Assembly: GCA_965261395.1 (NCBI GenBank)
Contig: OZ253462.1
Location: 1,152,001-1,216,000, forward strand
Origin: Candidatus Latescibacterota bacterium
Lineage (GTDB): Bacteria; Latescibacterota; UBA2968; UBA8231
Length of the DNA stretch: 64,000 nucleotides
Direction of reading: 5' to 3'
Both the position numbers and the translations under genes were made by a program. Position 1 is the stretch's first letter. Every line of letters starts with the position of its first letter. Below the pieces are notes generated by a model. It was given only the letters and a program-made list of their open reading frames with translations, was not told where the DNA came from and searched no databases. Below are positions 1-64,000 of the stretch, one piece after another.

Positions 1-1509
1 CTTGCTCGTTTTGTCTTCGATGTTCGAGCAGTTGTGGATGAAGGCATCAAGGGCGGCATAATTGACGCGCGGCCACCACGTGTCGTCGCGGACGATTTCG
101 AGCAGAAGCTCTGAAAGATCCGGCAGGGGTCCGCCTTCCCGCAGGGGTCCGCCTTCCCTCAGAACGCGTAGTACGAAATCGGTAAACATCTGGTGGTCCC
201 GGTCGCGATTACTGTCGCTCAGGATCGACTCGAGCACGGGTTCCATATAGGGCGTGGCAAGCGCACTAAAAGCCGCAGTCATATTCCACACGGAATCGAG
301 CCGAACCCCCTCGTTGTTCAAGGATTCCAGCAGCGCATGTTTCTCGTCGGTGGAGAACTCGCGGATGTCGCCATATAGACCGACGCCGATAGGACCGCGT
401 TCGATAAGGTCCGTCCGGACGTCTTCGCAATGGGCCGCGAGCCAAGCGGACAAGCCCCTCATCTCCGTAACTACGGTGCCGTCCTCTCCCTCAATCAGGG
501 CGATCACGCGCCGAGCGGGGAGCCCGCTTTTGATGACTCTGGCGAGGTGCCGAGCGCCGAGGAATTCGGCGATGTGGCGATGAACCGGGGTGAAGCGGTC
601 ATTAGATACGCCCTTGAACAACTTCGTGGCGAGTGCAGACCGGAGCGCTTCGGGGCTATCGTAGTCGCATTGGTCCAGAGTGGGATACTCTTCATCCGGC
701 TGCCCGCGCAACGTGTGTCCGGCGGTACCCGAAATCAATTGAATGTCACAGAGGCGTCCGGCGGCGTCGAGAAGTTGGTCGGGTGTAGGTGGACTGTTTG
801 ACTCCTGCGCCGCTTGATGTTCCTCGTTGTGCTCGCGAATCATTTGACCGCAAGCCATCTCAAAAGTCTCTTTGCGACTTTTCGGCCACCCGCCGCCTTG
901 GGCCACAACATCGGCCAACATCTTGAGGGTCTGTGGATTTGCAAGCAGTCCCTCGACACCCCGCTCCTCGGCTGCCGCGATGAATGCATCGGCGTCGTTA
1001 ATGTCTGGTCGGGCATTCAGGATGTCGGCGATGTCCGAATTCGTCAGGGGATTGAGCCGCAGAACTGTCACCTTGGAGTCCGATGAGACAGATTCCAAGC
1101 GCCTCCGATCATTGGCCCCCAGCCAGTCCGCTTCCCGACACGAGAGGCGAAAGCGCGGCCTCCCCAACTCGTCGAGACGCCCGCGTATCTGGTTAAATGG
1201 TGTGCGAGCATCGTCCGCACCGACGCGGATTTCATCAAGTCCGTCGATAAAGAGCGTCTTGTCGTGCCATTCAGGATGGCTCTGCGGATTGAAGGTTAAG
1301 AAGTCACGGGCTGTAATCAGACAGGCATTCTCCCCAAGTGCCGCGCACTCGACCTCAAACGCAGTCGTCTTGCCTGCCCCAGGATCACCGAGCAACACAT
1401 AGGCCGGCACATCCCGGAACGATTCAAGAAGCCGAGACTCCTTCTCCCGAGGCTGATTCGCATTCCCTGCTGAGATTTCGGTGCAGGTGCGGGGAACGAT
1501 CATGTTCAC
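1..1509 (-). CDS. NACHT/STAND-family NTPase, runs off the left edge of the window
   Basis: Not in the ORF track; translated by hand from GTG 1509/ATG 1503: MIVPRTCTEIS...YVLLGDPGAGKTT (Walker A)...LFIDGLDE (Walker B)...LSCR...NPQTL...PVHRHIAEFLGA. Frame is open to position 1. GTGA overlaps the stop of the upstream ATPase. Confidence 0.85.
   Translation of the reverse strand, partial: MNMIVPRTCTEISAGNANQPREKESRLLESFRDVPAYVLLGDPGAGKTTAFEVECAALGENACLITARDFLTFNPQSHPEWHDKTLFIDGLDEIRVGADDARTPFNQIRGRLDELGRPRFRLSCREADWLGANDRRRLESVSSDSKVTVLRLNPLTNSDIADILNARPDINDADAFIAAAEERGVEGLLANPQTLKMLADVVAQGGGWPKSRKETFEMACGQMIREHNEEHQAAQESNSPPTPDQLLDAAGRLCDIQLISGTAGHTLRGQPDEEYPTLDQCDYDSPEALRSALATKLFKGVSNDRFTPVHRHIAEFLGARHLARVIKSGLPARRVIALIEGEDGTVVTEMRGLSAWLAAHCEDVRTDLIERGPIGVGLYGDIREFSTDEKHALLESLNNEGVRLDSVWNMTAAFSALATPYMEPVLESILSDSNRDRDHQMFTDFVLRVLREGGPLREGGPLPDLSELLLEIVRDDTWWPRVNYAALDAFIHNCSNIEDKTSK
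123..158. repeat. Perfect 18-bp tandem duplication (GCAGGGGTCCGCCTTCCC x2), in frame within the NACHT gene
   Basis: Copies at 123-140 and 141-158; the region encodes LREGGP-LREGGP. Confidence 0.9.
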
Positions 1510-2756
1510 GCTTCCTCGAACCAGTAATGGGCGGGCACCGTGAGAAACTCATTGAGTGGTATCCCACCTTCCCCAACGAGCAGCAAACGACGCGGACTAA
1601 AGCACCGTTCAAACTCGTCCATGCCTCCCAAGGGCATCCTCTTCGCGCCGCTCTTCACTTCGATGGCGACGATCCGAGTGCCCCGTTGCAGGACGAAATC
1701 GACTTCGTGCGACCCGTCTCGCCAGTAGTGAAGACGGATGTCGGATGTTGCGGTGTTGAACAAGTGCGCGCCGACCGCGCTCTCGACTATGCGCCCCCAG
1801 AAGCTGCGGTCCGCCTGCGCCTCAGCGAAGGAATACCCCGAACCGGCGGTCATCAAAGCCGTGTTGAGCACATTGAGCTTGGGGCTTGAGGCGCGAACCC
1901 GATGCACTCGGCCCGCGTATTTCGGCACCCCGGCAAGTAAACCGGCGCTCGCGAGCAAATCGAGATAGCGCGCCAAGGTGGTCGTGTTGCCAGCGTCCTG
2001 GAGTTGCCCCAGCATCTTGGTGTACGACAGGATCTGCCCGGAATAGACGGCGCCCAATTCAAAGAGCCGCTTCAGCAGCGCCGGTTTGTCCACTCGGGTC
2101 ATGGCGAGGAGGTCTCGCTCAATGTTCGGCTCAATGAGTGCGCCGAGGATATAGTCGCGCCACCGATCTGGGTCACGAACGAATGGAACCGCGCCTGGAT
2201 AGCCGCCGAAGTAGAAGTAGTGCGGCAGGTCGAAGTCGAAGGCCGCGGACATTTCGTCGAAAGACCAGTGCGTGACGCGGATAGATTCAAAGCGGCCGGC
2301 GAGGCTCTCGCTCAATCCCGACTGCATGAGCAGCGGGGCCGAGCCGAGGATGACCACGTGCAAGGGACAACCTCTGGCGCGGTCGGCGTCCCACAGCCCC
2401 TTTATGGTCTCCGACCACTGAGGAATCTTCTGAATCTCGTCGAACACCAGCACGAATCCCCCTAATTGTTCCGCCTCGCGCCGGGCTTCTTCCCAGTGGA
2501 GAACCAGCCATTCCGCATCTCGCACCTGTGGCGCAAGGAAGGTCGTCTCCGTGGCAGCGGATGGGACGCGGAATTCGCTAGAGTCGGGTTCATCAATAGC
2601 TAAGTAGCGGCTTTCGAGGTCAATCTGCCGCAGTGCTTGGCGCACAATCGTGGTCTTGCCGGTTTGACGCGGCCCGAATAGGGCGATGAGCTGCCGGGGC
2701 GGCTCGGCGAACCGACGATAGAGCGTGGTGACTTGAGGACGTTGAAAGGATGCCAT
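1506..2756 (-). CDS. AAA_14-family ATPase with C-terminal DUF4143/PD-(D/E)XK-like domain
   Basis: GPRQTGKTT, LVFDEIQ, LGS, ESLAGR, GGYP, GRIVESAV, YWRDGSHEVDFV...AIEVKSG. Confidence 0.9.
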   Translation of the reverse strand: MASFQRPQVTTLYRRFAEPPRQLIALFGPRQTGKTTIVRQALRQIDLESRYLAIDEPDSSEFRVPSAATETTFLAPQVRDAEWLVLHWEEARREAEQLGGFVLVFDEIQKIPQWSETIKGLWDADRARGCPLHVVILGSAPLLMQSGLSESLAGRFESIRVTHWSFDEMSAAFDFDLPHYFYFGGYPGAVPFVRDPDRWRDYILGALIEPNIERDLLAMTRVDKPALLKRLFELGAVYSGQILSYTKMLGQLQDAGNTTTLARYLDLLASAGLLAGVPKYAGRVHRVRASSPKLNVLNTALMTAGSGYSFAEAQADRSFWGRIVESAVGAHLFNTATSDIRLHYWRDGSHEVDFVLQRGTRIVAIEVKSGAKRMPLGGMDEFERCFSPRRLLLVGEGGIPLNEFLTVPAHYWFEEA

Positions 2757-2764
2757 AGAGATTA

Positions 2765-2802
2765 AATTACGCTACTGAGTAATTTTACTCAATAGCGTAA
2801 TT
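2765..2802. promoter_or_regulatory. 38-bp near-perfect AT-rich palindrome just upstream of the ATPase start (putative operator)
   Basis: AATTACGCTACTGAGTAA-TT-TTACTCAATAGCGTAATT; 17 of 18 arm positions pair. Confidence 0.7.
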
Positions 2803-2859
2803 AGGCACAAAACTGGTCGGTGTGAATTTGGATCGAAAATCGCAACTCAGGCCTCCCCT

Positions 2860-2886
2860 CTGGATTCCGGCTTTCACCGGGATGGC
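2860..2886. repeat. REP-like palindromic repeat (TGGATTCCGGC...CCGGGATG type)
   Basis: CTGGATTCCGGCTTTCACCGGGATGGC resembles the widespread CATTCCCGCGAAAGCGGGAATCCA intergenic repeat family. Confidence 0.5.
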
Positions 2887-2962
2887 TTTTTGAAAGTGTT
2901 GGCGAATCAACCCATGCTTATCATTTATAAATGACTGCGGATCGCTATACAAAGGACCGCCC

Positions 2963-5476
2963 GTGAGCAAAACTCCCTTGGCTCTGCTGATCCTGTTCTT
3001 TTTTTCCGGGGCCTGTTCCCTCGTCTATCAGGTCGTCTGGGTGCGTATGTTGATGCCCGTATTCGGCGTCAGCACCTTTGCCGTCAGCATTGTCCTAGCC
3101 GCCTTTATGGCCGGTCTCGCCTTGGGCAGCTATTGGTGCGGACGGGTGGCTGACCGTCGAGGCAACGGCCTGCGGCTCTACGCGCTGTTGGAGCTGGGCA
3201 TAGGCGTCTTCGCTCTGATATTTCCGCTTCTGCTTGCGGGTTTAGACGAGGTGTACACGGCGCTATATGGCTCTTTGCAAGGTATAGACGGGGCCTTTGT
3301 GCTCGTCCGCTTGGTGCTCGCATTCGCGCTGCTTTTGGTGCCGACCACCCTCATGGGCGCCACCCTGCCAACGCTGAGCAAGGCCGTGGCGCACCGCTTG
3401 GAGCGAGTCGGCGGAGACATGGGACGCCTGTATGCGGCCAATACGCTAGGCGCGGCCACCGGATGCGCGGTGGCGGCTTTTTTCGCGCTCGAACACTTGG
3501 GGGTTAGCGGCACTACTTACGCGGCGGCGGCGGGCAACCTGCTCATCGCCTTGGTCGCCTATTGCTGGAGCCGCGATGGCCAACAGGAGCAGACGGATGT
3601 AGGACGAGATGTAGCGCCCACCACCTTAGAGAGCCGGCTGGTCCTGGGGGGATTTGCGCTTTCGGGGTTTGTAGCCCTCGGATACGAGGTGCTGTGGACG
3701 CGGCTGTTGGCGATGCTCCTACAAAGTGCCACCGCCCAAAGCCTGAGCACGATCCTCGTCGCCTTCCTACTGGGGTTGGCCGGTGGGGCCGCGCTCGGGG
3801 CGCGCTTGATCGATCGCTGGCGCACGCCGCTTGCTGCCTTTGGCGCGGCGGAACTGCTCATCGGGCTGTGTGGCCTAAGCTCGATTGCCGCCTTTGGCAG
3901 CATACCCTATATCGTCGAGGCGTGGGGCGGCGCGCTCTCGTGGGAGGGCCATCTGTCCAAGCTGTTCGTCGCCGCCTTCGTGGTAATGCTCCCGGCGACG
4001 CTGCTGATGGGGCTACTCTTTCCGATTGCGGCCAAGGTGTGCATCCCGCGCATTGAGCAGCTAGGGCGCGGCGTCGGCACCGTGTACGCCGCCAATACGC
4101 TGGGGGCCATTGGCGGCGCACTAGTCGCCGGGTTTGTGCTGCTGCCGCTGCTGGGTACCTATCGGAGCATTCAGGTGTTGGCGTGGGTCAATATCGCCAT
4201 CGGTGCGGTGATCTTGGCGCTGGACCCGGCGGCGCAGCCGCGTACAAAGGCCGTGCGCACGGTCGGCGGCTTGGCGTTGGGGTTGGTCCTGACGCTGCTT
4301 TTGCCGGCCGGCCTTTTCGTCGAGCTGTTCCACTGGTCCGAGCCAAACAGCCGCTTGCTCTACTGGGATGAGGGCGCTGGTGCCACGGTCTCGGTCCACC
4401 AGAAACAGGACGGCGTGCGGATCCTCAAGGTCAACGGCGGCGGCGAGGTCCCCACTGACTACGCCTCGCTGCAGACCTTCCGCTTGCTGGGGCACTTGCC
4501 GCTAGTCTTGCACCCCGATCCAGCCGAAGTGCTGGTCATTGCTTTTGGCGGCGGCATCACCCTGTCCGCAGCCGAATTGCATCGGCCAGAGCGCCTCGAC
4601 TGTGCCGAACTGGTGCCGGGCGTCCCGCGAGCTGCGCCCTATTTTGCCCGCCACAATCGCCAGATCGCCACGCGCCTCGACCAAGCGCCCATCGAACTGG
4701 TCACCGAAGATGGCCGCAACCACGTGCTGCGCACGCAGCGGCAATACGACGCCATCATCTGCGACGCCACGCATCCGGGCACGGCCGATAGCTGGGTGCT
4801 CTATACGGAGGAGTTCTACCGGCTCTGCCGCCGCCGCGTCGGCACGGCCGGGCTGGTAGCGCAGTGGCTGCCGCTGCACGGGCTGTCGGTGGAGGACTAC
4901 AAGATGATCCTGCGGACCTTCCGGGCCGTGTATCCGCACGCTTCGCTGTGGCTGACCCATCAGTATTCGATCCTGCTGGGCACGCCGGGCGCACTGCACA
5001 TAGACTACGCTGCGCTCGAGCGCAAGCTAGGGCAGCCGGCGGTGCGAGCGAATTTGCGCTCGGTGGATCTGGGCGATCCGCCCTCTTTTTTGAGCGCCTT
5101 AGTCTTGGGCGAAAAGGAGCTAGCGGCCTACGCGGGTAGCGGGCCGATCAATACGGACGACCGCCCTTACATCAGCTTTACCGACCGCCGCCGCCGTGGC
5201 ACCAGCGGTGGCCTACCCGTACTTAGGAGCTTAGTCGATCACATAGTCGTCAATCCGCGACCGTACCTCTCGGCAGACACGCCCACGGAGGTGGTCGAAG
5301 CACTCGAACGGCGCTTGGCTGCCCGGCGGCACACCGTACTCGGGACGATTGCCCTGCTAGAAAAAGATGAGGAGCAAGCGGCGGCGGATTTTGCGCGGGC
5401 GCGGGAAATAGACCCCGGAGAGCGAGGCGCGCTGCGCGGACTCAAACAACGGAGCGGACGCCCTACGGCTCCCTGA
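2963..5476 (+). CDS. Fused multi-TM/spermidine-synthase-like SAM-dependent transferase with C-terminal TPR-like helices
   Basis: FSGACSLVYQVVW.R, LMGATLP and YAANTLGA repeats in the TM part; VLVIAFGGGIT, EDGRN, YDAIICD, QWLP, NTDDRP. Confidence 0.85.
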   Translation: MSKTPLALLILFFFSGACSLVYQVVWVRMLMPVFGVSTFAVSIVLAAFMAGLALGSYWCGRVADRRGNGLRLYALLELGIGVFALIFPLLLAGLDEVYTALYGSLQGIDGAFVLVRLVLAFALLLVPTTLMGATLPTLSKAVAHRLERVGGDMGRLYAANTLGAATGCAVAAFFALEHLGVSGTTYAAAAGNLLIALVAYCWSRDGQQEQTDVGRDVAPTTLESRLVLGGFALSGFVALGYEVLWTRLLAMLLQSATAQSLSTILVAFLLGLAGGAALGARLIDRWRTPLAAFGAAELLIGLCGLSSIAAFGSIPYIVEAWGGALSWEGHLSKLFVAAFVVMLPATLLMGLLFPIAAKVCIPRIEQLGRGVGTVYAANTLGAIGGALVAGFVLLPLLGTYRSIQVLAWVNIAIGAVILALDPAAQPRTKAVRTVGGLALGLVLTLLLPAGLFVELFHWSEPNSRLLYWDEGAGATVSVHQKQDGVRILKVNGGGEVPTDYASLQTFRLLGHLPLVLHPDPAEVLVIAFGGGITLSAAELHRPERLDCAELVPGVPRAAPYFARHNRQIATRLDQAPIELVTEDGRNHVLRTQRQYDAIICDATHPGTADSWVLYTEEFYRLCRRRVGTAGLVAQWLPLHGLSVEDYKMILRTFRAVYPHASLWLTHQYSILLGTPGALHIDYAALERKLGQPAVRANLRSVDLGDPPSFLSALVLGEKELAAYAGSGPINTDDRPYISFTDRRRRGTSGGLPVLRSLVDHIVVNPRPYLSADTPTEVVEALERRLAARRHTVLGTIALLEKDEEQAAADFARAREIDPGERGALRGLKQRSGRPTAP

Positions 5477-7382
5477 TCTCGACGAGTTGGTTGCTCTCTA
5501 TGGGTCCAGCGACGGTCTGCGCAGTGCCAGAGGGCCATTGCACTTGGATGCGCTCGACGGTGCTGACCGGCCCGAGTCCGAAGTAGAGCGGCAAGAGGCT
5601 TTGCGAGAGATAGCCGGACTTGCCGTCGTGTACCCGGGTGTAGGTCTGGGTACGGGTATGGACGCTGACCACCGCACCCAAACCATCGCGGTTGGAGAGG
5701 GTGCCTATCAGGCGGACCTTGAGGAAGTTGAGGTCCGCCTTTTGGTCGCTCAGATCGCTGATCAGCAGCAGCGGCGGTGCATTGAACTCGTTAGTGACAA
5801 TGTCTAAGTCCCCATCGTCGTCTAGATCGGCGAGGGCCGACGCGCGCGATCCTAATGCCCCCCAGAAGACGTGGGGGCCGCTGCGCCCCTCGCAGTCGGG
5901 ATGGGCTGCGTACTCTCCAGCGCAATCTAAGACAAACCACGGCATGGCCGTGCGTCCCTCGCGTCGCGGCTCGACCTCAAGAGCAAATTCAGCGTCGAGG
6001 AAGCCCTTGCCGCGGTCGTTGAGCAATAGGGAGTTGACCGCGTAGCGGAAGGCGTAGTTCATGCTAGCGGTGATAAAGACATCTTCGTACCCGTCGGCGT
6101 TGAGGTCGCCCGCGCTCAGCCCCCAAGGCCAGTAATTTTCCGCGCCGATGGAGTCGGAAATCTCGGCGTAAGTGCCGTCGGCTTGGCGGTGGTAAAAGGC
6201 GTTGCCGTAGATGCTGCGCCCGCCCGAGCGGAGAAAGCTCTCGGTCCACTGCATGCGCGACTTGAGCTTTTCGCGCTCCGGCCCAATGTCCTCGCTCATG
6301 TCCGAGTGCATGTCGGTGATGTAGAGGTCTTGGTGGCTGTCGTTGTCAAAGTCGAGGATCTGGGCCGACATGGCCCCCCACGGCGTGCGCGGGAAGACTG
6401 CTAGGCTCTTGTCGATAAAGTGCTGGCCTTGGTCGTTTTCGTAGTATTGGTCGTGCCCCTGCATGTTGAGCACGTACAGGTCGGGCCAGCCGTCCTCGTT
6501 GGCGTCTAGCGGCACCGCGTCGCCAGACCAACCATCGGCCTTGATCCCAACCTCCTCGGTCACATCGACAAAGCGGTTTTCGCCCACATTGCGGAAGAGC
6601 AGGCTCGGCTCGGTGCGCTCGGGCTTGAGGTGCCCGGCAAAGGCGTCCTTGAAGCCGACATAGTAGTGGTACTGCTCGGGTTGCTCCTCGGGCGCAAAGC
6701 CAATAACCGCGACCGGATCGCCGCGCTCGGTGTACTGCCCAACATTGGTCAGAAAGAGGTCGAGCTGTCCGTCGCGGTCGTAGTCGAAGAAAAGGGCCGC
6801 CGAAGAGTGCCCTTGGTGATTGAGGCCAGACTCTTGGGAAATATCCGCAAAGCGCCCGTCGCCTTGGTTGCGAAAGAGAACATTGCCCATGCGCACGTTG
6901 GTGACGTATAGGTCGGGTGCCCCGTCGTTGTCTAGGTCGGCGAAGGAAGCGGTCACGCCGATGCGGCCGGCGAGCGCCACGCCGCCCCGCTCGGTGATGT
7001 CGGCGAATTGGCCGTCGCCCATGTTGCGCCACAGTCCGTTCGGCCCGGCTTGGTTGACGAAGTAGAGGTCCGTGCGCCCGTCGCCATCGACATCCGCCAA
7101 GGCAATCCCATTGCCGTGGTCGTAGTGATTGGGCCGGTAGTGCCGCCCCGAGTCATCGACGATGCGGTGGTGGAAGGCAATGCCGCTGGCGGGCTGGCGG
7201 TCGGTGAAGCTGAAATCACAGAAGACTCCATAGCCTGCGGCCGCGGCCACTTGGGCTTGGCGGCGGCTCTCCAGCCAAGGGGGATCTAGCACTTCCGGGG
7301 GGACGCCGACAGCAACGGACGAATCGGCTGCTCCGACTCGGATCGCCGCGGACAAAGACAAGAAAATTAGAGTTAAAGACAT
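5463..7382 (-). CDS. CRTAC1-family protein (FG-GAP/VCBS repeats plus ASPIC/UnbV)
   Basis: Signal peptide, repeated DxDxDGxxDL motifs, C-terminal SNRDGLGA...GYLSQ...YFGLG...VQWPSG. Confidence 0.9.
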   Translation of the reverse strand: MSLTLIFLSLSAAIRVGAADSSVAVGVPPEVLDPPWLESRRQAQVAAAAGYGVFCDFSFTDRQPASGIAFHHRIVDDSGRHYRPNHYDHGNGIALADVDGDGRTDLYFVNQAGPNGLWRNMGDGQFADITERGGVALAGRIGVTASFADLDNDGAPDLYVTNVRMGNVLFRNQGDGRFADISQESGLNHQGHSSAALFFDYDRDGQLDLFLTNVGQYTERGDPVAVIGFAPEEQPEQYHYYVGFKDAFAGHLKPERTEPSLLFRNVGENRFVDVTEEVGIKADGWSGDAVPLDANEDGWPDLYVLNMQGHDQYYENDQGQHFIDKSLAVFPRTPWGAMSAQILDFDNDSHQDLYITDMHSDMSEDIGPEREKLKSRMQWTESFLRSGGRSIYGNAFYHRQADGTYAEISDSIGAENYWPWGLSAGDLNADGYEDVFITASMNYAFRYAVNSLLLNDRGKGFLDAEFALEVEPRREGRTAMPWFVLDCAGEYAAHPDCEGRSGPHVFWGALGSRASALADLDDDGDLDIVTNEFNAPPLLLISDLSDQKADLNFLKVRLIGTLSNRDGLGAVVSVHTRTQTYTRVHDGKSGYLSQSLLPLYFGLGPVSTVERIQVQWPSGTAQTVAGPIESNQLVEIREP

Positions 7383-7385
7383 GTT

Positions 7386-9272
7386 CTACCTACTAACTGT
7401 AAGCTCGATGACTCCGCCGATTTCCACCGCGAGGTCTAGGATGACGGCACGGTCTTTCACCGGCAATTTGAGGGCCGCGGATTTTTCCAAGCTCCGGTCG
7501 TAAACCTGGGCTTGGAGGCGTTCGCCTTCGACGCCTTCTAAACGAGTATAGAGGCGCTCTTGGGCACCGCCGTTGAGGATCCACATTCGGCGGATATTCT
7601 CCGATGGCACTGCGAGTACGCCGGGGAAGGTGGGGGTGAAGACACCCCAGAGTGCTTCGTCGCCGAGGTGTAGGGAAAAGAGCGAGTGGTGAGGATCGGC
7701 GCTGAGGAGCTGCTGGCGGCCGAAGAGCAACAAGTCGCGGTGCTGGCGATAAAAGGCGAGCCAAGCGCGGGTGATGCGCTGGTGCTCGGTGGGCAAAGCG
7801 CGCAAATCCATCGAGAGCATGGGCACGGCACTTGTGACGAGGCTGGCCATAAAGCGGGCGACGTTTGCGGGGCTTTCCTCGGGTAGCCAATAGGCCGGGT
7901 CCGTGTGTACGGCCACGTTGCCCTCACGGCCAGCTTCCGGGTTGAGAATATAGCTTTTGAGCCGAGTACACATGCGGCGGATGTGATCGGGGTCGAAGGG
8001 TGCGTCTTGGGCGCGGTGGCTGGTGGCAAAGGGACGAGTGACGAGGGTCGAGTAGTTCATGCGGTATTCGAGCAGGGCGTCGGCGCGCACTTGTGTGGCG
8101 GCCCGGTAGATGCCTTGGAGCAGGTCGTGGACGGCCTCGCCGTAGTCGGCGATATCGTGCTCGTGGTCGGTGGTGCAGGGCAAGCTGGCGCGGTCTTGCA
8201 GTGGGTCGATGAAGTCGATCTTGAGGCCGTTGCAGCCGTAGGTCTGCATCAGGTGTTTGACCGTGCGCCAGGCGTATTGGCGCACCGCAGGGCAGCGGGG
8301 ACAGAGGAAGTTGTTCGCTTCGTCGGAGTCTGCGGCGCGGAAGCGGTGCTTTTGTATGAAGGGGACGTCGGCCAGATCGCTGATATTGAACAGCGGCGCG
8401 CACCACAGCAGGATGGTCAAGCCCTGGGACTGAACCTCTTCGACGAGGCCCTTGAGGTCGGGGAATTTGCTTGCGTCGGGAATGTAGTGGCCGGTGTCGG
8501 GGTCGAAGCCGTCGCCTTTGAACCAGCCCGCATCGACGATGATATTGCCGATGCCCCATCCTTTGAGCAGGGGCACCATAGAGCGGATGTAGTCGGCATC
8601 GACATCGTTTTTGATGCCGTACCAGGAGCACCAGACCGGTTCCCACACCGAGGGCGGCGCTGGCGGCAGGGCGACCTGGTGCAGCTCGTCGTAGGCGCGC
8701 GAGAAGGCGCGTACCTCGTCGAAGACGGGGCGGTCCTCGCAGGACAAGTAGAGCGTCTCTTCCCAGACGCTCGTCTCGCGGGGAGCGGGATCGAAGAGGC
8801 GCTGCAAGGACATGTTGGCGTCTTCGTCGTAGCAGCTATGACGGGTCTCCGCCGCATGGACGTGGTCCATAAAGCCCATGCAGAAGCGGTTCTGGTCAAA
8901 GCGGTTTAGCGCGGCGACGAAGGGGAAAGACCAAGAGGTGAAGGTGCGCTCCTCGACGCCCCAGGGCAGGCTGATCAGATCGCGCTTGCCGATGGCCTCG
9001 TGTAGCACGGGCACGAAGACGCGGTGCAGGTCTAGGCCGGGTACTGCGGCTTCCACTTTGAACGCGGTGACCTTGAATGGGCTGCCATCCACCCGGCGCA
9101 ATTGCCATGTCAGCAGCAGACTTTTGGGGCCGAGCGGCGTTTCAATGCAGGAGTACTCGTAGCGGTCATCCGCATAGGTGCCGGGGGCGTCGATTGGCCG
9201 GTCATCCAACGCCGGGTCCGCCGCGAGGGAGACGGCCAAGGGGATGCCGTTGAAGCGGATAGCGTAGCGCAT
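7386..9272 (-). CDS. Glycoside hydrolase, GH36-like (alpha-galactosidase clan D)
   Basis: WCSWY, IVDAGW, KFPDL, LLWCAP, GLKIDF nucleophile motif, RAQD acid/base motif. Confidence 0.8.
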   Translation of the reverse strand: MRYAIRFNGIPLAVSLAADPALDDRPIDAPGTYADDRYEYSCIETPLGPKSLLLTWQLRRVDGSPFKVTAFKVEAAVPGLDLHRVFVPVLHEAIGKRDLISLPWGVEERTFTSWSFPFVAALNRFDQNRFCMGFMDHVHAAETRHSCYDEDANMSLQRLFDPAPRETSVWEETLYLSCEDRPVFDEVRAFSRAYDELHQVALPPAPPSVWEPVWCSWYGIKNDVDADYIRSMVPLLKGWGIGNIIVDAGWFKGDGFDPDTGHYIPDASKFPDLKGLVEEVQSQGLTILLWCAPLFNISDLADVPFIQKHRFRAADSDEANNFLCPRCPAVRQYAWRTVKHLMQTYGCNGLKIDFIDPLQDRASLPCTTDHEHDIADYGEAVHDLLQGIYRAATQVRADALLEYRMNYSTLVTRPFATSHRAQDAPFDPDHIRRMCTRLKSYILNPEAGREGNVAVHTDPAYWLPEESPANVARFMASLVTSAVPMLSMDLRALPTEHQRITRAWLAFYRQHRDLLLFGRQQLLSADPHHSLFSLHLGDEALWGVFTPTFPGVLAVPSENIRRMWILNGGAQERLYTRLEGVEGERLQAQVYDRSLEKSAALKLPVKDRAVILDLAVEIGGVIELTVSR

Positions 9273-9276
9273 GCCT

Positions 9277-11484
9277 TCAGGGCGTCAGTTCGTGGTAGCG
9301 GTTGATTTGCGGGGTAGATAGAGTGGTGACCTTGCCACCGGGCCACTGCACTTCGACGGCTTCGACCTGCTCGCCGCGGCCCAAGCCGAAATGGCGGGTG
9401 GGCGAGCGCTGGGCGTCGAAGGACTCTCCAGTATAGACCCACTGCGTTTTGGTGCCTTGAGGCGAGCGCAGGATGATGCGCGCGCCGATGGGAGAGATGC
9501 CGGCCGCGCCCTGGAGGCGCACGCCGAGCCAGTTGTTGTCGCCGGGCCAGACATTGCGCAAGACGTGGACCCGCTCGCGGCGCGGAGTGCCGGACCACTC
9601 GCTGACCAATAGGTCCACGCGGCCGTCGGCGTCGATGTCCATGTCGAGCACGGTGCGCGCATCGAATTCAAAAGCCACGCCCATCAGATAGCCGATCTCG
9701 ACAAAGGAACGGCCCCCTCCGCTCAGGTAGAGCTTGTTGTGTTCGAAGCCGTTCCACGAAATACCCGAGCTGTTCCAGTCCGCAATCATCTCGTCAAAAA
9801 AACCAGCTAGTTGCGGGTCGGGCGCGGAGTCTCCGGTGTAGATGTCGTGGGTCCAGAACACAGTGCAGTAGTCTTGGGCGGTCTCGCCGCTGAGGTGGCC
9901 GTTGGCCACGTAGATTTCGTCGTCGCCGTCGTTGTCGAAGTCCGCGGAGGCCACGCCCCAAGACCACCCGGTGCGCGCCACTTGCTCCGTTCCTGGGGCG
10001 ATGCTAAACCGGGCGTCCTCACGTCCGAGGTAAAGCCGATTGCCAAAGCCCATGGCCCGGCGCTGCTGGTGGTGCTCGGGGTACTCCTCGCGCCCGAGGC
10101 CGAGGTAGTCGAGGCGGCGCGCCGTGGTCGAACTCATGCCCACTACGTACATGTCGAGGCGGCCGTCGGCATTGTAGTCGCCAAAGACGTGGGACATGCC
10201 AAAGGTCGAGGTCTCGCTGACGGTGCGGGAGGTGACATCGGCAAAGGTGCCGGTGCCGTCATTGTAGTACAGGTCGATGCCGGCGAAGTCGCTGACGACC
10301 AGCAGGTCGAGGTCGTCGTCGCCATCGAGATCGGCCAAGGATCCGCTATACGTGCGCCGCTTGCGCTTGGTTTCGAGGCCCGCACGGGCCGTGATGTCGG
10401 TGAAGCGGGCGCGCCCGTCGTTGCTCAGCAGGTACGCGGGATAGCCGTCGTTGGCGTCGTAGTACGGCGTGGGCATCTGCCCCCCGCGGTAGGGCAACCG
10501 GTACTGGCCAACCCACAGGTCGAGGTCGCCGTCGCCGTCTATGTCGCCCGCGCTCATGGCTTCGGGGTATTGCAGGGGACGAGTCGCAATGGCCAAGCCG
10601 GGTTGGTCGAAGCTCTTGCCGCCCTCGTAGAGACCCAGCAACTGACCGGGGCCGCCGACGATTAGGTCGGGCGCGCCATCGCCGGTAAAATCGGCCAAGA
10701 GTGCCACTTCGATGCGACCGCCCGGAGGTGGATACGCCAAAAGCGGCTCAGGCGCAAAGCGTCCGCCCTGGTTGCGGTAGAGCAAGTTGGCACCCAGCGC
10801 GAGCAAGTCGTCGAGACCATCGCCGTCGAGGTCGGCGGCGATGAGGGGCGAGAGCGCGGTGTCGTCCGCCAAGACGGCTGAAGAGGTAAAAGCGGGTGCG
10901 CCTCGGCGTTCGGTCAGCGTCAGCTTCGAGGCGTCGATGGTGGCGGGGATATAGTGCCCGGCCTCGTCTTGCTGCTCGCTCCAGGTGACGGACAGGTCGC
11001 CGCTGACGATTAGACGCCTAGCGCGGTTTTTGACGTGCAGTTTCAGATCTATTAAAGAGCGGGCTGGCCCGTCCTCTGCCGGGGTGAACTGCTTGTGGTG
11101 CCATTCGGATTGTTCGAGAACGAGGCCCTCATCTTCCCATTGTTCGAGTAGGGCCGACCACTGCCCTTGGTCGAGTGTGCGCGGCGGGCCGCCATAGTGC
11201 GTTTCGACGATGTCCCAGTCGTGCCCAACGCTATCCTGCCGGGTGCCGAGCAGCAGTTGGTCAAAGGGGAAGGCGGCCAGCACCGGCCGCGCCTCTTGGG
11301 CAGTGCGCAGTCGATCCCATAAGGCGACGAAGACGGCCTCGTACTGCTGGGCGCGACGCTCGTCGGACCAGACCGTGCGGTCCAGTTCGAGCCGTTGTTG
11401 GCGGATAGCAGCGGCACCCTGTGCCTCGGTGTGGTGCGGTGCCGCCAGAGAAAAGACGGCGAGTGTCGAGAGCAGTTTCAGCAT
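9277..11484 (-). CDS. CRTAC1-family protein (N-terminal extension, FG-GAP repeats, ASPIC/UnbV)
   Basis: Signal peptide, many DxDGDGxxD repeats, GWSWG, C-terminal PIGARI...HFGLG...VQWPGG. Confidence 0.9.
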   Translation of the reverse strand: MLKLLSTLAVFSLAAPHHTEAQGAAAIRQQRLELDRTVWSDERRAQQYEAVFVALWDRLRTAQEARPVLAAFPFDQLLLGTRQDSVGHDWDIVETHYGGPPRTLDQGQWSALLEQWEDEGLVLEQSEWHHKQFTPAEDGPARSLIDLKLHVKNRARRLIVSGDLSVTWSEQQDEAGHYIPATIDASKLTLTERRGAPAFTSSAVLADDTALSPLIAADLDGDGLDDLLALGANLLYRNQGGRFAPEPLLAYPPPGGRIEVALLADFTGDGAPDLIVGGPGQLLGLYEGGKSFDQPGLAIATRPLQYPEAMSAGDIDGDGDLDLWVGQYRLPYRGGQMPTPYYDANDGYPAYLLSNDGRARFTDITARAGLETKRKRRTYSGSLADLDGDDDLDLLVVSDFAGIDLYYNDGTGTFADVTSRTVSETSTFGMSHVFGDYNADGRLDMYVVGMSSTTARRLDYLGLGREEYPEHHQQRRAMGFGNRLYLGREDARFSIAPGTEQVARTGWSWGVASADFDNDGDDEIYVANGHLSGETAQDYCTVFWTHDIYTGDSAPDPQLAGFFDEMIADWNSSGISWNGFEHNKLYLSGGGRSFVEIGYLMGVAFEFDARTVLDMDIDADGRVDLLVSEWSGTPRRERVHVLRNVWPGDNNWLGVRLQGAAGISPIGARIILRSPQGTKTQWVYTGESFDAQRSPTRHFGLGRGEQVEAVEVQWPGGKVTTLSTPQINRYHELTP

Positions 11485-11607
11485 AATGTGGAACGATCAT
11501 GGAGGATATGGTGAAGAAAGGCCGACACCGGATAGGCAGACAGTATAGGCATCGCCGGTTTTTTTTCAAAGCGAGCGCTTGTCGCCCGAGTCCAAGCGGC
11601 GATGGTG

Positions 11608-12783
11608 CTATTCCTTGGACGGTCGGTAGCCCGCTCCGGCGTAAGTAGGAGCTTGGGGCCGGTAGTGCTCGTCGAATTGTGGATCCGGTGCTTGGAGCAC
11701 ATTGCGCTCCGGGTCCAAGGTGCCGCTCAGGTCGTCGATCTGGCCGCGGATGAAGCAGCCGCTAAAGCGGCGGCTGTCGAGTAAATCAACTTCGTAGCGG
11801 CTGCCGGGGGCGATGCCACCTTCGCGTACGTTCATCCAGAAAATAGTATTGCTGTACGCGCTGCCGCGACCCTTGTCGTCAACGCCATTCCAGTTGTCCG
11901 TGAAGGTGCAGTTGCGCACTTCGACGCGTGCCCCGGGAAAGACTGTCAACGCACCAGAGCCGTGCGCCTTGTTGTATTCGCCGCCGCCGCGACGACCCAC
12001 GTAGTCGGGGCCGGTATTGGCGACATTGCCGACGAAGAGGCAGTTGTCGAGCACGGCCGCGCTACCGGGAAGCACATCGACGGCTGCGCCGGTGATTTGG
12101 CAGCTATTGTTGCGGAAGACGGAGTTTTTGATCAGCACGGCCTCGGCGTCGAATCCCCGATGCTCAATGGAGATGCCGCCGCCGCAGGGGCTGGCGTAGT
12201 TGTCGTGGATTGCTAGCCCTTCGAGGGTTGGATAAGAACGGCCAAATACCTTGATGCCGCCGCCGTCGGCGTAAAAGAACAACCCCTTTTCCCAGCGCAC
12301 GCCGTTGGAGGAGTCCGGCTGAATTGGTTCAGGGCCTTCGCTGCGGCTGGCAAAGTTGTTGGCACCGGTGATGGTGAAACCGCGCAAGATGGTGCTCCGG
12401 GAGATGCCATCGCCAAAAAAGACCACGTGGTTGACGATGGCCGGGTAACTCGCCGCGTCGGGATCGGCTCGCTCGGCATGGGCGGCTGTCAGCACCACGC
12501 GCCCCACTGCTTCGAGCGCGATGCCATCGTGGCGGGCCGCGAAGAAGAGCATCGCTTGGCCGGCCTGCTGCGGCCGATAGGTCCCCGCATGAACCTTGAC
12601 GGTCTTGTGGATTGGGTCGCGGGCTGCCGCTTCGAGGGCCGCTTGGATGTCGTCTCCCGGATAGACGTGGTACGCGGCGTCTGCTTGGGGTTGTGGGGGC
12701 GGAGGATCGCAGCCTACATAGATAAAGAAAAACGCGAAAAAACGAGCTGCCGCCCGGCCGAAAAATGCCAAATTGCGAGACAC
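11608..12783 (-). CDS. Right-handed beta-helix (pectin lyase-fold) lipoprotein
   Basis: VYPGDDIQAAL, VHAGTY, LRGFTITG, GGGI, NCLFVGN, NCTFTDN; lipobox-like IYVGC. GTG 12783 preferred over 12849, which lies within the divergent promoter region. Confidence 0.7.
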   Translation of the reverse strand: MSRNLAFFGRAAARFFAFFFIYVGCDPPPPQPQADAAYHVYPGDDIQAALEAAARDPIHKTVKVHAGTYRPQQAGQAMLFFAARHDGIALEAVGRVVLTAAHAERADPDAASYPAIVNHVVFFGDGISRSTILRGFTITGANNFASRSEGPEPIQPDSSNGVRWEKGLFFYADGGGIKVFGRSYPTLEGLAIHDNYASPCGGGISIEHRGFDAEAVLIKNSVFRNNSCQITGAAVDVLPGSAAVLDNCLFVGNVANTGPDYVGRRGGGEYNKAHGSGALTVFPGARVEVRNCTFTDNWNGVDDKGRGSAYSNTIFWMNVREGGIAPGSRYEVDLLDSRRFSGCFIRGQIDDLSGTLDPERNVLQAPDPQFDEHYRPQAPTYAGAGYRPSKE

Positions 12784-12791
12784 TTTCTTTC

Positions 12792-12820
12792 TTGACTTAA
12801 GTTTTAGATGCATATATAAT
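12792..12820 (+). promoter_or_regulatory. Sigma70-type promoter for the TPR/envelope cluster
   Basis: TTGACT (12792-12797), 17-bp spacer, TATAAT (12815-12820), in an AT-rich divergent intergenic region. Confidence 0.75.
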
Positions 12821-12900
12821 ATCCGAATCTTAAATAATATATAAGACAAGCACTTGCAACGTTTTTAGCTACCACTCTGGTTCCGGAGAGAATCTACGAC

Positions 12901-14424
12901 ATGTCCTATTCGCCCGTGGATCGCATCGCCTTCCTCGCCCTCCTCTCAATCGGGGGATGCGGCGAAGTGCGGCAGGAGTCGCCAACGGGCGATCCACTGC
13001 TCGTGGTGGGGAGGGCCTATTTGGATCAGGGCCAGTACGACCAAGCGGTGGCCGTGTACCAAGAGGCCGTCCGCCGCGATTCGCTGTCCCGTGACGCGCA
13101 CTTTTACTTAGGCTTGGCGCATTTGCAGCGCAAGAGCACGGCTGCGGCCGCGCACTTTGCACGGGCCATTGCGCTGGATTCGACGTATATTCCCTCCTAC
13201 CACAATTTGGCCATCGCCCACCTCGAAGCAGGCCGCTATCCGCAGGCCGTAGAGGCGGCGGAAGTCGCGCTGCGCTTCGATCCCCAATCGCCTAGCTCCT
13301 ATCGCTTGTTGGCCTTCTTGCACAAGGAGCAGGGGCAATACGAGCGCGCCGAAGAGGCCCTGCTTAAGGCGCTTTACATCGCTCCAAAAGACGTGGAAGC
13401 GCGGCAGGCCCTGGCTTTGCTCTACAGCCAGCAGGGCCGCAGTGAGCGCGCGGAAGAGGTTTTAGTGGAAGCAGTCGAGTTGGCACCAAAGCGCAAAGAA
13501 ATCTGGCGGGACATGGGACGGCTCTACTTGAACGAGAAGCGGTACGACGAAGCAGCGCAGGCGCTCAACCGGGCCGTAGCGCTCGACGCCAACTACGGCG
13601 AGGCGTACCACGACTTGGCGAATTTGTACTCGGCCCAAGGCCGCTACGACGAAGCCGAAGCCATGCTCGCACGCTTAGAGGGGTTGCTCGACTTGGCGGA
13701 TCGGGAGGAGACCTTGGAAAAGGTGCTGGAGAAGGACCCCGACAATGTGGAGGCGCGGTTGGCGCTGGGCCGAGCGCAGACGCGCTTGGGGCGCTACGCA
13801 GACGCGCTAAGTACGTACAAGGAAGTGCTCAGCCGCGCGCCCGAGCACGTTGAGGCGCTGGCCGCGGTAGTCCAGCTCCACCTGCGGCAGGGCGATGTCG
13901 AGCGCGCCGCGCACTTGGCTGGCAAAATCGCGGCGCACGAGCCTCGGGGCCGGCGCGCGCCCGAAGCGCATTTTACCATGGGCTTTGCCCACGCGCAAAA
14001 GCAGCGTTGGGCCGAGGCCGAGGCCGCGTTTTTCCGCGCCTTGGATATCGACGCCTGCTACGCCAAGGCGCACAATGCCTTGGGCAATGTCTATGCCCTG
14101 CAGGGCGCCTTGGGAAAAGCCATCAGCGCCTATCGGGCCGCCCTCTCCTGCGATGCTGAGTTGCGCGATGCGTACTACGGATTGGGCATGGCCTTGGCCC
14201 GGCGCGAGTCCTTGACGGAGGCCATCGCCCAGTTCGAGGAGGTCGTGCGGCGCGATTCCACTCATGCGCGCTCCCACTACGCGCTGGGCCAAGCCTACGA
14301 GCAACAGGGTGAAGCCGCGGCAGCGCGACTCGCCTACGGGGCCTTTGTCCGGCACTGGCGCGGCGACGAGAAGGTGCTGGCGGCGGCTCAGAGCCGCATT
14401 GAGCATTTGCGAACACTTCAGTAG
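12901..14424 (+). CDS. TPR-repeat lipoprotein
   Basis: LSIGGC lipobox followed by many TPR units (AYHDLANLY, AHNALGNVY, SHYALGQAY). Confidence 0.9.
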   Translation: MSYSPVDRIAFLALLSIGGCGEVRQESPTGDPLLVVGRAYLDQGQYDQAVAVYQEAVRRDSLSRDAHFYLGLAHLQRKSTAAAAHFARAIALDSTYIPSYHNLAIAHLEAGRYPQAVEAAEVALRFDPQSPSSYRLLAFLHKEQGQYERAEEALLKALYIAPKDVEARQALALLYSQQGRSERAEEVLVEAVELAPKRKEIWRDMGRLYLNEKRYDEAAQALNRAVALDANYGEAYHDLANLYSAQGRYDEAEAMLARLEGLLDLADREETLEKVLEKDPDNVEARLALGRAQTRLGRYADALSTYKEVLSRAPEHVEALAAVVQLHLRQGDVERAAHLAGKIAAHEPRGRRAPEAHFTMGFAHAQKQRWAEAEAAFFRALDIDACYAKAHNALGNVYALQGALGKAISAYRAALSCDAELRDAYYGLGMALARRESLTEAIAQFEEVVRRDSTHARSHYALGQAYEQQGEAAAARLAYGAFVRHWRGDEKVLAAAQSRIEHLRTLQ

Positions 14425-14541
14425 ATTACAACCTCACAAGAGAAAGGAGGTCGTTACCAAAGTAAGTGCAGTGCAACGAAAGCATTTTAATTATAATACT
14501 ATGCCCCATTGTGGCGGGCGTTTTAACTAAAACCAAGGAGG

Positions 14542-15492
14542 ATGATTTTGAAAAAAATCACTGTTTTGCTCGCACTGGCTCTGTGCGTGGGCGTCGTCGC
14601 TCCGGCTACGGCGCACGTGCCCGAGGGCGCGGTGCGCACAGCTTTCCAGTGGCCGGCGGGCCTTGAGCCAACGCTGGACGGCGATCTGTCCGAATGGTCG
14701 ATCGTGCCCGATGACTACTCGATTGCCTTTGCCGAGCACACCGAGTTCAACGGCGAAAGGCCGGCCGATTTCGGCGACTTGAACTTCCGCACCATCGTTG
14801 GCTGGAGCGAGTCCACCAATAGCATCTACTTGATGATGGAGCGCTTTGACGACTTCTACGATCGCGACGCCCAAGGCGGCGTGGCCGGCGGCGACGATAG
14901 CTGGGAAATGCACGTCGATGGCGACCACAGCGGCGATCAGATGCGCTTCGGCACCGCCGACATAGAGAACGAGGAAGAGCGCGCCTTGGCCCAAGGCCGC
15001 TGGTCGCAGTCCTATCACACCCGCTTCCCGAACCTCGGCCCCGATGGCCAGGAAAGCTGGTCGTGGTTTTGGATGACCCAAGCGCAGTGGCACGACGAAC
15101 TGCCCTACGCCGACCACGGCTTCCGCTTGGACGGCCAAATCGGCGGCGGCGAGGCCACGGCCTTTATCGAGGTGCGGCGCCAATCCTGGGATGACTTTCT
15201 CTTCAACGACCCGGACGGCAGCGTCATCCACGACTACAACGAGGGCGAGATCACCGGCTTGGGCTGGGCGGTCTTCGACAGCGATGTAGCCGGTGCCGAC
15301 GGCGGCGTTGGCCAGGATGCCGAGCACTCCGGTCAGTGGTCTCTTTCGGGCGCCACCGATGTGTGGAAAACCACGGCTTCGGCCACGGATTTCCTGCTGG
15401 CACCCGTTGATCCGCGCGTCGATTTCAGCGCGATTGAGAGCGCGGTCGAGGAGAATAGCTGGGGTCGCATCAAGTCCGCTTTCGTCCAGTAA
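14542..15492 (+). CDS. Secreted DOMON/CBM9-like protein with C-terminal 'SAVEENSWGRIKS' motif
   Basis: Strong RBS AAGGAGG, signal peptide (ATA-H), PTLDGDLSEW, DDSWEMHVDGDHSG, acidic and Trp-rich. Confidence 0.7.
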   Translation: MILKKITVLLALALCVGVVAPATAHVPEGAVRTAFQWPAGLEPTLDGDLSEWSIVPDDYSIAFAEHTEFNGERPADFGDLNFRTIVGWSESTNSIYLMMERFDDFYDRDAQGGVAGGDDSWEMHVDGDHSGDQMRFGTADIENEEERALAQGRWSQSYHTRFPNLGPDGQESWSWFWMTQAQWHDELPYADHGFRLDGQIGGGEATAFIEVRRQSWDDFLFNDPDGSVIHDYNEGEITGLGWAVFDSDVAGADGGVGQDAEHSGQWSLSGATDVWKTTASATDFLLAPVDPRVDFSAIESAVEENSWGRIKSAFVQ

Positions 15493-15512
15493 GCGGGCAG
15501 TATTTAGGATGC

Positions 15513-15555
15513 AAGAACGAGGGGGGATGGGCTAGTTCCATCCCCTCTTCTTCTT
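15513..15555 (+). terminator. Intergenic stem-loop after the DOMON-like gene (terminator, attenuator or mRNA stabiliser)
   Basis: GGGGATGG-GCTAGTT-CCATCCCC stem, extendable by AAGAA/TTCTT. Confidence 0.55.
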
Positions 15556-15567
15556 GGAGGTGCCATT

Positions 15568-17550
15568 GTGAATGTGAACACGAAGGGGCGACCGGCCGGT
15601 CGCCCGTACTTACAGCGCACGACGCGGCTTATCGCGGCCCTGTTGGCTTTGTTCGGCAGCCAGCCAAGCACGGCCTTGGTCGTCTATCGCATCGGCGGCG
15701 AGAGCCTGCCGCCTCCGGCCGAGGTGGAGGCTGGTGCTGAGTTCCGCCAGTTGAGCTGGGCCGACTTAGACAAGAATCTCGGCGGCCAGAGCTTTGGGCT
15801 CGCGCTCAGTGAGCAGATCACGCCGTTTTTCTACAACGAGGGCGATAATATGGCGACGACCTTGAGCGGGGTCAGCGGCAATTTTCAGCACGGCGCGTAC
15901 AATGGTTTTGAAAATGTCGGCGACGAGTTGCGGTTGGTGATCGACGGGGACCCGACGACGTTTTTCTTAGAGACTCGTCCTAGGGAACACGCTCATAACT
16001 TCCACGGCACGGCTTTGTTCTTTGACCTCGGCGGCGACTTTGCGACGCGGTTGGTCCGCTTTATCCCGCAGGCAGGCAGCGAGCGCTCGGTCGCCCACGT
16101 CATCGTCGCCGCGCAGACCGAGGCCGGGGGTGGCGTTGATGAGATTGAATTCGTCGGAACGAGTGCGCTCAATCGGTCGCTGAGGGATCCCAAGCAAAAA
16201 AAGGGCATTGAGCTAAAGGTGGTCGCGGAAATCCTGGAAAACAAAGATCCGCAGCTCGACATTGAGCTAGACGGGACGCCCATCCGCTATTTGATGATTC
16301 ACGTGATGCCCCAAAATGAGATATGGGACTTGGCTGAGTTGGAGGTGTACGGCGGCGGTTTCCAAGGCTCGGCCTCGCACCAGTCCAACGTTCTCGACCT
16401 AGGCGAATTCGCCAATTTGGGCTGGGTGCGCTGGGGAGGGCGGCGGGACGAAGGGGCGCAAGTGGAGATCCGCTCTCGCGCCGGTGGTGACGAGACGCCG
16501 CTGGTGTACTGGCGCAAGACCTTCCGCGGCGACGAGCAGGTACCCTTTGGCGAGGACGGCAAGCTGCTGACCCGCAAAACCTATGGCCGCTTGGGGCCGA
16601 TTGTGCGCGGGGCCATCACCGACGACACCGCCCAATGGGAGCTGTGGTCGTCGCCGTACGAATTCGCCGACAGCGCGGGCGTAGCCCTGCGGGCGACGCG
16701 CTCCCATCGCTACATGCAGTTCGGGATAGCATTCAAATCCTTCGGCCAAGCCGGCGGCCAACTCGACTATCTCGAATTCGCCGTTTCCCCGCGCTTGGTG
16801 ACCGGCTTAGTCGGCGAGGTCAATCCTTGGCAAGCGGCAGTGGCTGAGGAACGCACGTTCACCTATGCATTGCGCCCGACGATTGAACCCGGCGACCAAG
16901 GATTTGACGGTTTGGACCTGCGCTTGGTCGGCGGCCGGATCGTCGGCGTGGAGGCCGTGCGCCTCAGCGGCGCACCCGTGGCGGATTTCAGCGCCGTGGC
17001 CGAGGATGCCGGCGTAATGTTGGGTTTCCCGCGGCTGGATGTCGCGCGTAGCGGCGAGCTGCTTGAAGTGGATTTACGCGCCGAAATTTTCCGCTTTGGC
17101 GCAATTTTTGAAGGTCGGGTGATCGACAGCACAGCGCCGGGGGAAATCGGGCAACTCGTGGCCGCTGGCGAGGCCAGCGAGCTAGTGGACGGCAACCAAC
17201 TTTCGGTGCAGGCGATGACCCTAAACGATAGGGTCTTAGGGGCGGTGTCGCTGAGCGCTGCGGCGTTTACGCCCAACGGCGATCAGATCAACGACCAAGT
17301 GGAGATTGCCTACGAACTGCTCAAAGTGACCGAGCCGGTGTCGGTGGAGGTGCTGGTGCGGGATTTGAGTGGCCGCTTGGTGCGGCGCGTGTACTCAGAC
17401 GCCGATGGCGCAGGTCGGCATCCGCGCCAATGGGACGGGCGCGACGAGGCTGGCCAGCAGGTGGCACCCGGTCTGTACATCTGCCAAGTCGAGGTCGAGA
17501 GTGGTGGGCAGCGCCAAGTGCAAATGCGGCCCATTGCCGTCGCCTATTGA
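15568..17550 (+). CDS. Secreted protein, paralog 1, with discoidin-like region and C-terminal PNGD/FlgD-Ig domain
   Basis: Signal peptide; IDGDPTT, LAELEVYGGGF, SNVLDLG, WSSPY, FTPNGDQIND...RDLSGRLVR...WDGRD...PGLY. Confidence 0.75.
   Translation: MNVNTKGRPAGRPYLQRTTRLIAALLALFGSQPSTALVVYRIGGESLPPPAEVEAGAEFRQLSWADLDKNLGGQSFGLALSEQITPFFYNEGDNMATTLSGVSGNFQHGAYNGFENVGDELRLVIDGDPTTFFLETRPREHAHNFHGTALFFDLGGDFATRLVRFIPQAGSERSVAHVIVAAQTEAGGGVDEIEFVGTSALNRSLRDPKQKKGIELKVVAEILENKDPQLDIELDGTPIRYLMIHVMPQNEIWDLAELEVYGGGFQGSASHQSNVLDLGEFANLGWVRWGGRRDEGAQVEIRSRAGGDETPLVYWRKTFRGDEQVPFGEDGKLLTRKTYGRLGPIVRGAITDDTAQWELWSSPYEFADSAGVALRATRSHRYMQFGIAFKSFGQAGGQLDYLEFAVSPRLVTGLVGEVNPWQAAVAEERTFTYALRPTIEPGDQGFDGLDLRLVGGRIVGVEAVRLSGAPVADFSAVAEDAGVMLGFPRLDVARSGELLEVDLRAEIFRFGAIFEGRVIDSTAPGEIGQLVAAGEASELVDGNQLSVQAMTLNDRVLGAVSLSAAAFTPNGDQINDQVEIAYELLKVTEPVSVEVLVRDLSGRLVRRVYSDADGAGRHPRQWDGRDEAGQQVAPGLYICQVEVESGGQRQVQMRPIAVAY
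15586..15605. repeat. Perfect 20-bp GC-rich palindrome (REP-like) in the 5' end of the CDS
   Basis: GGGCGACCGG|CCGGTCGCCC followed by GTAC. Confidence 0.7.
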
Positions 17551-17562
17551 GGAGCAGGGGCC

Positions 17563-20055
17563 ATGTTGAATGCTGCGTTGTTGCTGAGCATATTGGGCGT
17601 TGTCGCCGCCTGGGGACAGGGCCATACCATCGCTGGGAATAAGGTCGTCGTCGATCGGCAGGCGCACTGGCAGCAGTGGACTTTTCCCGCCGGCACGCTC
17701 GACATCGACGAAACCGGGGCCGTGCGTCCTCACTTCGTGTCCAAGAACATACTGGCAACCTCAGACATCGCGGCGTTTATCAAGCGCGGCAAGGACTCGG
17801 AGGACGCGACCCTGCGCGACGCCCTCAACGCGGGCACTCGGGCCGCAGATCTGGTCCACCTTTTCGACGGAGACTTGAGCACCTATTGGGAACCTGATCC
17901 GGCAAGCCCGCTGCGCCAATGGTGGTTCGAGGTCGATTTGGGGCGGCTGGTGGCAGCCACCCACATCCGGCTCAAATTCGTCGGCGAGGAGCTAGGCGAC
18001 CCCTTCCTGCAATTCGTGGTCTTGACCTCGGACGGAGACGAGGTGACGAAAGGCCAGCGCAAATTCAACCAAGTCTTTCGCACTTTGCAGTCGAACAAGG
18101 ATCAACGAGAATTTGCAATCGAGCTGGGCCCCACGCGCTTTGACATAGACGGGCGCATGGCGAGCGACTACATCCGCTTCGTGCGCATGACGATCACCGA
18201 CACGGATAGCACGCGAGCCGCCGAGGTGTCGGCTGAACAATACGACCAGCTAGCGGCTGCGGATCAAGGCGCGGTGGATTTTTACAAAAAGGCCGGTGCG
18301 GGCCAAGTGCAGGTGAGCGAGGCCACGTACGAGGTGGTTGACTCCGCGTTGCGCGGTGAGATCCGCCGCTATCGCCGCGAGCGGCCGCGGCTGGCCGAGC
18401 TGGAGGTCGAGACGCTCGGGGAAAACATCTCGCTGGGATTGGTGGAGCGCAGAGGCGTCGCGCTGCTCACCTTCTTGGACAACGCGCCCGCGACGGCCTT
18501 CTTCGACGGCATCTTCGAGACGTCCTTGGCCTTTACCAGCACCGACGAGATACGGGAGTTATTCTTCGACTTAGGCTCTTCCTTCTGGATCGACCGGCAC
18601 CAGATTTACTACGACCGTCAGCGCAGCCGCTTTCCCAATTACGACTTGCAGACTTCAGACGGCTCGCTGGCTGCGGACGGCTCGCTGGTGTGGACGACGC
18701 AGGCCTCGCATCGCAATCGCGCCACTTCCGCCCACACGACCGAAGATGTGTACGACGTGGATACGTTCGCGCCGGCGCGAACGCGCTTTGCGCGAATTTT
18801 GTTCTGGGGAGGCGGTCAGTTCAAGCCGCGCGAGGTGCAGTTCTACGGAGAGGGCTTCCAGCCGGAGGTCGAGTTGGTTCCGCCGCTCATTCGCTTGGGC
18901 GGCTCGAAAAACTTGGTCTCGATTGAGTGGGATGGAGACGCCGGCTTGGGGACCTTTATCGAAATCCAGACGCGCACGGGCAGCGAGCTGGTCGAAGAGT
19001 ATAGCTACTTCAACAGCGGCGGCGGCGAAGTTTCGGCCGACGCATACGCCGGCTTGGGCTTTTTCAGCAAGGGGCGGATCGACACGACGGAAGCTCCCGG
19101 AGCCGACTGGAGCGCGTGGAGCTTGCCCTACGAGGCGTCGGGCGCGGCGATCACTTCTCCAAGCCCGCGCCAATTTCTGCTGCTCAAGGCCCGCTTGCTC
19201 TCGGACGACCCACACCGCGCGGCCGAGCTGCGCTCCATTCGGCTCAACTTCGTCGAGCCGCTGGCCAGCCAGCTTTTGGGCGAGATCGAACCCAGCGTCG
19301 TGGGCGCGTTGGGCAAGGAGCAGGAGCTTTCGCTTTTCATCAAACCAAGTTTCGCTCCCCAGAGCGCGGGGTTTGACGAGGTGCAGATAAGGGCACCGGA
19401 CAACATGGCACTGGAGTTCCGCGGCCTGCGGCTAGGGCGCGAGGCCCAATGGGAGAGCGCGGAACTAGCGGCCTCAGCAGAAGTAGTGGCGACCGCCCCA
19501 GACTCTTTGTGGGTGCGGTTAAGCGAGGTCGTCGGCCCGTCCGCAGCCGATCTGATTGAGGTGCAATTCGCCACCGCCCTCTATTTACCCGGTGCTGTGT
19601 TCAAGGCGTCGTTGGGGTATTCGGCCCTTGAGAACTCTTGGCAGCGGGTTGATCCAGCGGATGCAACGGAATTGGCGACTGGGCAGGGGATGCTGTTGGT
19701 CGGCCCAGAAGGTGGCCGACACGTGCTGGGCGATCTGAGCATTGGCAGTGGGATCGCGACACCGAATGGGGATGGGATCAACGACGAGTTGGCGTTCTCA
19801 TTCGCGGTCACCAAGCTGACCGGCACCCAGCCGCTCCACGTGCGGATTTACGACCTAGCTGGTCGGCTGGTGCGGCACTGGCGAGAGACGCGGCCCTTGG
19901 TCAGCGGCGAGTACGCCCTGCGCTGGTCGTGCGAGGATCAATCCGGCGCACTGGTCGCCCCCGGACTGTATCTGCTAGAGGTAGAAGTGGTGCCCAACGA
20001 CGACTCGCGCGTGGAGCGCACCGCGCGGCACCGCCTCGTTCACGTGGTGTATTGA
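17563..20055 (+). CDS. Secreted protein, paralog 2, with discoidin-like regions and C-terminal PNGD/FlgD-Ig domain
   Basis: Signal peptide; FDGDLSTYW, VDLGRLV, REVQFYGEGF, QTRTG, WSAWSLPY, SPSPRQF, TPNGDGIND...IYDLAGRLVR...PGLY. Confidence 0.8.
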   Translation: MLNAALLLSILGVVAAWGQGHTIAGNKVVVDRQAHWQQWTFPAGTLDIDETGAVRPHFVSKNILATSDIAAFIKRGKDSEDATLRDALNAGTRAADLVHLFDGDLSTYWEPDPASPLRQWWFEVDLGRLVAATHIRLKFVGEELGDPFLQFVVLTSDGDEVTKGQRKFNQVFRTLQSNKDQREFAIELGPTRFDIDGRMASDYIRFVRMTITDTDSTRAAEVSAEQYDQLAAADQGAVDFYKKAGAGQVQVSEATYEVVDSALRGEIRRYRRERPRLAELEVETLGENISLGLVERRGVALLTFLDNAPATAFFDGIFETSLAFTSTDEIRELFFDLGSSFWIDRHQIYYDRQRSRFPNYDLQTSDGSLAADGSLVWTTQASHRNRATSAHTTEDVYDVDTFAPARTRFARILFWGGGQFKPREVQFYGEGFQPEVELVPPLIRLGGSKNLVSIEWDGDAGLGTFIEIQTRTGSELVEEYSYFNSGGGEVSADAYAGLGFFSKGRIDTTEAPGADWSAWSLPYEASGAAITSPSPRQFLLLKARLLSDDPHRAAELRSIRLNFVEPLASQLLGEIEPSVVGALGKEQELSLFIKPSFAPQSAGFDEVQIRAPDNMALEFRGLRLGREAQWESAELAASAEVVATAPDSLWVRLSEVVGPSAADLIEVQFATALYLPGAVFKASLGYSALENSWQRVDPADATELATGQGMLLVGPEGGRHVLGDLSIGSGIATPNGDGINDELAFSFAVTKLTGTQPLHVRIYDLAGRLVRHWRETRPLVSGEYALRWSCEDQSGALVAPGLYLLEVEVVPNDDSRVERTARHRLVHVVY

Positions 20056-20066
20056 GGGGGGTTGCG

Positions 20067-22232
20067 ATGTACTGGTTGCCGATCGCGCTGCTGTTGCTAG
20101 CGGCACTGCAAGGCACCGCCGAGACGCGGAGCATTGCCATCGGCGGCGCGAGCGGATCGTCTTGGCAAGACGGCGGCGGCCAGATACAGGCGGTTTTCCC
20201 GACCGGAGCCAGAGCTGTCGAGAGCGGCAACACCCCGGGCGGCGTGATCGATTTCGATCCCGAGGACCGGGTGGGTTGGATTTTTCCGCAGAACGTCGTC
20301 GAGGGCACTAATCTAGCCTTAGGAATACTCGGGCGCGGCGGCTCGGTCATTTCGCCGACGGTCCTCGAAGCGGGCATTGAGTCGCAGCTAGAGACGATGA
20401 TCGACGGCGACGGCAAAACGGCATTGGAGCGCAAGAACGTGGCCGTCATTCGCGGCATGGCCATGGACTTTGACCTAGGCGCTCGCTTTGGGGTCAATCG
20501 CGTCCAATTCTTCCCGCGCAATGGCCACCCGGATTTTCCCGCAGCGCCTTTCCAAGAAGACTTCATCCGCGGATACGAGTTGTTTTTCAACGACGGCAGC
20601 GAGGAGACGCAAGGTGCGGGCGGTCCGGAATGGCGCTCGTTTCGGTTGAATGCTGCCAATCAAGACGCGCTAGTCGATCTGAGCATTCCCCCGCAATTTG
20701 TGCGTTTCATCCGCTTGCAGTCGCGCACCAGCAACGGTTTTGAGATCGCCGAGTTCCGCGTCTTTGGCACCGGCTTCGTGCCCACGGCCGAATACGTATC
20801 CAACATATTCGATCTCGGCCCAGATTTGGGCCTGTGGGGGACCATTCGCTGGGTGGAGGAAAGCGTCGGCCCGGCTGGTTTCGCCAACGCACGCGTGCGC
20901 ACCCGCACCGGCTTGGACGACACCCCCTTGGTCTATACCCGGCGCTTCTTCTTTGAGGGGGTCCAAGTCGAGGTGCCGTGGAAAAAGAATGCCACAGTTG
21001 AAGCCGAGGGCGGCGAGGTCAATCTCGATCAAGCCCATCTGGAGAGGGCGCGCGCACTCTTTGGCGCGCTGCCGCTGGAGGAGCGCAACGCCATCTCGCT
21101 GTCGCTGGATGATTACAATGGCTTGGGTGCCGAACGGGGCAATGTGGTGGCCGACCTAGACGCTTGGAGCCCGTGGTCCTCGCCCTACGATTTAGGGGCC
21201 CTATTGACCGAGGCAGAGATCGAGGATAGCCAATTGGGCGTGCCGATTGTCTCGCCTGGGCCGAGGCGGTACATACAGTTTCGCATCGACTTTCTCAGCG
21301 AGGACTTGGAGGCGGCCACGGGTATCGGCCCGCTGGCCTTTACCGTGGCTACACCGCCGCCGGCCGCGCAGATTCTCGGAGAGATCTTCCCGCGTCAGGT
21401 CGATTTGGGCAAGCCGGTGGATTTCGTCTATGCGGTGATGCCGACGTCCATTCGGCCAGGTGTAGATACGGGCTTTGACGGGTTTGAGATTGCCACGCCG
21501 GTGCGGATAGAGATCATTGAGTCCATCGAAGTCGTCGATGCCGATGGCCAGGTAGAGGCAGCGGACTTTTCAATGGCCGATCTTGCCGCGCTGCCGGCTA
21601 CCGACGAGACCGGACGCTTTGCCATTGAGTCGGTCAGTGCGCGCCGCTTTCGCGTGCGCTTCCCCCTCATTGCCGAAAGCGAACTGGCGACCGGACGGAC
21701 GGCCCAGCTCAAAATTCGCTTTCGCAGCCGCGTGTTGCGCTACGGCACTAAGTTTGCCGGTTTTGCCTTCAGCAGTGCCGAGGGGGACGTGGGGCAGGAG
21801 GTAGTCGCCGGCAACGTGGCCGCGTTGGCCCCTGGCGACGACGATATTGTGGCTGTTGGCACGGAGACGAACCGGGGCCTTTCGGTGGATGTGCCGCTAG
21901 CCGGTAGCAGCGCCCTGCTGATCAACGTGCGCACCGAACCCCGGCCCTTCAGCCCCAACGGCGATGGAATCAACGACGCGACGCACGTGTACTACGATCT
22001 GAGCCGTTTGGTCAGCCCGGCACCAGTCGAGGTGGAAATCGTCGATTTGGCTGGACGCCGGGTGCGCCGGCTGTTCTCTGGCCTCCAGGGCGGGGGTTCG
22101 TACGCCATGCCTTGGGACGGCGCAGATGCGAACGGAGCCGCGCTGCCGCCGGGCATCTACTTGGTGCGCGTAACGCTGGTCAGCGATGCGGGCGGCGAAA
22201 GCGCGGTTAGAGTTGTCGAATTAGTGTACTAA
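20067..22232 (+). CDS. Secreted protein, paralog 3, with discoidin-like region and C-terminal PNGD/FlgD-Ig domain
   Basis: Start MYWLP at 20067 after GAGGGGG; IAEFRVFGTGF, SNIFDLG, RTRTG, WSPWSSPY, SPGPRRYIQF, FSPNGDGIND...DLAGRRVR...WDG...PGIY. Confidence 0.8.
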   Translation: MYWLPIALLLLAALQGTAETRSIAIGGASGSSWQDGGGQIQAVFPTGARAVESGNTPGGVIDFDPEDRVGWIFPQNVVEGTNLALGILGRGGSVISPTVLEAGIESQLETMIDGDGKTALERKNVAVIRGMAMDFDLGARFGVNRVQFFPRNGHPDFPAAPFQEDFIRGYELFFNDGSEETQGAGGPEWRSFRLNAANQDALVDLSIPPQFVRFIRLQSRTSNGFEIAEFRVFGTGFVPTAEYVSNIFDLGPDLGLWGTIRWVEESVGPAGFANARVRTRTGLDDTPLVYTRRFFFEGVQVEVPWKKNATVEAEGGEVNLDQAHLERARALFGALPLEERNAISLSLDDYNGLGAERGNVVADLDAWSPWSSPYDLGALLTEAEIEDSQLGVPIVSPGPRRYIQFRIDFLSEDLEAATGIGPLAFTVATPPPAAQILGEIFPRQVDLGKPVDFVYAVMPTSIRPGVDTGFDGFEIATPVRIEIIESIEVVDADGQVEAADFSMADLAALPATDETGRFAIESVSARRFRVRFPLIAESELATGRTAQLKIRFRSRVLRYGTKFAGFAFSSAEGDVGQEVVAGNVAALAPGDDDIVAVGTETNRGLSVDVPLAGSSALLINVRTEPRPFSPNGDGINDATHVYYDLSRLVSPAPVEVEIVDLAGRRVRRLFSGLQGGGSYAMPWDGADANGAALPPGIYLVRVTLVSDAGGESAVRVVELVY

Positions 22233-22246
22233 TTAGGGAGGGTCTA

Positions 22247-25003
22247 ATGAGAGACCTGCGGAGGATACTCGTCGCCTTGCTCGTCGCGGCGATAAGCGCC
22301 CATGCCCAAGGCCGGCGCTGGGGCGCGGAAATCACCTATGAGCCTCGGGGGCCGGGCGTGCTCTTCGACGCCTTGGATCCAACGGTCAAGCGCTGGTACG
22401 TGCCACAGGAGCTGTTTGCCGACTACGGTTGGCAGCAGTGGCAGTACACCAACTACGCGCGCGATGCGTACGAGCGCTACGTCAGCACCACGATTGAAGG
22501 CTCTCCGTTCTACGATCTGTACGGCAACTACTTGACGCGCGGCTGGCTCATCTACGACTGGAGCCAGAACCAGCCCGTGCAGTTTGGTTCGTCCATCTTC
22601 AAGGATCAGCGCTTTAACAATTGGTTCAACGCGGTCACCATTAGCTCGGACTCGCAGGGGCAGTTCTACTATGCAATCACGGTGGGCGATCGAATCCGCA
22701 CCACCCTGACCCCGCTCACCTTCTCCAAGCCCGCCTTCAGCGGCGTGCAGATGGACTTTGCTGCGGACAAATACGAAGGCACTCTGCTTTTTTCGCGGGT
22801 GAGTCGCCCGGTCATCGGCAGCACGCCCAGCGACCCCAGTTCCGTCTCCAATGCTACCAACCTGATGGCTGGCCGCGCCGTGGTCCAGCTCGGCGATTTC
22901 GTGGCTGTGGGGGCCAATTTAGTCAATGCGCGCAACTCCACCACGGTGGCCGATGCGTTTGAGCGCAACCCCTTCGTCGGCACCCTCGCTGCCAATCAGG
23001 GCAGCCTACCAATATCGGGCATTGCCCTAGTTCTCAGCGACGACTCGCCCGAGGACGGTCGGGGCGGGGCAACCCTGTTTTCGCACGACATCGTCTTGAC
23101 GAGCGAGGATCCAGATACGGGAGCGCGCGAGCAGTTTAGGCTCCGCGACGTGGTCTCCGACCCAGCGCGGTGGCCCGTGGTCTCGGGCGGGGCACCCAAG
23201 GAAGGGGCCTTGGCGGCCGACGGCGACGAGAAGATCGTCATCAACTACGACTTCGCGGATATCGCCTATACTGGCCCGCGTCCCTCGGAGATCGTCGCCG
23301 TACAATTCGACTTAGTCTTGGCCAATGACTACAAGGTACAGATTTGGTCCGACCGGCAGACGGGCAGCCGCGCGCTGCCCGTCTTGCCGCTGACGGGCCA
23401 AGACATTGAGGATCAGTCCCCGGCGTTGTTCGACATCCTCAGTGCCGAGGGCAATGTGCAGGACAATTCCAACCAGCAGCGAGTCGTCTTCGACTACGGA
23501 TTGCCGTCGTCCCGCTTGATCTACGGCTTCACCTTGGACGCCACGGACATCAAGGGCGTGGACCTATACGCGGAATTCGATGTCAGCCGCGCGTACAGCC
23601 AATACCCCAACCCGGCGCGCCAAGCAGCCCAGCGCTCGCTAGCCACGCACGCCCGCGACGCCGAGGCTTGGATGGTCAACGCCTCGAAGATGGCCTCCCC
23701 GTTTTACTTTTTCGGCGAGGCGTACAGCATGGACCCGGAGTACTCGACGAGTTCGTTTATCGTGGACGACGGCGGGGACATCACCTACGACAATCCGCGC
23801 ATGTCCCTGTACGAGTTGGTTGACGACAACGACGACCAAGACCGCTCGGCCGATTGGTTCCGCTTCTCGCAGGGCGGCGGCGATGTGGCCGTCTTCCCGG
23901 GGTGGGACGAGAACAACGACTTTGTCTCCGACTTCAACCAAAACGACAATCGCATCCTCAACAACCGCATCCCGGATTACGAAGAGCCTTTCTTTCGCTA
24001 TGCGGCCGATCGCCCGGAGTTTTTGTTTGGCATCGACCTGAACAACAATGGTTGGATCGACCGCTTTGAAAACGACGACTTGCCCGACTATCCCTACAAG
24101 GTCGATCGCCGAGGCTATAACCTGTACGCCGGCGTCTTTCTCGACCCGCATACTCGGCTGACGCTGGGAAGGCTGAGCGAAGAGAGCATGGCCTCTGACG
24201 GGCGCAACCGCGCCGCGTATGGCCTGCTGACCTACGACCGCGACTTTACTTGGGGCCGACTGCGGGCCTTTGAGATGCTGCGGCGCGTCGAAGACGATAT
24301 CGCCGATGACCGGCGCGAGATGACGCCGCACCTCGAAGTCAACTCGCTCGCGCTGGTGCGCGACATTCTGCCGGCGCGGGACACGTGGATCAACACGACC
24401 TATTTACAGCTCGATTACCAACCGCTCGACAATCTAAACGCGAACAACAAGTTCAAGTACGAGCGTTTTTGGCAGCAGGGTAGCGCGTTCAAAAGCCGCG
24501 TCAAAGGCCCGGTGCTCAACCAAGGCAGCCACTTGATTGGGTTGATCAACAAAGCGGATTACACCTTCGGCTTGGCTGGCTTCCGGTTGCAGCCCAAGGT
24601 CAAGAGCGAGTATCTCAACCAGACCGCGCTCGAAGCGCGCGCCGAGGATCGCGAGGAATGGGTCGGCACGGGCATCGTGCTGCTGAGCCACCCGCTGTTG
24701 AGCCAGTCGCTGGTGGAAGGGGGCGTCGAGTTTTCCCTGTTCCGGGACTTGGCTCTCGACGAGGACGAGCAGCTCACCAACGGCCCGGCCGGGCCTACGG
24801 GCGACTTCCGCAACTTGGTGCTGGCCCTGCAATGGTCCAGCGCCGGCTCCTACTTGGGCTACCAGCTCACGACTCAATTTGGCTTTAGTTACACGCGCCT
24901 GTGGGAGGAGCGGGTGATTATCGGCAGCGAAGGCTTGGAGCAGGTGAATGAAATCAGCGCCTTTAGCACCAGCTTCATAACCGTGTACGCGGGGCTGGAG
25001 TAG
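22247..25003 (+). CDS. Large exported protein A of unknown function (Asp-rich Ca-binding-like loops, possible beta-barrel)
   Basis: Signal peptide (AHA-Q); VDDNDDQDR, DENNDFVSDFNQND, DLNNNGWIDRFEND; amphipathic beta-like C-terminus ending ITVYAGLE. Confidence 0.75.
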   Translation: MRDLRRILVALLVAAISAHAQGRRWGAEITYEPRGPGVLFDALDPTVKRWYVPQELFADYGWQQWQYTNYARDAYERYVSTTIEGSPFYDLYGNYLTRGWLIYDWSQNQPVQFGSSIFKDQRFNNWFNAVTISSDSQGQFYYAITVGDRIRTTLTPLTFSKPAFSGVQMDFAADKYEGTLLFSRVSRPVIGSTPSDPSSVSNATNLMAGRAVVQLGDFVAVGANLVNARNSTTVADAFERNPFVGTLAANQGSLPISGIALVLSDDSPEDGRGGATLFSHDIVLTSEDPDTGAREQFRLRDVVSDPARWPVVSGGAPKEGALAADGDEKIVINYDFADIAYTGPRPSEIVAVQFDLVLANDYKVQIWSDRQTGSRALPVLPLTGQDIEDQSPALFDILSAEGNVQDNSNQQRVVFDYGLPSSRLIYGFTLDATDIKGVDLYAEFDVSRAYSQYPNPARQAAQRSLATHARDAEAWMVNASKMASPFYFFGEAYSMDPEYSTSSFIVDDGGDITYDNPRMSLYELVDDNDDQDRSADWFRFSQGGGDVAVFPGWDENNDFVSDFNQNDNRILNNRIPDYEEPFFRYAADRPEFLFGIDLNNNGWIDRFENDDLPDYPYKVDRRGYNLYAGVFLDPHTRLTLGRLSEESMASDGRNRAAYGLLTYDRDFTWGRLRAFEMLRRVEDDIADDRREMTPHLEVNSLALVRDILPARDTWINTTYLQLDYQPLDNLNANNKFKYERFWQQGSAFKSRVKGPVLNQGSHLIGLINKADYTFGLAGFRLQPKVKSEYLNQTALEARAEDREEWVGTGIVLLSHPLLSQSLVEGGVEFSLFRDLALDEDEQLTNGPAGPTGDFRNLVLALQWSSAGSYLGYQLTTQFGFSYTRLWEERVIIGSEGLEQVNEISAFSTSFITVYAGLE

Positions 25004-25007
25004 CGGC

Positions 25008-27866
25008 ATGAATGCCCGCTTGCGCCGCGTCGGCGCTCTCTGCTGGGTCGCGCTGCTTTGGGCTGTGCCGCTCAAGGCCCAGCGCGAGGATTACGGTAGC
25101 CGCTTGGGCCGCATCGAAGCGGGCCAGCCGATCTACTATTCGTCCGGTACGGGGCTGCGCATGGAGGCCGTCTATCCCTCGTTGCAGAAGTGGTATCTGC
25201 CGCAGGAGATCGCCGGTGAGTACCGCCGACAGTGGAGCTACACCAATTACGCGCGGGACCCATACCGGCGCTACCTCGATCCGGGGTTGGAGGGCGGGTA
25301 CTTCTACGACCTCTACGGGCGCTTCTTGAACAAGGGGTGGTTGGTCTACGACTGGCGTCAGATCCAGCCGACCGGCTCGGGCGGCTCGGGCATTTTGCAG
25401 GCCGGCCAATACGGCTCGTGGTTCAGCAACTTGGTCCTTGCCGGCGACACTAAGGGCCAGCACTACTTCTCGGTGCTCATCGGCGACGAGATCTTCGCCA
25501 TGCTGACGCCCATGACCTTTCGCAAGACCGCGTACAATGGGGTTATGTTCAACTACGCGGCTGATCGCCTGACGGCCACCGTGCTCATGTCGCGGATCAA
25601 CCTGCCGCTCTTCCGCACGGACCCCTTTCCCGTGACAGAGAACAATTTTACCAACCTCATCGGCGGGCGCGTGGTCTGGGACCTTGGCAATACGACGCGG
25701 ATCGGCGGCACCTTCCTCAACGCGCACAACGGCCGCACGGCTTCCGACCGCTTTGAGGGACACCCGCTCAAGGGCAAGCTGACGAGCGGCCAGCTAGACG
25801 GACGCATCGACCGCATCGTGGTGCGGCTGACCGACGATTCGCCCGAAGACGAGGGTGGCGGGGCCGTGCTTTTTAGCAGCGACATTGAGATTGAGACGCG
25901 GATCGGCGAGCGGGATACCCTGCTAATTGGCAGTCAAATTGGCTTTGCGCCGCGCATCATCGGTGGGGTCGAGCGGGGTGGTTTTCTGACGGCCGAGGGC
26001 CGGGGCGAGGCGAGCCAGATCTTGCTCGAATACGTGTTTTCTGACGACGATCCAGCGGTCTCGGACCTAGAGGCCGTAGTGCCGAGCGCGGACTTGGTCA
26101 ACCAAATCAGCCGGGTGCGCTTCCGCTTGGTGTTGGGCAACGACTACAAGGTAGAGGTCACGTCCAACCGCCAGACCGACAACAACGCCAGCGGCGAGCA
26201 GCCGCAGTTTCGCACGGTCGCCCGGGCCGAGGGCAACGTCTGGGACAACTCCAACCAGCGCACGGTCGTCTTCGACTACGGGCTGCCGACGGCGACGCAG
26301 GTGGCCGGGCTGACGCTACAGGGCGACGATTGGGCTGGCTTCCGCGCGTACGGCGAATTCAACGTCAATCACCAATTCACCCAGTACCCGACGCGGACGC
26401 GGGATACGCACAAGGCGTCCTCGGGCATTGGCGGGGATCGCGCGGCCCTCGGCTGGATGTTCAATATCTCGCGCCGCTTCGCACCGTTTTTCTTTTTTGG
26501 CGAGGCATTCGGCCTAGACGCCGAGTACTACACGAGCCCGCGCTTTGTCGATAGCAGCGGCCGGGTGGATTGGTCAGACGACGACGAAGCACGGGCACGG
26601 CACGTGTACGACTTTGTCGATGACAATGACGACAACGACCGCATCAACGACCAAAAGCGCCGCTTTGACGACGGCCGCACCGGTGACCAGCGCGGAGTCC
26701 GCGCGCGCACCTTTGAGGGCTTTGCCGACGACGCGGTCTTTCCGGGCCTCGACGAGAACAACGACTTCATTTCCGACTTCAATCAGAACGATCTGCGCCA
26801 GCGTCCCAATTTCTTGCCCGACTACGAAGAGCCGTTTCTCCGCTACAATGTCGATCGGCCCGAGTATCTCTTCGCCCTCGACTTGAACAACAACGGCTGG
26901 GGCGACCGCTTTGAAAACGACGAAGAGCCCGACTATCCCTACCGGCGCGACCGGCGCGGGTACAACGCCTATCTAAGCGCGGAGCTCCGGCCCGAGCTCA
27001 GGCTGACGACTGGACAGGTGTGGGAGCGCAAGCCGACGACGGGTGCGCGCAACCGCACGTATTATGCCCTGCTCGCGTACGAACAGAGCTTTGCCGGATT
27101 GGGCACGCTGACGGCGTATAATTCGTTCAAGTGGGTTGCCGACGCGATCGCCGAAGACTTGGTGCAGTGGATTCAACTGCGCCCCGTGCTCGGCCGCCCG
27201 AGCAACTCCCCGGGCAGCATGATCGCGATCCGCGATCCGCTGGGCATGGGCGACGCCTTGGTCAACAAGCTGTGGATAGGAGCTGAGCGCCGCGGCCGCG
27301 ATGGCTTCCAAAGCGAGAACAAGCTGCTGTATGAATTCATTCAGCAGCGGCGAGAAGATGCCGTTGACCGCGATGGCCGCCGCTTGCAACGCAATGCGCG
27401 GCGCTTGGGGCTGATCAACAAGGCCGAGTACCCGGTGCATTTGGGCCGCATAACCGCGCTACCGCGCCTCAAGCAAGAGCTATTCATGGACGATACCCCG
27501 TTCAATATCGAGCGGCAGCTGGGCACCCCCACAGCCGAGCGCCGCGACTGGAGCACGATGGCCTCGGTATTGGTAAAGGTGCCCTTTATGAAACGCTCGG
27601 TCGTACAACTCGGCGTGGAGCACTTGCGCTTCCGCGACATGGTCGTGGACGAGACCGCAGTAACCCCAAGCGACCCCACCGGGGACTACGACGAGACGTC
27701 CTTTGCCGTGCAATTGTCCAATACGACATCGTACTTGGGCTATAAGCTCATGTCCCAAGTGGGGCTGCGCATTGACAAGCGGCAGATAGAGCGCGCGGCG
27801 CAGCAGGCCCGCACCGAGACCAGCGGTTTGACTTTCGTCACAGTACAAGCAGGGCTTAGTGATTAG
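25008..27866 (+). CDS. Large exported protein B, paralog of A
   Basis: Shares KWYxPQE..QWxYTNYARD, YDLYG..GWLxYDW, DDSPED, AEGNVxDNSNQ..VFDYGLP, PDYEEPF, GLINKA and YLGY with A. Confidence 0.75.
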   Translation: MNARLRRVGALCWVALLWAVPLKAQREDYGSRLGRIEAGQPIYYSSGTGLRMEAVYPSLQKWYLPQEIAGEYRRQWSYTNYARDPYRRYLDPGLEGGYFYDLYGRFLNKGWLVYDWRQIQPTGSGGSGILQAGQYGSWFSNLVLAGDTKGQHYFSVLIGDEIFAMLTPMTFRKTAYNGVMFNYAADRLTATVLMSRINLPLFRTDPFPVTENNFTNLIGGRVVWDLGNTTRIGGTFLNAHNGRTASDRFEGHPLKGKLTSGQLDGRIDRIVVRLTDDSPEDEGGGAVLFSSDIEIETRIGERDTLLIGSQIGFAPRIIGGVERGGFLTAEGRGEASQILLEYVFSDDDPAVSDLEAVVPSADLVNQISRVRFRLVLGNDYKVEVTSNRQTDNNASGEQPQFRTVARAEGNVWDNSNQRTVVFDYGLPTATQVAGLTLQGDDWAGFRAYGEFNVNHQFTQYPTRTRDTHKASSGIGGDRAALGWMFNISRRFAPFFFFGEAFGLDAEYYTSPRFVDSSGRVDWSDDDEARARHVYDFVDDNDDNDRINDQKRRFDDGRTGDQRGVRARTFEGFADDAVFPGLDENNDFISDFNQNDLRQRPNFLPDYEEPFLRYNVDRPEYLFALDLNNNGWGDRFENDEEPDYPYRRDRRGYNAYLSAELRPELRLTTGQVWERKPTTGARNRTYYALLAYEQSFAGLGTLTAYNSFKWVADAIAEDLVQWIQLRPVLGRPSNSPGSMIAIRDPLGMGDALVNKLWIGAERRGRDGFQSENKLLYEFIQQRREDAVDRDGRRLQRNARRLGLINKAEYPVHLGRITALPRLKQELFMDDTPFNIERQLGTPTAERRDWSTMASVLVKVPFMKRSVVQLGVEHLRFRDMVVDETAVTPSDPTGDYDETSFAVQLSNTTSYLGYKLMSQVGLRIDKRQIERAAQQARTETSGLTFVTVQAGLSD

Positions 27867-29538
27867 ATCGAAGTACGCGGTATATTGGTTGTGGCTCCTC
27901 TTTTTCTGGAGCTGCGGTACACCCACCGAGGACTTGGTGGTGGCCCGAGTCGGCGAGGTGGAAATCGACGCCCCCCAATTGCTGGAATTTGAAGAAAGGC
28001 TACACCCCGATCTGCGGAGCAAAAAGACGGGTGCTGACGCCTATTTCGACTACCTGCAAACTATGATCGATAAGGAGCTCATGGTCCTAGAGGCCAAAAA
28101 GCGGGGCCTCGATCAGCGTGCCGACTTCCGCCGCAGGATGGACAAATTGCATAGCGACCGCGTCTTGCGCCGCTTTTTGCAGCTAGAGGTGTACGACAAG
28201 ATCGTCCACACGCAAGAAGAACTGCTGGCCCATCAACGAGAGACGGGCCGCGACCGCGCCGTGCAGGTGCGGCGCATCGTAGTTGCCACAATACAAGGGG
28301 CGCGAGAAGTCAAGGCGGCCTTGGAGGGCGGTGACTACTTCGATACATGGGCCAGCCGCAACCTGCTCGACGCGACTCAGCTAGAGGGAGGTCGCTACCT
28401 GATCAAGGACGAGCTGTACCCACGCATCTTGCAGGAGAAGGTCTTTCCGCTGGCACCGGGCCAGTTTTCGGAGCCGGTGCTCTTCAACGACCAATTCGGC
28501 GTGTACGAGGTAACAGCCGAAGTGCCGGTCAAGCTCTCGGTCGTGCAGTCGGTAATCGAGGCCGAACTGCTCAAGGAGAAGCTGCCGCCGGCCGTGCAGG
28601 CGCTGTCGGCCCGCTTGCGGCAGGAACTCGACTTTGTGGTTCACGCCGAGGCCTTGGAGCGCGTGCGCGGCCGCATCGGGCAGGGTGCCAAAGCGTTTTC
28701 TGCGGAGGAGCTTGAGCAGCCTATCTACGAGCACGAGAGCGGCGTCTTTACCATCGGCGATTTGCTCGATTTCGCCCGCGAGCTAGGCGTCGGCTTCCCA
28801 GAGGACGCGCCCGAGCAGTTCGACTGGTTCGTCCATGACATCGTCGAGCCGCGCGCGCTGCTTTTGGCCGGCGCGTATACGGCGGGCGTTGACCGCGAAG
28901 AGGGCGTGGTCGCTTGGTTCCAAAAGCGGCAGCTATCAAACCTGCTGGTGGCCATGCGCCGGGACGTGGTTGATGGTGTCTTCGCTAGCCGCGAAGAAGC
29001 TCGCGCGTTCTACGACCGCCACTTAGACCTCTTCCGCCCCCTCGAATCGATCGGTGTGCAGGAAGTTTTGCTCCGCACCGAGGAGGAGGCACTGGCGCTG
29101 CGCGAGGAAGTGGAGCGCGGCGGCGACTTAGGCGCGCTGGCTGCCGAGCACACCCTGCGCCGGCGCGGCAAAGCCCAGCAGGGCGAGTTCCACTTGCATC
29201 CTTGGGAGAAGCAACAGTTCGTCCCCCTCTTTGAGGCGGCACAAGGGCAAAAAATCGGCGCACTCATCGGCCCTATCGCCGTGGAGGTCACTGCTGCCGA
29301 AGTGCTAAGCCCTGAGCCGGTCAGCGGCCCGTATTACGCCATTTTCCGATTGCTTGATTCGACGATCAACGCCGCACCGAGGCCCTTCGAGCAGGCCGAG
29401 CGCCGCGCTCGGGCGCTGGTGCGCCGCCAAAAGCAGGAGCGGCTCTTTGGGCAATTCATCATCCAATTGCGCCACCAATACGCAGCGCAAATCGAGGTCT
29501 TCCGCGCGCAGGTGGAGGCCCTCGTCCGCAACACATGA
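27859..29538 (+). CDS. PpiC/parvulin-type peptidyl-prolyl isomerase lipoprotein (SurA/PrsA-like)
   Basis: FFWSC lipobox; VVARVG, MIDKELMVLEAKKRGL, two rotamase-like segments (VRRIVV...PGQFSEPV; VQEVLL...ALAAEH...IGPI). Confidence 0.8.
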   Translation: MIRSKYAVYWLWLLFFWSCGTPTEDLVVARVGEVEIDAPQLLEFEERLHPDLRSKKTGADAYFDYLQTMIDKELMVLEAKKRGLDQRADFRRRMDKLHSDRVLRRFLQLEVYDKIVHTQEELLAHQRETGRDRAVQVRRIVVATIQGAREVKAALEGGDYFDTWASRNLLDATQLEGGRYLIKDELYPRILQEKVFPLAPGQFSEPVLFNDQFGVYEVTAEVPVKLSVVQSVIEAELLKEKLPPAVQALSARLRQELDFVVHAEALERVRGRIGQGAKAFSAEELEQPIYEHESGVFTIGDLLDFARELGVGFPEDAPEQFDWFVHDIVEPRALLLAGAYTAGVDREEGVVAWFQKRQLSNLLVAMRRDVVDGVFASREEARAFYDRHLDLFRPLESIGVQEVLLRTEEEALALREEVERGGDLGALAAEHTLRRRGKAQQGEFHLHPWEKQQFVPLFEAAQGQKIGALIGPIAVEVTAAEVLSPEPVSGPYYAIFRLLDSTINAAPRPFEQAERRARALVRRQKQERLFGQFIIQLRHQYAAQIEVFRAQVEALVRNT

Positions 29539-29548
29539 GGAGGCTAAA

Positions 29549-31447
29549 ATGGTAAGAGTCGAAGGGAACATACCGTTTGTCGAGCCGCCCCAATGGGCCG
29601 TTCTCGAGCGCAGCCTAATCGACCTGATGAACGCCTCTGTCCATCCGCTCATGGAGCGCTACGTGCGCCCAGACGGCTCGGTGCTGTGGCCGACCACAGA
29701 GGACTTTAGCAGCATCGACGGTCTGGACGACGCGTACGAGAGCTTCCACAATTGGCCGCTTTTTTACTTGATGGGCGGCGGCGAGCACATGCTCGAATAT
29801 TCCCACCGCACTTGGGAGGGCATCACCCGGCAGTTCACCCGCTACGACAGCGGCCACGGCCATCCCATGGTCGTCAAAGAATACGAGCAAGGGTACGATT
29901 GGATGCACCAAGGCGAGGGGTACTTGTTTTTCTATTTGCTATGCCTCGCCGACCCAACGCACAGAAAAAACGTCGAGCGCGCCAAGCGCTATGCGGGCTT
30001 TTATCTCAACGAAGATCCAGAGGCCCCCAATTACGACGCGGAGAAGAGGCTCATCCGCTGCGCCCACAACGGCAGTATGGGGCCGGCACACCGCAACTTT
30101 GAAAAGCACTACACGGCCTATCGCTACGCTGGGTGGAAACCTTGGCCCTTGCCCTTTCACGACGTTCCCGGCATTGAGACGGTCGAGGATTTGCAAAAGC
30201 CGGGCATGGAAGAGAAGATGGGCCAAACCCTCGTCGAGCGGATGAGTCGCGGCGATGTGGCCTGCAACCTCGCGGTGACCAGCATGGTGACCAACGCCTA
30301 TCTGTGCAGCGGCGACGACAAATACCGATCTTGGGTCGAGGAATACACCAACGCTTGGATCGAGCGCACTCGGCAAAACAACGGCATCCTGCCCGACAAC
30401 ATTGGCCTTTCGGGGCAGATCGGCGAATACATCGACGGCAAGTGGTACGGCGGCTATTACGGCTGGACTTGGCCGCACGGCTGGCACCACCTGAGCGACG
30501 CCTGCATTGCGGCCGCGGAAAACGCGACCTTGCTCTCCGGCGACTTGCGCTACATGGACTTTCCGCGCTCGCAAATCGACGTGCTGATGCAGCAGGGGGA
30601 AGTGAGGGGACAAACGCTACACGCGCCGCACTTCTACCACGACAAAGGCTGGGACGGCTACAGCCCCATGCAGGCCCATCCCACGACGCACCTCTGGTGC
30701 ATGAGCATGCAGCAAGAGGACCTAGCGCGGCTCAAACAGCAGCGCAACCACGACAGCGATAACTGGCGGCAGGTAGGGTCGCACTCTTCCAAGCACGGCG
30801 GCGGTCACGAAGCCGCTTGGACTGCATATCTCGAAGGCGAATACCCGGAGTACCCGGTGGACATCCTGCGGCACAACCACGCGCAAGTATATCAGCGCTT
30901 GGCCTTTATGCGCGACGACCAGCAAGATCCTGCCACCTACAGCGACGCGTATCTACAGGTGCGCAACCCCATCACCGTTGAGGGCTTGGTGCAACTGACG
31001 ATGGGTGCCCCGCTCTTCATGTACAACGGCGGCCTGCTCATGGCCCGCCTGCGCTATTTCGACCCGCAGCGCCGCCGGCCGGGCTTGCCGTCAGACGTGG
31101 CCGCCTTGGTGGAATCGCTCGCAGACGAGCGGGCCGTCCTGCACTTGGTCAACCTGCACCCGACGCAAGAGCGCGAGGTCTTGATACAGGCTGGCGCTTT
31201 TGGCGAGCATAGCTTCACCCGCGTTGCCTACCAGCAGCGCCGACCCATCTCGGCTGAAGAAGCCGGCGCTGGACACTCGCACGCCACCCAATATCAGCAG
31301 ACCGTTCAGGGGCAGCTAGAGGACAAAACAGCCGCCGTACAGGGCCGCCACTTCACCGTCTGCCTCCAAGCTGGCGCGGCGATTCGGCTCGACTTGGGGA
31401 TGGAGCGCTTCGTCAATAAGCCCTCGTACGCCCTGCCGTGGAATTAG
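29549..31447 (+). CDS. Conserved hypothetical cytoplasmic protein, possibly an (alpha/alpha)-toroid carbohydrate-active enzyme
   Basis: RBS GAGGAGG before MVRVEG; DDAYESFHNWP, DWMHQGEG, WYGGYYGWTWPHG, RYFDP..RRPGLP. Fold is a guess. Confidence 0.65.
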   Translation: MVRVEGNIPFVEPPQWAVLERSLIDLMNASVHPLMERYVRPDGSVLWPTTEDFSSIDGLDDAYESFHNWPLFYLMGGGEHMLEYSHRTWEGITRQFTRYDSGHGHPMVVKEYEQGYDWMHQGEGYLFFYLLCLADPTHRKNVERAKRYAGFYLNEDPEAPNYDAEKRLIRCAHNGSMGPAHRNFEKHYTAYRYAGWKPWPLPFHDVPGIETVEDLQKPGMEEKMGQTLVERMSRGDVACNLAVTSMVTNAYLCSGDDKYRSWVEEYTNAWIERTRQNNGILPDNIGLSGQIGEYIDGKWYGGYYGWTWPHGWHHLSDACIAAAENATLLSGDLRYMDFPRSQIDVLMQQGEVRGQTLHAPHFYHDKGWDGYSPMQAHPTTHLWCMSMQQEDLARLKQQRNHDSDNWRQVGSHSSKHGGGHEAAWTAYLEGEYPEYPVDILRHNHAQVYQRLAFMRDDQQDPATYSDAYLQVRNPITVEGLVQLTMGAPLFMYNGGLLMARLRYFDPQRRRPGLPSDVAALVESLADERAVLHLVNLHPTQEREVLIQAGAFGEHSFTRVAYQQRRPISAEEAGAGHSHATQYQQTVQGQLEDKTAAVQGRHFTVCLQAGAAIRLDLGMERFVNKPSYALPWN

Positions 31448-31455
31448 GAGGCGAC

Positions 31456-32232
31456 ATGCACAACCGCATTAAGGACCAATTCGCCGCTGGCAAGCCCGCT
31501 TTCGGTACCCAACTCCGCTTTGGCTCTCCGGCCATTGCCGAACTCTTCGGCCACTCGGGCTTTGACTTTCTCGTCATCGACTCGGAACACGCGCCGCAAA
31601 CCCCCACCGGCATCCAGGCGCAATTGCAGGCCATTGGCAATACCCCGGCCACGCCCATCGTCCGCCTGCCACGCATCGACGAGGAGCAGATCCGCCTCTA
31701 CCTCGACATGGGTGCGCTGGGCATCCTCGCCCCGTTTGTAAACACCGCCGCTCAAGCCGCAGAAGGCGCTCGCGCCTGCCGCTATCCTCCGACTGGCATT
31801 CGCGGTTTCGGACCGCATCGGGCCGCTCAGTACGGATTGCGCACCGACGAGTACTTTGCGGAGATAAATGACTTGGTGGTATTCATCGCGCTGATTGAGA
31901 CAGCCGAAGCGGTCGCCAATATCGACGAGATTCTCGCCGTCGATGGCGTCGATACGTTTGTCATCGGCCCGGTCGATCTGTCCATTTCGCTGGGGGTGCC
32001 CTTCGACTACGAGGGGTCCGTCTTCCAAGACGCTCAGGCCCAGCTCGCCGCAGCCGCTCGCCGCGCTGGCAAGCCCGCTGGTATTGGGGTCTATCGCCCG
32101 GCCAGCGACCCGCAAGCACTCCAACGCGCCATGGACGACGGCTTTTCGCTGATTCTCGCTGGCGGCGACGAGCCGTTTCTCGCGGCTGGCTGCCAACAGA
32201 TGGCGCGCGTCCGCGCCGATTTGGGATACTAA
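31456..32232 (+). CDS. HpcH/HpaI aldolase family
   Basis: FDFLVIDSEH, RYPPTGIRG, LIET, IGPVDLS. Confidence 0.9.
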   Translation: MHNRIKDQFAAGKPAFGTQLRFGSPAIAELFGHSGFDFLVIDSEHAPQTPTGIQAQLQAIGNTPATPIVRLPRIDEEQIRLYLDMGALGILAPFVNTAAQAAEGARACRYPPTGIRGFGPHRAAQYGLRTDEYFAEINDLVVFIALIETAEAVANIDEILAVDGVDTFVIGPVDLSISLGVPFDYEGSVFQDAQAQLAAAARRAGKPAGIGVYRPASDPQALQRAMDDGFSLILAGGDEPFLAAGCQQMARVRADLGY

Positions 32233-32235
32233 TTC

Positions 32236-33225
32236 ATGCGTCGGCTTGAAGTTCTATTCTTGCCCCATCCGGTCGCTGCGATCGCCACACCTTGGACGAC
32301 CGACGTGATCGAGGCCGTACGTGTCCACCACAATCTCCGCATCTTCGACCGCACTCAGCCGGCCGCACCTCAAATGGCGGGCATTGAAGCCATCGTCGAT
32401 TTAGGAGGCAATATCAGCGCGGACCTGCTGGCCGCTGCGGACGCCGCGGGCGTCAAATTTCTCCAGGTCCAGACCACCGGCCTCGACCACGTCGATGTCG
32501 AAGGGATTCTCAATACCGGGTTGCTGCTCGCCCATTGCCCCGGGCAGCTCAGCAGCGTGGCGTTGGCTCAGAGTGCGATGATGTTCATCCTCATGCACGC
32601 CCACCGCTATGGAGAGGCGCGACGGAACTTTGACGCTGGCAGGCTGTACGTGCCTACGGGTGTCGAACTGGAGGGCCTGACGCTCGGCCTGATCGGCTTT
32701 GGCGCGAGTGCCCAAGATTTGGCGCGCCGGGCCAAGCCCTTCGGCCTGCGGATCTTGGCCATCGACATTCGCCCCATTGAAGAGGAAATCCTCGCCGAGA
32801 TCCAACCCGAGTTTCTCGGCGGCCCCGAGGACGTCGACCGCGTGGTGGCCGAGAGCGACTACCTGTCGCTGCACCTGCACTTGACGCCGGAAACCCGGCA
32901 CACTATTGACGCACGGCGCATCGGCCTGATGAAGGAAACCGCTTGCTTGATCAACGTGGCCCGAGGTGCGCTCGTCGATGAGGACGCCCTGTACCGGGCG
33001 CTTGTGGACGGTCGCTTAGGCGGGGCCGGGCTCGATGTCTTCGCTCAGGAGCCACCCGACGCTACGGCCCCTGTTTTCCAATTGCCCAATGTGTTTGCCA
33101 TGCCCCACACCGCCGGTTCGACCGACGGCACCTCGCGCAAGCGGGCGCGGCTGGCCGCCGACAACCTCGACCGCTACGCGCGGGGCGAGGCGCTCGTGGG
33201 GCAAATCACGTCTAGGTTTATCTGA
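32236..33225 (+). CDS. D-isomer-specific 2-hydroxyacid dehydrogenase
   Basis: GLIGFG, INVARG, GAGLDVFAQEP, PHTAG. Confidence 0.9.
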   Translation: MRRLEVLFLPHPVAAIATPWTTDVIEAVRVHHNLRIFDRTQPAAPQMAGIEAIVDLGGNISADLLAAADAAGVKFLQVQTTGLDHVDVEGILNTGLLLAHCPGQLSSVALAQSAMMFILMHAHRYGEARRNFDAGRLYVPTGVELEGLTLGLIGFGASAQDLARRAKPFGLRILAIDIRPIEEEILAEIQPEFLGGPEDVDRVVAESDYLSLHLHLTPETRHTIDARRIGLMKETACLINVARGALVDEDALYRALVDGRLGGAGLDVFAQEPPDATAPVFQLPNVFAMPHTAGSTDGTSRKRARLAADNLDRYARGEALVGQITSRFI

Positions 33226-33244
33226 AATCAGGAGATACCTCGCA

Positions 33245-33928
33245 GTGAACACGCTTATCACAGGTGCCAGTTCTGGCATTGGCGAGACTATCGCGCGGCG
33301 GCTAGCGGCGGCCGGGCACCGAGTTGCGCTGATGGCGCGGCGGGCGGAGCGGGTGCAGGCTCTCGCCGCCGAGTTGGACGGCGCAGTAGCGGTGCCGGGC
33401 GATGTGGGGATTGTTGCGGATTGCGAAGCCTCGGTGCGCGGGGCAGTGGAGGCGTTTGGTGGTCTCGACGCGCTGGTCAATGCGGCCGGCACTTGGGTGG
33501 AGGAGCCGCTTGCCGAGGTCAGCTACGAGGACCTGCGCGCCTTTGTCGATACGGATGTAAGCGGCGCGTTGCAGATCACGCGCGCCGCCCTGCCGATGCT
33601 GATGCAAAGCGGCGGGCGGATACTACATATCAATGGCTTGCAGGGGCTGATCCGCGCTCGGCCGCCGGTGCTCTATGCGGCAGTTGAGTCCGCGGTGCGC
33701 GGGCTATGCGAGAGTCTGCGCTGGGAGGTAGCAGCGCAGGGCGTCCACGTCGGCTTAATCACCCTAGGCTCGGTGGCTAGCCCCGAGCCGTTGCCGTTGC
33801 ACGAGGGCGGCTGGCGTTGTCGCCTGAGCCGCGACGAAGTCGCCGACGCTGCGTGCTTTGTGCTGGCGCAGCCGCGCGGGGTCAATGTCGATGAGCTGGT
33901 GCTGACGCCGCTGGGACAGCAGTGGTGA
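33245..33928 (+). CDS. SDR-family oxidoreductase with atypical catalytic motif
   Basis: GTG start after AGGAG; ITGASSGIG, LVNAAG; YAAVE in place of YxxxK. Confidence 0.8.
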   Translation: MNTLITGASSGIGETIARRLAAAGHRVALMARRAERVQALAAELDGAVAVPGDVGIVADCEASVRGAVEAFGGLDALVNAAGTWVEEPLAEVSYEDLRAFVDTDVSGALQITRAALPMLMQSGGRILHINGLQGLIRARPPVLYAAVESAVRGLCESLRWEVAAQGVHVGLITLGSVASPEPLPLHEGGWRCRLSRDEVADAACFVLAQPRGVNVDELVLTPLGQQW

Positions 33929-34942
33929 TCAAGCCGCGACGGGCGTGGGCAATTCCGGCACGTATTCGTAGTCTGGCTCGGCTTTTTGCCGCTCGAGGAT
34001 GTCAGCGATCTCCGTCCATGCCTCGTACAGCCCCCGCGGACAGTGCGGCAGATCGTTCTTGATCGTCGCGTGTAGCTTGCCGAGCCGGTAGCACGGCACC
34101 GCGGCGTACATGTGGTGTTCGATGTGGTAGTTCATGTGCCAGTAGAGGAAGCGGAAGAACGGGTTCAAGATGACTGTGCGGGTGCAGAGCCGAAAATCCG
34201 GCACGTCGTCCTGCAAGCCGATGTGCTGGGTGTTGTTGCACAAGAACAGCAACCAGCCGCCGTAAAAAGGCGCGAGCGTAATGAGCACTGGCACCAGCCA
34301 CAGGCCGAAGTACAAGGATACCGCCACGATTAAGGCGTGCCCCACCAGCAAGAAGCGATCCCAGCGAATGAGCCGTCGCCGCTTGTCTGGGTCCGACTCG
34401 GGGAAGAGCGCCAGCTCCCATTCGCCTTCTAATTTCCCGAATGCCCGCCGCGCAGTCGTCTTGTAGCGGCCGTACAAGCCCCATGGATTTACAATGGCAC
34501 TCTTGAGAAAATCCACCAATCGCAATCGGGTCGGTAGAACCACTTCGAGATCGTCGGGCGGGTGCAGGGCGTACTTGTGGTGCTCGGCGTGACTGGTCCA
34601 AAAATGGATGTGGTTGTACCCGCCGAAAAAGCTGAACACGCGCAGGAAGAAGTAGTTGAGGAACTTGCTCTTGAAGACCGTGGAGTGACACAATTCGTGG
34701 AAGCCGTTCAGCAAGAAGGCGTAGAACGTGCCGTGGAAGAAGAGGATCAGCAGCAACCACGGCAGGGCCAAGTGCTCCGCCGCGTACCAAGCCCCCGCGC
34801 CCGTCGCCGCCAGCAGCCCCAGATGCCCCAGCGTTTGTAGCAGGCCCCAAAAGTCGCTGCGCTGGTTGAGCGCGTTGAGCGTCTCGCGCGGCAAGGGACA
34901 GCGATACCAGTTTATTTTGCGCTGGTTTTTTGTCATTTCCAT
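33929..34942 (-). CDS. Fatty-acid-desaturase-superfamily membrane di-iron oxygenase (MocD-like)
   Basis: His boxes HELCH, HAEHH, QH and HIEHH; several TM segments. Confidence 0.85.
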   Translation of the reverse strand: MEMTKNQRKINWYRCPLPRETLNALNQRSDFWGLLQTLGHLGLLAATGAGAWYAAEHLALPWLLLILFFHGTFYAFLLNGFHELCHSTVFKSKFLNYFFLRVFSFFGGYNHIHFWTSHAEHHKYALHPPDDLEVVLPTRLRLVDFLKSAIVNPWGLYGRYKTTARRAFGKLEGEWELALFPESDPDKRRRLIRWDRFLLVGHALIVAVSLYFGLWLVPVLITLAPFYGGWLLFLCNNTQHIGLQDDVPDFRLCTRTVILNPFFRFLYWHMNYHIEHHMYAAVPCYRLGKLHATIKNDLPHCPRGLYEAWTEIADILERQKAEPDYEYVPELPTPVAA

Positions 34943-35035
34943 GTCGTAGTCCTCCGCTAGAAGAAAGCCTGCCTTACTGTCGCAACTTGGCGCTGGCCGG
35001 GCAAGTTATATCCATCATCCAAACTCGAGTCCGCG

Positions 35036-35773
35036 CTACAAGTGCCCCTTCCTTATATCCTCGACGATGCGGACCAGTATCTCGACCGCGGCGCTGATGA
35101 AGCGCTCTCCCTTTTCGGCGGACCCAAAGGTGGGGTCGCCGTAGGTGCCTTGGTCGGTCGATTGGTGGATCCACCGGTAGCGGGCGACTTGGCCGGCGCG
35201 CTCGGACTGCGGCGGGTGGCCGTCCTTTTGCAGGCGATCTGCTTTGACCCACTCGGGATGCAAGGCCATCATCACCGAGGTTTCCATCTCGCCCGCGTGC
35301 CCCCAGCCATGAGGTCCCGCTTCCCTGATCTGGCCGAGCTCGTCATAGGCAAACCAAGAGGTTCCATAGATTCTCGCGTCGGGGCACTTCTCCATCAGGC
35401 GCTGGAGGGCGACGTTCATATTGGGAACATTCCCGCCGTGACCGTTGACGATGGCGATCTTGTCGAAGTCGGCGTGGACCATGCTGCTTACGGTATCGAC
35501 GATCATGTTGATGTGGGTCTCTGATTGGGCTGTTATCGTGCCTTTAAAGCGCAAGTGGTGCGGGGAATAGCCCAGCCACTGCGCCGGGAGACAGAGAACC
35601 TGATCGGGAATCTCCGCGTCGAGGCGATCGACGATAGCCGCAACCTCAGCGGTGTCCGTTATAAACGGCAGATGCGGCCCGTGCTGCTCAAATGCCGCGA
35701 TGGGATATACTACTACCGTGTCGTCTCTGGACACCTGCTCTAGGTCGGGCCAAGTGAGTTCAGCTAGTTTCAC
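35036..35773 (-). CDS. Creatininase/creatinine amidohydrolase family
   Basis: Start VKLAELTW at 35773; EQHGPHLP..TD, NGHGGN, HAGEMETS. Confidence 0.9.
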   Translation of the reverse strand: MKLAELTWPDLEQVSRDDTVVVYPIAAFEQHGPHLPFITDTAEVAAIVDRLDAEIPDQVLCLPAQWLGYSPHHLRFKGTITAQSETHINMIVDTVSSMVHADFDKIAIVNGHGGNVPNMNVALQRLMEKCPDARIYGTSWFAYDELGQIREAGPHGWGHAGEMETSVMMALHPEWVKADRLQKDGHPPQSERAGQVARYRWIHQSTDQGTYGDPTFGSAEKGERFISAAVEILVRIVEDIRKGHL

Positions 35774-35775
35774 GA

Positions 35776-36651
35776 TTAGTCCCCCCAGCGGTTTGGATTG
35801 ATGCCCGGCGCGTCGCGCTGCATGCCTTGGGGCTTGTGTACCTGTTTCCAATCCTTGCCGGAAGTGTTGCGGCTTTGGAGGAAAGGTTTGGCCACGGCCG
35901 GCGCGTTTTCCACCCATTCCGAGTCCCAATCCTCCATCGGCTGAACCGGTCCCGCCCAAGCTGGCCGATAGCCGAACTGGATCAGTTCCCGAGGGGCCAA
36001 ATCCTTGTTGGGATGGGTGCCGTGGAAGAGGAGGGCGGGTATCATGACGACCGAACCAGCCTTGGCACAGAGCGTGATCTCCTGCGGATGCGAGACATAG
36101 CGCACGTACGGATTGGCTTGGGCGTGAAACGAGAGATGAGAGCGCGGGATGAGCCGGAAGGGCGCGCGCTCGGGCGGCAGGTCGTCGAGGTAGTAGAGCA
36201 CCCGCAAAAGGCGCGGCGAAGAGCCTTCGAAGCCAAAGATCGACGAGCCGAATGGCTGGCCGTCGGTGTGCATTGAAATGCCCGGTGAGCCGGAGAGGGT
36301 GCGGGTAAAAAGCCCGTGCGTGAAGACGATGTCCGGCCCCATGAGCGCTTTGAGGAATTCCGCGATTGGCGGATAGCCGATCAGCTCGGCCACCATCCGG
36401 CTCGCGCACTGGGGTTCGTGGTGGAAGGTTTGGGCCTCGCTGTAGTCCTTGTGCCCCATCGGCAGGTCTTGCAACTCGGCTTTCAGCGCCGCAATGTGCT
36501 CGGCGTCGAGCACATCCGGCAGGAGCACATAGCCCTCCATTTCGAGATGGCGGATCTGCTGGCTCAGGGAGAAAGCGGCAAAATCGGTCTCCTCGACCGC
36601 CATAAAGCCGATTTCTTCTTTGGGATCAATTTTTACCGTGGTGGCCTCCAT
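35776..36651 (-). CDS. PhyH-family Fe(II)/2OG dioxygenase
   Basis: Start MEATT after AAGGAG; EGYVLL, HTD, IPRSH, FHGT. Confidence 0.85.
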   Translation of the reverse strand: MEATTVKIDPKEEIGFMAVEETDFAAFSLSQQIRHLEMEGYVLLPDVLDAEHIAALKAELQDLPMGHKDYSEAQTFHHEPQCASRMVAELIGYPPIAEFLKALMGPDIVFTHGLFTRTLSGSPGISMHTDGQPFGSSIFGFEGSSPRLLRVLYYLDDLPPERAPFRLIPRSHLSFHAQANPYVRYVSHPQEITLCAKAGSVVMIPALLFHGTHPNKDLAPRELIQFGYRPAWAGPVQPMEDWDSEWVENAPAVAKPFLQSRNTSGKDWKQVHKPQGMQRDAPGINPNRWGD

Positions 36652-36715
36652 GCTGTTCTCCTTTGCTAGGCGCTGCCCGTTACGATGACTGGCGGGCGGC
36701 GATAAGGGCACGCCC

Positions 36716-37378
36716 TTACTTGCGCGATTCTCGCCACTTGGCGAGGGAAAAGTCGTCCGAATCGTACAATGCAAAAATCTTCGCTTCTTTGGCCCGCACT
36801 TCTGCTGCCAATTCCAACACTTCCTCGGCGTGCTCCAGCGGAATGCGCACGCAGCCGTCGCCATCGCCAAAGATCAGGTCCCCCGGCCGAATCCGCACCG
36901 ACCCTACGGTAATCGGCGCGTTGACTCGCGTCGCGTTAAAAGCTCCGTGCCCTGGCACCATCCCCCAAGCGAAGATCGGCAGCCCGACCCGGCGGATTCC
37001 CTCCAAGTCGCGCACCGTTCCATCGACAAGGGCCCCCACCGCACCTAGCCGCTGGTGTAGCCGCGCCATGCCGTCGCCAAAACTGGCCCCGCGTCCAGGG
37101 CGCGAGTCCACGTCCTTCATCACCGCGAATACGGGTCCCTCCATGGCGTCGATTGCTTCGTAGTAATCCTCCCAAGGTGCTACTACGGAATCTGGATCGT
37201 TGGTCGTTACTTCCGCGGTCACCGCATAGCCGATGATCGGCCCCAATTCCGGCAGCAGATAGCGGATCCGGTAGTCGGTGTACTCTTCGTTGGGCAGGCC
37301 GCATTTTAACACGATGGCGTTAAAAATCGTCGGCGAGTCGAATTCCTTAAAAGCGTCTAGTACTTCAGGTTTGACCAT
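36716..37378 (-). CDS. RraA/HMG aldolase family
   Basis: GYAVT, FGDGMA, DGTVRD, PGDLIFGDGDG. Confidence 0.9.
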   Translation of the reverse strand: MVKPEVLDAFKEFDSPTIFNAIVLKCGLPNEEYTDYRIRYLLPELGPIIGYAVTAEVTTNDPDSVVAPWEDYYEAIDAMEGPVFAVMKDVDSRPGRGASFGDGMARLHQRLGAVGALVDGTVRDLEGIRRVGLPIFAWGMVPGHGAFNATRVNAPITVGSVRIRPGDLIFGDGDGCVRIPLEHAEEVLELAAEVRAKEAKIFALYDSDDFSLAKWRESRK

Positions 37379-37598
37379 AAAAGATTTGCTCCTTTGGAAA
37401 AATATGGGTCTGGCAGTCTATGCGCATGGGCTTGTTGGGATGTAATTGAAGGGAATAGAGCATATTCGCACGGCGGCTGTCAATCCGCCTGCATCGGCAC
37501 CGGCGCGTTGGCCTCTGCCCAAGACTGGATTGACGCCTGCCCAAGACCTATACTTTGCGCTGTCCTAACGACCACTTACCCAACCGGAGGCCCATCCT

Positions 37599-39146
37599 AT
37601 GGACTACACTTCAAAGGTCCCCTATTACACCTTCCCCGACACCTTGGCGGAACAAGAAGAAGCGCTGGCGACCAACCCGCTGATGCAGCGCATGCTCGAA
37701 GCGCGCCGCTCGTACGTCGGCGACCCGCACCGCCCCATCTACCACTACATCAACCCCGAAGCCAATCTCAACGATCCCAACGGACTGTGCTTCTGGCAGG
37801 GCCGCTACCATCTCTTCTACCAAGCCTATCCACCGGAGGATACCCGCCAGCACTGGGGCCACGCCATCAGCGACGACCTCGTCCACTGGCGCGACCTGCC
37901 GTACTGCATTTACCCGAACCCGGAGCGCTGCTGTTTTTCGGGGGCCGCGCTAGTCGAGGAAGACCGCGTCATTGCCATGTACCACGGCACTGAGGTCGGC
38001 AACATGGTCGCCACCTCTTCGGACCCGCTATTGCTCAACTGGGAAAAGGTCGCCAACAAGGCCGTGATCCCCATCCACTCTGCCGACGGTTCCCCCCTGC
38101 CCTACCGAGTCTTCGACCCCTGCATTTGGAAGCAGGGCGACGCGTACTACTCGCTGTCGGCGGGCACCAAACCCGGAGGCCCGGCTGGCAAACCCGTCCG
38201 CGCCAACTTCCTCTTCAAGTCGAGAGATCTCGAACACTGGGAGTATCTCCACCCCTTCGTCGAGGATGACGGGTACACGCTAGTCGGCGACGACGGAGCC
38301 TGCCCCTATTTCTGGCCCATCGGCGATCGCCACATTCTCCTCTTCTTCAGCCATAGAAGCGGCGGTCAGTACCTGCTCGGCGACTACGACACTGAGCGCG
38401 ACAAGTTCGTCGTGACCTATGGTGCCAAGTTCAACTTTGGCGCGGCCGTGCCCTCGGGCGTCCACGCCCCATCGGCTACCCCCGATGGCCAAGGCGGCGT
38501 CTTGACCATCTTCAACATGAACCCCGGCAAACCGACCAAGGGCTGGAACCAGATTATGACCCTGCCTCGCCGGCTGACCGTCGTTGGCGACGACTTGGCT
38601 ATGGAGCCAGCCGGCGACCTAGAATCGCTCCGGCGGGACCACCAGCGCATCGGCAAAACCACGCTCCCTGCCAACGAAGAGCTGGTCCTCGATGCGGTCC
38701 GCGGCAACGCCATGGAAATCGTCGCCGAAATCGATCCCCAAGACGCGCCCATGATCGAACTCAACGTCCTGCGCGCTCCCGGCAGGGAGGAGTACACGCG
38801 CATTGCCTTCTTCAAAAACCGGGGCTTCAGCAACCGCGTCTTTGGCAGCGACCACCACCAGAGCTTGATCTCGCTCGACACCTCGTATTCTTCTGTCGCG
38901 CCCGACGTCCTCTCCCGCGCTCCGGAGACCGCCCCGGTCATCCTCACCCCAGGCGAGACGCTCAAGCTGCGGGTTTTCGTCGATAAGAGCGTCGTTGAAG
39001 TCTTTGCCAACGACCAGCAATGCGTGGCCGCACGGGTCTATCCCGACCGCGCCGACAGCGTCGGGGTTTCGCTGCGGGCACAGGGCCAGAGCGCCGAATT
39101 GGTCTCGCTCGACGCCTATCAAATGCAGGACATCTATGCGGAATAG
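37599..39146 (+). CDS. GH32-family glycoside hydrolase, divergent
   Basis: LNDPNG, YHLFYQ, HWGHA.S.DLVHW, FSG, FDP, C-terminal DKSVVEVFAN...ARVYP. Confidence 0.9.
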   Translation: MDYTSKVPYYTFPDTLAEQEEALATNPLMQRMLEARRSYVGDPHRPIYHYINPEANLNDPNGLCFWQGRYHLFYQAYPPEDTRQHWGHAISDDLVHWRDLPYCIYPNPERCCFSGAALVEEDRVIAMYHGTEVGNMVATSSDPLLLNWEKVANKAVIPIHSADGSPLPYRVFDPCIWKQGDAYYSLSAGTKPGGPAGKPVRANFLFKSRDLEHWEYLHPFVEDDGYTLVGDDGACPYFWPIGDRHILLFFSHRSGGQYLLGDYDTERDKFVVTYGAKFNFGAAVPSGVHAPSATPDGQGGVLTIFNMNPGKPTKGWNQIMTLPRRLTVVGDDLAMEPAGDLESLRRDHQRIGKTTLPANEELVLDAVRGNAMEIVAEIDPQDAPMIELNVLRAPGREEYTRIAFFKNRGFSNRVFGSDHHQSLISLDTSYSSVAPDVLSRAPETAPVILTPGETLKLRVFVDKSVVEVFANDQQCVAARVYPDRADSVGVSLRAQGQSAELVSLDAYQMQDIYAE

Positions 39147-39159
39147 AAAGGAGCACGCC

Positions 39160-39894
39160 ATGAACGAAGAAGAAAAATTCGTCTTTGACTTGGATGGCTA
39201 TCTGGTCATCAAAGACGTCCTCAGCCCGCAGGAGTTGGACGATCTCAACGCGCTGGTGGACCGGTATATCGCCGGCTGGGACAACCACCCGCGCAACGAC
39301 CTGAACAAGGTCAGTAGCTGGGGCCAAGCCAGCAAAAACCTGATCGACCACCCTAAAATCTTGCCCTACTTAACCGAGCTCATCGGCCCCAAGGTCCGAA
39401 TTGACCACGACTACGCCATTATCATGAATCGCGGCGACGCCCGGGGCGGTCTGCACGGCGGCCCCAGCCAAGATACCGACCACTGGTTCAGTTACCGCGA
39501 CGGCCAAATGCGCAATGGCCTAAGCGTGGTGACCTTTTTTCTCGCCGACGCCAATGAGGGCGACGGCGGTTTTGCCTGCGTGCCGGGCAGCCACAAGACC
39601 AACTACCCCCGCAACCTGCCCCAAGATGTCAGGCGCTTCGAGCGCGACGCGCATTACGTGGTCCAACCTACGGCCAAGGCCGGGGATGCGCTGTTCTTTA
39701 CCGAGGCCCTCATTCACGGCACCATGCCGTGGCGCGCCGAGCACCAACGCCGCACCTTGCTCTATAAGTACAGCCCCGGCTACTCGACGTGGGCCAAGGA
39801 GTTTTACGACCTAGAAGAGTACGGCGAGCTGACCGAGCGCCAAAAGCGCATCATGGCTACCCCTTCGATCCACGAACACCCCGAGATCGTTTAA
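39160..39894 (+). CDS. PhyH-family Fe(II)/2OG enzyme with HxG motif
   Basis: RBS GAAAGGAG; FDLDGYLV, LHGGP, VPGSHK, LIHGT, RRTLLYKY. Confidence 0.85.
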   Translation: MNEEEKFVFDLDGYLVIKDVLSPQELDDLNALVDRYIAGWDNHPRNDLNKVSSWGQASKNLIDHPKILPYLTELIGPKVRIDHDYAIIMNRGDARGGLHGGPSQDTDHWFSYRDGQMRNGLSVVTFFLADANEGDGGFACVPGSHKTNYPRNLPQDVRRFERDAHYVVQPTAKAGDALFFTEALIHGTMPWRAEHQRRTLLYKYSPGYSTWAKEFYDLEEYGELTERQKRIMATPSIHEHPEIV

Positions 39895-39909
39895 CGCAAG
39901 GAGCACAAT

Positions 39910-40695
39910 ATGTCCGATCCATATTCGCTACATGGAAAAAAAGCCTTCGTCACGGGCGGCAAGCGCCGTATTGGTCGCGGCATCGCCCTTGCTTTAGCCG
40001 AAGCTGGCTGCGACGTGGGGATCAACGACCTGCACGACGACGACGATGCCGGCAAAACCCTGCGCTTGATCCGCTCCCTAGGCCGCGAGGCCGAGTTCTT
40101 CGCTGGCGATATTTCCGCTAGCGACCAAGTCGAGGCGATGTTCGCGGCCTTTCTCGAACGGTTTGGCCGCATCGACATCTTGGTCAACAATCCCTACGGC
40201 GGCACGGGCGAGCCCTTTCTCGAACTCAGCGAGGAGAATTGGGACCAAAACCTCGATGTGGGCCTCAAGGGGTTTTTCCTGTGCTCGCAGCAAGCGGCGC
40301 GCGCCATGGTGGCGCAGGGCGACGGGGGAGCCATCGTCAGCACCTCTTCGGTGCACGGGCGTCGGGCGTGGAAGAACGACACCGCGTACGGGGCCGCCAA
40401 AGCCGGCGTCTTGCGTCTGACCGAAAGCATGGCCGTTGACTTGGGCGAGTACGGAATCCGCTGCAACGCCATCATGCCCGGATACATGGACACCGATCAC
40501 GTCTTTAACGAACCGCCTCCGGCGCTGGGCATCCTTGGGGAGCAGCACCATGATATAGTTCCCCTGCGTCGTCCGGGAACCCCCGAAGACATTGGCCGGG
40601 CCGTGGTCTTCCTCTGCTCGCCAGCCGCTGGCTGCATCACCGGGGCGTCCCTGCCGGTGGATGGGGGTCTTTTGGCCGCCTCGGCCGCTCAGTAG
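39910..40695 (+). CDS. Classical SDR oxidoreductase
   Basis: TGGKRRIG, LVNN, SSV, YGAAK, VDGG. Confidence 0.9.
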   Translation: MSDPYSLHGKKAFVTGGKRRIGRGIALALAEAGCDVGINDLHDDDDAGKTLRLIRSLGREAEFFAGDISASDQVEAMFAAFLERFGRIDILVNNPYGGTGEPFLELSEENWDQNLDVGLKGFFLCSQQAARAMVAQGDGGAIVSTSSVHGRRAWKNDTAYGAAKAGVLRLTESMAVDLGEYGIRCNAIMPGYMDTDHVFNEPPPALGILGEQHHDIVPLRRPGTPEDIGRAVVFLCSPAAGCITGASLPVDGGLLAASAAQ

Positions 40696-40718
40696 GGTAC
40701 TCGACTGCGCTCATCGGC

Positions 40719-42638
40719 ATGCCCAAATCGCCTTTCAGCATCAAGGGACTGCTAATCGGCATAGCCTTCTCCCTAGCGGTGGGCCTGCTCGCGCCGTATG
40801 GGGTCGTGTTCAATTACTATTGGGTCGGCTTCAATCCCTCTTCGCCGGGTGCGCTCTTTCTCTTTTTTGTTCTGACCTTTGCCGTCAATGGGTTCGTGGC
40901 CCTGATCGGCCGCCATTTCGCCCTGTCCAAGGCCGATCTGGTGCTGATTTACTGCATGTTGATGATGGCGGTCACGGTGCCGACTTGGGGCCTGATGTTT
41001 TTCCTCATTGGCACCATTGTCTATCCCTTCTACTACGCTACCCCAGAAAACAATTACGTCGAGCTGTTCTACGATTTTATCCCCTCGTGGATCGCACCGC
41101 AGGACTTTGAGGCCATCAAGAATTACTACGAGGGCCTGCCACAAGGCGAGGCCATCCCGTGGGGCGTCTGGGTGGAGCCGATGGCCTATTGGCTGGCGTT
41201 GATCGTGGCTATGAGCTTCATGTTGATCTGCATGAGCGCCATCCTCCACCGCCAGTGGTCGGAGCACGAGCGACTGACCTATCCGATGGTTCAGCTACCG
41301 CAGAACATGATTGAGAAGGACGCTGCCGCACGCCTAGCCCCCTTTTTCAAGGACCGGCGGATGTGGCTGGGGTTTGCCGTGCCCTTCCTCCTGCTCAGCC
41401 TCAACGCCCTCAACCACTACTTTCCCATTGTGCCCGAATACAACCCTCGCGGTCGTTTTTCCTTCTTCAACCATACCTTGCACCTGCCGATTGCGCTCAA
41501 TTTGGCTTGGGTCGGCTTCTTCTATTTGGTCAATCTCGAGATCACGTTCAGCATCTGGTTCTTCTACGTCTTCTCCAAGGTGGAGGAAGGGGTCTTCAAG
41601 ACCCTCGGCATTGCCAGCACTGAGCGCCTGAGCGCGTACGAGTACTCGCAGCCGGCCGATTTGACCCATCAAGCCACGGGCGCGGTCATTGTGTTGGTGC
41701 TCTTTGGGCTGTGGGTCGCCCGTCCCCATCTCAGAGAGGTATGGTGCAAACTCTGGGACCCGCGCGGCGGCGTCGATGACAGCGAGGAATTACTCAGCTA
41801 TCGCACGGCCTTGGTCGGCTTTTTGGGCAGCCTGCTCTTTGTCGCCGTTTGGCTCTGGCGTTCGGGAGTGCCGATTGCGGTGCTCCCAGTCCTGCTCGTC
41901 GTCAGCTTGCTGTTCTTCATCTTGGTCGCGCGCGTGGTGGCTACCGGCGGCGTGGCCACCGCCCGCAGCCCCATTGTCCCGGCGTTCTTCATCATTTCGG
42001 GTTTGGGCACTTCGGTCCTCGGGGCCAAGGGCTTGGTCGCTCTCAACTTCACCTTTATTTGGCAGGGAGAATCGCGCACCTCGCCGATGGTCGCCTGCGC
42101 CAATGGCCTCAAGCTCGCCGAGCTGATCCCCGGCCCTAAGACGCGGCTGTTTTGGGGTCTGATGCTGGCGCTGGTGTGCAGCCTTTTGGCCGCGGCCTAT
42201 ATGACCTTGAAACTGGCCTACACCCACGGAGCGATTAATCTGTCGCTGATCAATTGGGCTGGTGCCCACGGCTGGCCCTACCTCGGTCCGACCATTATCA
42301 ACATGCCTGAAGCCAACATGCGCGGCTGGCTCTTCAAGGGGATCGGCGCGGTCGTGGAGGGCTTTCTAATGTGGGCGCAGCACCGGTGGTTTTGGTGGCC
42401 TTTGCACCCGGTCGGCTTTGCTATTGCCGTGGGCTGGCTGACGAGTCAGATCTGGTTTTCGGCGCTGATCGCGTGGCTCTTGAAGCTGGTCATCGTCCGC
42501 TTTGGTGGCGTGCGCCTATTCCAGAATGCCAAGCCGTTCTTTTTGGGGTTGATTTTGGGCGAGGTTTCGGTCTCGGGGGTGTGGGGCGCGATCTATGCGC
42601 TGACCGCGGAAAAAGGGCGCTGGCTGACGAACATGTAG
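40719..42638 (+). CDS. Polytopic membrane protein, DUF6785/DUF6784-like putative transporter
   Basis: Many TM helices; RQWSEHERLTYP, WWPLHPVG, PFFLGLILGE. Confidence 0.7.
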   Translation: MPKSPFSIKGLLIGIAFSLAVGLLAPYGVVFNYYWVGFNPSSPGALFLFFVLTFAVNGFVALIGRHFALSKADLVLIYCMLMMAVTVPTWGLMFFLIGTIVYPFYYATPENNYVELFYDFIPSWIAPQDFEAIKNYYEGLPQGEAIPWGVWVEPMAYWLALIVAMSFMLICMSAILHRQWSEHERLTYPMVQLPQNMIEKDAAARLAPFFKDRRMWLGFAVPFLLLSLNALNHYFPIVPEYNPRGRFSFFNHTLHLPIALNLAWVGFFYLVNLEITFSIWFFYVFSKVEEGVFKTLGIASTERLSAYEYSQPADLTHQATGAVIVLVLFGLWVARPHLREVWCKLWDPRGGVDDSEELLSYRTALVGFLGSLLFVAVWLWRSGVPIAVLPVLLVVSLLFFILVARVVATGGVATARSPIVPAFFIISGLGTSVLGAKGLVALNFTFIWQGESRTSPMVACANGLKLAELIPGPKTRLFWGLMLALVCSLLAAAYMTLKLAYTHGAINLSLINWAGAHGWPYLGPTIINMPEANMRGWLFKGIGAVVEGFLMWAQHRWFWWPLHPVGFAIAVGWLTSQIWFSALIAWLLKLVIVRFGGVRLFQNAKPFFLGLILGEVSVSGVWGAIYALTAEKGRWLTNM

Positions 42639-42642
42639 CGAA

Positions 42643-43449
42643 TCAACAGGGCGGCCGCACCCAATGCCGCAATAGCGGCTTCACCTCTTCGGGCAATGCG
42701 CGATAGACTTCTGTGGGCAACAGGGTGGTGCCCGCCCCGAGTTCCTCGTCGCTCAAGCCTGTTTCCTCTATGAGACGCTGGCGCTCGGGCGTGCCCGGTG
42801 GCATGGACGGGTCTTGGGCGAGCCACCAGGGGAAATACGCCATAACCAAGCCGACCCGATCTTCGTCGCTGTTGTTGCTGCCGCTGCCGTGCCAAGTGCG
42901 GGCGTCGAACAGCACCACGCTGCCGGCCGGTCCAGTGGCCTGTATTTGGCCGGGGTGGGGAACGGGCAGGTCGAGTCCGCCGGTGCGATTGTTGTCCGCT
43001 CGATGGCTGCCTGGCACCAGCAAGGTGCCGCCGTTTTCTTGGGTGAACGGCGACAACATCCAAACTGCGGTGACCTTGGCGATGAAGTCCTGATACGGCG
43101 CGTCCATCCGCATGGGAGCCGATTGGATGTAGGGACCATCCGCGTGCAGGCTGCCTCCTTGGCAGCCCGGCTTGGAGACAAACCCTTTGGCGGTGCGCAT
43201 GCGCACGTAGGGCCCCCACAAGGCGCGCAGCGGTCCCAGAATTGCCTCATGGGCTAGGTACGGGGCAAAAGACTGGTTGACATTGAGGACGTCGGGAATG
43301 TCGATGCTGTCGGCATCTGGACGGACGTACTCGGCTGCGGTGGCTGCGATACTTTGTCGCACCCCATTGACTTCCGCTGCGGGGATGACGTTTTCGATGA
43401 GACACCATCCGTGTAGCTTAAGGTGAAAAAGGGTTTCTTCAACGGTCAT
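42643..43449 (-). CDS. PhyH-family Fe(II)/2OG dioxygenase
   Basis: HGWCLIENVI, LHAD, NGGTLLVPGSH, WHGSG.N.S..DR. Confidence 0.9.
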   Translation of the reverse strand: MTVEETLFHLKLHGWCLIENVIPAAEVNGVRQSIAATAAEYVRPDADSIDIPDVLNVNQSFAPYLAHEAILGPLRALWGPYVRMRTAKGFVSKPGCQGGSLHADGPYIQSAPMRMDAPYQDFIAKVTAVWMLSPFTQENGGTLLVPGSHRADNNRTGGLDLPVPHPGQIQATGPAGSVVLFDARTWHGSGSNNSDEDRVGLVMAYFPWWLAQDPSMPPGTPERQRLIEETGLSDEELGAGTTLLPTEVYRALPEEVKPLLRHWVRPPC

Positions 43450-43520
43450 GGTTTGTGTATCCCAGTGTCAGTTGATGATTGAATCAATAGCGGCCAAAAA
43501 AGGCGCTGGTCAGATGCCAG

Positions 43521-44975
43521 TCAAGTCAGCTCGTGCCTTGCCACGTAAATCGCGTATAGCTTTGGATCTTCGGGACGGATTCCGGCAAAGTTGAGGCGAA
43601 TGCGAATGGCTCCATCCCGGTGCTCGATCCATTCTTGGTTGGCCCATCTCACTGTCTGCTGCAATCCCGATTCGAGGGGCTGACAGTGCTCGGCGGTATA
43701 ACCGGCTAGGGGCCGGAAGTATTCGTCGAGGATTTCAACCGTTACCTGACCATATTCCGACAAGCCGTCGATGTTCAGCGCGACCTGCGCAGGTTGATCC
43801 TCTAGGTCAATCGGGGCTGAGATCACATGGCGGGTCTGCGGTGAACGGGGGGCGTCGAACACTTGGAAGTATCCGAGACGATCCCGCTGCCAGCTCGCTA
43901 GCCGGACGCCGTCACTGATGCTTTCCGGCCAAGGTGCGTACCAGAACAGCGTCTCATCGCCGACGTTTTCAAACCCCTGTCCCTGCACGAGTGCCGAGTG
44001 TTTGAAGCTGAATTCTGCGGGTAAGTGATAGAAACCGTCCTCGCCCGCGGTCACCATGCGAAAGTCGGGAATGGGTTCGCGGTAGTGCAGGGCGTCGTTG
44101 CTGACCACCAGACCAAGATCCATAGTAACGTGCCGCCGGTCGTCGTTTTCCGGCCCGTGCCACTGGCCGTACAGTCCGATGATCACGTTACCGCGATTCC
44201 ACAGGGCGGCACCGAGATGCACCTGTTCTCCCTGGTGCGGCCCGTACACCATGGGGCGCGGCGGGATGTTTTCGCGCCGCAAGCCGAGGCAGGAGGCCTG
44301 CTGCCAGCGTTCAAAATCGTATGAGACGAAGGTCACCAGTTGCCGCAGGCTGCCGAAATGACTGCCGCCATGGCCGCTGAGATAGTAGCAGCCGTTAAAT
44401 CTTGTGCCGCCGGTCATCTCGCACGACGGTAGCTCGGGCTGCCGCTCCGGTTCGTGCCAGCGCAGGCCATCGGCACTGAAGGCGACGGCGAACTTGGGCG
44501 AATACTTGCTCGTTTCGATGATCGCTTTGAAGCGTCGCGTGGGGTCTGGATCGTCGGGTTCGTAAAATACCACACACGCCTGAATGTGGTGTTCGCTGTC
44601 TAGGATGTGTACCAGATTGTTGGCTGTTGAGCCGCGATATTCCACCAAGCCAAGGTTTGGTTTCTCCCAGTGGTAGCCGTCGCGGCTCTTGGCGAAACAC
44701 ACCCGTTGATGCCAGTGCTCGTCATCGCCGTGCCCGAGATACCACATCCACAGTTCATCGCCTACGCGCAGCACTGTGCCGTAGTAGATGACGCGGGCAC
44801 AGTCTGGTGCGCCGGGCGGGCTAGGAGGAATCACAATCCTAGTGCGGTCAACGCCAGATTTATAGGGCACGAGGTGGAGTCTGACGCCGTGCTGAAATGG
44901 GATACTGTAGTCGTCAAAGGGGAACAATACGAGGTGATCGGAAGGTGCGCGTTCGGGGTTGTTCTTGAGTATCAT
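43521..44975 (-). CDS. Hypothetical beta-propeller protein (glycosidase-like)
   Basis: Start MILKNN at 44975; YGTVL...WMWY, SRDGYHWEKPNLGLV, SADGLRW, SYDFERW (Asp-box-like). Confidence 0.6.
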   Translation of the reverse strand: MILKNNPERAPSDHLVLFPFDDYSIPFQHGVRLHLVPYKSGVDRTRIVIPPSPPGAPDCARVIYYGTVLRVGDELWMWYLGHGDDEHWHQRVCFAKSRDGYHWEKPNLGLVEYRGSTANNLVHILDSEHHIQACVVFYEPDDPDPTRRFKAIIETSKYSPKFAVAFSADGLRWHEPERQPELPSCEMTGGTRFNGCYYLSGHGGSHFGSLRQLVTFVSYDFERWQQASCLGLRRENIPPRPMVYGPHQGEQVHLGAALWNRGNVIIGLYGQWHGPENDDRRHVTMDLGLVVSNDALHYREPIPDFRMVTAGEDGFYHLPAEFSFKHSALVQGQGFENVGDETLFWYAPWPESISDGVRLASWQRDRLGYFQVFDAPRSPQTRHVISAPIDLEDQPAQVALNIDGLSEYGQVTVEILDEYFRPLAGYTAEHCQPLESGLQQTVRWANQEWIEHRDGAIRIRLNFAGIRPEDPKLYAIYVARHELT

Positions 44976-45028
44976 GGATGAACCTCGCTGAGGGCAGGAG
45001 GACTGTGTTATATACGCATTTTGGGTAT

Positions 45029-45056
45029 GAGATGCTTCGCTTCGCTCAGCATGACA
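45029..45056. repeat. REP-like intergenic repeat
   Basis: GAGATGCTTCGCTTCGCTCAGCATGACA matches the common TGTCATGCTGAGCGxAGCGAAGCATCTC repeat type. Confidence 0.65.
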
Positions 45057-45091
45057 AGTTGTTTTTTCGGCCAACCGTTTTCAACCGCGTC

Positions 45092-46348
45092 TTAGTCCTC
45101 TTCTAGGGAGTCGTACACGATCTTCTTGACGACTCGGCTGAGGTCGGAGAAGGGCATGTATTGGGCGAGAGTGATCGCCACTAGCTCAGACTGCGGCGCA
45201 ATCCAGAACTCGGTGCTGGCTCCGCCGATCCAGCCGTATTCGCCGATCTGCGAGGCCGGCACCCAAGCGGACGGTTGCACCCGAACGGAAAAGCCCAGCC
45301 CAAAGCCCAGCCCTTGGTAGCGCTCCTGCGGTTGTTTTTTGATGGGTATCAGCGACATGGGTAACTGGTTGCTGGTCATCAGTTCGACCGTATCTGCTTG
45401 CAGCAGTCGTTGTCCAGCCAGCGCGCCCTTTCCCGCCAGCATCAGGCAAAAGCGCAAATAGTCGATGCCGGTGGAGACCAGTCCGCCGCCGCAGGAGAGG
45501 AACTTGGGCCGCTCTTGAAAGCTCCACTTGGTTGCGGTGCCACCCTGCGGGGCGTCAATGGCCTGCAAGCCGCCGGTGGGGTGCGGGCCGTACATGGCTG
45601 CAAACCGATGGAGTTTGTCCGCTGGGACGTGGAACCCGGTGTCCTCCATGCCCAGCGGTTGAAAGATCCGCTCGGCGAGGAATTCGTCGAACAGGCGGCC
45701 CGAAGCTACCTCTACGAGCCGTCCGACAATGTCGGCTGCAATGCTGTAGTACCACTGCGTTCCGGGGTGGAACAGGAGCTGGACGCGGTTGAGGTGGGCC
45801 ACTAGTTCCCGCAGGTCGCATTCACTCAGAGGGGGTAACCCGGCCTCGCGGTAGAGCGTATCGACGGCGACGTTGCCGGGCAGGCCGGAGGTGTGCCGCA
45901 GCAGATCGCGGACGGTCATTGCGTCCCCCGTGCGGAGGACGGACTGCACTCGTTTTGCTGCCGTTGGGTTGGGGGCGACTCGCATTCCCTTCAGTTCAGG
46001 GAGGTAATTTGCAACCGGGGCATCGAGTTGCAGTTTGCCATCCTCGTAGAGCATCATCGCGGCCGCGCTGCCGACCGCCTTGGTCATCGAATAGATGCGG
46101 AAGATGGCGTCCTTGTCCATTGGCGCGTCGGCCTCGACATCCATCTTGCCGCGTGCCTCGAAGTAGGCTACCGCACCGCGCCGAGCGACGATGATGACCG
46201 CGCCGGCGAGCTGCTGGGCGTCAATGAAGCTCTGCACGGCCGCGTCGAGCCGGTCGCTTAGCGCGGGCGCAAAGCCGAGTTGCTGAGGAGCCGATGTTGG
46301 GAGGGGCGTATCGCGGTGCCGCGCCGCGTGGAGTGGTTGCTTGGTCAT
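45092..46348 (-). CDS. Serine hydrolase, beta-lactamase/esterase family VIII
   Basis: FRIYSMTK, LLRHTSG, WYYS, PLGMEDTGF, GGGLVST. Confidence 0.9.
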   Translation of the reverse strand: MTKQPLHAARHRDTPLPTSAPQQLGFAPALSDRLDAAVQSFIDAQQLAGAVIIVARRGAVAYFEARGKMDVEADAPMDKDAIFRIYSMTKAVGSAAAMMLYEDGKLQLDAPVANYLPELKGMRVAPNPTAAKRVQSVLRTGDAMTVRDLLRHTSGLPGNVAVDTLYREAGLPPLSECDLRELVAHLNRVQLLFHPGTQWYYSIAADIVGRLVEVASGRLFDEFLAERIFQPLGMEDTGFHVPADKLHRFAAMYGPHPTGGLQAIDAPQGGTATKWSFQERPKFLSCGGGLVSTGIDYLRFCLMLAGKGALAGQRLLQADTVELMTSNQLPMSLIPIKKQPQERYQGLGFGLGFSVRVQPSAWVPASQIGEYGWIGGASTEFWIAPQSELVAITLAQYMPFSDLSRVVKKIVYDSLEED

Positions 46349-46432
46349 CCGTTCTCCCCAATGTTATATGCGAGCGAGTGGTTGTGCATAATACTCTAAA
46401 ACCTTTTAAACACCGAGAGAAGGAAGAAAGTT

Positions 46433-47062
46433 ATGCCGATGTTCAGAAGTGAGGACCAGTATCCCAATTGGTGTGAGTTGGAGCATTTTGAGGTCGTGCG
46501 GCTCAACGCAGGCGATGAACACGGCTTTGCGCGCCGTGGCAAGGTGGAGAAGCTGATCGTGGGAGTTGGGCGCTGTCGGCTGCGGGTGGGTGCCGAGGAG
46601 GTCGAAGCCGCCACGGGTGCCAATCTGGATTTGGTCGGTGCGGGTTCTTTTGAGGTACTGGAGGTAGAAGAGGCGGCCACGCTGGTGCGCTTTTGCGGAC
46701 GCTGGGGAGCGAAGACGGGCGGTTCGGGCATCTTCAACATGGACAATAGTCCCCAGCCCGAGGATAAGGGCGACCCGGTCCCGTACGAGAAATGGACCAA
46801 TTTCGATTGCCACTTTCACGACTGCGACGAGTATTGGGTCATCGTGGAAGGTCAGGCCCGCGCCGTTTCCGAGGGCAAGACGTACGAAATGAAGCCGGGA
46901 GACTGCCTTGCCACGGGCATGGGGCACCATCACGATATGCCGTTGGTGCATGAGCCGGTGCGGGGGGTGTACTTTGAAACGACCCTAGAAGGCCAGAAGC
47001 GGCGAGGGCATTTGTGGGATCATACTCACGGTCAGGCCGAACCCCAGGCGGAACGGGTGTAG
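46433..47062 (+). CDS. Cupin-domain protein
   Basis: HFHDCDEYW...G...PGD...GHHHD. Confidence 0.85.
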   Translation: MPMFRSEDQYPNWCELEHFEVVRLNAGDEHGFARRGKVEKLIVGVGRCRLRVGAEEVEAATGANLDLVGAGSFEVLEVEEAATLVRFCGRWGAKTGGSGIFNMDNSPQPEDKGDPVPYEKWTNFDCHFHDCDEYWVIVEGQARAVSEGKTYEMKPGDCLATGMGHHHDMPLVHEPVRGVYFETTLEGQKRRGHLWDHTHGQAEPQAERV

Positions 47063-47205
47063 CAGATCGCCTCGCATGGTCCTGTTCGAGGACATCACGC
47101 TTAAGCCGCCGAGCGGCGAGATCCCCAAAGTACCCGTGTCCATGCATCCCTACTTCGACAAGTGAAGGCCGTGTTGCTGAGACGCCCCCTCAGACTCCGA
47201 GCGGG

Positions 47206-48210
47206 TTAGACGCCGGTGAAGGCTTTGGCCTTGTCTTCGGTCTTGGGTGGCCGCGTCGGGCGGGTGGCGCGCACCTCGCCCCATAGGGCGATGGCGATGC
47301 CCACGAGGATGATGCCGCCGCCGATGAGCTGGGCAGGCATGGGCACCTCGCCGAGGATGAGAGCGGCGAAGAGCACACCGGCTATCGGCGAAAAGGACGC
47401 CGCCGTGGCAATATCGGCGGGGCGCACGCGCTTGATGCCGGCAAACCACGCCAACTGACCACAAGCCACCACGACCCCTCCGTACAGGAGCATCCAGCCC
47501 CATAGCAGCGGGGAGAAGATGTCGGCGAAGTGGTCAAGGCCAAAAACGTATAGGCCAATTCCGAGGAAGAAGAGCGCGCCGACTAGGTTGCGGAAGACGC
47601 TGAAGATGCCCAAGGGGATGGTCTGGAGTTGTTTGCGGCCGATTTCGGCACCGCAGACGAGGAGCACCGTAGCGGCGGCGGCAAAGAATTCACCATGGCC
47701 TACTCCGCCCTGCATCCGCGCTGCGGTCATGCTCTCTGGCGACGCGTCCATCTGCAAGACGAGGGTCGTGGCCACGCCGGCGAGGGCGCACAAGGCCCCC
47801 AGTACTGCACTCCAGCTCGACTTTTCTCGATAGAGCAGCCAAGCCAACAACAGGCCGAGGGGAATTTCTATCGTCTCAATTAGGACGATGTTGGTGACGG
47901 AGGTATGGGCGATGGCCGTAAACATCATGGCCGGGGCTATCGCGCCGGAGGTAAGGGCCAAGGCCGTCTGGATCAGCCATTGCCGAGGCGATAGGGAGCG
48001 CAGACGGGCGGGACGCCATTCCCGGTGATAGAGGGCCAACAGGGTTAGCGCCGCTACGAGATTGCCGGCGAAAAGTAGGTTGCAAAAGGAGATGGGATTG
48101 CGGCCGTCTATCAGGTTCGCCTCGCCGATTTCGACGAGACGGGCCACCACCGAAGCGGCGGCGGCGAAGATCAGTATGGCGATCCACAGGTATATGCGTC
48201 CCCAGGTCAT
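47206..48210 (-). CDS. DMT/EamA-family transporter
   Basis: About 10 TM helices in a two-repeat layout; ILGE...QLIGGGII. Confidence 0.85.
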   Translation of the reverse strand: MTWGRIYLWIAILIFAAAASVVARLVEIGEANLIDGRNPISFCNLLFAGNLVAALTLLALYHREWRPARLRSLSPRQWLIQTALALTSGAIAPAMMFTAIAHTSVTNIVLIETIEIPLGLLLAWLLYREKSSWSAVLGALCALAGVATTLVLQMDASPESMTAARMQGGVGHGEFFAAAATVLLVCGAEIGRKQLQTIPLGIFSVFRNLVGALFFLGIGLYVFGLDHFADIFSPLLWGWMLLYGGVVVACGQLAWFAGIKRVRPADIATAASFSPIAGVLFAALILGEVPMPAQLIGGGIILVGIAIALWGEVRATRPTRPPKTEDKAKAFTGV

Positions 48211-48213
48211 ATT

Positions 48214-49599
48214 TCAGGATTGGCCGAAGTTTTTTATCGTCAGTCCGTCATGTCCCTGATCGGGCAAGCCAACGTTATTCCACAGGTCGAGTTCAAACGA
48301 GTTGAGTATGCGAAGAATTTCGTCGCTGCTGCCAAGCGAGTATCTGGGAAATCGAGTGGAATCCATCGGAGTGCCAAGTGCAAGATCATTACCGAAACCT
48401 GTTCTCATTTGTCCTATATATTGATACCCTCGCAGGATTCGGAAATTTTCTATTTTCTCTGGCACAGATAAACGCGGCAAGGGATATCCGTAAATGCGCG
48501 TTTCCAATTCCAAAGCGTATTCAGCTACCGGAGCTCCAGCATGATTCCTGAGTCTATCAATCCAGACCAGCAAGTTGGCAAATATGGTAATTAGCCATTC
48601 AGCGGGCAGGATGCCTCCTCTGTATCGGTGGTCAAAGAATAGATTTGTTGAACGGAAAGAAGTCAGACCTAGTTCAACGAGTCCGTTACAGTGTATTTCT
48701 CGGTACACTTTTTTAGTAACGTTGAGTTCAGCATCAGCAAAGTTTCGGGGATGGGGATACCCGCCCATTTTTGCACCGCGTAAAATCGGTCGCCAGTCTT
48801 TCGCTGCGGCCGGGATTTTAAGGCTCCCACCTTCTAATTCGCAGAGATCATCGCCTGAGCTGGCTATAACGCTGTGCCAAGCCAACTCATCCCTCAACGC
48901 TTCATGGCTAGGGTCGAACCATATTTCGTCGCCCAAGGGTACAGCAGTTGCCCGGATGCCTATTGCATCTTGGTTCCAATCACTAAAGCCACGGAATTCC
49001 TCCTCGAACCGTTCCGACCGTTCATTGAGCAACGTATCGAGTTTTTCTGTTCCTCTTGCAAGATTGAGCACAAGGTCTTGGATTTCACGCATGGTCATTT
49101 TCTCACATCTATCAGATCGTCGGATGGGGCAAACAAGACTAGGTATGACGCGGTGTGGAGCCAGCCTTGAACGGCCGACGCGAATGACGATGGCACCGGC
49201 ATCATCTTGTGTTATTATGGGAATAATTTCAAGACCCGGAATGTGCGGTTCTACGCAATTGCCAAATACCGACTCTAGGCGATTTGCTAGGTCGGCACAA
49301 TGAGGAATAGGCGAAATTTCATTAGCGACTCCCGGCCCATTTCTGGACTCGTTCTGGTCTATACCCAGTATGAGAGCACCGCCAAAAGCGTTTGCAAAAG
49401 CGACAGATTTCTCAAGAATCACGTCTCTCGCTTTGTCGCCCAGCTTCTGGTTATAGTACCAAGAATCTTTTTGTCCCTTTTTTACTGATAAGTCTCTCTT
49501 GAATTCAATCCGTTCGTCTTCCTGAACACTTGAATCAATCAATGCTTGCAGATCATTGATATCCAACAGGTCGGCAGGTTTGGTGAGTATGTCTATCAT
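48214..49599 (-). CDS. Schlafen/AlbA_2-domain protein with unknown C-terminal domain; visibly lower GC
   Basis: EDERIEFKR, VAFANAFGGALILGI, APHRV, RRSD....MT. Confidence 0.85.
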   Translation of the reverse strand: MIDILTKPADLLDINDLQALIDSSVQEDERIEFKRDLSVKKGQKDSWYYNQKLGDKARDVILEKSVAFANAFGGALILGIDQNESRNGPGVANEISPIPHCADLANRLESVFGNCVEPHIPGLEIIPIITQDDAGAIVIRVGRSRLAPHRVIPSLVCPIRRSDRCEKMTMREIQDLVLNLARGTEKLDTLLNERSERFEEEFRGFSDWNQDAIGIRATAVPLGDEIWFDPSHEALRDELAWHSVIASSGDDLCELEGGSLKIPAAAKDWRPILRGAKMGGYPHPRNFADAELNVTKKVYREIHCNGLVELGLTSFRSTNLFFDHRYRGGILPAEWLITIFANLLVWIDRLRNHAGAPVAEYALELETRIYGYPLPRLSVPEKIENFRILRGYQYIGQMRTGFGNDLALGTPMDSTRFPRYSLGSSDEILRILNSFELDLWNNVGLPDQGHDGLTIKNFGQS

Positions 49600-49664
49600 G
49601 GGTCAGGTTTATCCCTTTTTTACCATTCCAACTTTTCGCGGCCAGTGCGTTTCGTGCTCCCACC

Positions 49665-49757
49665 TTACATCCACTCAGGTTCCGGCAGCTCTTTGACAAT
49701 GCGGTTGGCTTCCATGCTAACGCGGATGACGCAGGCGAGCAGTTTTAGCGGATAGTG
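49665..49757 (-). pseudogene. Remnant 3' end of a Type ISP (LlaBIII/LlaGI-like) restriction-modification gene
   Basis: Translates to HYPLKLLACVIRVSMEANRIVKELPEPEWM*, resembling the Type ISP C-terminal pattern YPLxLxxRVIxVSxETxxIVxxLP; no start or RBS. Confidence 0.6.
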
Positions 49758-49767
49758 ACGTAGTGGT

Positions 49768-51864
49768 CTAACGCGCTTCTGCCGCCCTCAGCACCATCTG
49801 TCCAAAATCGTCCACGCGCACTTGGTACTGAGGATGGACGACGGTAGTTGAATCAATCTCCTCGACGATGGCTGGCCCTTGCACCACCGCGCCAGCTCCT
49901 AGCCCATAACGGTCGTACACCGGGCAATCGACGTATCCCTCGCTCTCGGCAAAATACACCAGGCGCTGCCCTTTGGCCGTCGCCTCTCCGGTTGCCTTTG
50001 CCAGCGGTGCCAGCGCAGGTTTGGCGATCTGGCCGATGGCCGAGAGCCGCACACTGACCAGCTCGACGTCCTCGCCCGGCGCGCTAAAGCCATAGGCGCG
50101 ATCGTGCGTGCGGTGGAATTGCTCCAATAGCTGCTCTAGCTGCGCTGGGCCCAAGGCTTCGGTTGTCAACGGCAGCGTCAACTCGTGGCTCTGCCCAACG
50201 TAGCGCAGATCCGCTTGGCGTCTGAATTCCATCGCCGCTTCCGCCATCCCTTCGCGCCCAAGCGTTTCTCGCCCCTGCGCCTCTAACTCGCGAAAGGTCT
50301 GTTCCAAGGCGTGGGGAGCTACTTGGTCCAGGCGCTGGATGAGGGTGGTCGCGTAATCGTGTTTTAAGTCCGTCACCAACAGTCCCAGCGCCGAGGCCGT
50401 GCCCGGGCTTTGGGGAATGATCGCCACGGGAATATCGGTCAGAGCGGCGAGGCGATTGGCGTGAGCCGGCCCTGCGCCGCCAAAGGCTACCAGCGCGAAG
50501 TCGCGCGGGTCGTAGCCGCGCTGCACGGAGACCAGTCGCAGCGCGTTGACCATGGCGGTATTGGCGATCTCGACGATGCCGTGGGCAGCCTCGACCAGGT
50601 CCATGCCCAGCGGCTGGGCGCAGTGTTGTTCGATGGCGCGTTGTGCGGCCGCCGGGTCGAGGGCGATTTCGCCGCCGAGGAAATAGCTCGGGTTGAGCCG
50701 TCCCAATACGAGGTTAGCGTCGGTGACCGTGGGTTGCGTCCCGCCTTGGCCATAGCAGACCGGCCCGGGATCGGCCCCGGCGCTTTGGGGCCCGACCCGC
50801 AGGATGCCGCCCGGATCTACCCAAGCGATGGACCCGCCACCCGCGCCGATTTCCACGAGGTCGATTACTGGTGTGCGGATCGGATAGCCAGCGCCGCGAG
50901 TCGCCCCAACGCCCGACTGCGCCGTCGTCCCGACCTCGTAGTCCTTGGTCACGTTGGGCGTGCCGCCTTGAATCAGCCCGGCTTTGGCGGTCGTCCCGCC
51001 CATATCGAAGGAAATCACTTGGTCGTAGCCCTGCGCCTGCCCCAGATGCGCCGCCGCAATCACCCCGGCGGCTGGACCGGACTCGACCATGTACACCGGC
51101 TTTTGCCGCGCCGCCGCAAAGGTGTACACCCCACCGCTGCTCTGCATTACGAGCAGCTCGGCGGCGATACCGGCCTGTGCCAACCGATCTTCGATCCGCT
51201 GCAAATAGCGCGAGACCACTGGGCGGATGCAGCTATTGATCACGGTCGTGCTGGCCCGCAAGTACTCGCGGAACTCAGGCGCAACTTCCGCCGACAGCGA
51301 GACGACGGCCTCGGGAAAGACCTCGGCGATAATCTCCCCGGCCCGCCGCTCGTGGGCCGGATTGGCGTAGGCGTGTAAAAAGCAGACGGCGATGGATTCG
51401 ACGCCCTCGTCGCGCAGCTTGTTGGCTACTCGGCGCAAGGCGTCTTCATCGAGCGGTGTCAGCACCTGGCCTTGTGCGTCTAGGCGCTCGGGCACGCCAA
51501 AACAGTGGTGGCGCGGCACGAGTGGCCGGGGTTTTTCAAACTGCAAGTCGTAGAGGGTGGGGCGAATCTGGCGGGCGATCTCCAGCATATCGCGGAAGCC
51601 CTCGGTGGTGATAAAGCCCGTCGGCGCGACCTTGCCTTCGATGATGGCGTTGGTAGCGACCGTGGTGCCGTGGACGATGTAGGCCACGTCTTGGGCGGCG
51701 ATCTGCTGCTTGGCGAGCAGCCGCTGCACGGCTTCCATAAACCCGCCGGATGGGTCTTGGGGGGTCGAGGAGACCTTGCCGGTATAGATTTGCCCGGTCG
51801 CTTCGTCAATGAGCGCAATGTCGGTAAAGGTGCCGCCGATATCGACGCCGAGTCTATAGGCCAT
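49768..51864 (-). CDS. hyuA: Hydantoinase/oxoprolinase A subunit
   Basis: GVDIGGTFTD, HGTTVATNA, ESGPAAG, DMGGTT, GAGGGS, FGGAGP. Confidence 0.9.
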   Translation of the reverse strand: MAYRLGVDIGGTFTDIALIDEATGQIYTGKVSSTPQDPSGGFMEAVQRLLAKQQIAAQDVAYIVHGTTVATNAIIEGKVAPTGFITTEGFRDMLEIARQIRPTLYDLQFEKPRPLVPRHHCFGVPERLDAQGQVLTPLDEDALRRVANKLRDEGVESIAVCFLHAYANPAHERRAGEIIAEVFPEAVVSLSAEVAPEFREYLRASTTVINSCIRPVVSRYLQRIEDRLAQAGIAAELLVMQSSGGVYTFAAARQKPVYMVESGPAAGVIAAAHLGQAQGYDQVISFDMGGTTAKAGLIQGGTPNVTKDYEVGTTAQSGVGATRGAGYPIRTPVIDLVEIGAGGGSIAWVDPGGILRVGPQSAGADPGPVCYGQGGTQPTVTDANLVLGRLNPSYFLGGEIALDPAAAQRAIEQHCAQPLGMDLVEAAHGIVEIANTAMVNALRLVSVQRGYDPRDFALVAFGGAGPAHANRLAALTDIPVAIIPQSPGTASALGLLVTDLKHDYATTLIQRLDQVAPHALEQTFRELEAQGRETLGREGMAEAAMEFRRQADLRYVGQSHELTLPLTTEALGPAQLEQLLEQFHRTHDRAYGFSAPGEDVELVSVRLSAIGQIAKPALAPLAKATGEATAKGQRLVYFAESEGYVDCPVYDRYGLGAGAVVQGPAIVEEIDSTTVVHPQYQVRVDDFGQMVLRAAEAR

Positions 51865-53590
51865 TGTCTGCCATCTCCCGCCGCCGCGCCTCGGTCGCCG
51901 CTTGATCGACTTGCCCACTGGCGCTGTCGATGACCACGCCATACGCGGCCCGCGCCCGCTTCGCGCTCACCTTGCCCTCGCGTACATCCTCGGCCACCGC
52001 TTGGGGGTCGCGCTGATGGGGTGGCCCGTAGCCGCCGCCGCCGCAGGTGCGATAGCTAAAGACCGTATCGGCCGCTAGCGCGATCGTCGTCTTGGACCCC
52101 AATTCGACATGCTGGCCTTCGGGGTCGAGGATATACCGAGCCTTGCCCCCGGCTTGCCCCCCAGCCAGCCCTTCCGGCCCCCAGCGGTCCCGATCCGACA
52201 GAACGGTAAAGGACACTTCGTGATCGGTAAATCGGTAGTCGCGCCGCAGTCCCAAGCCGCCGCGATACTGCCCAGCCCCCTCCGAGTCCTCTATCAGCTC
52301 GTAGCGATCAATCCGCAGCGGATAGTTGATTTCGATCTCCTCAATCGGCGCGTTTTCGGTGTTTTGACCGTGGCACTGCACCGCGTCCGGTCCGTCCTTG
52401 GTACTGCGCCCCCCATAGCCGCCCGCCATCGTCTCGTAGTAGGAATAAAGCTGCCCCGTGCGCGGGTCGGTGCCGCCGAATCCCACTTGGCACATCGTCC
52501 CCTTGGTCGCGGCCGGGATTTTATCGGGCAGCGCCGGATGCAGTGCCTTGAGAATGATATCGGTCAGCCGCACCTGGGTCTCCCAACCTCCAACCACTGG
52601 CGAGGGGGCCGTACAATTGACGACCGTCCCCTCGGGAGCCACGAGCCGCACCTGCGCGTAAAACCCGGCGTTGACCGGCACGTCTTGGTCGATCAGGCAC
52701 TTGAGCACGTAGGCGCAGGCCGCAAAGGTCTGGGAGTAGGTGGAATTGACCGGTGCCCGGCGCTGCGGATCGCACCCCGTTAGGTCGAAGAGTACCCCCT
52801 CGTCGTCGATGACGATGCGGACCTGGAGCCGCACCGGCTCGTCGGTAAAGCCGTCGTTATCGACGACGCCAGCGGCAGTGAACTCCCCTTTGGGCAACTT
52901 GGCCAACTCGGACAGCGTCCGCTCCCTAGTGTAGTCAATAAGCCGATCCATATAGAAAGACGCCTGCGCCAACCCCACTTGCTCGACGAGGGAGTTGAGT
53001 CGGCGAATCCCCGAATTATTGGCCGCCACCTGGGCGCGAAAGTCGCCGCGCGTCTCCCGCTTGGAGCGGATCTGGGCAATGACGAGTTCAAAGATATCGG
53101 CTGCGATCTCCCCACCGCGCACCAGCTTTACCGGAGGAATGATGATGCCCTCCTGATACACCTGCTGGAAGGCTCCAATGCTGGCCGGCGCGCCGCCCCC
53201 GACATCGACGTGATGGGCCAGATTGGCCACATAGCCAAAGAGTTCCTCGCCGCAATAGACGGGCGAAATCAGCGTGATGTCGTTGAGATGGACTCCGCCG
53301 CGATAGGGATCGTTGACGAGGATTGCGTCCCCGGCCTGCAAGTTTTCTGGACCGTATTCGGCGACCGCGCGGGGCGTGAGGATCGTCAGCGAGCCGAGGT
53401 GTACTGGCTGGGTAAAGGCTTGGGCGATGGGTCGCAACTGGCGGTCGAAAAAGGCGCAGGAGAAATCGGCGCGGGTTTTGATGTTGGTCGAATAGGCGCT
53501 GCGCCGGAGGGCGACGGCCATCTCCTCGGTTGCTTCGAGCAAGGCGTTGCGAATGACTTCGAATTGGATGGGGTCGATCTGGTCGGGCAT
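51854..53590 (-). CDS. hyuB: Hydantoinase B/oxoprolinase subunit
   Basis: Start MPDQIDP; DFSCA, PVHLG, NDPY.GG.HL.D, HHVDVGG, QEG, GGGGYG.P. Confidence 0.9.
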   Translation of the reverse strand: MPDQIDPIQFEVIRNALLEATEEMAVALRRSAYSTNIKTRADFSCAFFDRQLRPIAQAFTQPVHLGSLTILTPRAVAEYGPENLQAGDAILVNDPYRGGVHLNDITLISPVYCGEELFGYVANLAHHVDVGGGAPASIGAFQQVYQEGIIIPPVKLVRGGEIAADIFELVIAQIRSKRETRGDFRAQVAANNSGIRRLNSLVEQVGLAQASFYMDRLIDYTRERTLSELAKLPKGEFTAAGVVDNDGFTDEPVRLQVRIVIDDEGVLFDLTGCDPQRRAPVNSTYSQTFAACAYVLKCLIDQDVPVNAGFYAQVRLVAPEGTVVNCTAPSPVVGGWETQVRLTDIILKALHPALPDKIPAATKGTMCQVGFGGTDPRTGQLYSYYETMAGGYGGRSTKDGPDAVQCHGQNTENAPIEEIEINYPLRIDRYELIEDSEGAGQYRGGLGLRRDYRFTDHEVSFTVLSDRDRWGPEGLAGGQAGGKARYILDPEGQHVELGSKTTIALAADTVFSYRTCGGGGYGPPHQRDPQAVAEDVREGKVSAKRARAAYGVVIDSASGQVDQAATEARRREMADNGL

Positions 53591-53664
53591 GGTTTCTCGT
53601 GGTTGAAAGGGGTTGGGTAATATACGCCAGACGCCGCCCAGAGCCAGCAACGGCGGCCTGCTCG

Positions 53665-54588
53665 CTAGACCTCGATCTGCGCCAGATAAATACTGGTTTT
53701 CCCTTCGTGCGACGAATAGTAACTCATCCACAGCAAGCCCTCGTGCTCGACCATGCCGGGGTAACTACAGTCGCCGCCGCTGGGTAGCCATAGCACCGGC
53801 TCATAACTGGTCGGCGTCATCCGCGCTAGGACCATGGCCGCGCCGCCTTCGGGATGCCGCCCGCGGGCACCGGCCCACAGCGCACCGTCCGACCAGCGAA
53901 TAAAATTAGGCCCTCCCATCCCCTCGTTTATCTGGGTCCACTGCCAGTCTGTGTACGGAGACAGGCTAGTCCCGATCCAGTCGGGCCGCACCAAGGCAAT
54001 CATGGTGCCGTCGGGCATAAAGCGCAGCGTGGTCTCGCTAGCTGTCCAAGTGTCGTTGGGCAGGAAGAACTCGGTGATCCACTGCCAGTCGAGGCCGTCG
54101 GTGCTGGAGTAGAGAAACCCCCGGCGCGGATAGGACCCCTCGCCCAGCTTCGATACACTGTAGGCGGTTCCCTCGTGCCAGGTGACGCGCCACAGCCAGT
54201 GGTCTTCCGCCAGCACTTTCTGCGGCGTAGTCCAGGTGTAGCCGTCGTCCGAAAAGGCAATGCGCGGTGCGCGGGTGCCGTACTCGGTGCCCGCGTACAG
54301 GCTGCCGCCGGCGACCAACATCAGGCGTCCGTCGCTGGCGACCGACAGCTTGGGATCGCGCAGGTCCACCTCCTGTTCCGCCAGCACTGCTGCCGACTCC
54401 CAAGCGCGGCCATCGTCTGAGCAAATGACGCGCACGGTGCCGATGCTCGGCCCGTGGTCTTGGGCCTCGCGGAACGTACACCACCACCGATCGGCGAAGC
54501 GCATCAGATCGGTGAAGGCGTTGTGCGGGCCGCGCTCCCAGATCTTCTCGACCGAGAGGATTTGCGGCGTTGTAGGGTGCGTATTCAT
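53665..54588 (-). CDS. BNR/Asp-box beta-propeller protein (sialidase-like)
   Basis: HNAFTDL, SDDGRAW, DLRDPKL, SDDGYTW, STDGLDW, GDCSY. Confidence 0.75.
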   Translation of the reverse strand: MNTHPTTPQILSVEKIWERGPHNAFTDLMRFADRWWCTFREAQDHGPSIGTVRVICSDDGRAWESAAVLAEQEVDLRDPKLSVASDGRLMLVAGGSLYAGTEYGTRAPRIAFSDDGYTWTTPQKVLAEDHWLWRVTWHEGTAYSVSKLGEGSYPRRGFLYSSTDGLDWQWITEFFLPNDTWTASETTLRFMPDGTMIALVRPDWIGTSLSPYTDWQWTQINEGMGGPNFIRWSDGALWAGARGRHPEGGAAMVLARMTPTSYEPVLWLPSGGDCSYPGMVEHEGLLWMSYYSSHEGKTSIYLAQIEV

Positions 54589-54673
54589 CGTTTGTCTCCT
54601 TGTTAGACTGGTCGCGGAAGCTGTTTCACGTCCTCTTCTACGTCAAGTGTTACCCTACCGTCGATGTGGCGGC

Positions 54674-54707
54674 TCGATTTGACATATCGATATGCAAGTT
54701 TGATTAT
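54674..54707 (+). promoter_or_regulatory. TTGACA -35 box overlapped by palindrome CATATCGATATG, upstream of the ATPase pseudogene
   Basis: TTGACA 54679-54684; perfect 12-bp palindrome 54683-54694; weak -10 (GATTAT) 17 bp downstream. Confidence 0.55.
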
Positions 54708-54754
54708 GGGCACCACACGTAAGGGGTGCTGGCTCCAGAACGAAAATTGAGATC

Positions 54755-55910
54755 ATGCTTGGGCAAACCACAATTTTTGCCGACTCTGGCCTCCCGCCTG
54801 CTCTCGTCGATAATTTGCGGCGTTTCAATCCGTGGTGGGAAAACGAAGCGATGCCACTGCAGCCGACGACGAGACGGCATTTGGTGGCGCAGATGCGCCG
54901 GCGTTTGGATGCCAATATCGCGCCGATTATCGTCGTTCGAGGCCCGCGCCAAATCGGCAAGACCACGGCGCAGTTTCAAATCATTCAAGACTTGCTCGAC
55001 GAGGGCGTGGATCCGAAACAGATTCTTCGCGTCCAATTCGACGATCTTGAAACCTTGGGCAAGTTGCCGGAACCGATCTTGCGCATTGCGGATTGGTTTG
55101 AGCGGCGCATTACCCCAAAGCGGCTCAATGCATTAGCTCAAGCCGGCGCAACGGCCTACTTGTTTTTCGACGAGATTCAAAACCTCGATGGTTGGGATGT
55201 GCAACTCAAGTCGTTGGTTGACAACGCTTCCGTCAAAGTGGTCGTCACCGGCAGTTCGGCACTGCGCATCGAATTGGGGCGGGACAGTCTCGCTGGCCGG
55301 ATCAATACGATCGAAGCGGGTGTCCTTTCGCTCACTGAGATTGGTGCGCTACGCGGCTTTGCGACGCCGGAACCCTTTCTCGGAGATAATGGTCTGGCGA
55401 ATCTATTAGAGAAGGAGTTTTGGCGTGGCTTGCGCGAATACGGGATTGAACATGGAGCATTTTGCGCAGAGGCATTTGTTCATTTTTCGGAGCGCGGCGG
55501 CTATCCCATCGTCCATCATCGGAAAGAGGTAGAATTTTCTCAACTGGCCGATCACCTCAACGAGACGGTCATCAAAAGGGTCGTTCAGCACGATTTGAGA
55601 TTTAGCGGAGAGTATTTTTGGCTCGGTTGCGTCAACGATTCACGGCTTGGACATTGCTCATTTCCCCGAAAGGGGTACGGACCAGGAAGTTGACTTTGTA
55701 TTGACGGCCGGCAGCGTGCGTATCCCGGTAGAAATCAAATATCAGAGACGCATAGATCCATTCCGCGATACGTTGGGTTTGCGCTCGTTTTTGGAAAAAT
55801 CCGTAAATAATGCGCCGTTCGGAATTCTGGTGACGCAAGATAATTCCGGCACGGTGGACGATCCGCGGATCGTCAGTTTGCCATTATCAACCTTCATGAT
55901 GCTCCGCTGA
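54755..55910 (+). pseudogene. AAA_14/DUF4143 ATPase disrupted by an internal deletion with frameshift near 55600
   Basis: First frame: GPRQIGKTT, FDEIQ, TGS, SLAGR, GGYP...VVQHDLR. A second frame starts immediately with LAESIFGSVASTIHGLDIAHF...EVDFV...VEIKY. Confidence 0.8.
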
Positions 55911-56026
55911 ATGGCTTAGCTTCTCCTCTCGACCTTCATCGATTAGTACTCGGCGACGGACCCGTCCCGGTGCCGATTGTCCGGCCATTTGAACGTCCAT
56001 ATTGGTCTGGATTTCCAGCCATTTTT

Positions 56027-56065
56027 TATTATGTTTCTTAAACATAATGTTTGAGAAGCATAATA
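56027..56065. promoter_or_regulatory. 39-bp near-perfect AT-rich palindrome just upstream of the ATPase start (putative operator)
   Basis: TATTATGTTTCTTAAACAT-A-ATGTTTGAGAAGCATAATA; 17 of 19 arm positions pair. Confidence 0.7.
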
Positions 56066-56078
56066 GGGAAGCTATGCC

Positions 56079-57452
56079 ATGCGCCTCGAGTTTTTGGACA
56101 GAACGCGGGAAGTTGATCGACTGACCAAGGCCCTCGCTGCCCAAGATCCCGGTTTTATCGTGGTCTTCGGCCGGCGTCGATGCGGCAAGTCAACTCTTTT
56201 ACAGCAGGTGATTCGCCCGGGCGATATCTACTACGCGGCCGACCAGCGCGAAGCCCCTCTGCAACGCCGCACTCTAGCTGGGGAAGTGGCTCGGCGCATT
56301 CTGGGCTTTGCCGCGGTCGAATACCCGTCTTGGCTGGCCCTGCTCCAGACTTTGGACGCCCGCGCCGAGCCAGGCACTTGTTTGGTCTTGGACGAGTTTC
56401 CCTATCTAGTGCAGATCTCACCCGAATTGCCCAGCCTAGTGCAAAAATTCCTCGACGACCCCGCCCGCCGTATCCATCTGGCCATTTGCGGTTCGTCCCA
56501 AGGGATGATGCAGGACCTAATCCTCAACGCCGCCGCGCCCTTGTACGGCCGGGCGAGCCAAGTGCTGGCGATCCGTCCTCTGGCTCCCTTTTGGATACAG
56601 CAAGCCCTCGAGGTCCACGGTACTGAAGCCATTGAACAGTATGCGGTTTGGGGCGGCGTGCCGCGCTACTGGGAACTCGCTCGGGATTGCACCGGCCTGC
56701 AAGCCGCCATCGAGGAACTGGTGCTCGACAAATACGGCGTCCTCCACAGCGAACCCGAGCGCCTGTTGCTCGACGACATGCGCAGCTCCGTGCAGGCTAA
56801 TTCCCTGCTGTCGCTTATCGCCAATGGCTGCCATCGACTCACCGAAATCGGTGCGCGGCTGGGCAAACCCGCAGGTCATTTGGCCCGCCCCCTCGCCCAG
56901 TTGATCGAACTGGGCTATATCCGGCGGGAAGTGCCCTTTGGCGAGACCACCAAATCGACCAGGCGCTCTCTATACAAACTGAACGACCCGTTTCTGATCT
57001 TCTGGTACCGCTATGTCCAGCCCAACCGGTCGCTGTTGGAACGCGATTTAATCGACGATGTATCCCGCGCTATTAGGCCAACTTTTGCGCAGCACGTCGC
57101 CGATATATGGGAGGATCTAGCCCGCCTGTCCACAGCCGCCCTGCCCGTTGGCAATATCCGGTGGAAACCAGCCCAGCGGTGGTGGGGGCGCGGCTTGGAC
57201 GGGCAGCCAATGGAGATCGACCTGGTCGCCGAGGCCCTCGATGGCGAGGCCCTGTTGCTAGGCGAAATCAAATGGCGGGAGCGGCCGAATCAGGGCGCTG
57301 TTTTCGACCGTTTGCGCTACTGCGCGGCAAACTTTCCCCAAGCCCGAGGAAGGGAGACGATCCTAGGGGCTTGGCTCAAGCGGGGGACCGCTAAAACCCA
57401 ACCAAGAGAATTCGTCGTCCATCCAGCAGGAACGCTGGAGGTGCTGCGCTGA
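56079..57452 (+). CDS. Archaeal-type ATPase (ATPase_2) with wHTH and DUF234/PD-(D/E)XK domain
   Basis: FLDR..E, GRRRCGKS, LDEFPYL, CGSS, PLYGR, GGVPRY, DPFLIFW, RWWG...EIDLV...GEIKW. Confidence 0.9.
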   Translation: MRLEFLDRTREVDRLTKALAAQDPGFIVVFGRRRCGKSTLLQQVIRPGDIYYAADQREAPLQRRTLAGEVARRILGFAAVEYPSWLALLQTLDARAEPGTCLVLDEFPYLVQISPELPSLVQKFLDDPARRIHLAICGSSQGMMQDLILNAAAPLYGRASQVLAIRPLAPFWIQQALEVHGTEAIEQYAVWGGVPRYWELARDCTGLQAAIEELVLDKYGVLHSEPERLLLDDMRSSVQANSLLSLIANGCHRLTEIGARLGKPAGHLARPLAQLIELGYIRREVPFGETTKSTRRSLYKLNDPFLIFWYRYVQPNRSLLERDLIDDVSRAIRPTFAQHVADIWEDLARLSTAALPVGNIRWKPAQRWWGRGLDGQPMEIDLVAEALDGEALLLGEIKWRERPNQGAVFDRLRYCAANFPQARGRETILGAWLKRGTAKTQPREFVVHPAGTLEVLR

Positions 57453-57585
57453 GTGAGTCGCGCGAACAGCTTCATCCGGGCGAGACAGGGTTTTCGCAAG
57501 AATTGACGGCTTGATGGCCCCGTCTATCTTTCGAGTCGAGTCGTTTTCGCCGGATGGCCACATTCCGCCAAAGAAGGACCAAACC

Positions 57586-59064
57586 ATGACCCCAACAGAC
57601 GCCATTCCCATCCTTATCGGCGAGCAGTGGATAACGCCGGTGGTCGAGGCTCACACACCGGTGTACCGTCCCGCCACTGGGGAAGTGATCGGACGAACGC
57701 CGCAGTGTGGCCGCGTCGAAGTCGATCTAGCGGTGGAGGCCGCAAGCCGGGCCTTTGCGGGCTGGTCGGTGACGCCAGCACCGGAACGGGCGCGGGTGCT
57801 GTTCCGCTACCGCGAGTTGCTGGAGGAGCAGTTCGAGTCTCTGGCCGAGATTCTCTGCGGCGAGAACGGCAAGACCCGCGAGGAAGCGCGAGGCGATGTG
57901 CGCCGCGGCATTGAGGTCGTCGAGCTGGCCTGCGGTATCGGCCAGATGGCCAAGGGCGAGGTGCTGCCGGAGTTGGCCGCTGGCATTGATGGTGCCGCCA
58001 CGCGCGAGCCAGTGGGGATATGCGCTGGCATCACGCCGTTCAACTTTCCGGCCATGGTGCCCATGTGGATGTACCCGCTGGCCATCGCCTGCGGCAACTG
58101 CTTCGTGCTGAAGCCGAGCGAGAAGGTGCCGTTTACGGCCAACCGCCTAGCAGAACTGTTCGTCGAGGCGGGGCTCCCACCGGGGGTGCTAAACGTCGTG
58201 CACGGCGGTCGGGATGTGGTCGAAGCCCTCTGTCGGCACCCCGGTATCGCGGCTATTTCCTTTGTCGGCTCGTCGCCAGTAGCGCGTCGGGTGTACGAGC
58301 TGACCGGGCAGACGGGAAAGCGCTGTCAGGCGGCGGGCGGAGCCAAAAACGTGCTCCTCGTCATGCCCGACGCGGTCGAGTCCGGCCTGTTCGGCAAGGC
58401 AGCGGCCGCAGATCCGACGCTGAACGCGGTTATGCACTCTGCCTTTGGCTGTGCTGGCCAGCGCTGCATGGCTGGCTCCCTGCTGATGGGCATCGGCGAC
58501 GCCAACGACGGCCTGCGCGACCAACTAGCCTCTGCTATGGATACGATGACGGTGGGGGACACGCTGCGCGACGATGTGGACATGGGTCCGGTCATCGACG
58601 GAACCGCCCGGCAGCGCCTCGTCGGCCACATCGCCGGCGCTGCCTCGGCGGACCTGACCGTGGTGCGCGACGGGCGCGAAGGCGTACCGGACACCGGCTT
58701 CTACGTCGGGCCGACCCTGCTCGACGGCGTCAACCCCGGCCATGGCTTATTCGCGGAGGAGCTGTTTGGCCCGGTCTTGGGGCTGATGCGGCCCGAGACG
58801 CTGGACCAGGCAATCGACTGGATCAACCGCATCCCGTACGGCAATGCGGCGACCATTTTCACCCGCGATGGCGGTGCGGCACGCACCTTTACGCGCGGTG
58901 TAGAGTGCGGCATGATTGGCGTAAACGTGGGCGTGCCGGCACCCATGGCCCTGTTCTCTTTTTCCGGCTGGGACCAGTCATTCTTCGGCGACCTGCACGT
59001 GCAGGGGACCGAGGGAATTCTGTTCTACACGCGGCAGAAGACGGTGCTGTCGCGGTGGCTCTGA
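57586..59064 (+). CDS. mmsA: CoA-acylating methylmalonate/malonate-semialdehyde dehydrogenase (MmsA/IolA)
   Basis: ITPFNFPAM, KPSEK, SFVGS, GAKN, GCAGQRCMA, EELFGP, GVNVGVPAP, SFFGDLH. Confidence 0.9.
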   Translation: MTPTDAIPILIGEQWITPVVEAHTPVYRPATGEVIGRTPQCGRVEVDLAVEAASRAFAGWSVTPAPERARVLFRYRELLEEQFESLAEILCGENGKTREEARGDVRRGIEVVELACGIGQMAKGEVLPELAAGIDGAATREPVGICAGITPFNFPAMVPMWMYPLAIACGNCFVLKPSEKVPFTANRLAELFVEAGLPPGVLNVVHGGRDVVEALCRHPGIAAISFVGSSPVARRVYELTGQTGKRCQAAGGAKNVLLVMPDAVESGLFGKAAAADPTLNAVMHSAFGCAGQRCMAGSLLMGIGDANDGLRDQLASAMDTMTVGDTLRDDVDMGPVIDGTARQRLVGHIAGAASADLTVVRDGREGVPDTGFYVGPTLLDGVNPGHGLFAEELFGPVLGLMRPETLDQAIDWINRIPYGNAATIFTRDGGAARTFTRGVECGMIGVNVGVPAPMALFSFSGWDQSFFGDLHVQGTEGILFYTRQKTVLSRWL

Positions 59065-59095
59065 GGAGGTCGTGGGCGAGACCCAGGAGGTAGCA

Positions 59096-60499
59096 ATGGA
59101 AGACAGAATCGAAGAAGCGATCATCGCCGAGATTGAGGCGCGGTCCGAGGCTTGGGAAAACCTGCTCGTGCTGGCCGACGACATCGGTGTGCGCGTAGCT
59201 GGCAGCGAAGGGGAGGTCCGGGCCCGGGACTTCCTGCTGCAGACCTTTCAGCGCTATGGACTCGACCGCGTCCACTTGGAGCCTTTCGAGTACCGCGCTT
59301 GGCGGCCGCAGCGCGAGGAGTTGACCGTGGTGGCGCCGGAGGCCGGACGTTCGATCCCGTGTCGGTGCGGAGGGCTGTCGCCTTCGACCCCGGAGCAGGG
59401 GGTGGAAGGCGAGGTCGTGTTCCTCGAGCGCTGCGACGCTGAGGAGCTAGCGCAGCGGGCCGACGAGGTGCGCGGCCGCATTGCGGTGGCACCCTACTAC
59501 CCCTTTGCCCGCCAGCTAAAGACGCCCTTGGCAGCGCGCTTCGGCGCGGTGGCCCTCCTCGAGCACCGCAACTACGCCGGTGCCTTGCAGCCGGCCCGCA
59601 CCTGCTGCTTCCAGCGGGTCGGCGACCTGCCGGTGGCCTCGATCAGTCTCGAAGACGCCGAGTACCTCAAGCGTCTGCAGCAGCGGCGTGGACCGGTGCG
59701 TCTGCGGTTGGTCCTCGACAGCCGCATCGAGCCCAAGGAGTCGTGGAACGTGGTCGGCGAGTTGACCGGGGCCGAGCATCCGCAGCAGATCTTGGTCTGC
59801 GGCGGCCACTACGACACTTGGCACGTGGGCCCCGGCGCTATTGACAACGCCGCGGGCGTGGTCGCCGTGGTCGAGGCGGCGCGAGCCCTCGCCGTGCACC
59901 GCGAGCACCTGCGGCGCACGGTGCGGTTCGTCGCTTTCGGGGTCGAGGAGTCGGGACTGGTCGGGTCCTGGGCGTACACGCAGCGCCACGTCGGCGAACT
60001 CGACGACACTTGGCTGATGATCAACAACGATGTCGGCGGTCGGCCCTCGGGGCTGGGAATTGCCGGGGCTGAGGATCTGCTGCCGGTCCTAGAGGCGGTG
60101 GCGAGCCGCGTGCGCGTGGATGGTCTCGCAAAGCCCTTCGGCGCGTCCTGCGGCACGACGAGTTGGGGTTCCGATCACTTCCCGTTCTTCGCCCACGGCG
60201 TGCCTACCGTGGGTCTGGGCACGGAGTCGGTATGGCCTGAGGATCGCCTCTATGGCCACAGCCGGGCCGACACCGCGGACAAGGTCTATCCCCGGGGTCT
60301 GAGCGAGTGCGCGGCGATCAACGCGCGGGTGCTGTTCGAGGTGGCCAACCTGGACGAGCGTCCGGCGCGGCGGCGCACGCGGGAGGAGTTGGAGGCGTCC
60401 TTTGCCGGTGCGCCGCTGGCGGAGGCCCTCGAACTGCTCGACCTGTGGCCGCCGGAGCGGGCGCTGGCGAGGTATTTCGGGGGCCGGGAGGAGGGATGA
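59096..60499 (+). CDS. M28-family metallopeptidase with PA domain, no signal peptide
   Basis: RVAGSEGE, GHYDTW, GAIDNAAG, EESGLVGS, SDHFPF, HSRADT. Confidence 0.85.
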   Translation: MEDRIEEAIIAEIEARSEAWENLLVLADDIGVRVAGSEGEVRARDFLLQTFQRYGLDRVHLEPFEYRAWRPQREELTVVAPEAGRSIPCRCGGLSPSTPEQGVEGEVVFLERCDAEELAQRADEVRGRIAVAPYYPFARQLKTPLAARFGAVALLEHRNYAGALQPARTCCFQRVGDLPVASISLEDAEYLKRLQQRRGPVRLRLVLDSRIEPKESWNVVGELTGAEHPQQILVCGGHYDTWHVGPGAIDNAAGVVAVVEAARALAVHREHLRRTVRFVAFGVEESGLVGSWAYTQRHVGELDDTWLMINNDVGGRPSGLGIAGAEDLLPVLEAVASRVRVDGLAKPFGASCGTTSWGSDHFPFFAHGVPTVGLGTESVWPEDRLYGHSRADTADKVYPRGLSECAAINARVLFEVANLDERPARRRTREELEASFAGAPLAEALELLDLWPPERALARYFGGREEG

Positions 60500-60538
60500 G
60501 TTACTCGGAGACTCCTAGTGGGGTTTGCCGGCGGCTGC

Positions 60539-61615
60539 TCAGCCCAAGTCCAGATTAAAATCCACAGGGTCGAGGCCACTGTCTTCGGCTAGTCCCCGCA
60601 GGCTGATCAAGACATCCTCGGGCATGACAATACCCTCGGCTAGCGCTTGCTCCCGCTTGTTCCACTCGATCTCGCCCGGCAGGAAGATGGTCCCGCCCTT
60701 GGCTGTGGAAGCGCTCTTGATCTCTTTGCACATGGTGGCCATGCGGGCGTGGAATTGATCCAGCGGCATCATCGCGCCGACGTTAATGGCGATAAAGGCA
60801 TGACCTTGATTTGACGGCTCGTCCGTGTCCGCGACCCAACTGTGGACGCCGCTCATCATCGCCGCCCCGCTAAGGGTTGCCGTCAGCAGTTCCACTAGCA
60901 CGGCCAATCCGTACCCTTTGTGTCCGGCCATGGGCAACTGTGCCCCTTTTTCCGGAAACTCGGTGGGATCGGTCGTTGGAATGCCGTCTTCGTCCACCAG
61001 CCAAGTGTCGGGAATGTCGCGCCCTTCGTTTTTGGCCGCGAATATTTTGGTGGCCGCAACCGCGCTGGTGGCAATGTCCAGCATGACGGTGCGGTCGGTA
61101 CCGGTCGGTGCGGCGTAGGCGATCGGGTTGGTCCCCAGAACCTTACTCTTGCCGCCTGGGACGGTCATGCAGGGTTCCACATTGCACATGGAAAGGCCAA
61201 TCATGTCGTTTTCGGCGATCATGTTGGCGTAAAACCCAGCGGCACCGTAGTGGCTGCTGCCCCGGATACCGATGTAGCACATGCCACTTTGGCGGGCTTT
61301 GTCAACGGCCAGTTCAACGGCGCGGTAGGAGATGGCGGGCGGCATGCCATCGCAGGCGTCAATAATGGCCCAAGACGGTCCCTCGGCGACGATTTTCTCT
61401 TTCGCGGTCGCAACCAGACGGCCACGCCGCGCATTCTGCATCAAGCCGCGAATCTGCCGGGTGCCGTGCGTAAAGGTGCCCCAAGTGTCGGTGGTGACGA
61501 AGACGTGGGCACTTAGTTCGGCGTCTTCTTGGCTGAGACCGGCTTGGACCATGGCGGCGACACAAAAGGCCTTCAGGTCATCCGGTTGGATGCTTTGGCG
61601 AGTAGATTCAGTCAA
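60539..61615 (-). CDS. Ldh_2-family oxidoreductase (malate/sulfolactate/ureidoglycolate dehydrogenase-like)
   Basis: D..G..THG, HYGA, GTNPIA, DIATS, GHKGYGL, LPGE. Confidence 0.9.
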   Translation of the reverse strand: MTESTRQSIQPDDLKAFCVAAMVQAGLSQEDAELSAHVFVTTDTWGTFTHGTRQIRGLMQNARRGRLVATAKEKIVAEGPSWAIIDACDGMPPAISYRAVELAVDKARQSGMCYIGIRGSSHYGAAGFYANMIAENDMIGLSMCNVEPCMTVPGGKSKVLGTNPIAYAAPTGTDRTVMLDIATSAVAATKIFAAKNEGRDIPDTWLVDEDGIPTTDPTEFPEKGAQLPMAGHKGYGLAVLVELLTATLSGAAMMSGVHSWVADTDEPSNQGHAFIAINVGAMMPLDQFHARMATMCKEIKSASTAKGGTIFLPGEIEWNKREQALAEGIVMPEDVLISLRGLAEDSGLDPVDFNLDLG

Positions 61616-61731
61616 GGGATTGGCTCCTTTTTAGTTGGTGCGTGATTCGTCGGTATGGATAAAGAGATTTTTCGCGGCCTAGTCAAGGAAGGGTGCCGTC
61701 TGCTGTCGCCGACTTACAACGAGGCCGCTCC

Positions 61732-61760
61732 TTGACTAGCGTCCGCAAGGGCCTTTTAAT
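61732..61760 (+). promoter_or_regulatory. Sigma70-like promoter upstream of the protease gene
   Basis: TTGACT, 17-bp spacer, TTTAAT; a mirror TTGACT on the minus strand near 61681-61686 points at the Ldh_2 gene. Confidence 0.5.
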
Positions 61761-61942
61761 GCCATTACCTTCGCCTGCATCAATGCGCTAGTTTGGTATC
61801 GCAGTCAGATCGCCAGCCAGGCCGTTGTGCTCTTGTCCACAGCAATAGAATTGGGCATTATTGCGTGGCTCGACAAACTACGATTGAGCGCATCCACAGG
61901 CAATCGGCTCGCGGAGCGCACCAATCCTGAAAGGAGCTTTTC

Positions 61943-63157
61943 ATGCGTCTGTTTTTGTCCGCCCTGCTGGGCGCGGTCTTGTTTGCCTGCTCTTCTGATA
62001 ATCCCCTCGCCGAGCGCGTAGCGAATTTAGAGCAGGAGCTTTCCGAAGTGAAAGCGGCCCAAGAGGAGGACCGGCTGAACCTGTTGGCGCGTCTTGATGC
62101 GCTTGCGGTGACGGCGGACAACGCGGAGGAGATCGGCTCAGTGCGCGCCAAGCTGAACCAGACGAGTATTACGCGGTCGGAATTTACGCGACTAGCAAAC
62201 CGCGTGACAGCGCTTGAAAGCCAAATTGCGGATTGGAGCGGGGTGGTTAGTTCTTTGCGGCCCTCCGTTTACGCTGTGCTCCTCTGGAGCTTTGATAACG
62301 AAGATTGGTCTTCGGAATGGTTTACATTCGTCGGAACGGGCTTTGCCGTAGACGGCATAACATTTGTTACCAATGCACATATTGTAGATGCATTGGTTGA
62401 ATTCTCCGACGAGCTAGGGGCATTTAATCAGAAATATGGAACCGATATCCAAGGTTGGTGGACGATGGCACAAGCCCGGACGGACGGCCTCTCAATCGTC
62501 TCAAGTTTTTGGACCATTGATTACTATTGGCTACACCCGGAATGGGATCCCGACAACCTAAATTCGCCTGACGTAGGTTTGCTGCAAACCTCAGATATTG
62601 GCTTTGGCTCTATTGAGCGGCATGTTACCTTGGCGACAAACAGCGAGGTTTATCGATTAAGAGTAGGTGCTCCGATAGCAACTTTGGGATTTCCCGGCGA
62701 GCTTCAAGGCGGTGAAACAGAAGACATTTCTCCGATTGCCACTTTTAAGAATGGCACTATCAGTGCTTTGCGCCCTCCCTATCAAGGCGATACGTACACT
62801 TCGCGTGATACATATATCATCCAGCACAATCTCGACCTTTCCGGCGGCACCAGCGGTAGTCCCATTTTCGACGCTAGAGGCCGAGTTGTGGCTATCAACA
62901 ACGCAGGCATTGATGTGATTTTCGATATAGGGGGTAGGCAGGCTCGAGTCTCACAAGCTGCCTTGGGGTTTGGCATTCGCGCCGATAAGATACGCGAGTT
63001 GCTCAACCAAGCGAGTGTAGCGGCTAAGCGGACCGTTCCTGCTAAACCGGCCCATTTCGACGAATTGGTCAGCCGCTTGGAAGGACGAGACATTAGTTCG
63101 CTGAACATTGTGACGACGCGGGAGGAGTTTGCCGAGCGGTTGGAACGGATGCGGTGA
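61943..63157 (+). CDS. Trypsin-like serine protease lipoprotein with N-terminal coiled coil
   Basis: LFAC lipobox, heptad region, GTGF..TNAH, PDVGL, GTSGSP. Confidence 0.85.
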   Translation: MRLFLSALLGAVLFACSSDNPLAERVANLEQELSEVKAAQEEDRLNLLARLDALAVTADNAEEIGSVRAKLNQTSITRSEFTRLANRVTALESQIADWSGVVSSLRPSVYAVLLWSFDNEDWSSEWFTFVGTGFAVDGITFVTNAHIVDALVEFSDELGAFNQKYGTDIQGWWTMAQARTDGLSIVSSFWTIDYYWLHPEWDPDNLNSPDVGLLQTSDIGFGSIERHVTLATNSEVYRLRVGAPIATLGFPGELQGGETEDISPIATFKNGTISALRPPYQGDTYTSRDTYIIQHNLDLSGGTSGSPIFDARGRVVAINNAGIDVIFDIGGRQARVSQAALGFGIRADKIRELLNQASVAAKRTVPAKPAHFDELVSRLEGRDISSLNIVTTREEFAERLERMR

Positions 63158-63175
63158 ATGGAGGGTTAGCACACT

Positions 63176-64000
63176 ATGCGTTTTTTTAACACAGCCGGCC
63201 CCATTAAGCCGGAGATTAATTACTATATTCCGCCATTGGAACGGCTAGACCTCGACGAAGTCCCGCTACTGACCGAGCAGCAGAGGTACTTTGTCATGCA
63301 CGCACCTAGGCAGACGGGTAAGACGTCCGCGCTGCTGGCGCTAAGGGACGAGCTCAACGGCAGCGGACGGTATCGCTGCGTGTACGTAAATGTCGAGATC
63401 GGCCAGTCGGCGCGGGAGGATGTGGCCGCGGCCATGCGGGCCATTCTCGGTCAGATGGCCTTAGAGGCGGAGTTCGTTTTGGGCGACCTGACGCTAAGGG
63501 AGATAAGTCTCGACACTTTAGAGGCGTTTGGCCCGCACCAAGCACTCCAAGGGACGTTAAGCCGTTGGTCGGCGGCGGATGATAAGCCGCTGGTGCTGCT
63601 GATTGACGAGATTGATGCGCTAATTGGCGACACGCTCTTAGCCGTGCTCAGGCAACTCCGCGCCGGCTATCCCGACCGGCCGCAGCACTACCCGCAGACC
63701 GTCGTCCTGTGCGGCGTGCGCGATGTGCGCGACTACCGCATCCAATCCACCGCCGAGAACGCGATTATCGCCGGCGGTAGCGCGTTCAACATCCGCGCCG
63801 AGTCCCTGCGGCTGGGCGATTTTTCACCGGACGAAGTGCAGGCGCTGTTGGCACAACACACCGAGACCACCGGGCAAGTGTTTGCCGAGGACGCGCAAGA
63901 CGCGGTTTGGGAACTAACCCAAGGCCAGCCGTGGCTGGTCAACGCCTTGGCGTACGAAGCGTGCTTTAGGAACAAGGCCGGGCGGGACCGCAGTCGTCCT
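63176..64000 (+). CDS. AAA-like ATPase (MRFFNTAGP family), runs off the right edge
   Basis: Not in the ORF track; MRFFNTAGP...HAPRQTGKTS...LLIDEID...LCGVRDVRDY...SAFNI...TQGQPWLVNAL, open to 64000. Confidence 0.85.
   Translation, partial: MRFFNTAGPIKPEINYYIPPLERLDLDEVPLLTEQQRYFVMHAPRQTGKTSALLALRDELNGSGRYRCVYVNVEIGQSAREDVAAAMRAILGQMALEAEFVLGDLTLREISLDTLEAFGPHQALQGTLSRWSAADDKPLVLLIDEIDALIGDTLLAVLRQLRAGYPDRPQHYPQTVVLCGVRDVRDYRIQSTAENAIIAGGSAFNIRAESLRLGDFSPDEVQALLAQHTETTGQVFAEDAQDAVWELTQGQPWLVNALAYEACFRNKAGRDRSRP

Follow-up and report, generated by a model that had tools for sequence, protein, structure and literature searches.

What does a bacterium build from eight tightly packed genes whose products all look like envelope proteins? 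The window analyzed here is a 64,000-nt stretch of contig OZ253462.1 (assembly GCA_965261395.1), to which all coordinates refer, and the gene set in question occupies positions 12901–29538. A preliminary description had read it as a heteromeric surface complex for glycan capture, uptake, or adhesion, an interpretation that our analysis partly supports. The locus is very probably a real, conserved, and multiplied cell-envelope cassette with the parts listed below. Our preferred reading, with all of its steps, is that these parts form a modular surface complex that is assembled via the T9SS and probably captures glycans, perhaps taking them up as well (probability roughly 0.5). Full-text literature searches found no published description of the gene set.

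Eight Co-Oriented Genes Encode Predicted Envelope Proteins

The tight, co-oriented arrangement described previously holds in an ORF check. All eight genes lie on the forward strand, with 117, 75, 12, 11, 14, and 4 bp separating successive genes from g1 to g7 (at most 14 bp from g3 onward); g7 and g8 overlap by 8 bp, and 10 bp separate g8 from the next gene.

12792..12820, + strand: sigma-70-like promoter match TTGACT-17-TATAAT, 11/12 consensus matches
12901..14424, + strand: g1, probable lipoprotein with TPR repeats, 507 aa (Pfam TPR_2 at 179 bits, besides numerous further TPR families)
14542..15492, + strand: g2, predicted secreted CBM9-fold (DOMON-like) protein with conserved C-terminal tag, 316 aa
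15568..17550, + strand: g3, paralog ending in a domain of FlgD_ig type, 660 aa (FlgD_ig 42.2 bits)
17563..20055, + strand: g4, paralog carrying a discoidin domain (F5/8 type C) besides its C-terminal domain, 830 aa
20067..22232, + strand: g5, paralog with FlgD_ig-type C-terminal domain, 721 aa (FlgD_ig 41.0 bits)
22247..25003, + strand: g6, predicted beta-barrel of the outer membrane, new family, 918 aa (AF2 model)
25008..27866, + strand: g7, second predicted barrel, paralog of g6, 952 aa
27859..29538, + strand: g8, PrsA/SurA-like parvulin foldase, probable lipoprotein, 559 aa (Rotamase_2 52.3 bits)
29549..33928, + strand: linked genes for a 632-aa protein, an HpcH/HpaI aldolase, a 2-hydroxyacid dehydrogenase, and a short-chain dehydrogenase
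40719..42638, + strand: DUF6785+DUF6784 multi-pass membrane protein (400.6 bits, many hydrophobic segments)

For g5 the longest open reading frame starts at 19929, and we chose the ATG at 20067, which gives a signal-peptide-like N-terminus. Signal or lipoprotein peptides are predicted on all eight proteins, as judged by eye from their N-termini (SIGGC in g1, FWSC in g8, and hydrophobic cores in g2–g7). The promoter proposed upstream of g1 fared less well. The TTGACT-17-TATAAT match is present, with an AT-rich spacer around it, but between 12500 and 30000 we found 2 such sites against 3.4 expected from shuffled sequence; we therefore grade it as promoter-like only, by a sigma-70 consensus that may not be this phylum's promoter type.

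The Predicted Barrels Form a Large Family of Their Own

The two proteins of about 930 aa had been taken for outer-membrane proteins, and AF2, Foldseek, and VIA-align all point to barrels. The g6 model (pLDDT 83.6, pTM 0.81) consists mostly of long beta-hairpins, with an inserted beta-rich domain at residues ~233–410 and a conserved acidic block at ~521–620. g6 and its paralog g7 share 37–43% identity (37% over 976 aligned residues); both are confidently modelled as large outer-membrane beta-barrels of ~24 strands, a count that, like the sidedness of the insert, was read from the secondary-structure string and strand parity rather than from coordinates. The acidic block is probably calcium-binding and is placed outside the cell by the same parity. 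Across the 46 paralogs in this genome the share of the commonest residue is highest in the acidic block (0.70) and in residues 41–100 (0.63–0.67), compared with 0.43–0.57 in the strands. These best-conserved parts are common to all 32 cassettes of the genome, so a structural or partner-binding role fits them better than ligand specificity.

Comparison with known proteins places the barrels in a general architecture and in no described family. Neither g6 nor g7 has a Pfam or NCBIfam match, and g6 has no credible sequence relative in the PDB. The best 50 Foldseek matches of g6 are all outer-membrane barrels (SlpA, MtrB, LptD, FimD, SprA, and TonB receptors), and VIA-align scores reach Z 11.6, scattered over many unrelated barrels. 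The giant barrels SlpA, MtrB, LptD, FimD/PapC, and SprA share a large beta-barrel architecture with g6, but at TM ≤0.26 and with no sequence relation, and none of their SLH, POTRA, plug, or usher domains was recognized in g6 or g7 by Pfam. No Plug or TonB-receptor family matches any of g1–g8 at E 0.01 or better. With no plug domain or TonB box recognized in the barrels, no mechanism of energized uptake is evident. The family itself is large: a search of 1.84 billion proteins gives 719 representative clusters at E ≤0.001. The homologs listed with a source name are all "hypothetical protein," and none carries a precomputed Pfam domain.

Three Tagged Paralogs Resemble T9SS Cargo

The 3+2 paralogy seen at the outset extends to g3, g4, and g5, which are pairwise 26–28% identical over 423–668 aligned residues. 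In the alignment their C-terminal domains begin with PNGDGxND. FlgD_ig scores in g3 and g5 exceed the 27-bit cut-off while g4 falls below it at 23.1 bits; CHU_C stays under its 27-bit cut-off in all three (24.1 in g3, then 17.5 and 21.2), and Por_Secre_tail reaches 18.8 bits in g5 against a cut-off of 23. Residues 645–701 of g5 also match FlgD in the PDB (3osv, E 4.5e-5). In g4, Pfam detects F5_F8_type_C_2 (34.1 bits) and F5_F8_type_C (29.4 bits), and weak PDB matches fall on the N-terminal part (chain residues ~15–150) of GH89 alpha-N-acetylglucosaminidases. A tree of the tagged family resolves three subfamilies, g3 in one of them, with about one member of each per cassette; the g4 subfamily forms a clade of 29 tips from 27 regions with support 1.0.

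The suggestion that these paralogs are T9SS-type cargo gains from the secretion genes found elsewhere on the chromosome. Because the genome has SprA (473.7 bits, above cut-off), PorU (618.4 bits), and an adjoining gene for a PorV-like protein (150.1 bits, below the cut-off of 250), g3–g5 fit T9SS cargo. A first look yields ~220 candidates for the PorU-type C-terminal region in the genome. Models for GldL and GldM gave no match in the genome, and their positive controls were silent too; GldK gave weak matches only, to its C-terminal half, and two such places carry the FGE-sulfatase family.

A CBM9-Fold Protein, a Foldase, and a TPR Protein Accompany the Core

The protein earlier called DOMON-like, g2, has no Pfam match above threshold. 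Its AF2 model (pLDDT 84.8) matches the CBM9 of Thermotoga maritima xylanase 10A in Foldseek (1i82, E 6.3e-9, TMt 0.79), and a profile search of the PDB gives the same entry at E 2.2e-4; the CBM9 fold belongs to the DOMON-like clan. The neighboring clusters of g2 in the atlas carry CBM9_1 / PF06452 on 13–100% of their members, and PF06452 is found on distant g2 homologs. Both modelled fold and sequence relation thus assign g2 to CBM9 with putative sugar binding, although g2 is a stand-alone secreted protein of ~290 residues whereas the CBM9 of 1i82 is an enzyme module. Two tryptophans, W52 and W183, are invariant in the g2 family, and they may be the equivalents of the CBM9 tryptophan clamp. 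A histidine follows the predicted signal-peptide cleavage site in 48/49 family sequences, which also share a short, conserved C-terminal tag, and BLAST finds 28 relatives of g2 in the genome.

The terminal SurA/PrsA-like foldase was correctly recognized. Pfam places Rotamase_2 at residues 377–514 of g8 (cut-off 27 bits) and Rotamase at 144–210 (24.5 bits), giving two parvulin-like regions and a predicted PPIC-type rotamase domain, and weak PDB matches are to PrsA (4wo7) and PpiC (1jns). The TPR assignment of g1 likewise holds by Pfam, with all NCBIfam matches below their cut-offs.

The Cassette Is Multiplied Within the Genome and Conserved Across the Phylum

The 46 barrel paralogs of this genome lie in 32 clusters, and the cassettes together span ~494 kb of 6.55 Mb (~7.5% of the chromosome). 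The tagged family is present in 32/32 of these regions, the foldase in 26/32, CBM9-like proteins in 20/32, and the ~480-aa TPR family in 15/32; a g7-type barrel follows g6 in 8/32. We saw no regulator that recurs from cassette to cassette.

A synteny check had been proposed for the eight genes, and it reveals a conserved envelope module whose genes co-occur in order across 77 loci of other genomes (g5 in 77, g6 in 77, g7 in 75, g4 in 73, g2 in 68, g8 in 68, g3 in 65, and g1 in 28). The order g2-g3-g4-g5-g6-g7-g8 is kept in other Latescibacterota genomes at 36–65% identity, and the g5-type gene that accompanies g6 in every foreign locus lies immediately upstream of it in nearly all. The barrel occurs in 93/151 sampled genomes of the phylum, including 63/63 of the window's own family. 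Co-occurrence with the T9SS had also been raised earlier; SprA is found in 146/151 sampled genomes and in 89/93 barrel-positive ones. Two families of the same class have SprA throughout (30/30 and 19/19) and no barrel (0/30 and 0/19), which makes the cassette an accessory.

A Surface Complex for Glycan Capture Is the Preferred Reading

The locus is one copy of a cell-envelope cassette that Latescibacterota have multiplied. Its core comprises one or two predicted barrels and one member each of three old secreted-protein subfamilies, whose proteins have discoidin-like parts and end in a domain similar to FlgD_ig/CHU_C. To these are added a CBM9-fold secreted protein and usually a parvulin foldase and a TPR protein. 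Under the preferred reading, the T9SS would bring the tagged products of g3–g5 across the outer membrane, and one or both barrels would then retain them at the cell surface. The barrels' best-conserved parts, namely the acidic block and the N-terminal extension, may do the holding. Periplasmic passage of the cassette's barrels and cargo may be assisted by its foldase and possibly also by the TPR lipoprotein. Once assembled, the complex would bind a glycan or other polymer, with the discoidin and CBM9 modules as its binding parts. A different ligand could be served by each of the 32 copies, and the barrel may also admit captured material without TonB.

The most serious alternative, which we nevertheless consider rather unlikely, is an anchoring or adhesin platform in which the barrels hold tagged cargo as PorP/SprF do type B cargo, for attachment to host matrix, particles, or cells and with no import. 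Several likenesses speak for it. According to PMC9143113, PorP-like barrels anchor type B cargo co-encoded with them, and six porP-like genes of F. johnsoniae adjoin porE-like lipoprotein genes; the abstract of PMC12773672 assigns PorE a TPR domain. Likewise, cargo genes adjoin barrel genes in nearly every cassette locus, a TPR protein, here a probable lipoprotein, is often nearby, and the T9SS core is in the same genome. The cargo domains may resemble CHU_C, with their PNGDGxND start and scores just below cut-off, and the barrel parts conserved in all cassettes suit such a shared anchoring role. The genome has no match to the PorP family (TIGR03519), for which the positive control was silent too, and many carrier genomes look like sponge metagenome bins, judging by their names. 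The architectures differ, however: PorP-like proteins are 14-stranded FadL-type barrels (PMC9143113) of ~300 aa, whereas g6 and g7 have ~920 aa and ~24 predicted strands and contain both the inserted domain and the acidic block. Moreover, 32 sets with sugar-catabolic flanks seem excessive for attachment alone. The modules themselves also weigh against it, as those of the CBM9 and discoidin kinds typically bind sugars.

It is quite improbable that barrel, foldase, and TPR lipoprotein instead make up a private translocon or usher for the cassette's own three tagged proteins, comparable to SprA-PPI-SprE. The cassette does bring a PPIase and a TPR protein together with a barrel, the title of entry 8gl8 lists PPI and SprE as SprA partners, and the Foldseek matches include SprA complexes (8gl8, 8gl6) and ushers (FimD, PapC), but at TM ≤0.26 these fold matches are generic. 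The foldases are only 23–38% identical between cassettes, as client-specific helpers would be; on the other hand, the cassettes have no motor or ATPase in common, and the canonical SprA, PorU, and PorV-like set could handle all cargo. To our knowledge, the PPI that partners SprA does not belong to the parvulins. SlpA/OmpM-type proteins combine an SLH or peptidoglycan-binding N-terminal part with a 28–30-stranded barrel. A structural tether of this type, or an exopolysaccharide channel with a TPR partner like BcsC, PgaA, or PelB, is highly improbable: Deinococcus SlpA is the top Foldseek match (8ae1, E 1.3e-8), 7zgx aligns over 397 residues (Z 11.4), BcsC, PelBC, and PgaA-type barrels are in the VIA list, and TPR proteins recur, but the SlpA match (TM 0.26) is no better than those to unrelated barrels, g6 and g7 have no SLH or OmpA_C match, no SLH, OmpA_C, glycosyltransferase, or polymerase partner recurs, and 32 copies with lectin-like cargo are unlike a tether or a single exporter.

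The Cassettes Resemble Polysaccharide Utilization Loci Without Sus Parts

Glycan capture by a surface complex invites comparison with the Sus-like polysaccharide utilization loci (PULs) of Bacteroidota, of which the locus had been proposed to be a non-Sus analogue. Part of that proposal stands. Like Sus-like PULs, which also occur in an FCB-group phylum and in many copies per genome, the 32 clusters combine a constant core (a barrel and surface proteins with sugar-binding-type modules) with flanks that vary between paralogous cassettes and abound in sulfatase, sugar-acid, and carbohydrate genes. Among the 113/200 flank ORFs scanned, raw counts include sulfatases (5), FGE-type enzymes (2), enolase-superfamily dehydratases (3), UxuA, GFO/IDH/MocA oxidoreductases (4), sugar ABC binding proteins and permeases, and an SSF symporter; classical glycoside hydrolases are scarce, with one GH2-like domain in the same sample. 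The part that rested on the catabolic genes starting at 29549 does not generalize: they are found only in 95%-identity orthologous loci and in none of the paralogous cassettes, and the 632-aa protein, which has no match in a family profile search, is present in 14 loci, all within L001–L016.

The differences from Sus-like PULs concern the transport and anchoring parts. As the preliminary description had it, there are no Sus components: g1–g8 include no SusC or TonB-receptor match, a search for SusD (PF07980) that was positive in the control, B. thetaiotaomicron, gives 0 matches in this genome, which is 95% complete, and of 22 Plug matches in the genome 0 lie inside cassettes, the nearest being ~7.5 kb from cluster 32. 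Where Sus-like PULs have a TonB-dependent SusC with its plug and SusD, the cassette has none of these; its surface proteins end in T9SS-type domains where those of PULs have lipid anchors, most cassettes bring a foldase of their own, and no recurrent regulator is seen. By analogy, then, the cassette resembles a PUL in logic but falls outside the Sus family.

We put forward only tentatively the further claim that Latescibacterota own a non-Sus system of polymer capture and import, in which, for each of dozens of cassettes, the T9SS would assemble three lectin-like subunits on one or two plug-less calcium-loop barrels with a private periplasmic foldase, as a TonB-independent counterpart of PULs. 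If true, a widespread uncultured phylum feeds or attaches by a surface machine without a described relative. Sus-type TonB systems and cellulosome-like assemblies would then be joined by a third way in which Gram-negative bacteria capture polymers at their surface. The T9SS would then also be used for assembling multi-subunit nutrient or adhesion complexes, and several percent of these genomes would gain an annotation. The barrel, its acidic block, and the C-terminal tag of the CBM9-like proteins are targets for structural and binding studies.

Farther downstream, the DUF6785 protein sits 11 kb from the cassette, a loose association. Its family has 17 members in 14/32 cassette regions and 54 BLAST relatives genome-wide, and 17/54 within about one-sixth of the genome is only a modest excess.

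Composition and Layout of the Cassette

The eight co-oriented ORFs that the preliminary description placed at window positions 12901–29538 are all present there, in a source genome that consists of one contig of 6.55 Mb (G000:C1 in the genome coordinates below), of which the window covers G000:C1:1152001-1216000. With their surroundings in the window they are:

5463–7382 and 9277–11484, − strand: two FG-GAP/ASPIC (UnbV) genes upstream of the cassette
11608–12849, − strand: gene for a right-handed beta-helix protein, divergent from the cassette
12792–12820: promoter-like site TTGACT-17-TATAAT with an AT-rich spacer, the sole strong match in the region (shuffled sequence yields as many sites in such scans, and the sigma-type consensus may not be that of the host phylum)
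12901–29538, + strand: g1 (TPR protein), g2 (CBM9-fold protein), g3, g4 and g5 (C-terminally tagged paralogs), g6 and g7 (paralogous ~930-aa barrels) and g8 (parvulin foldase)
29549–31447, + strand: gene for a 632-aa protein with no Pfam or other family match, directly after the foldase gene
thereafter, + strand: genes for an HpcH aldolase, a 2-hydroxyacid dehydrogenase and an SDR protein
40719–42638: gene for a DUF6785+DUF6784 multi-pass membrane protein
48001–50000: stretch with G+C of 0.51, against ~0.61 in the remainder of the window

Intergenic gaps measure 117 bp (g1–g2), 75 bp (g2–g3), 12 bp (g3–g4), 11 bp (g4–g5), 14 bp (g5–g6) and 4 bp (g6–g7); g7 and g8 overlap by 8 bp, and a ninth gene starts 10 bp past g8. 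Since the longest ORF of the beta-helix gene begins inside the AT-rich spacer of the promoter-like site, its true start is probably further in.

Domain searches with Pfam and NCBIfam identified TPR repeats in g1 and returned zero matches for g2, g6 and g7. Pfam further placed Rotamase_2 in g8, a discoidin (F5/8 type C) domain in g4, and FlgD_ig at the C-termini of g3 and g5 (above cut-off) and g4 (below), while CHU_C falls slightly below cut-off in each of these three paralogs. The 3+2 internal paralogy read from the sequence is borne out, with pairwise identities of 26–28% among g3, g4 and g5 and of 37% between g6 and g7. Judged by eye, the N-termini are signal-peptide-like, and those of g1 and g8 are of lipoprotein type.

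Predicted Folds of the Barrel and CBM9-Like Components

Homologs of g6 and g7 are numerous and essentially unannotated. A word-based search returned >1000, and among those listed every source-named protein is "hypothetical" and precomputed Pfam domains are lacking throughout. Exhaustive HMMER searching gave 719 representative clusters at E ≤0.001, of which 204 reach 1e-30 or better. The AF2 model of g6 (69-row alignment; pLDDT 83.6, pTM 0.81) consists chiefly of long beta-hairpins, with ~24 strands counted on its secondary-structure string. Foldseek matched it exclusively to outer-membrane barrels (SlpA, MtrB, LptD, FimD, SprA and TonB receptors), all at TM ≤0.26, a Foldseek-independent structure search gave Z ≤11.6 scattered across many unrelated barrels, and a profile search of PDB sequences with the g6 family produced no credible relative. 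The model therefore clearly assigns the ~930-aa proteins to the outer-membrane barrel fold class, with no specific relative known. Two long insertions break the barrel, one beta-rich (~233–410) and one an acidic Asp/Asn-rich block (~521–620), and counting strands back from the C-terminus of the model would place both outside the cell. Across the 46 barrel paralogs of the genome conservation peaks in the acidic block (0.70), followed by an N-terminal extension (residues 41–100; 0.63–0.67) that is disordered in the model. A complex prediction pairing g6 residues 22–918 with the C-terminal 100 residues of g5 (alignments A1 and A3, respectively) scored 0.00 in two uncontrolled runs and weighs neither for nor against binding. 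Elsewhere in the genome, clusters G000:C1:3543176-3554147 and 5305048-5314935 carry two or three tandem, very divergent barrels (917–1060 aa, 24–29% identity to g6), with DUF4159 and DUF4340 genes close by.

The g2 model (pLDDT 84.8) has as its best Foldseek match the Thermotoga CBM9 with cellobiose (1i82, E 6.3e-9, TMt 0.79), followed by DOMON-type ethylbenzene dehydrogenase subunits and by the cellobiose dehydrogenase cytochrome domain. At the sequence level its family profile likewise hits 1i82 (E 2.2e-4), and CBM9_1 is annotated on its atlas neighbours and distant homologs. Given the fold and profile matches to 1i82, the earlier label "DOMON-like" described the fold correctly, with CBM9 the more fitting name. 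His25 (window 14614–14616) stands directly after a predicted AxA signal-peptide cleavage site and is His in 48/49 aligned homologs, so mature g2 would begin with His. A copper histidine brace was considered and set aside: the second conserved His (in DxDHSGG) aligns with an ordinary CBM9 His and is on that ground probably structural. At its C-terminus (window 15430–15492) g2 bears the tag TAVE-xx-SWGxIKxxF, modeled as a low-confidence helix. The same tag ends 26 genome ORFs, 17 g2-like and 9 other small ones (167–332 aa); of the latter, one adjoins cluster 23 and another falls within cluster 30. The tag might serve as a signal for sorting or docking.

Conservation and Multiplication

The cassette recurs as a unit in other genomes. 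ORF BLAST of 77 foreign loci, kept out of 403 matching stretches, detected g5 in 77, g6 in 77, g7 in 75, g4 in 73, g2 in 68, g8 in 68, g3 in 65 and g1 in 28; these loci are the best g6 matches and hence biased toward pair-type cassettes, 16 are orthologs at ~95% identity, and some are cut at contig ends. Many preserve the order g2-g3-g4-g5-g6-g7-g8 at 36–65% identity, and the barrel occurs in 93/151 sampled genomes of the phylum. With gene set and order thus conserved, the possibility raised in the preliminary description that the genes might not co-occur elsewhere falls away. Distribution within the class is uneven: all 63/63 genomes of the window's own family have the barrel (4–88 first-look candidates each), and none was found in sampled genomes of two sister families (0/30 and 0/19). 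The records that contain near-identical loci bear the names Latescibacterota or Latescibacteria in their titles, apart from a few titled as Gemmatimonadota, Bryobacterales or Chloroflexota MAGs; as the proteins of these few are 60–95% identical to those of the window, their deviating labels appear to be outdated or mis-binned. A word-based search from a distant barrel member (P0216) returned only sources labeled Latescibacterota or Gemmatimonadota.

Within the source genome we found 46 barrel paralogs in 32 clusters, whose core spans together take up 7.5% of the chromosome (~494 kb).

Protein families in the 32 cassette regions (all ORFs within 12 kb, clustered)
C-terminally tagged family (g3–g5 type): 92 ORFs, 32/32 regions
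Barrels: 46 ORFs, 32/32 regions
Foldase: 27 ORFs, 26/32 regions
g2-like: 22 ORFs, 20/32 regions
FG-GAP/ASPIC: 20 ORFs, 14/32 regions
~480-aa TPR: 18 ORFs, 15/32 regions
DUF6785+DUF6784 membrane proteins: 17 ORFs, 14/32 regions
~260-aa lipoprotein family, no Pfam match: 11 ORFs, 10/32 regions
~730-aa TPR/PMT_2-like: 10 ORFs, 10/32 regions

The 92 tagged proteins form three subfamilies in a tree: a g4-type clade (29 tips from 27 regions, support 1.0), a g3-type and a g5-type clade, with about one member of each per cassette. This one-per-subfamily pattern points to a fixed subunit set and not to interchangeable modules. Paired g6-type and g7-type barrels occur in 8 clusters, the remainder having mostly a single barrel, and foldases are 23–38% identical between cassettes. 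The FG-GAP/ASPIC family has 38–52 BLAST relatives in the genome, some fused to TPR repeats. Members of the lipoprotein family (~230–260 aa; e.g., G000:C1:3144576-3145331 and ten more) share conserved NPYTYG and SGQExEGY motifs and are missing from the cassette of the window.

Type IX Secretion and a Proposed Mechanism

The genome encodes SprA (473.7 bits) and PorU (618.4 bits), the latter adjoining a PorV-like gene (150.1 bits, below cut-off), and a first-look search gives ~220 candidate PorU-type C-terminal regions in it. Models of PorP, GldL and GldM had no genome match, with positive controls equally silent; GldL, GldM and GldK are represented by Bacteroidota-tuned models, none of which yielded a usable result. 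The preliminary description had proposed co-occurrence with T9SS core genes as a check, and SprA is indeed present in 89/93 barrel-positive genomes. It is also present in 146/151 sampled genomes overall, including 49/49 in the two barrel-less families. T9SS is therefore phylum-wide, with the cassette as an accessory possibly dependent on it.

Starting from components that are observed or directly predicted (the parts list, barrel and CBM9 folds, multiplication, synteny and the T9SS core), we infer a surface complex. The three tagged proteins would be exported by T9SS and then held on the cell surface by the barrel or barrels, assisted by the dedicated foldase and perhaps also by the TPR lipoprotein. 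Discoidin and CBM9 modules would bind polymer, with each cassette presumably serving a separate ligand. The barrel, in which neither plug nor TonB box was recognised, might also import material.

Three known systems offer the closest analogies: the SprA-PPI-SprE assembly, according to the title of PDB 8gl8, the anchoring of type B cargo by PorP/SprF barrels, and PULs. Equating g6/g7 with PorP itself was rejected: PorP barrels are described as 14-stranded and FadL-type (PMC9143113), which g6 and g7 are not. A TonB-dependent receptor or SusD reading was likewise rejected: none of the 22 Plug-domain matches in the genome lies inside a cassette, and SusD had no match, its control being positive. 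The likeness to PULs is one of logic only, their defining SusC and SusD being absent here.

The full-text literature searched, whose coverage excludes subscription journals, contained no description of this system and no paper on type IX secretion in Latescibacter. Titles and abstracts gave nothing related on sulfatases and sponges in Latescibacterota, and passages on polysaccharide utilisation and the outer membrane in latescibacteria mention only non-specific porins and TonB receptors.

Genes Flanking the Cassettes

Genes downstream of g8 are kept in orthologous loci only. The 632-aa protein has seven paralogs elsewhere in the genome (32–46% identity) and may be an unrecognised carbohydrate-active enzyme. 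A Pfam scan of 113/200 flanking ORFs (regions 0–17), whose counts are descriptive, found five sulfatases and two FGE-type enzymes; three enolase-superfamily dehydratases and UxuA; four GFO/IDH/MocA oxidoreductases and two aldo-keto reductases; three PhyH oxygenases; two sets of sugar ABC binding proteins and permeases; one SSF symporter; and a single GH2-like protein. A transposase, a methylase, MacB-type permeases and other unrelated genes also turned up. Motor genes were seen neither in these 113 ORFs nor among the families that recur in the cassette regions.

Six of the best 12 weak GldK-model matches lie within ~10 kb of cassettes when coordinates are compared by eye (G000:C1:3337352, 5704751, 3187990, 5171561, 2375445 and 5294780). 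The two covered by the flank scan, at ~3187990 and ~2375445, match the FGE-sulfatase family, and the cassette-near matches may act either in sulfatase maturation or in a PorK-like role. DUF6785 drew no mention in the full-text literature. BLAST finds 54 relatives of the DUF6785+DUF6784 protein in the genome, and 17 members of the family lie near cassettes; the family may represent inner-membrane transporters expanded alongside the cassettes.
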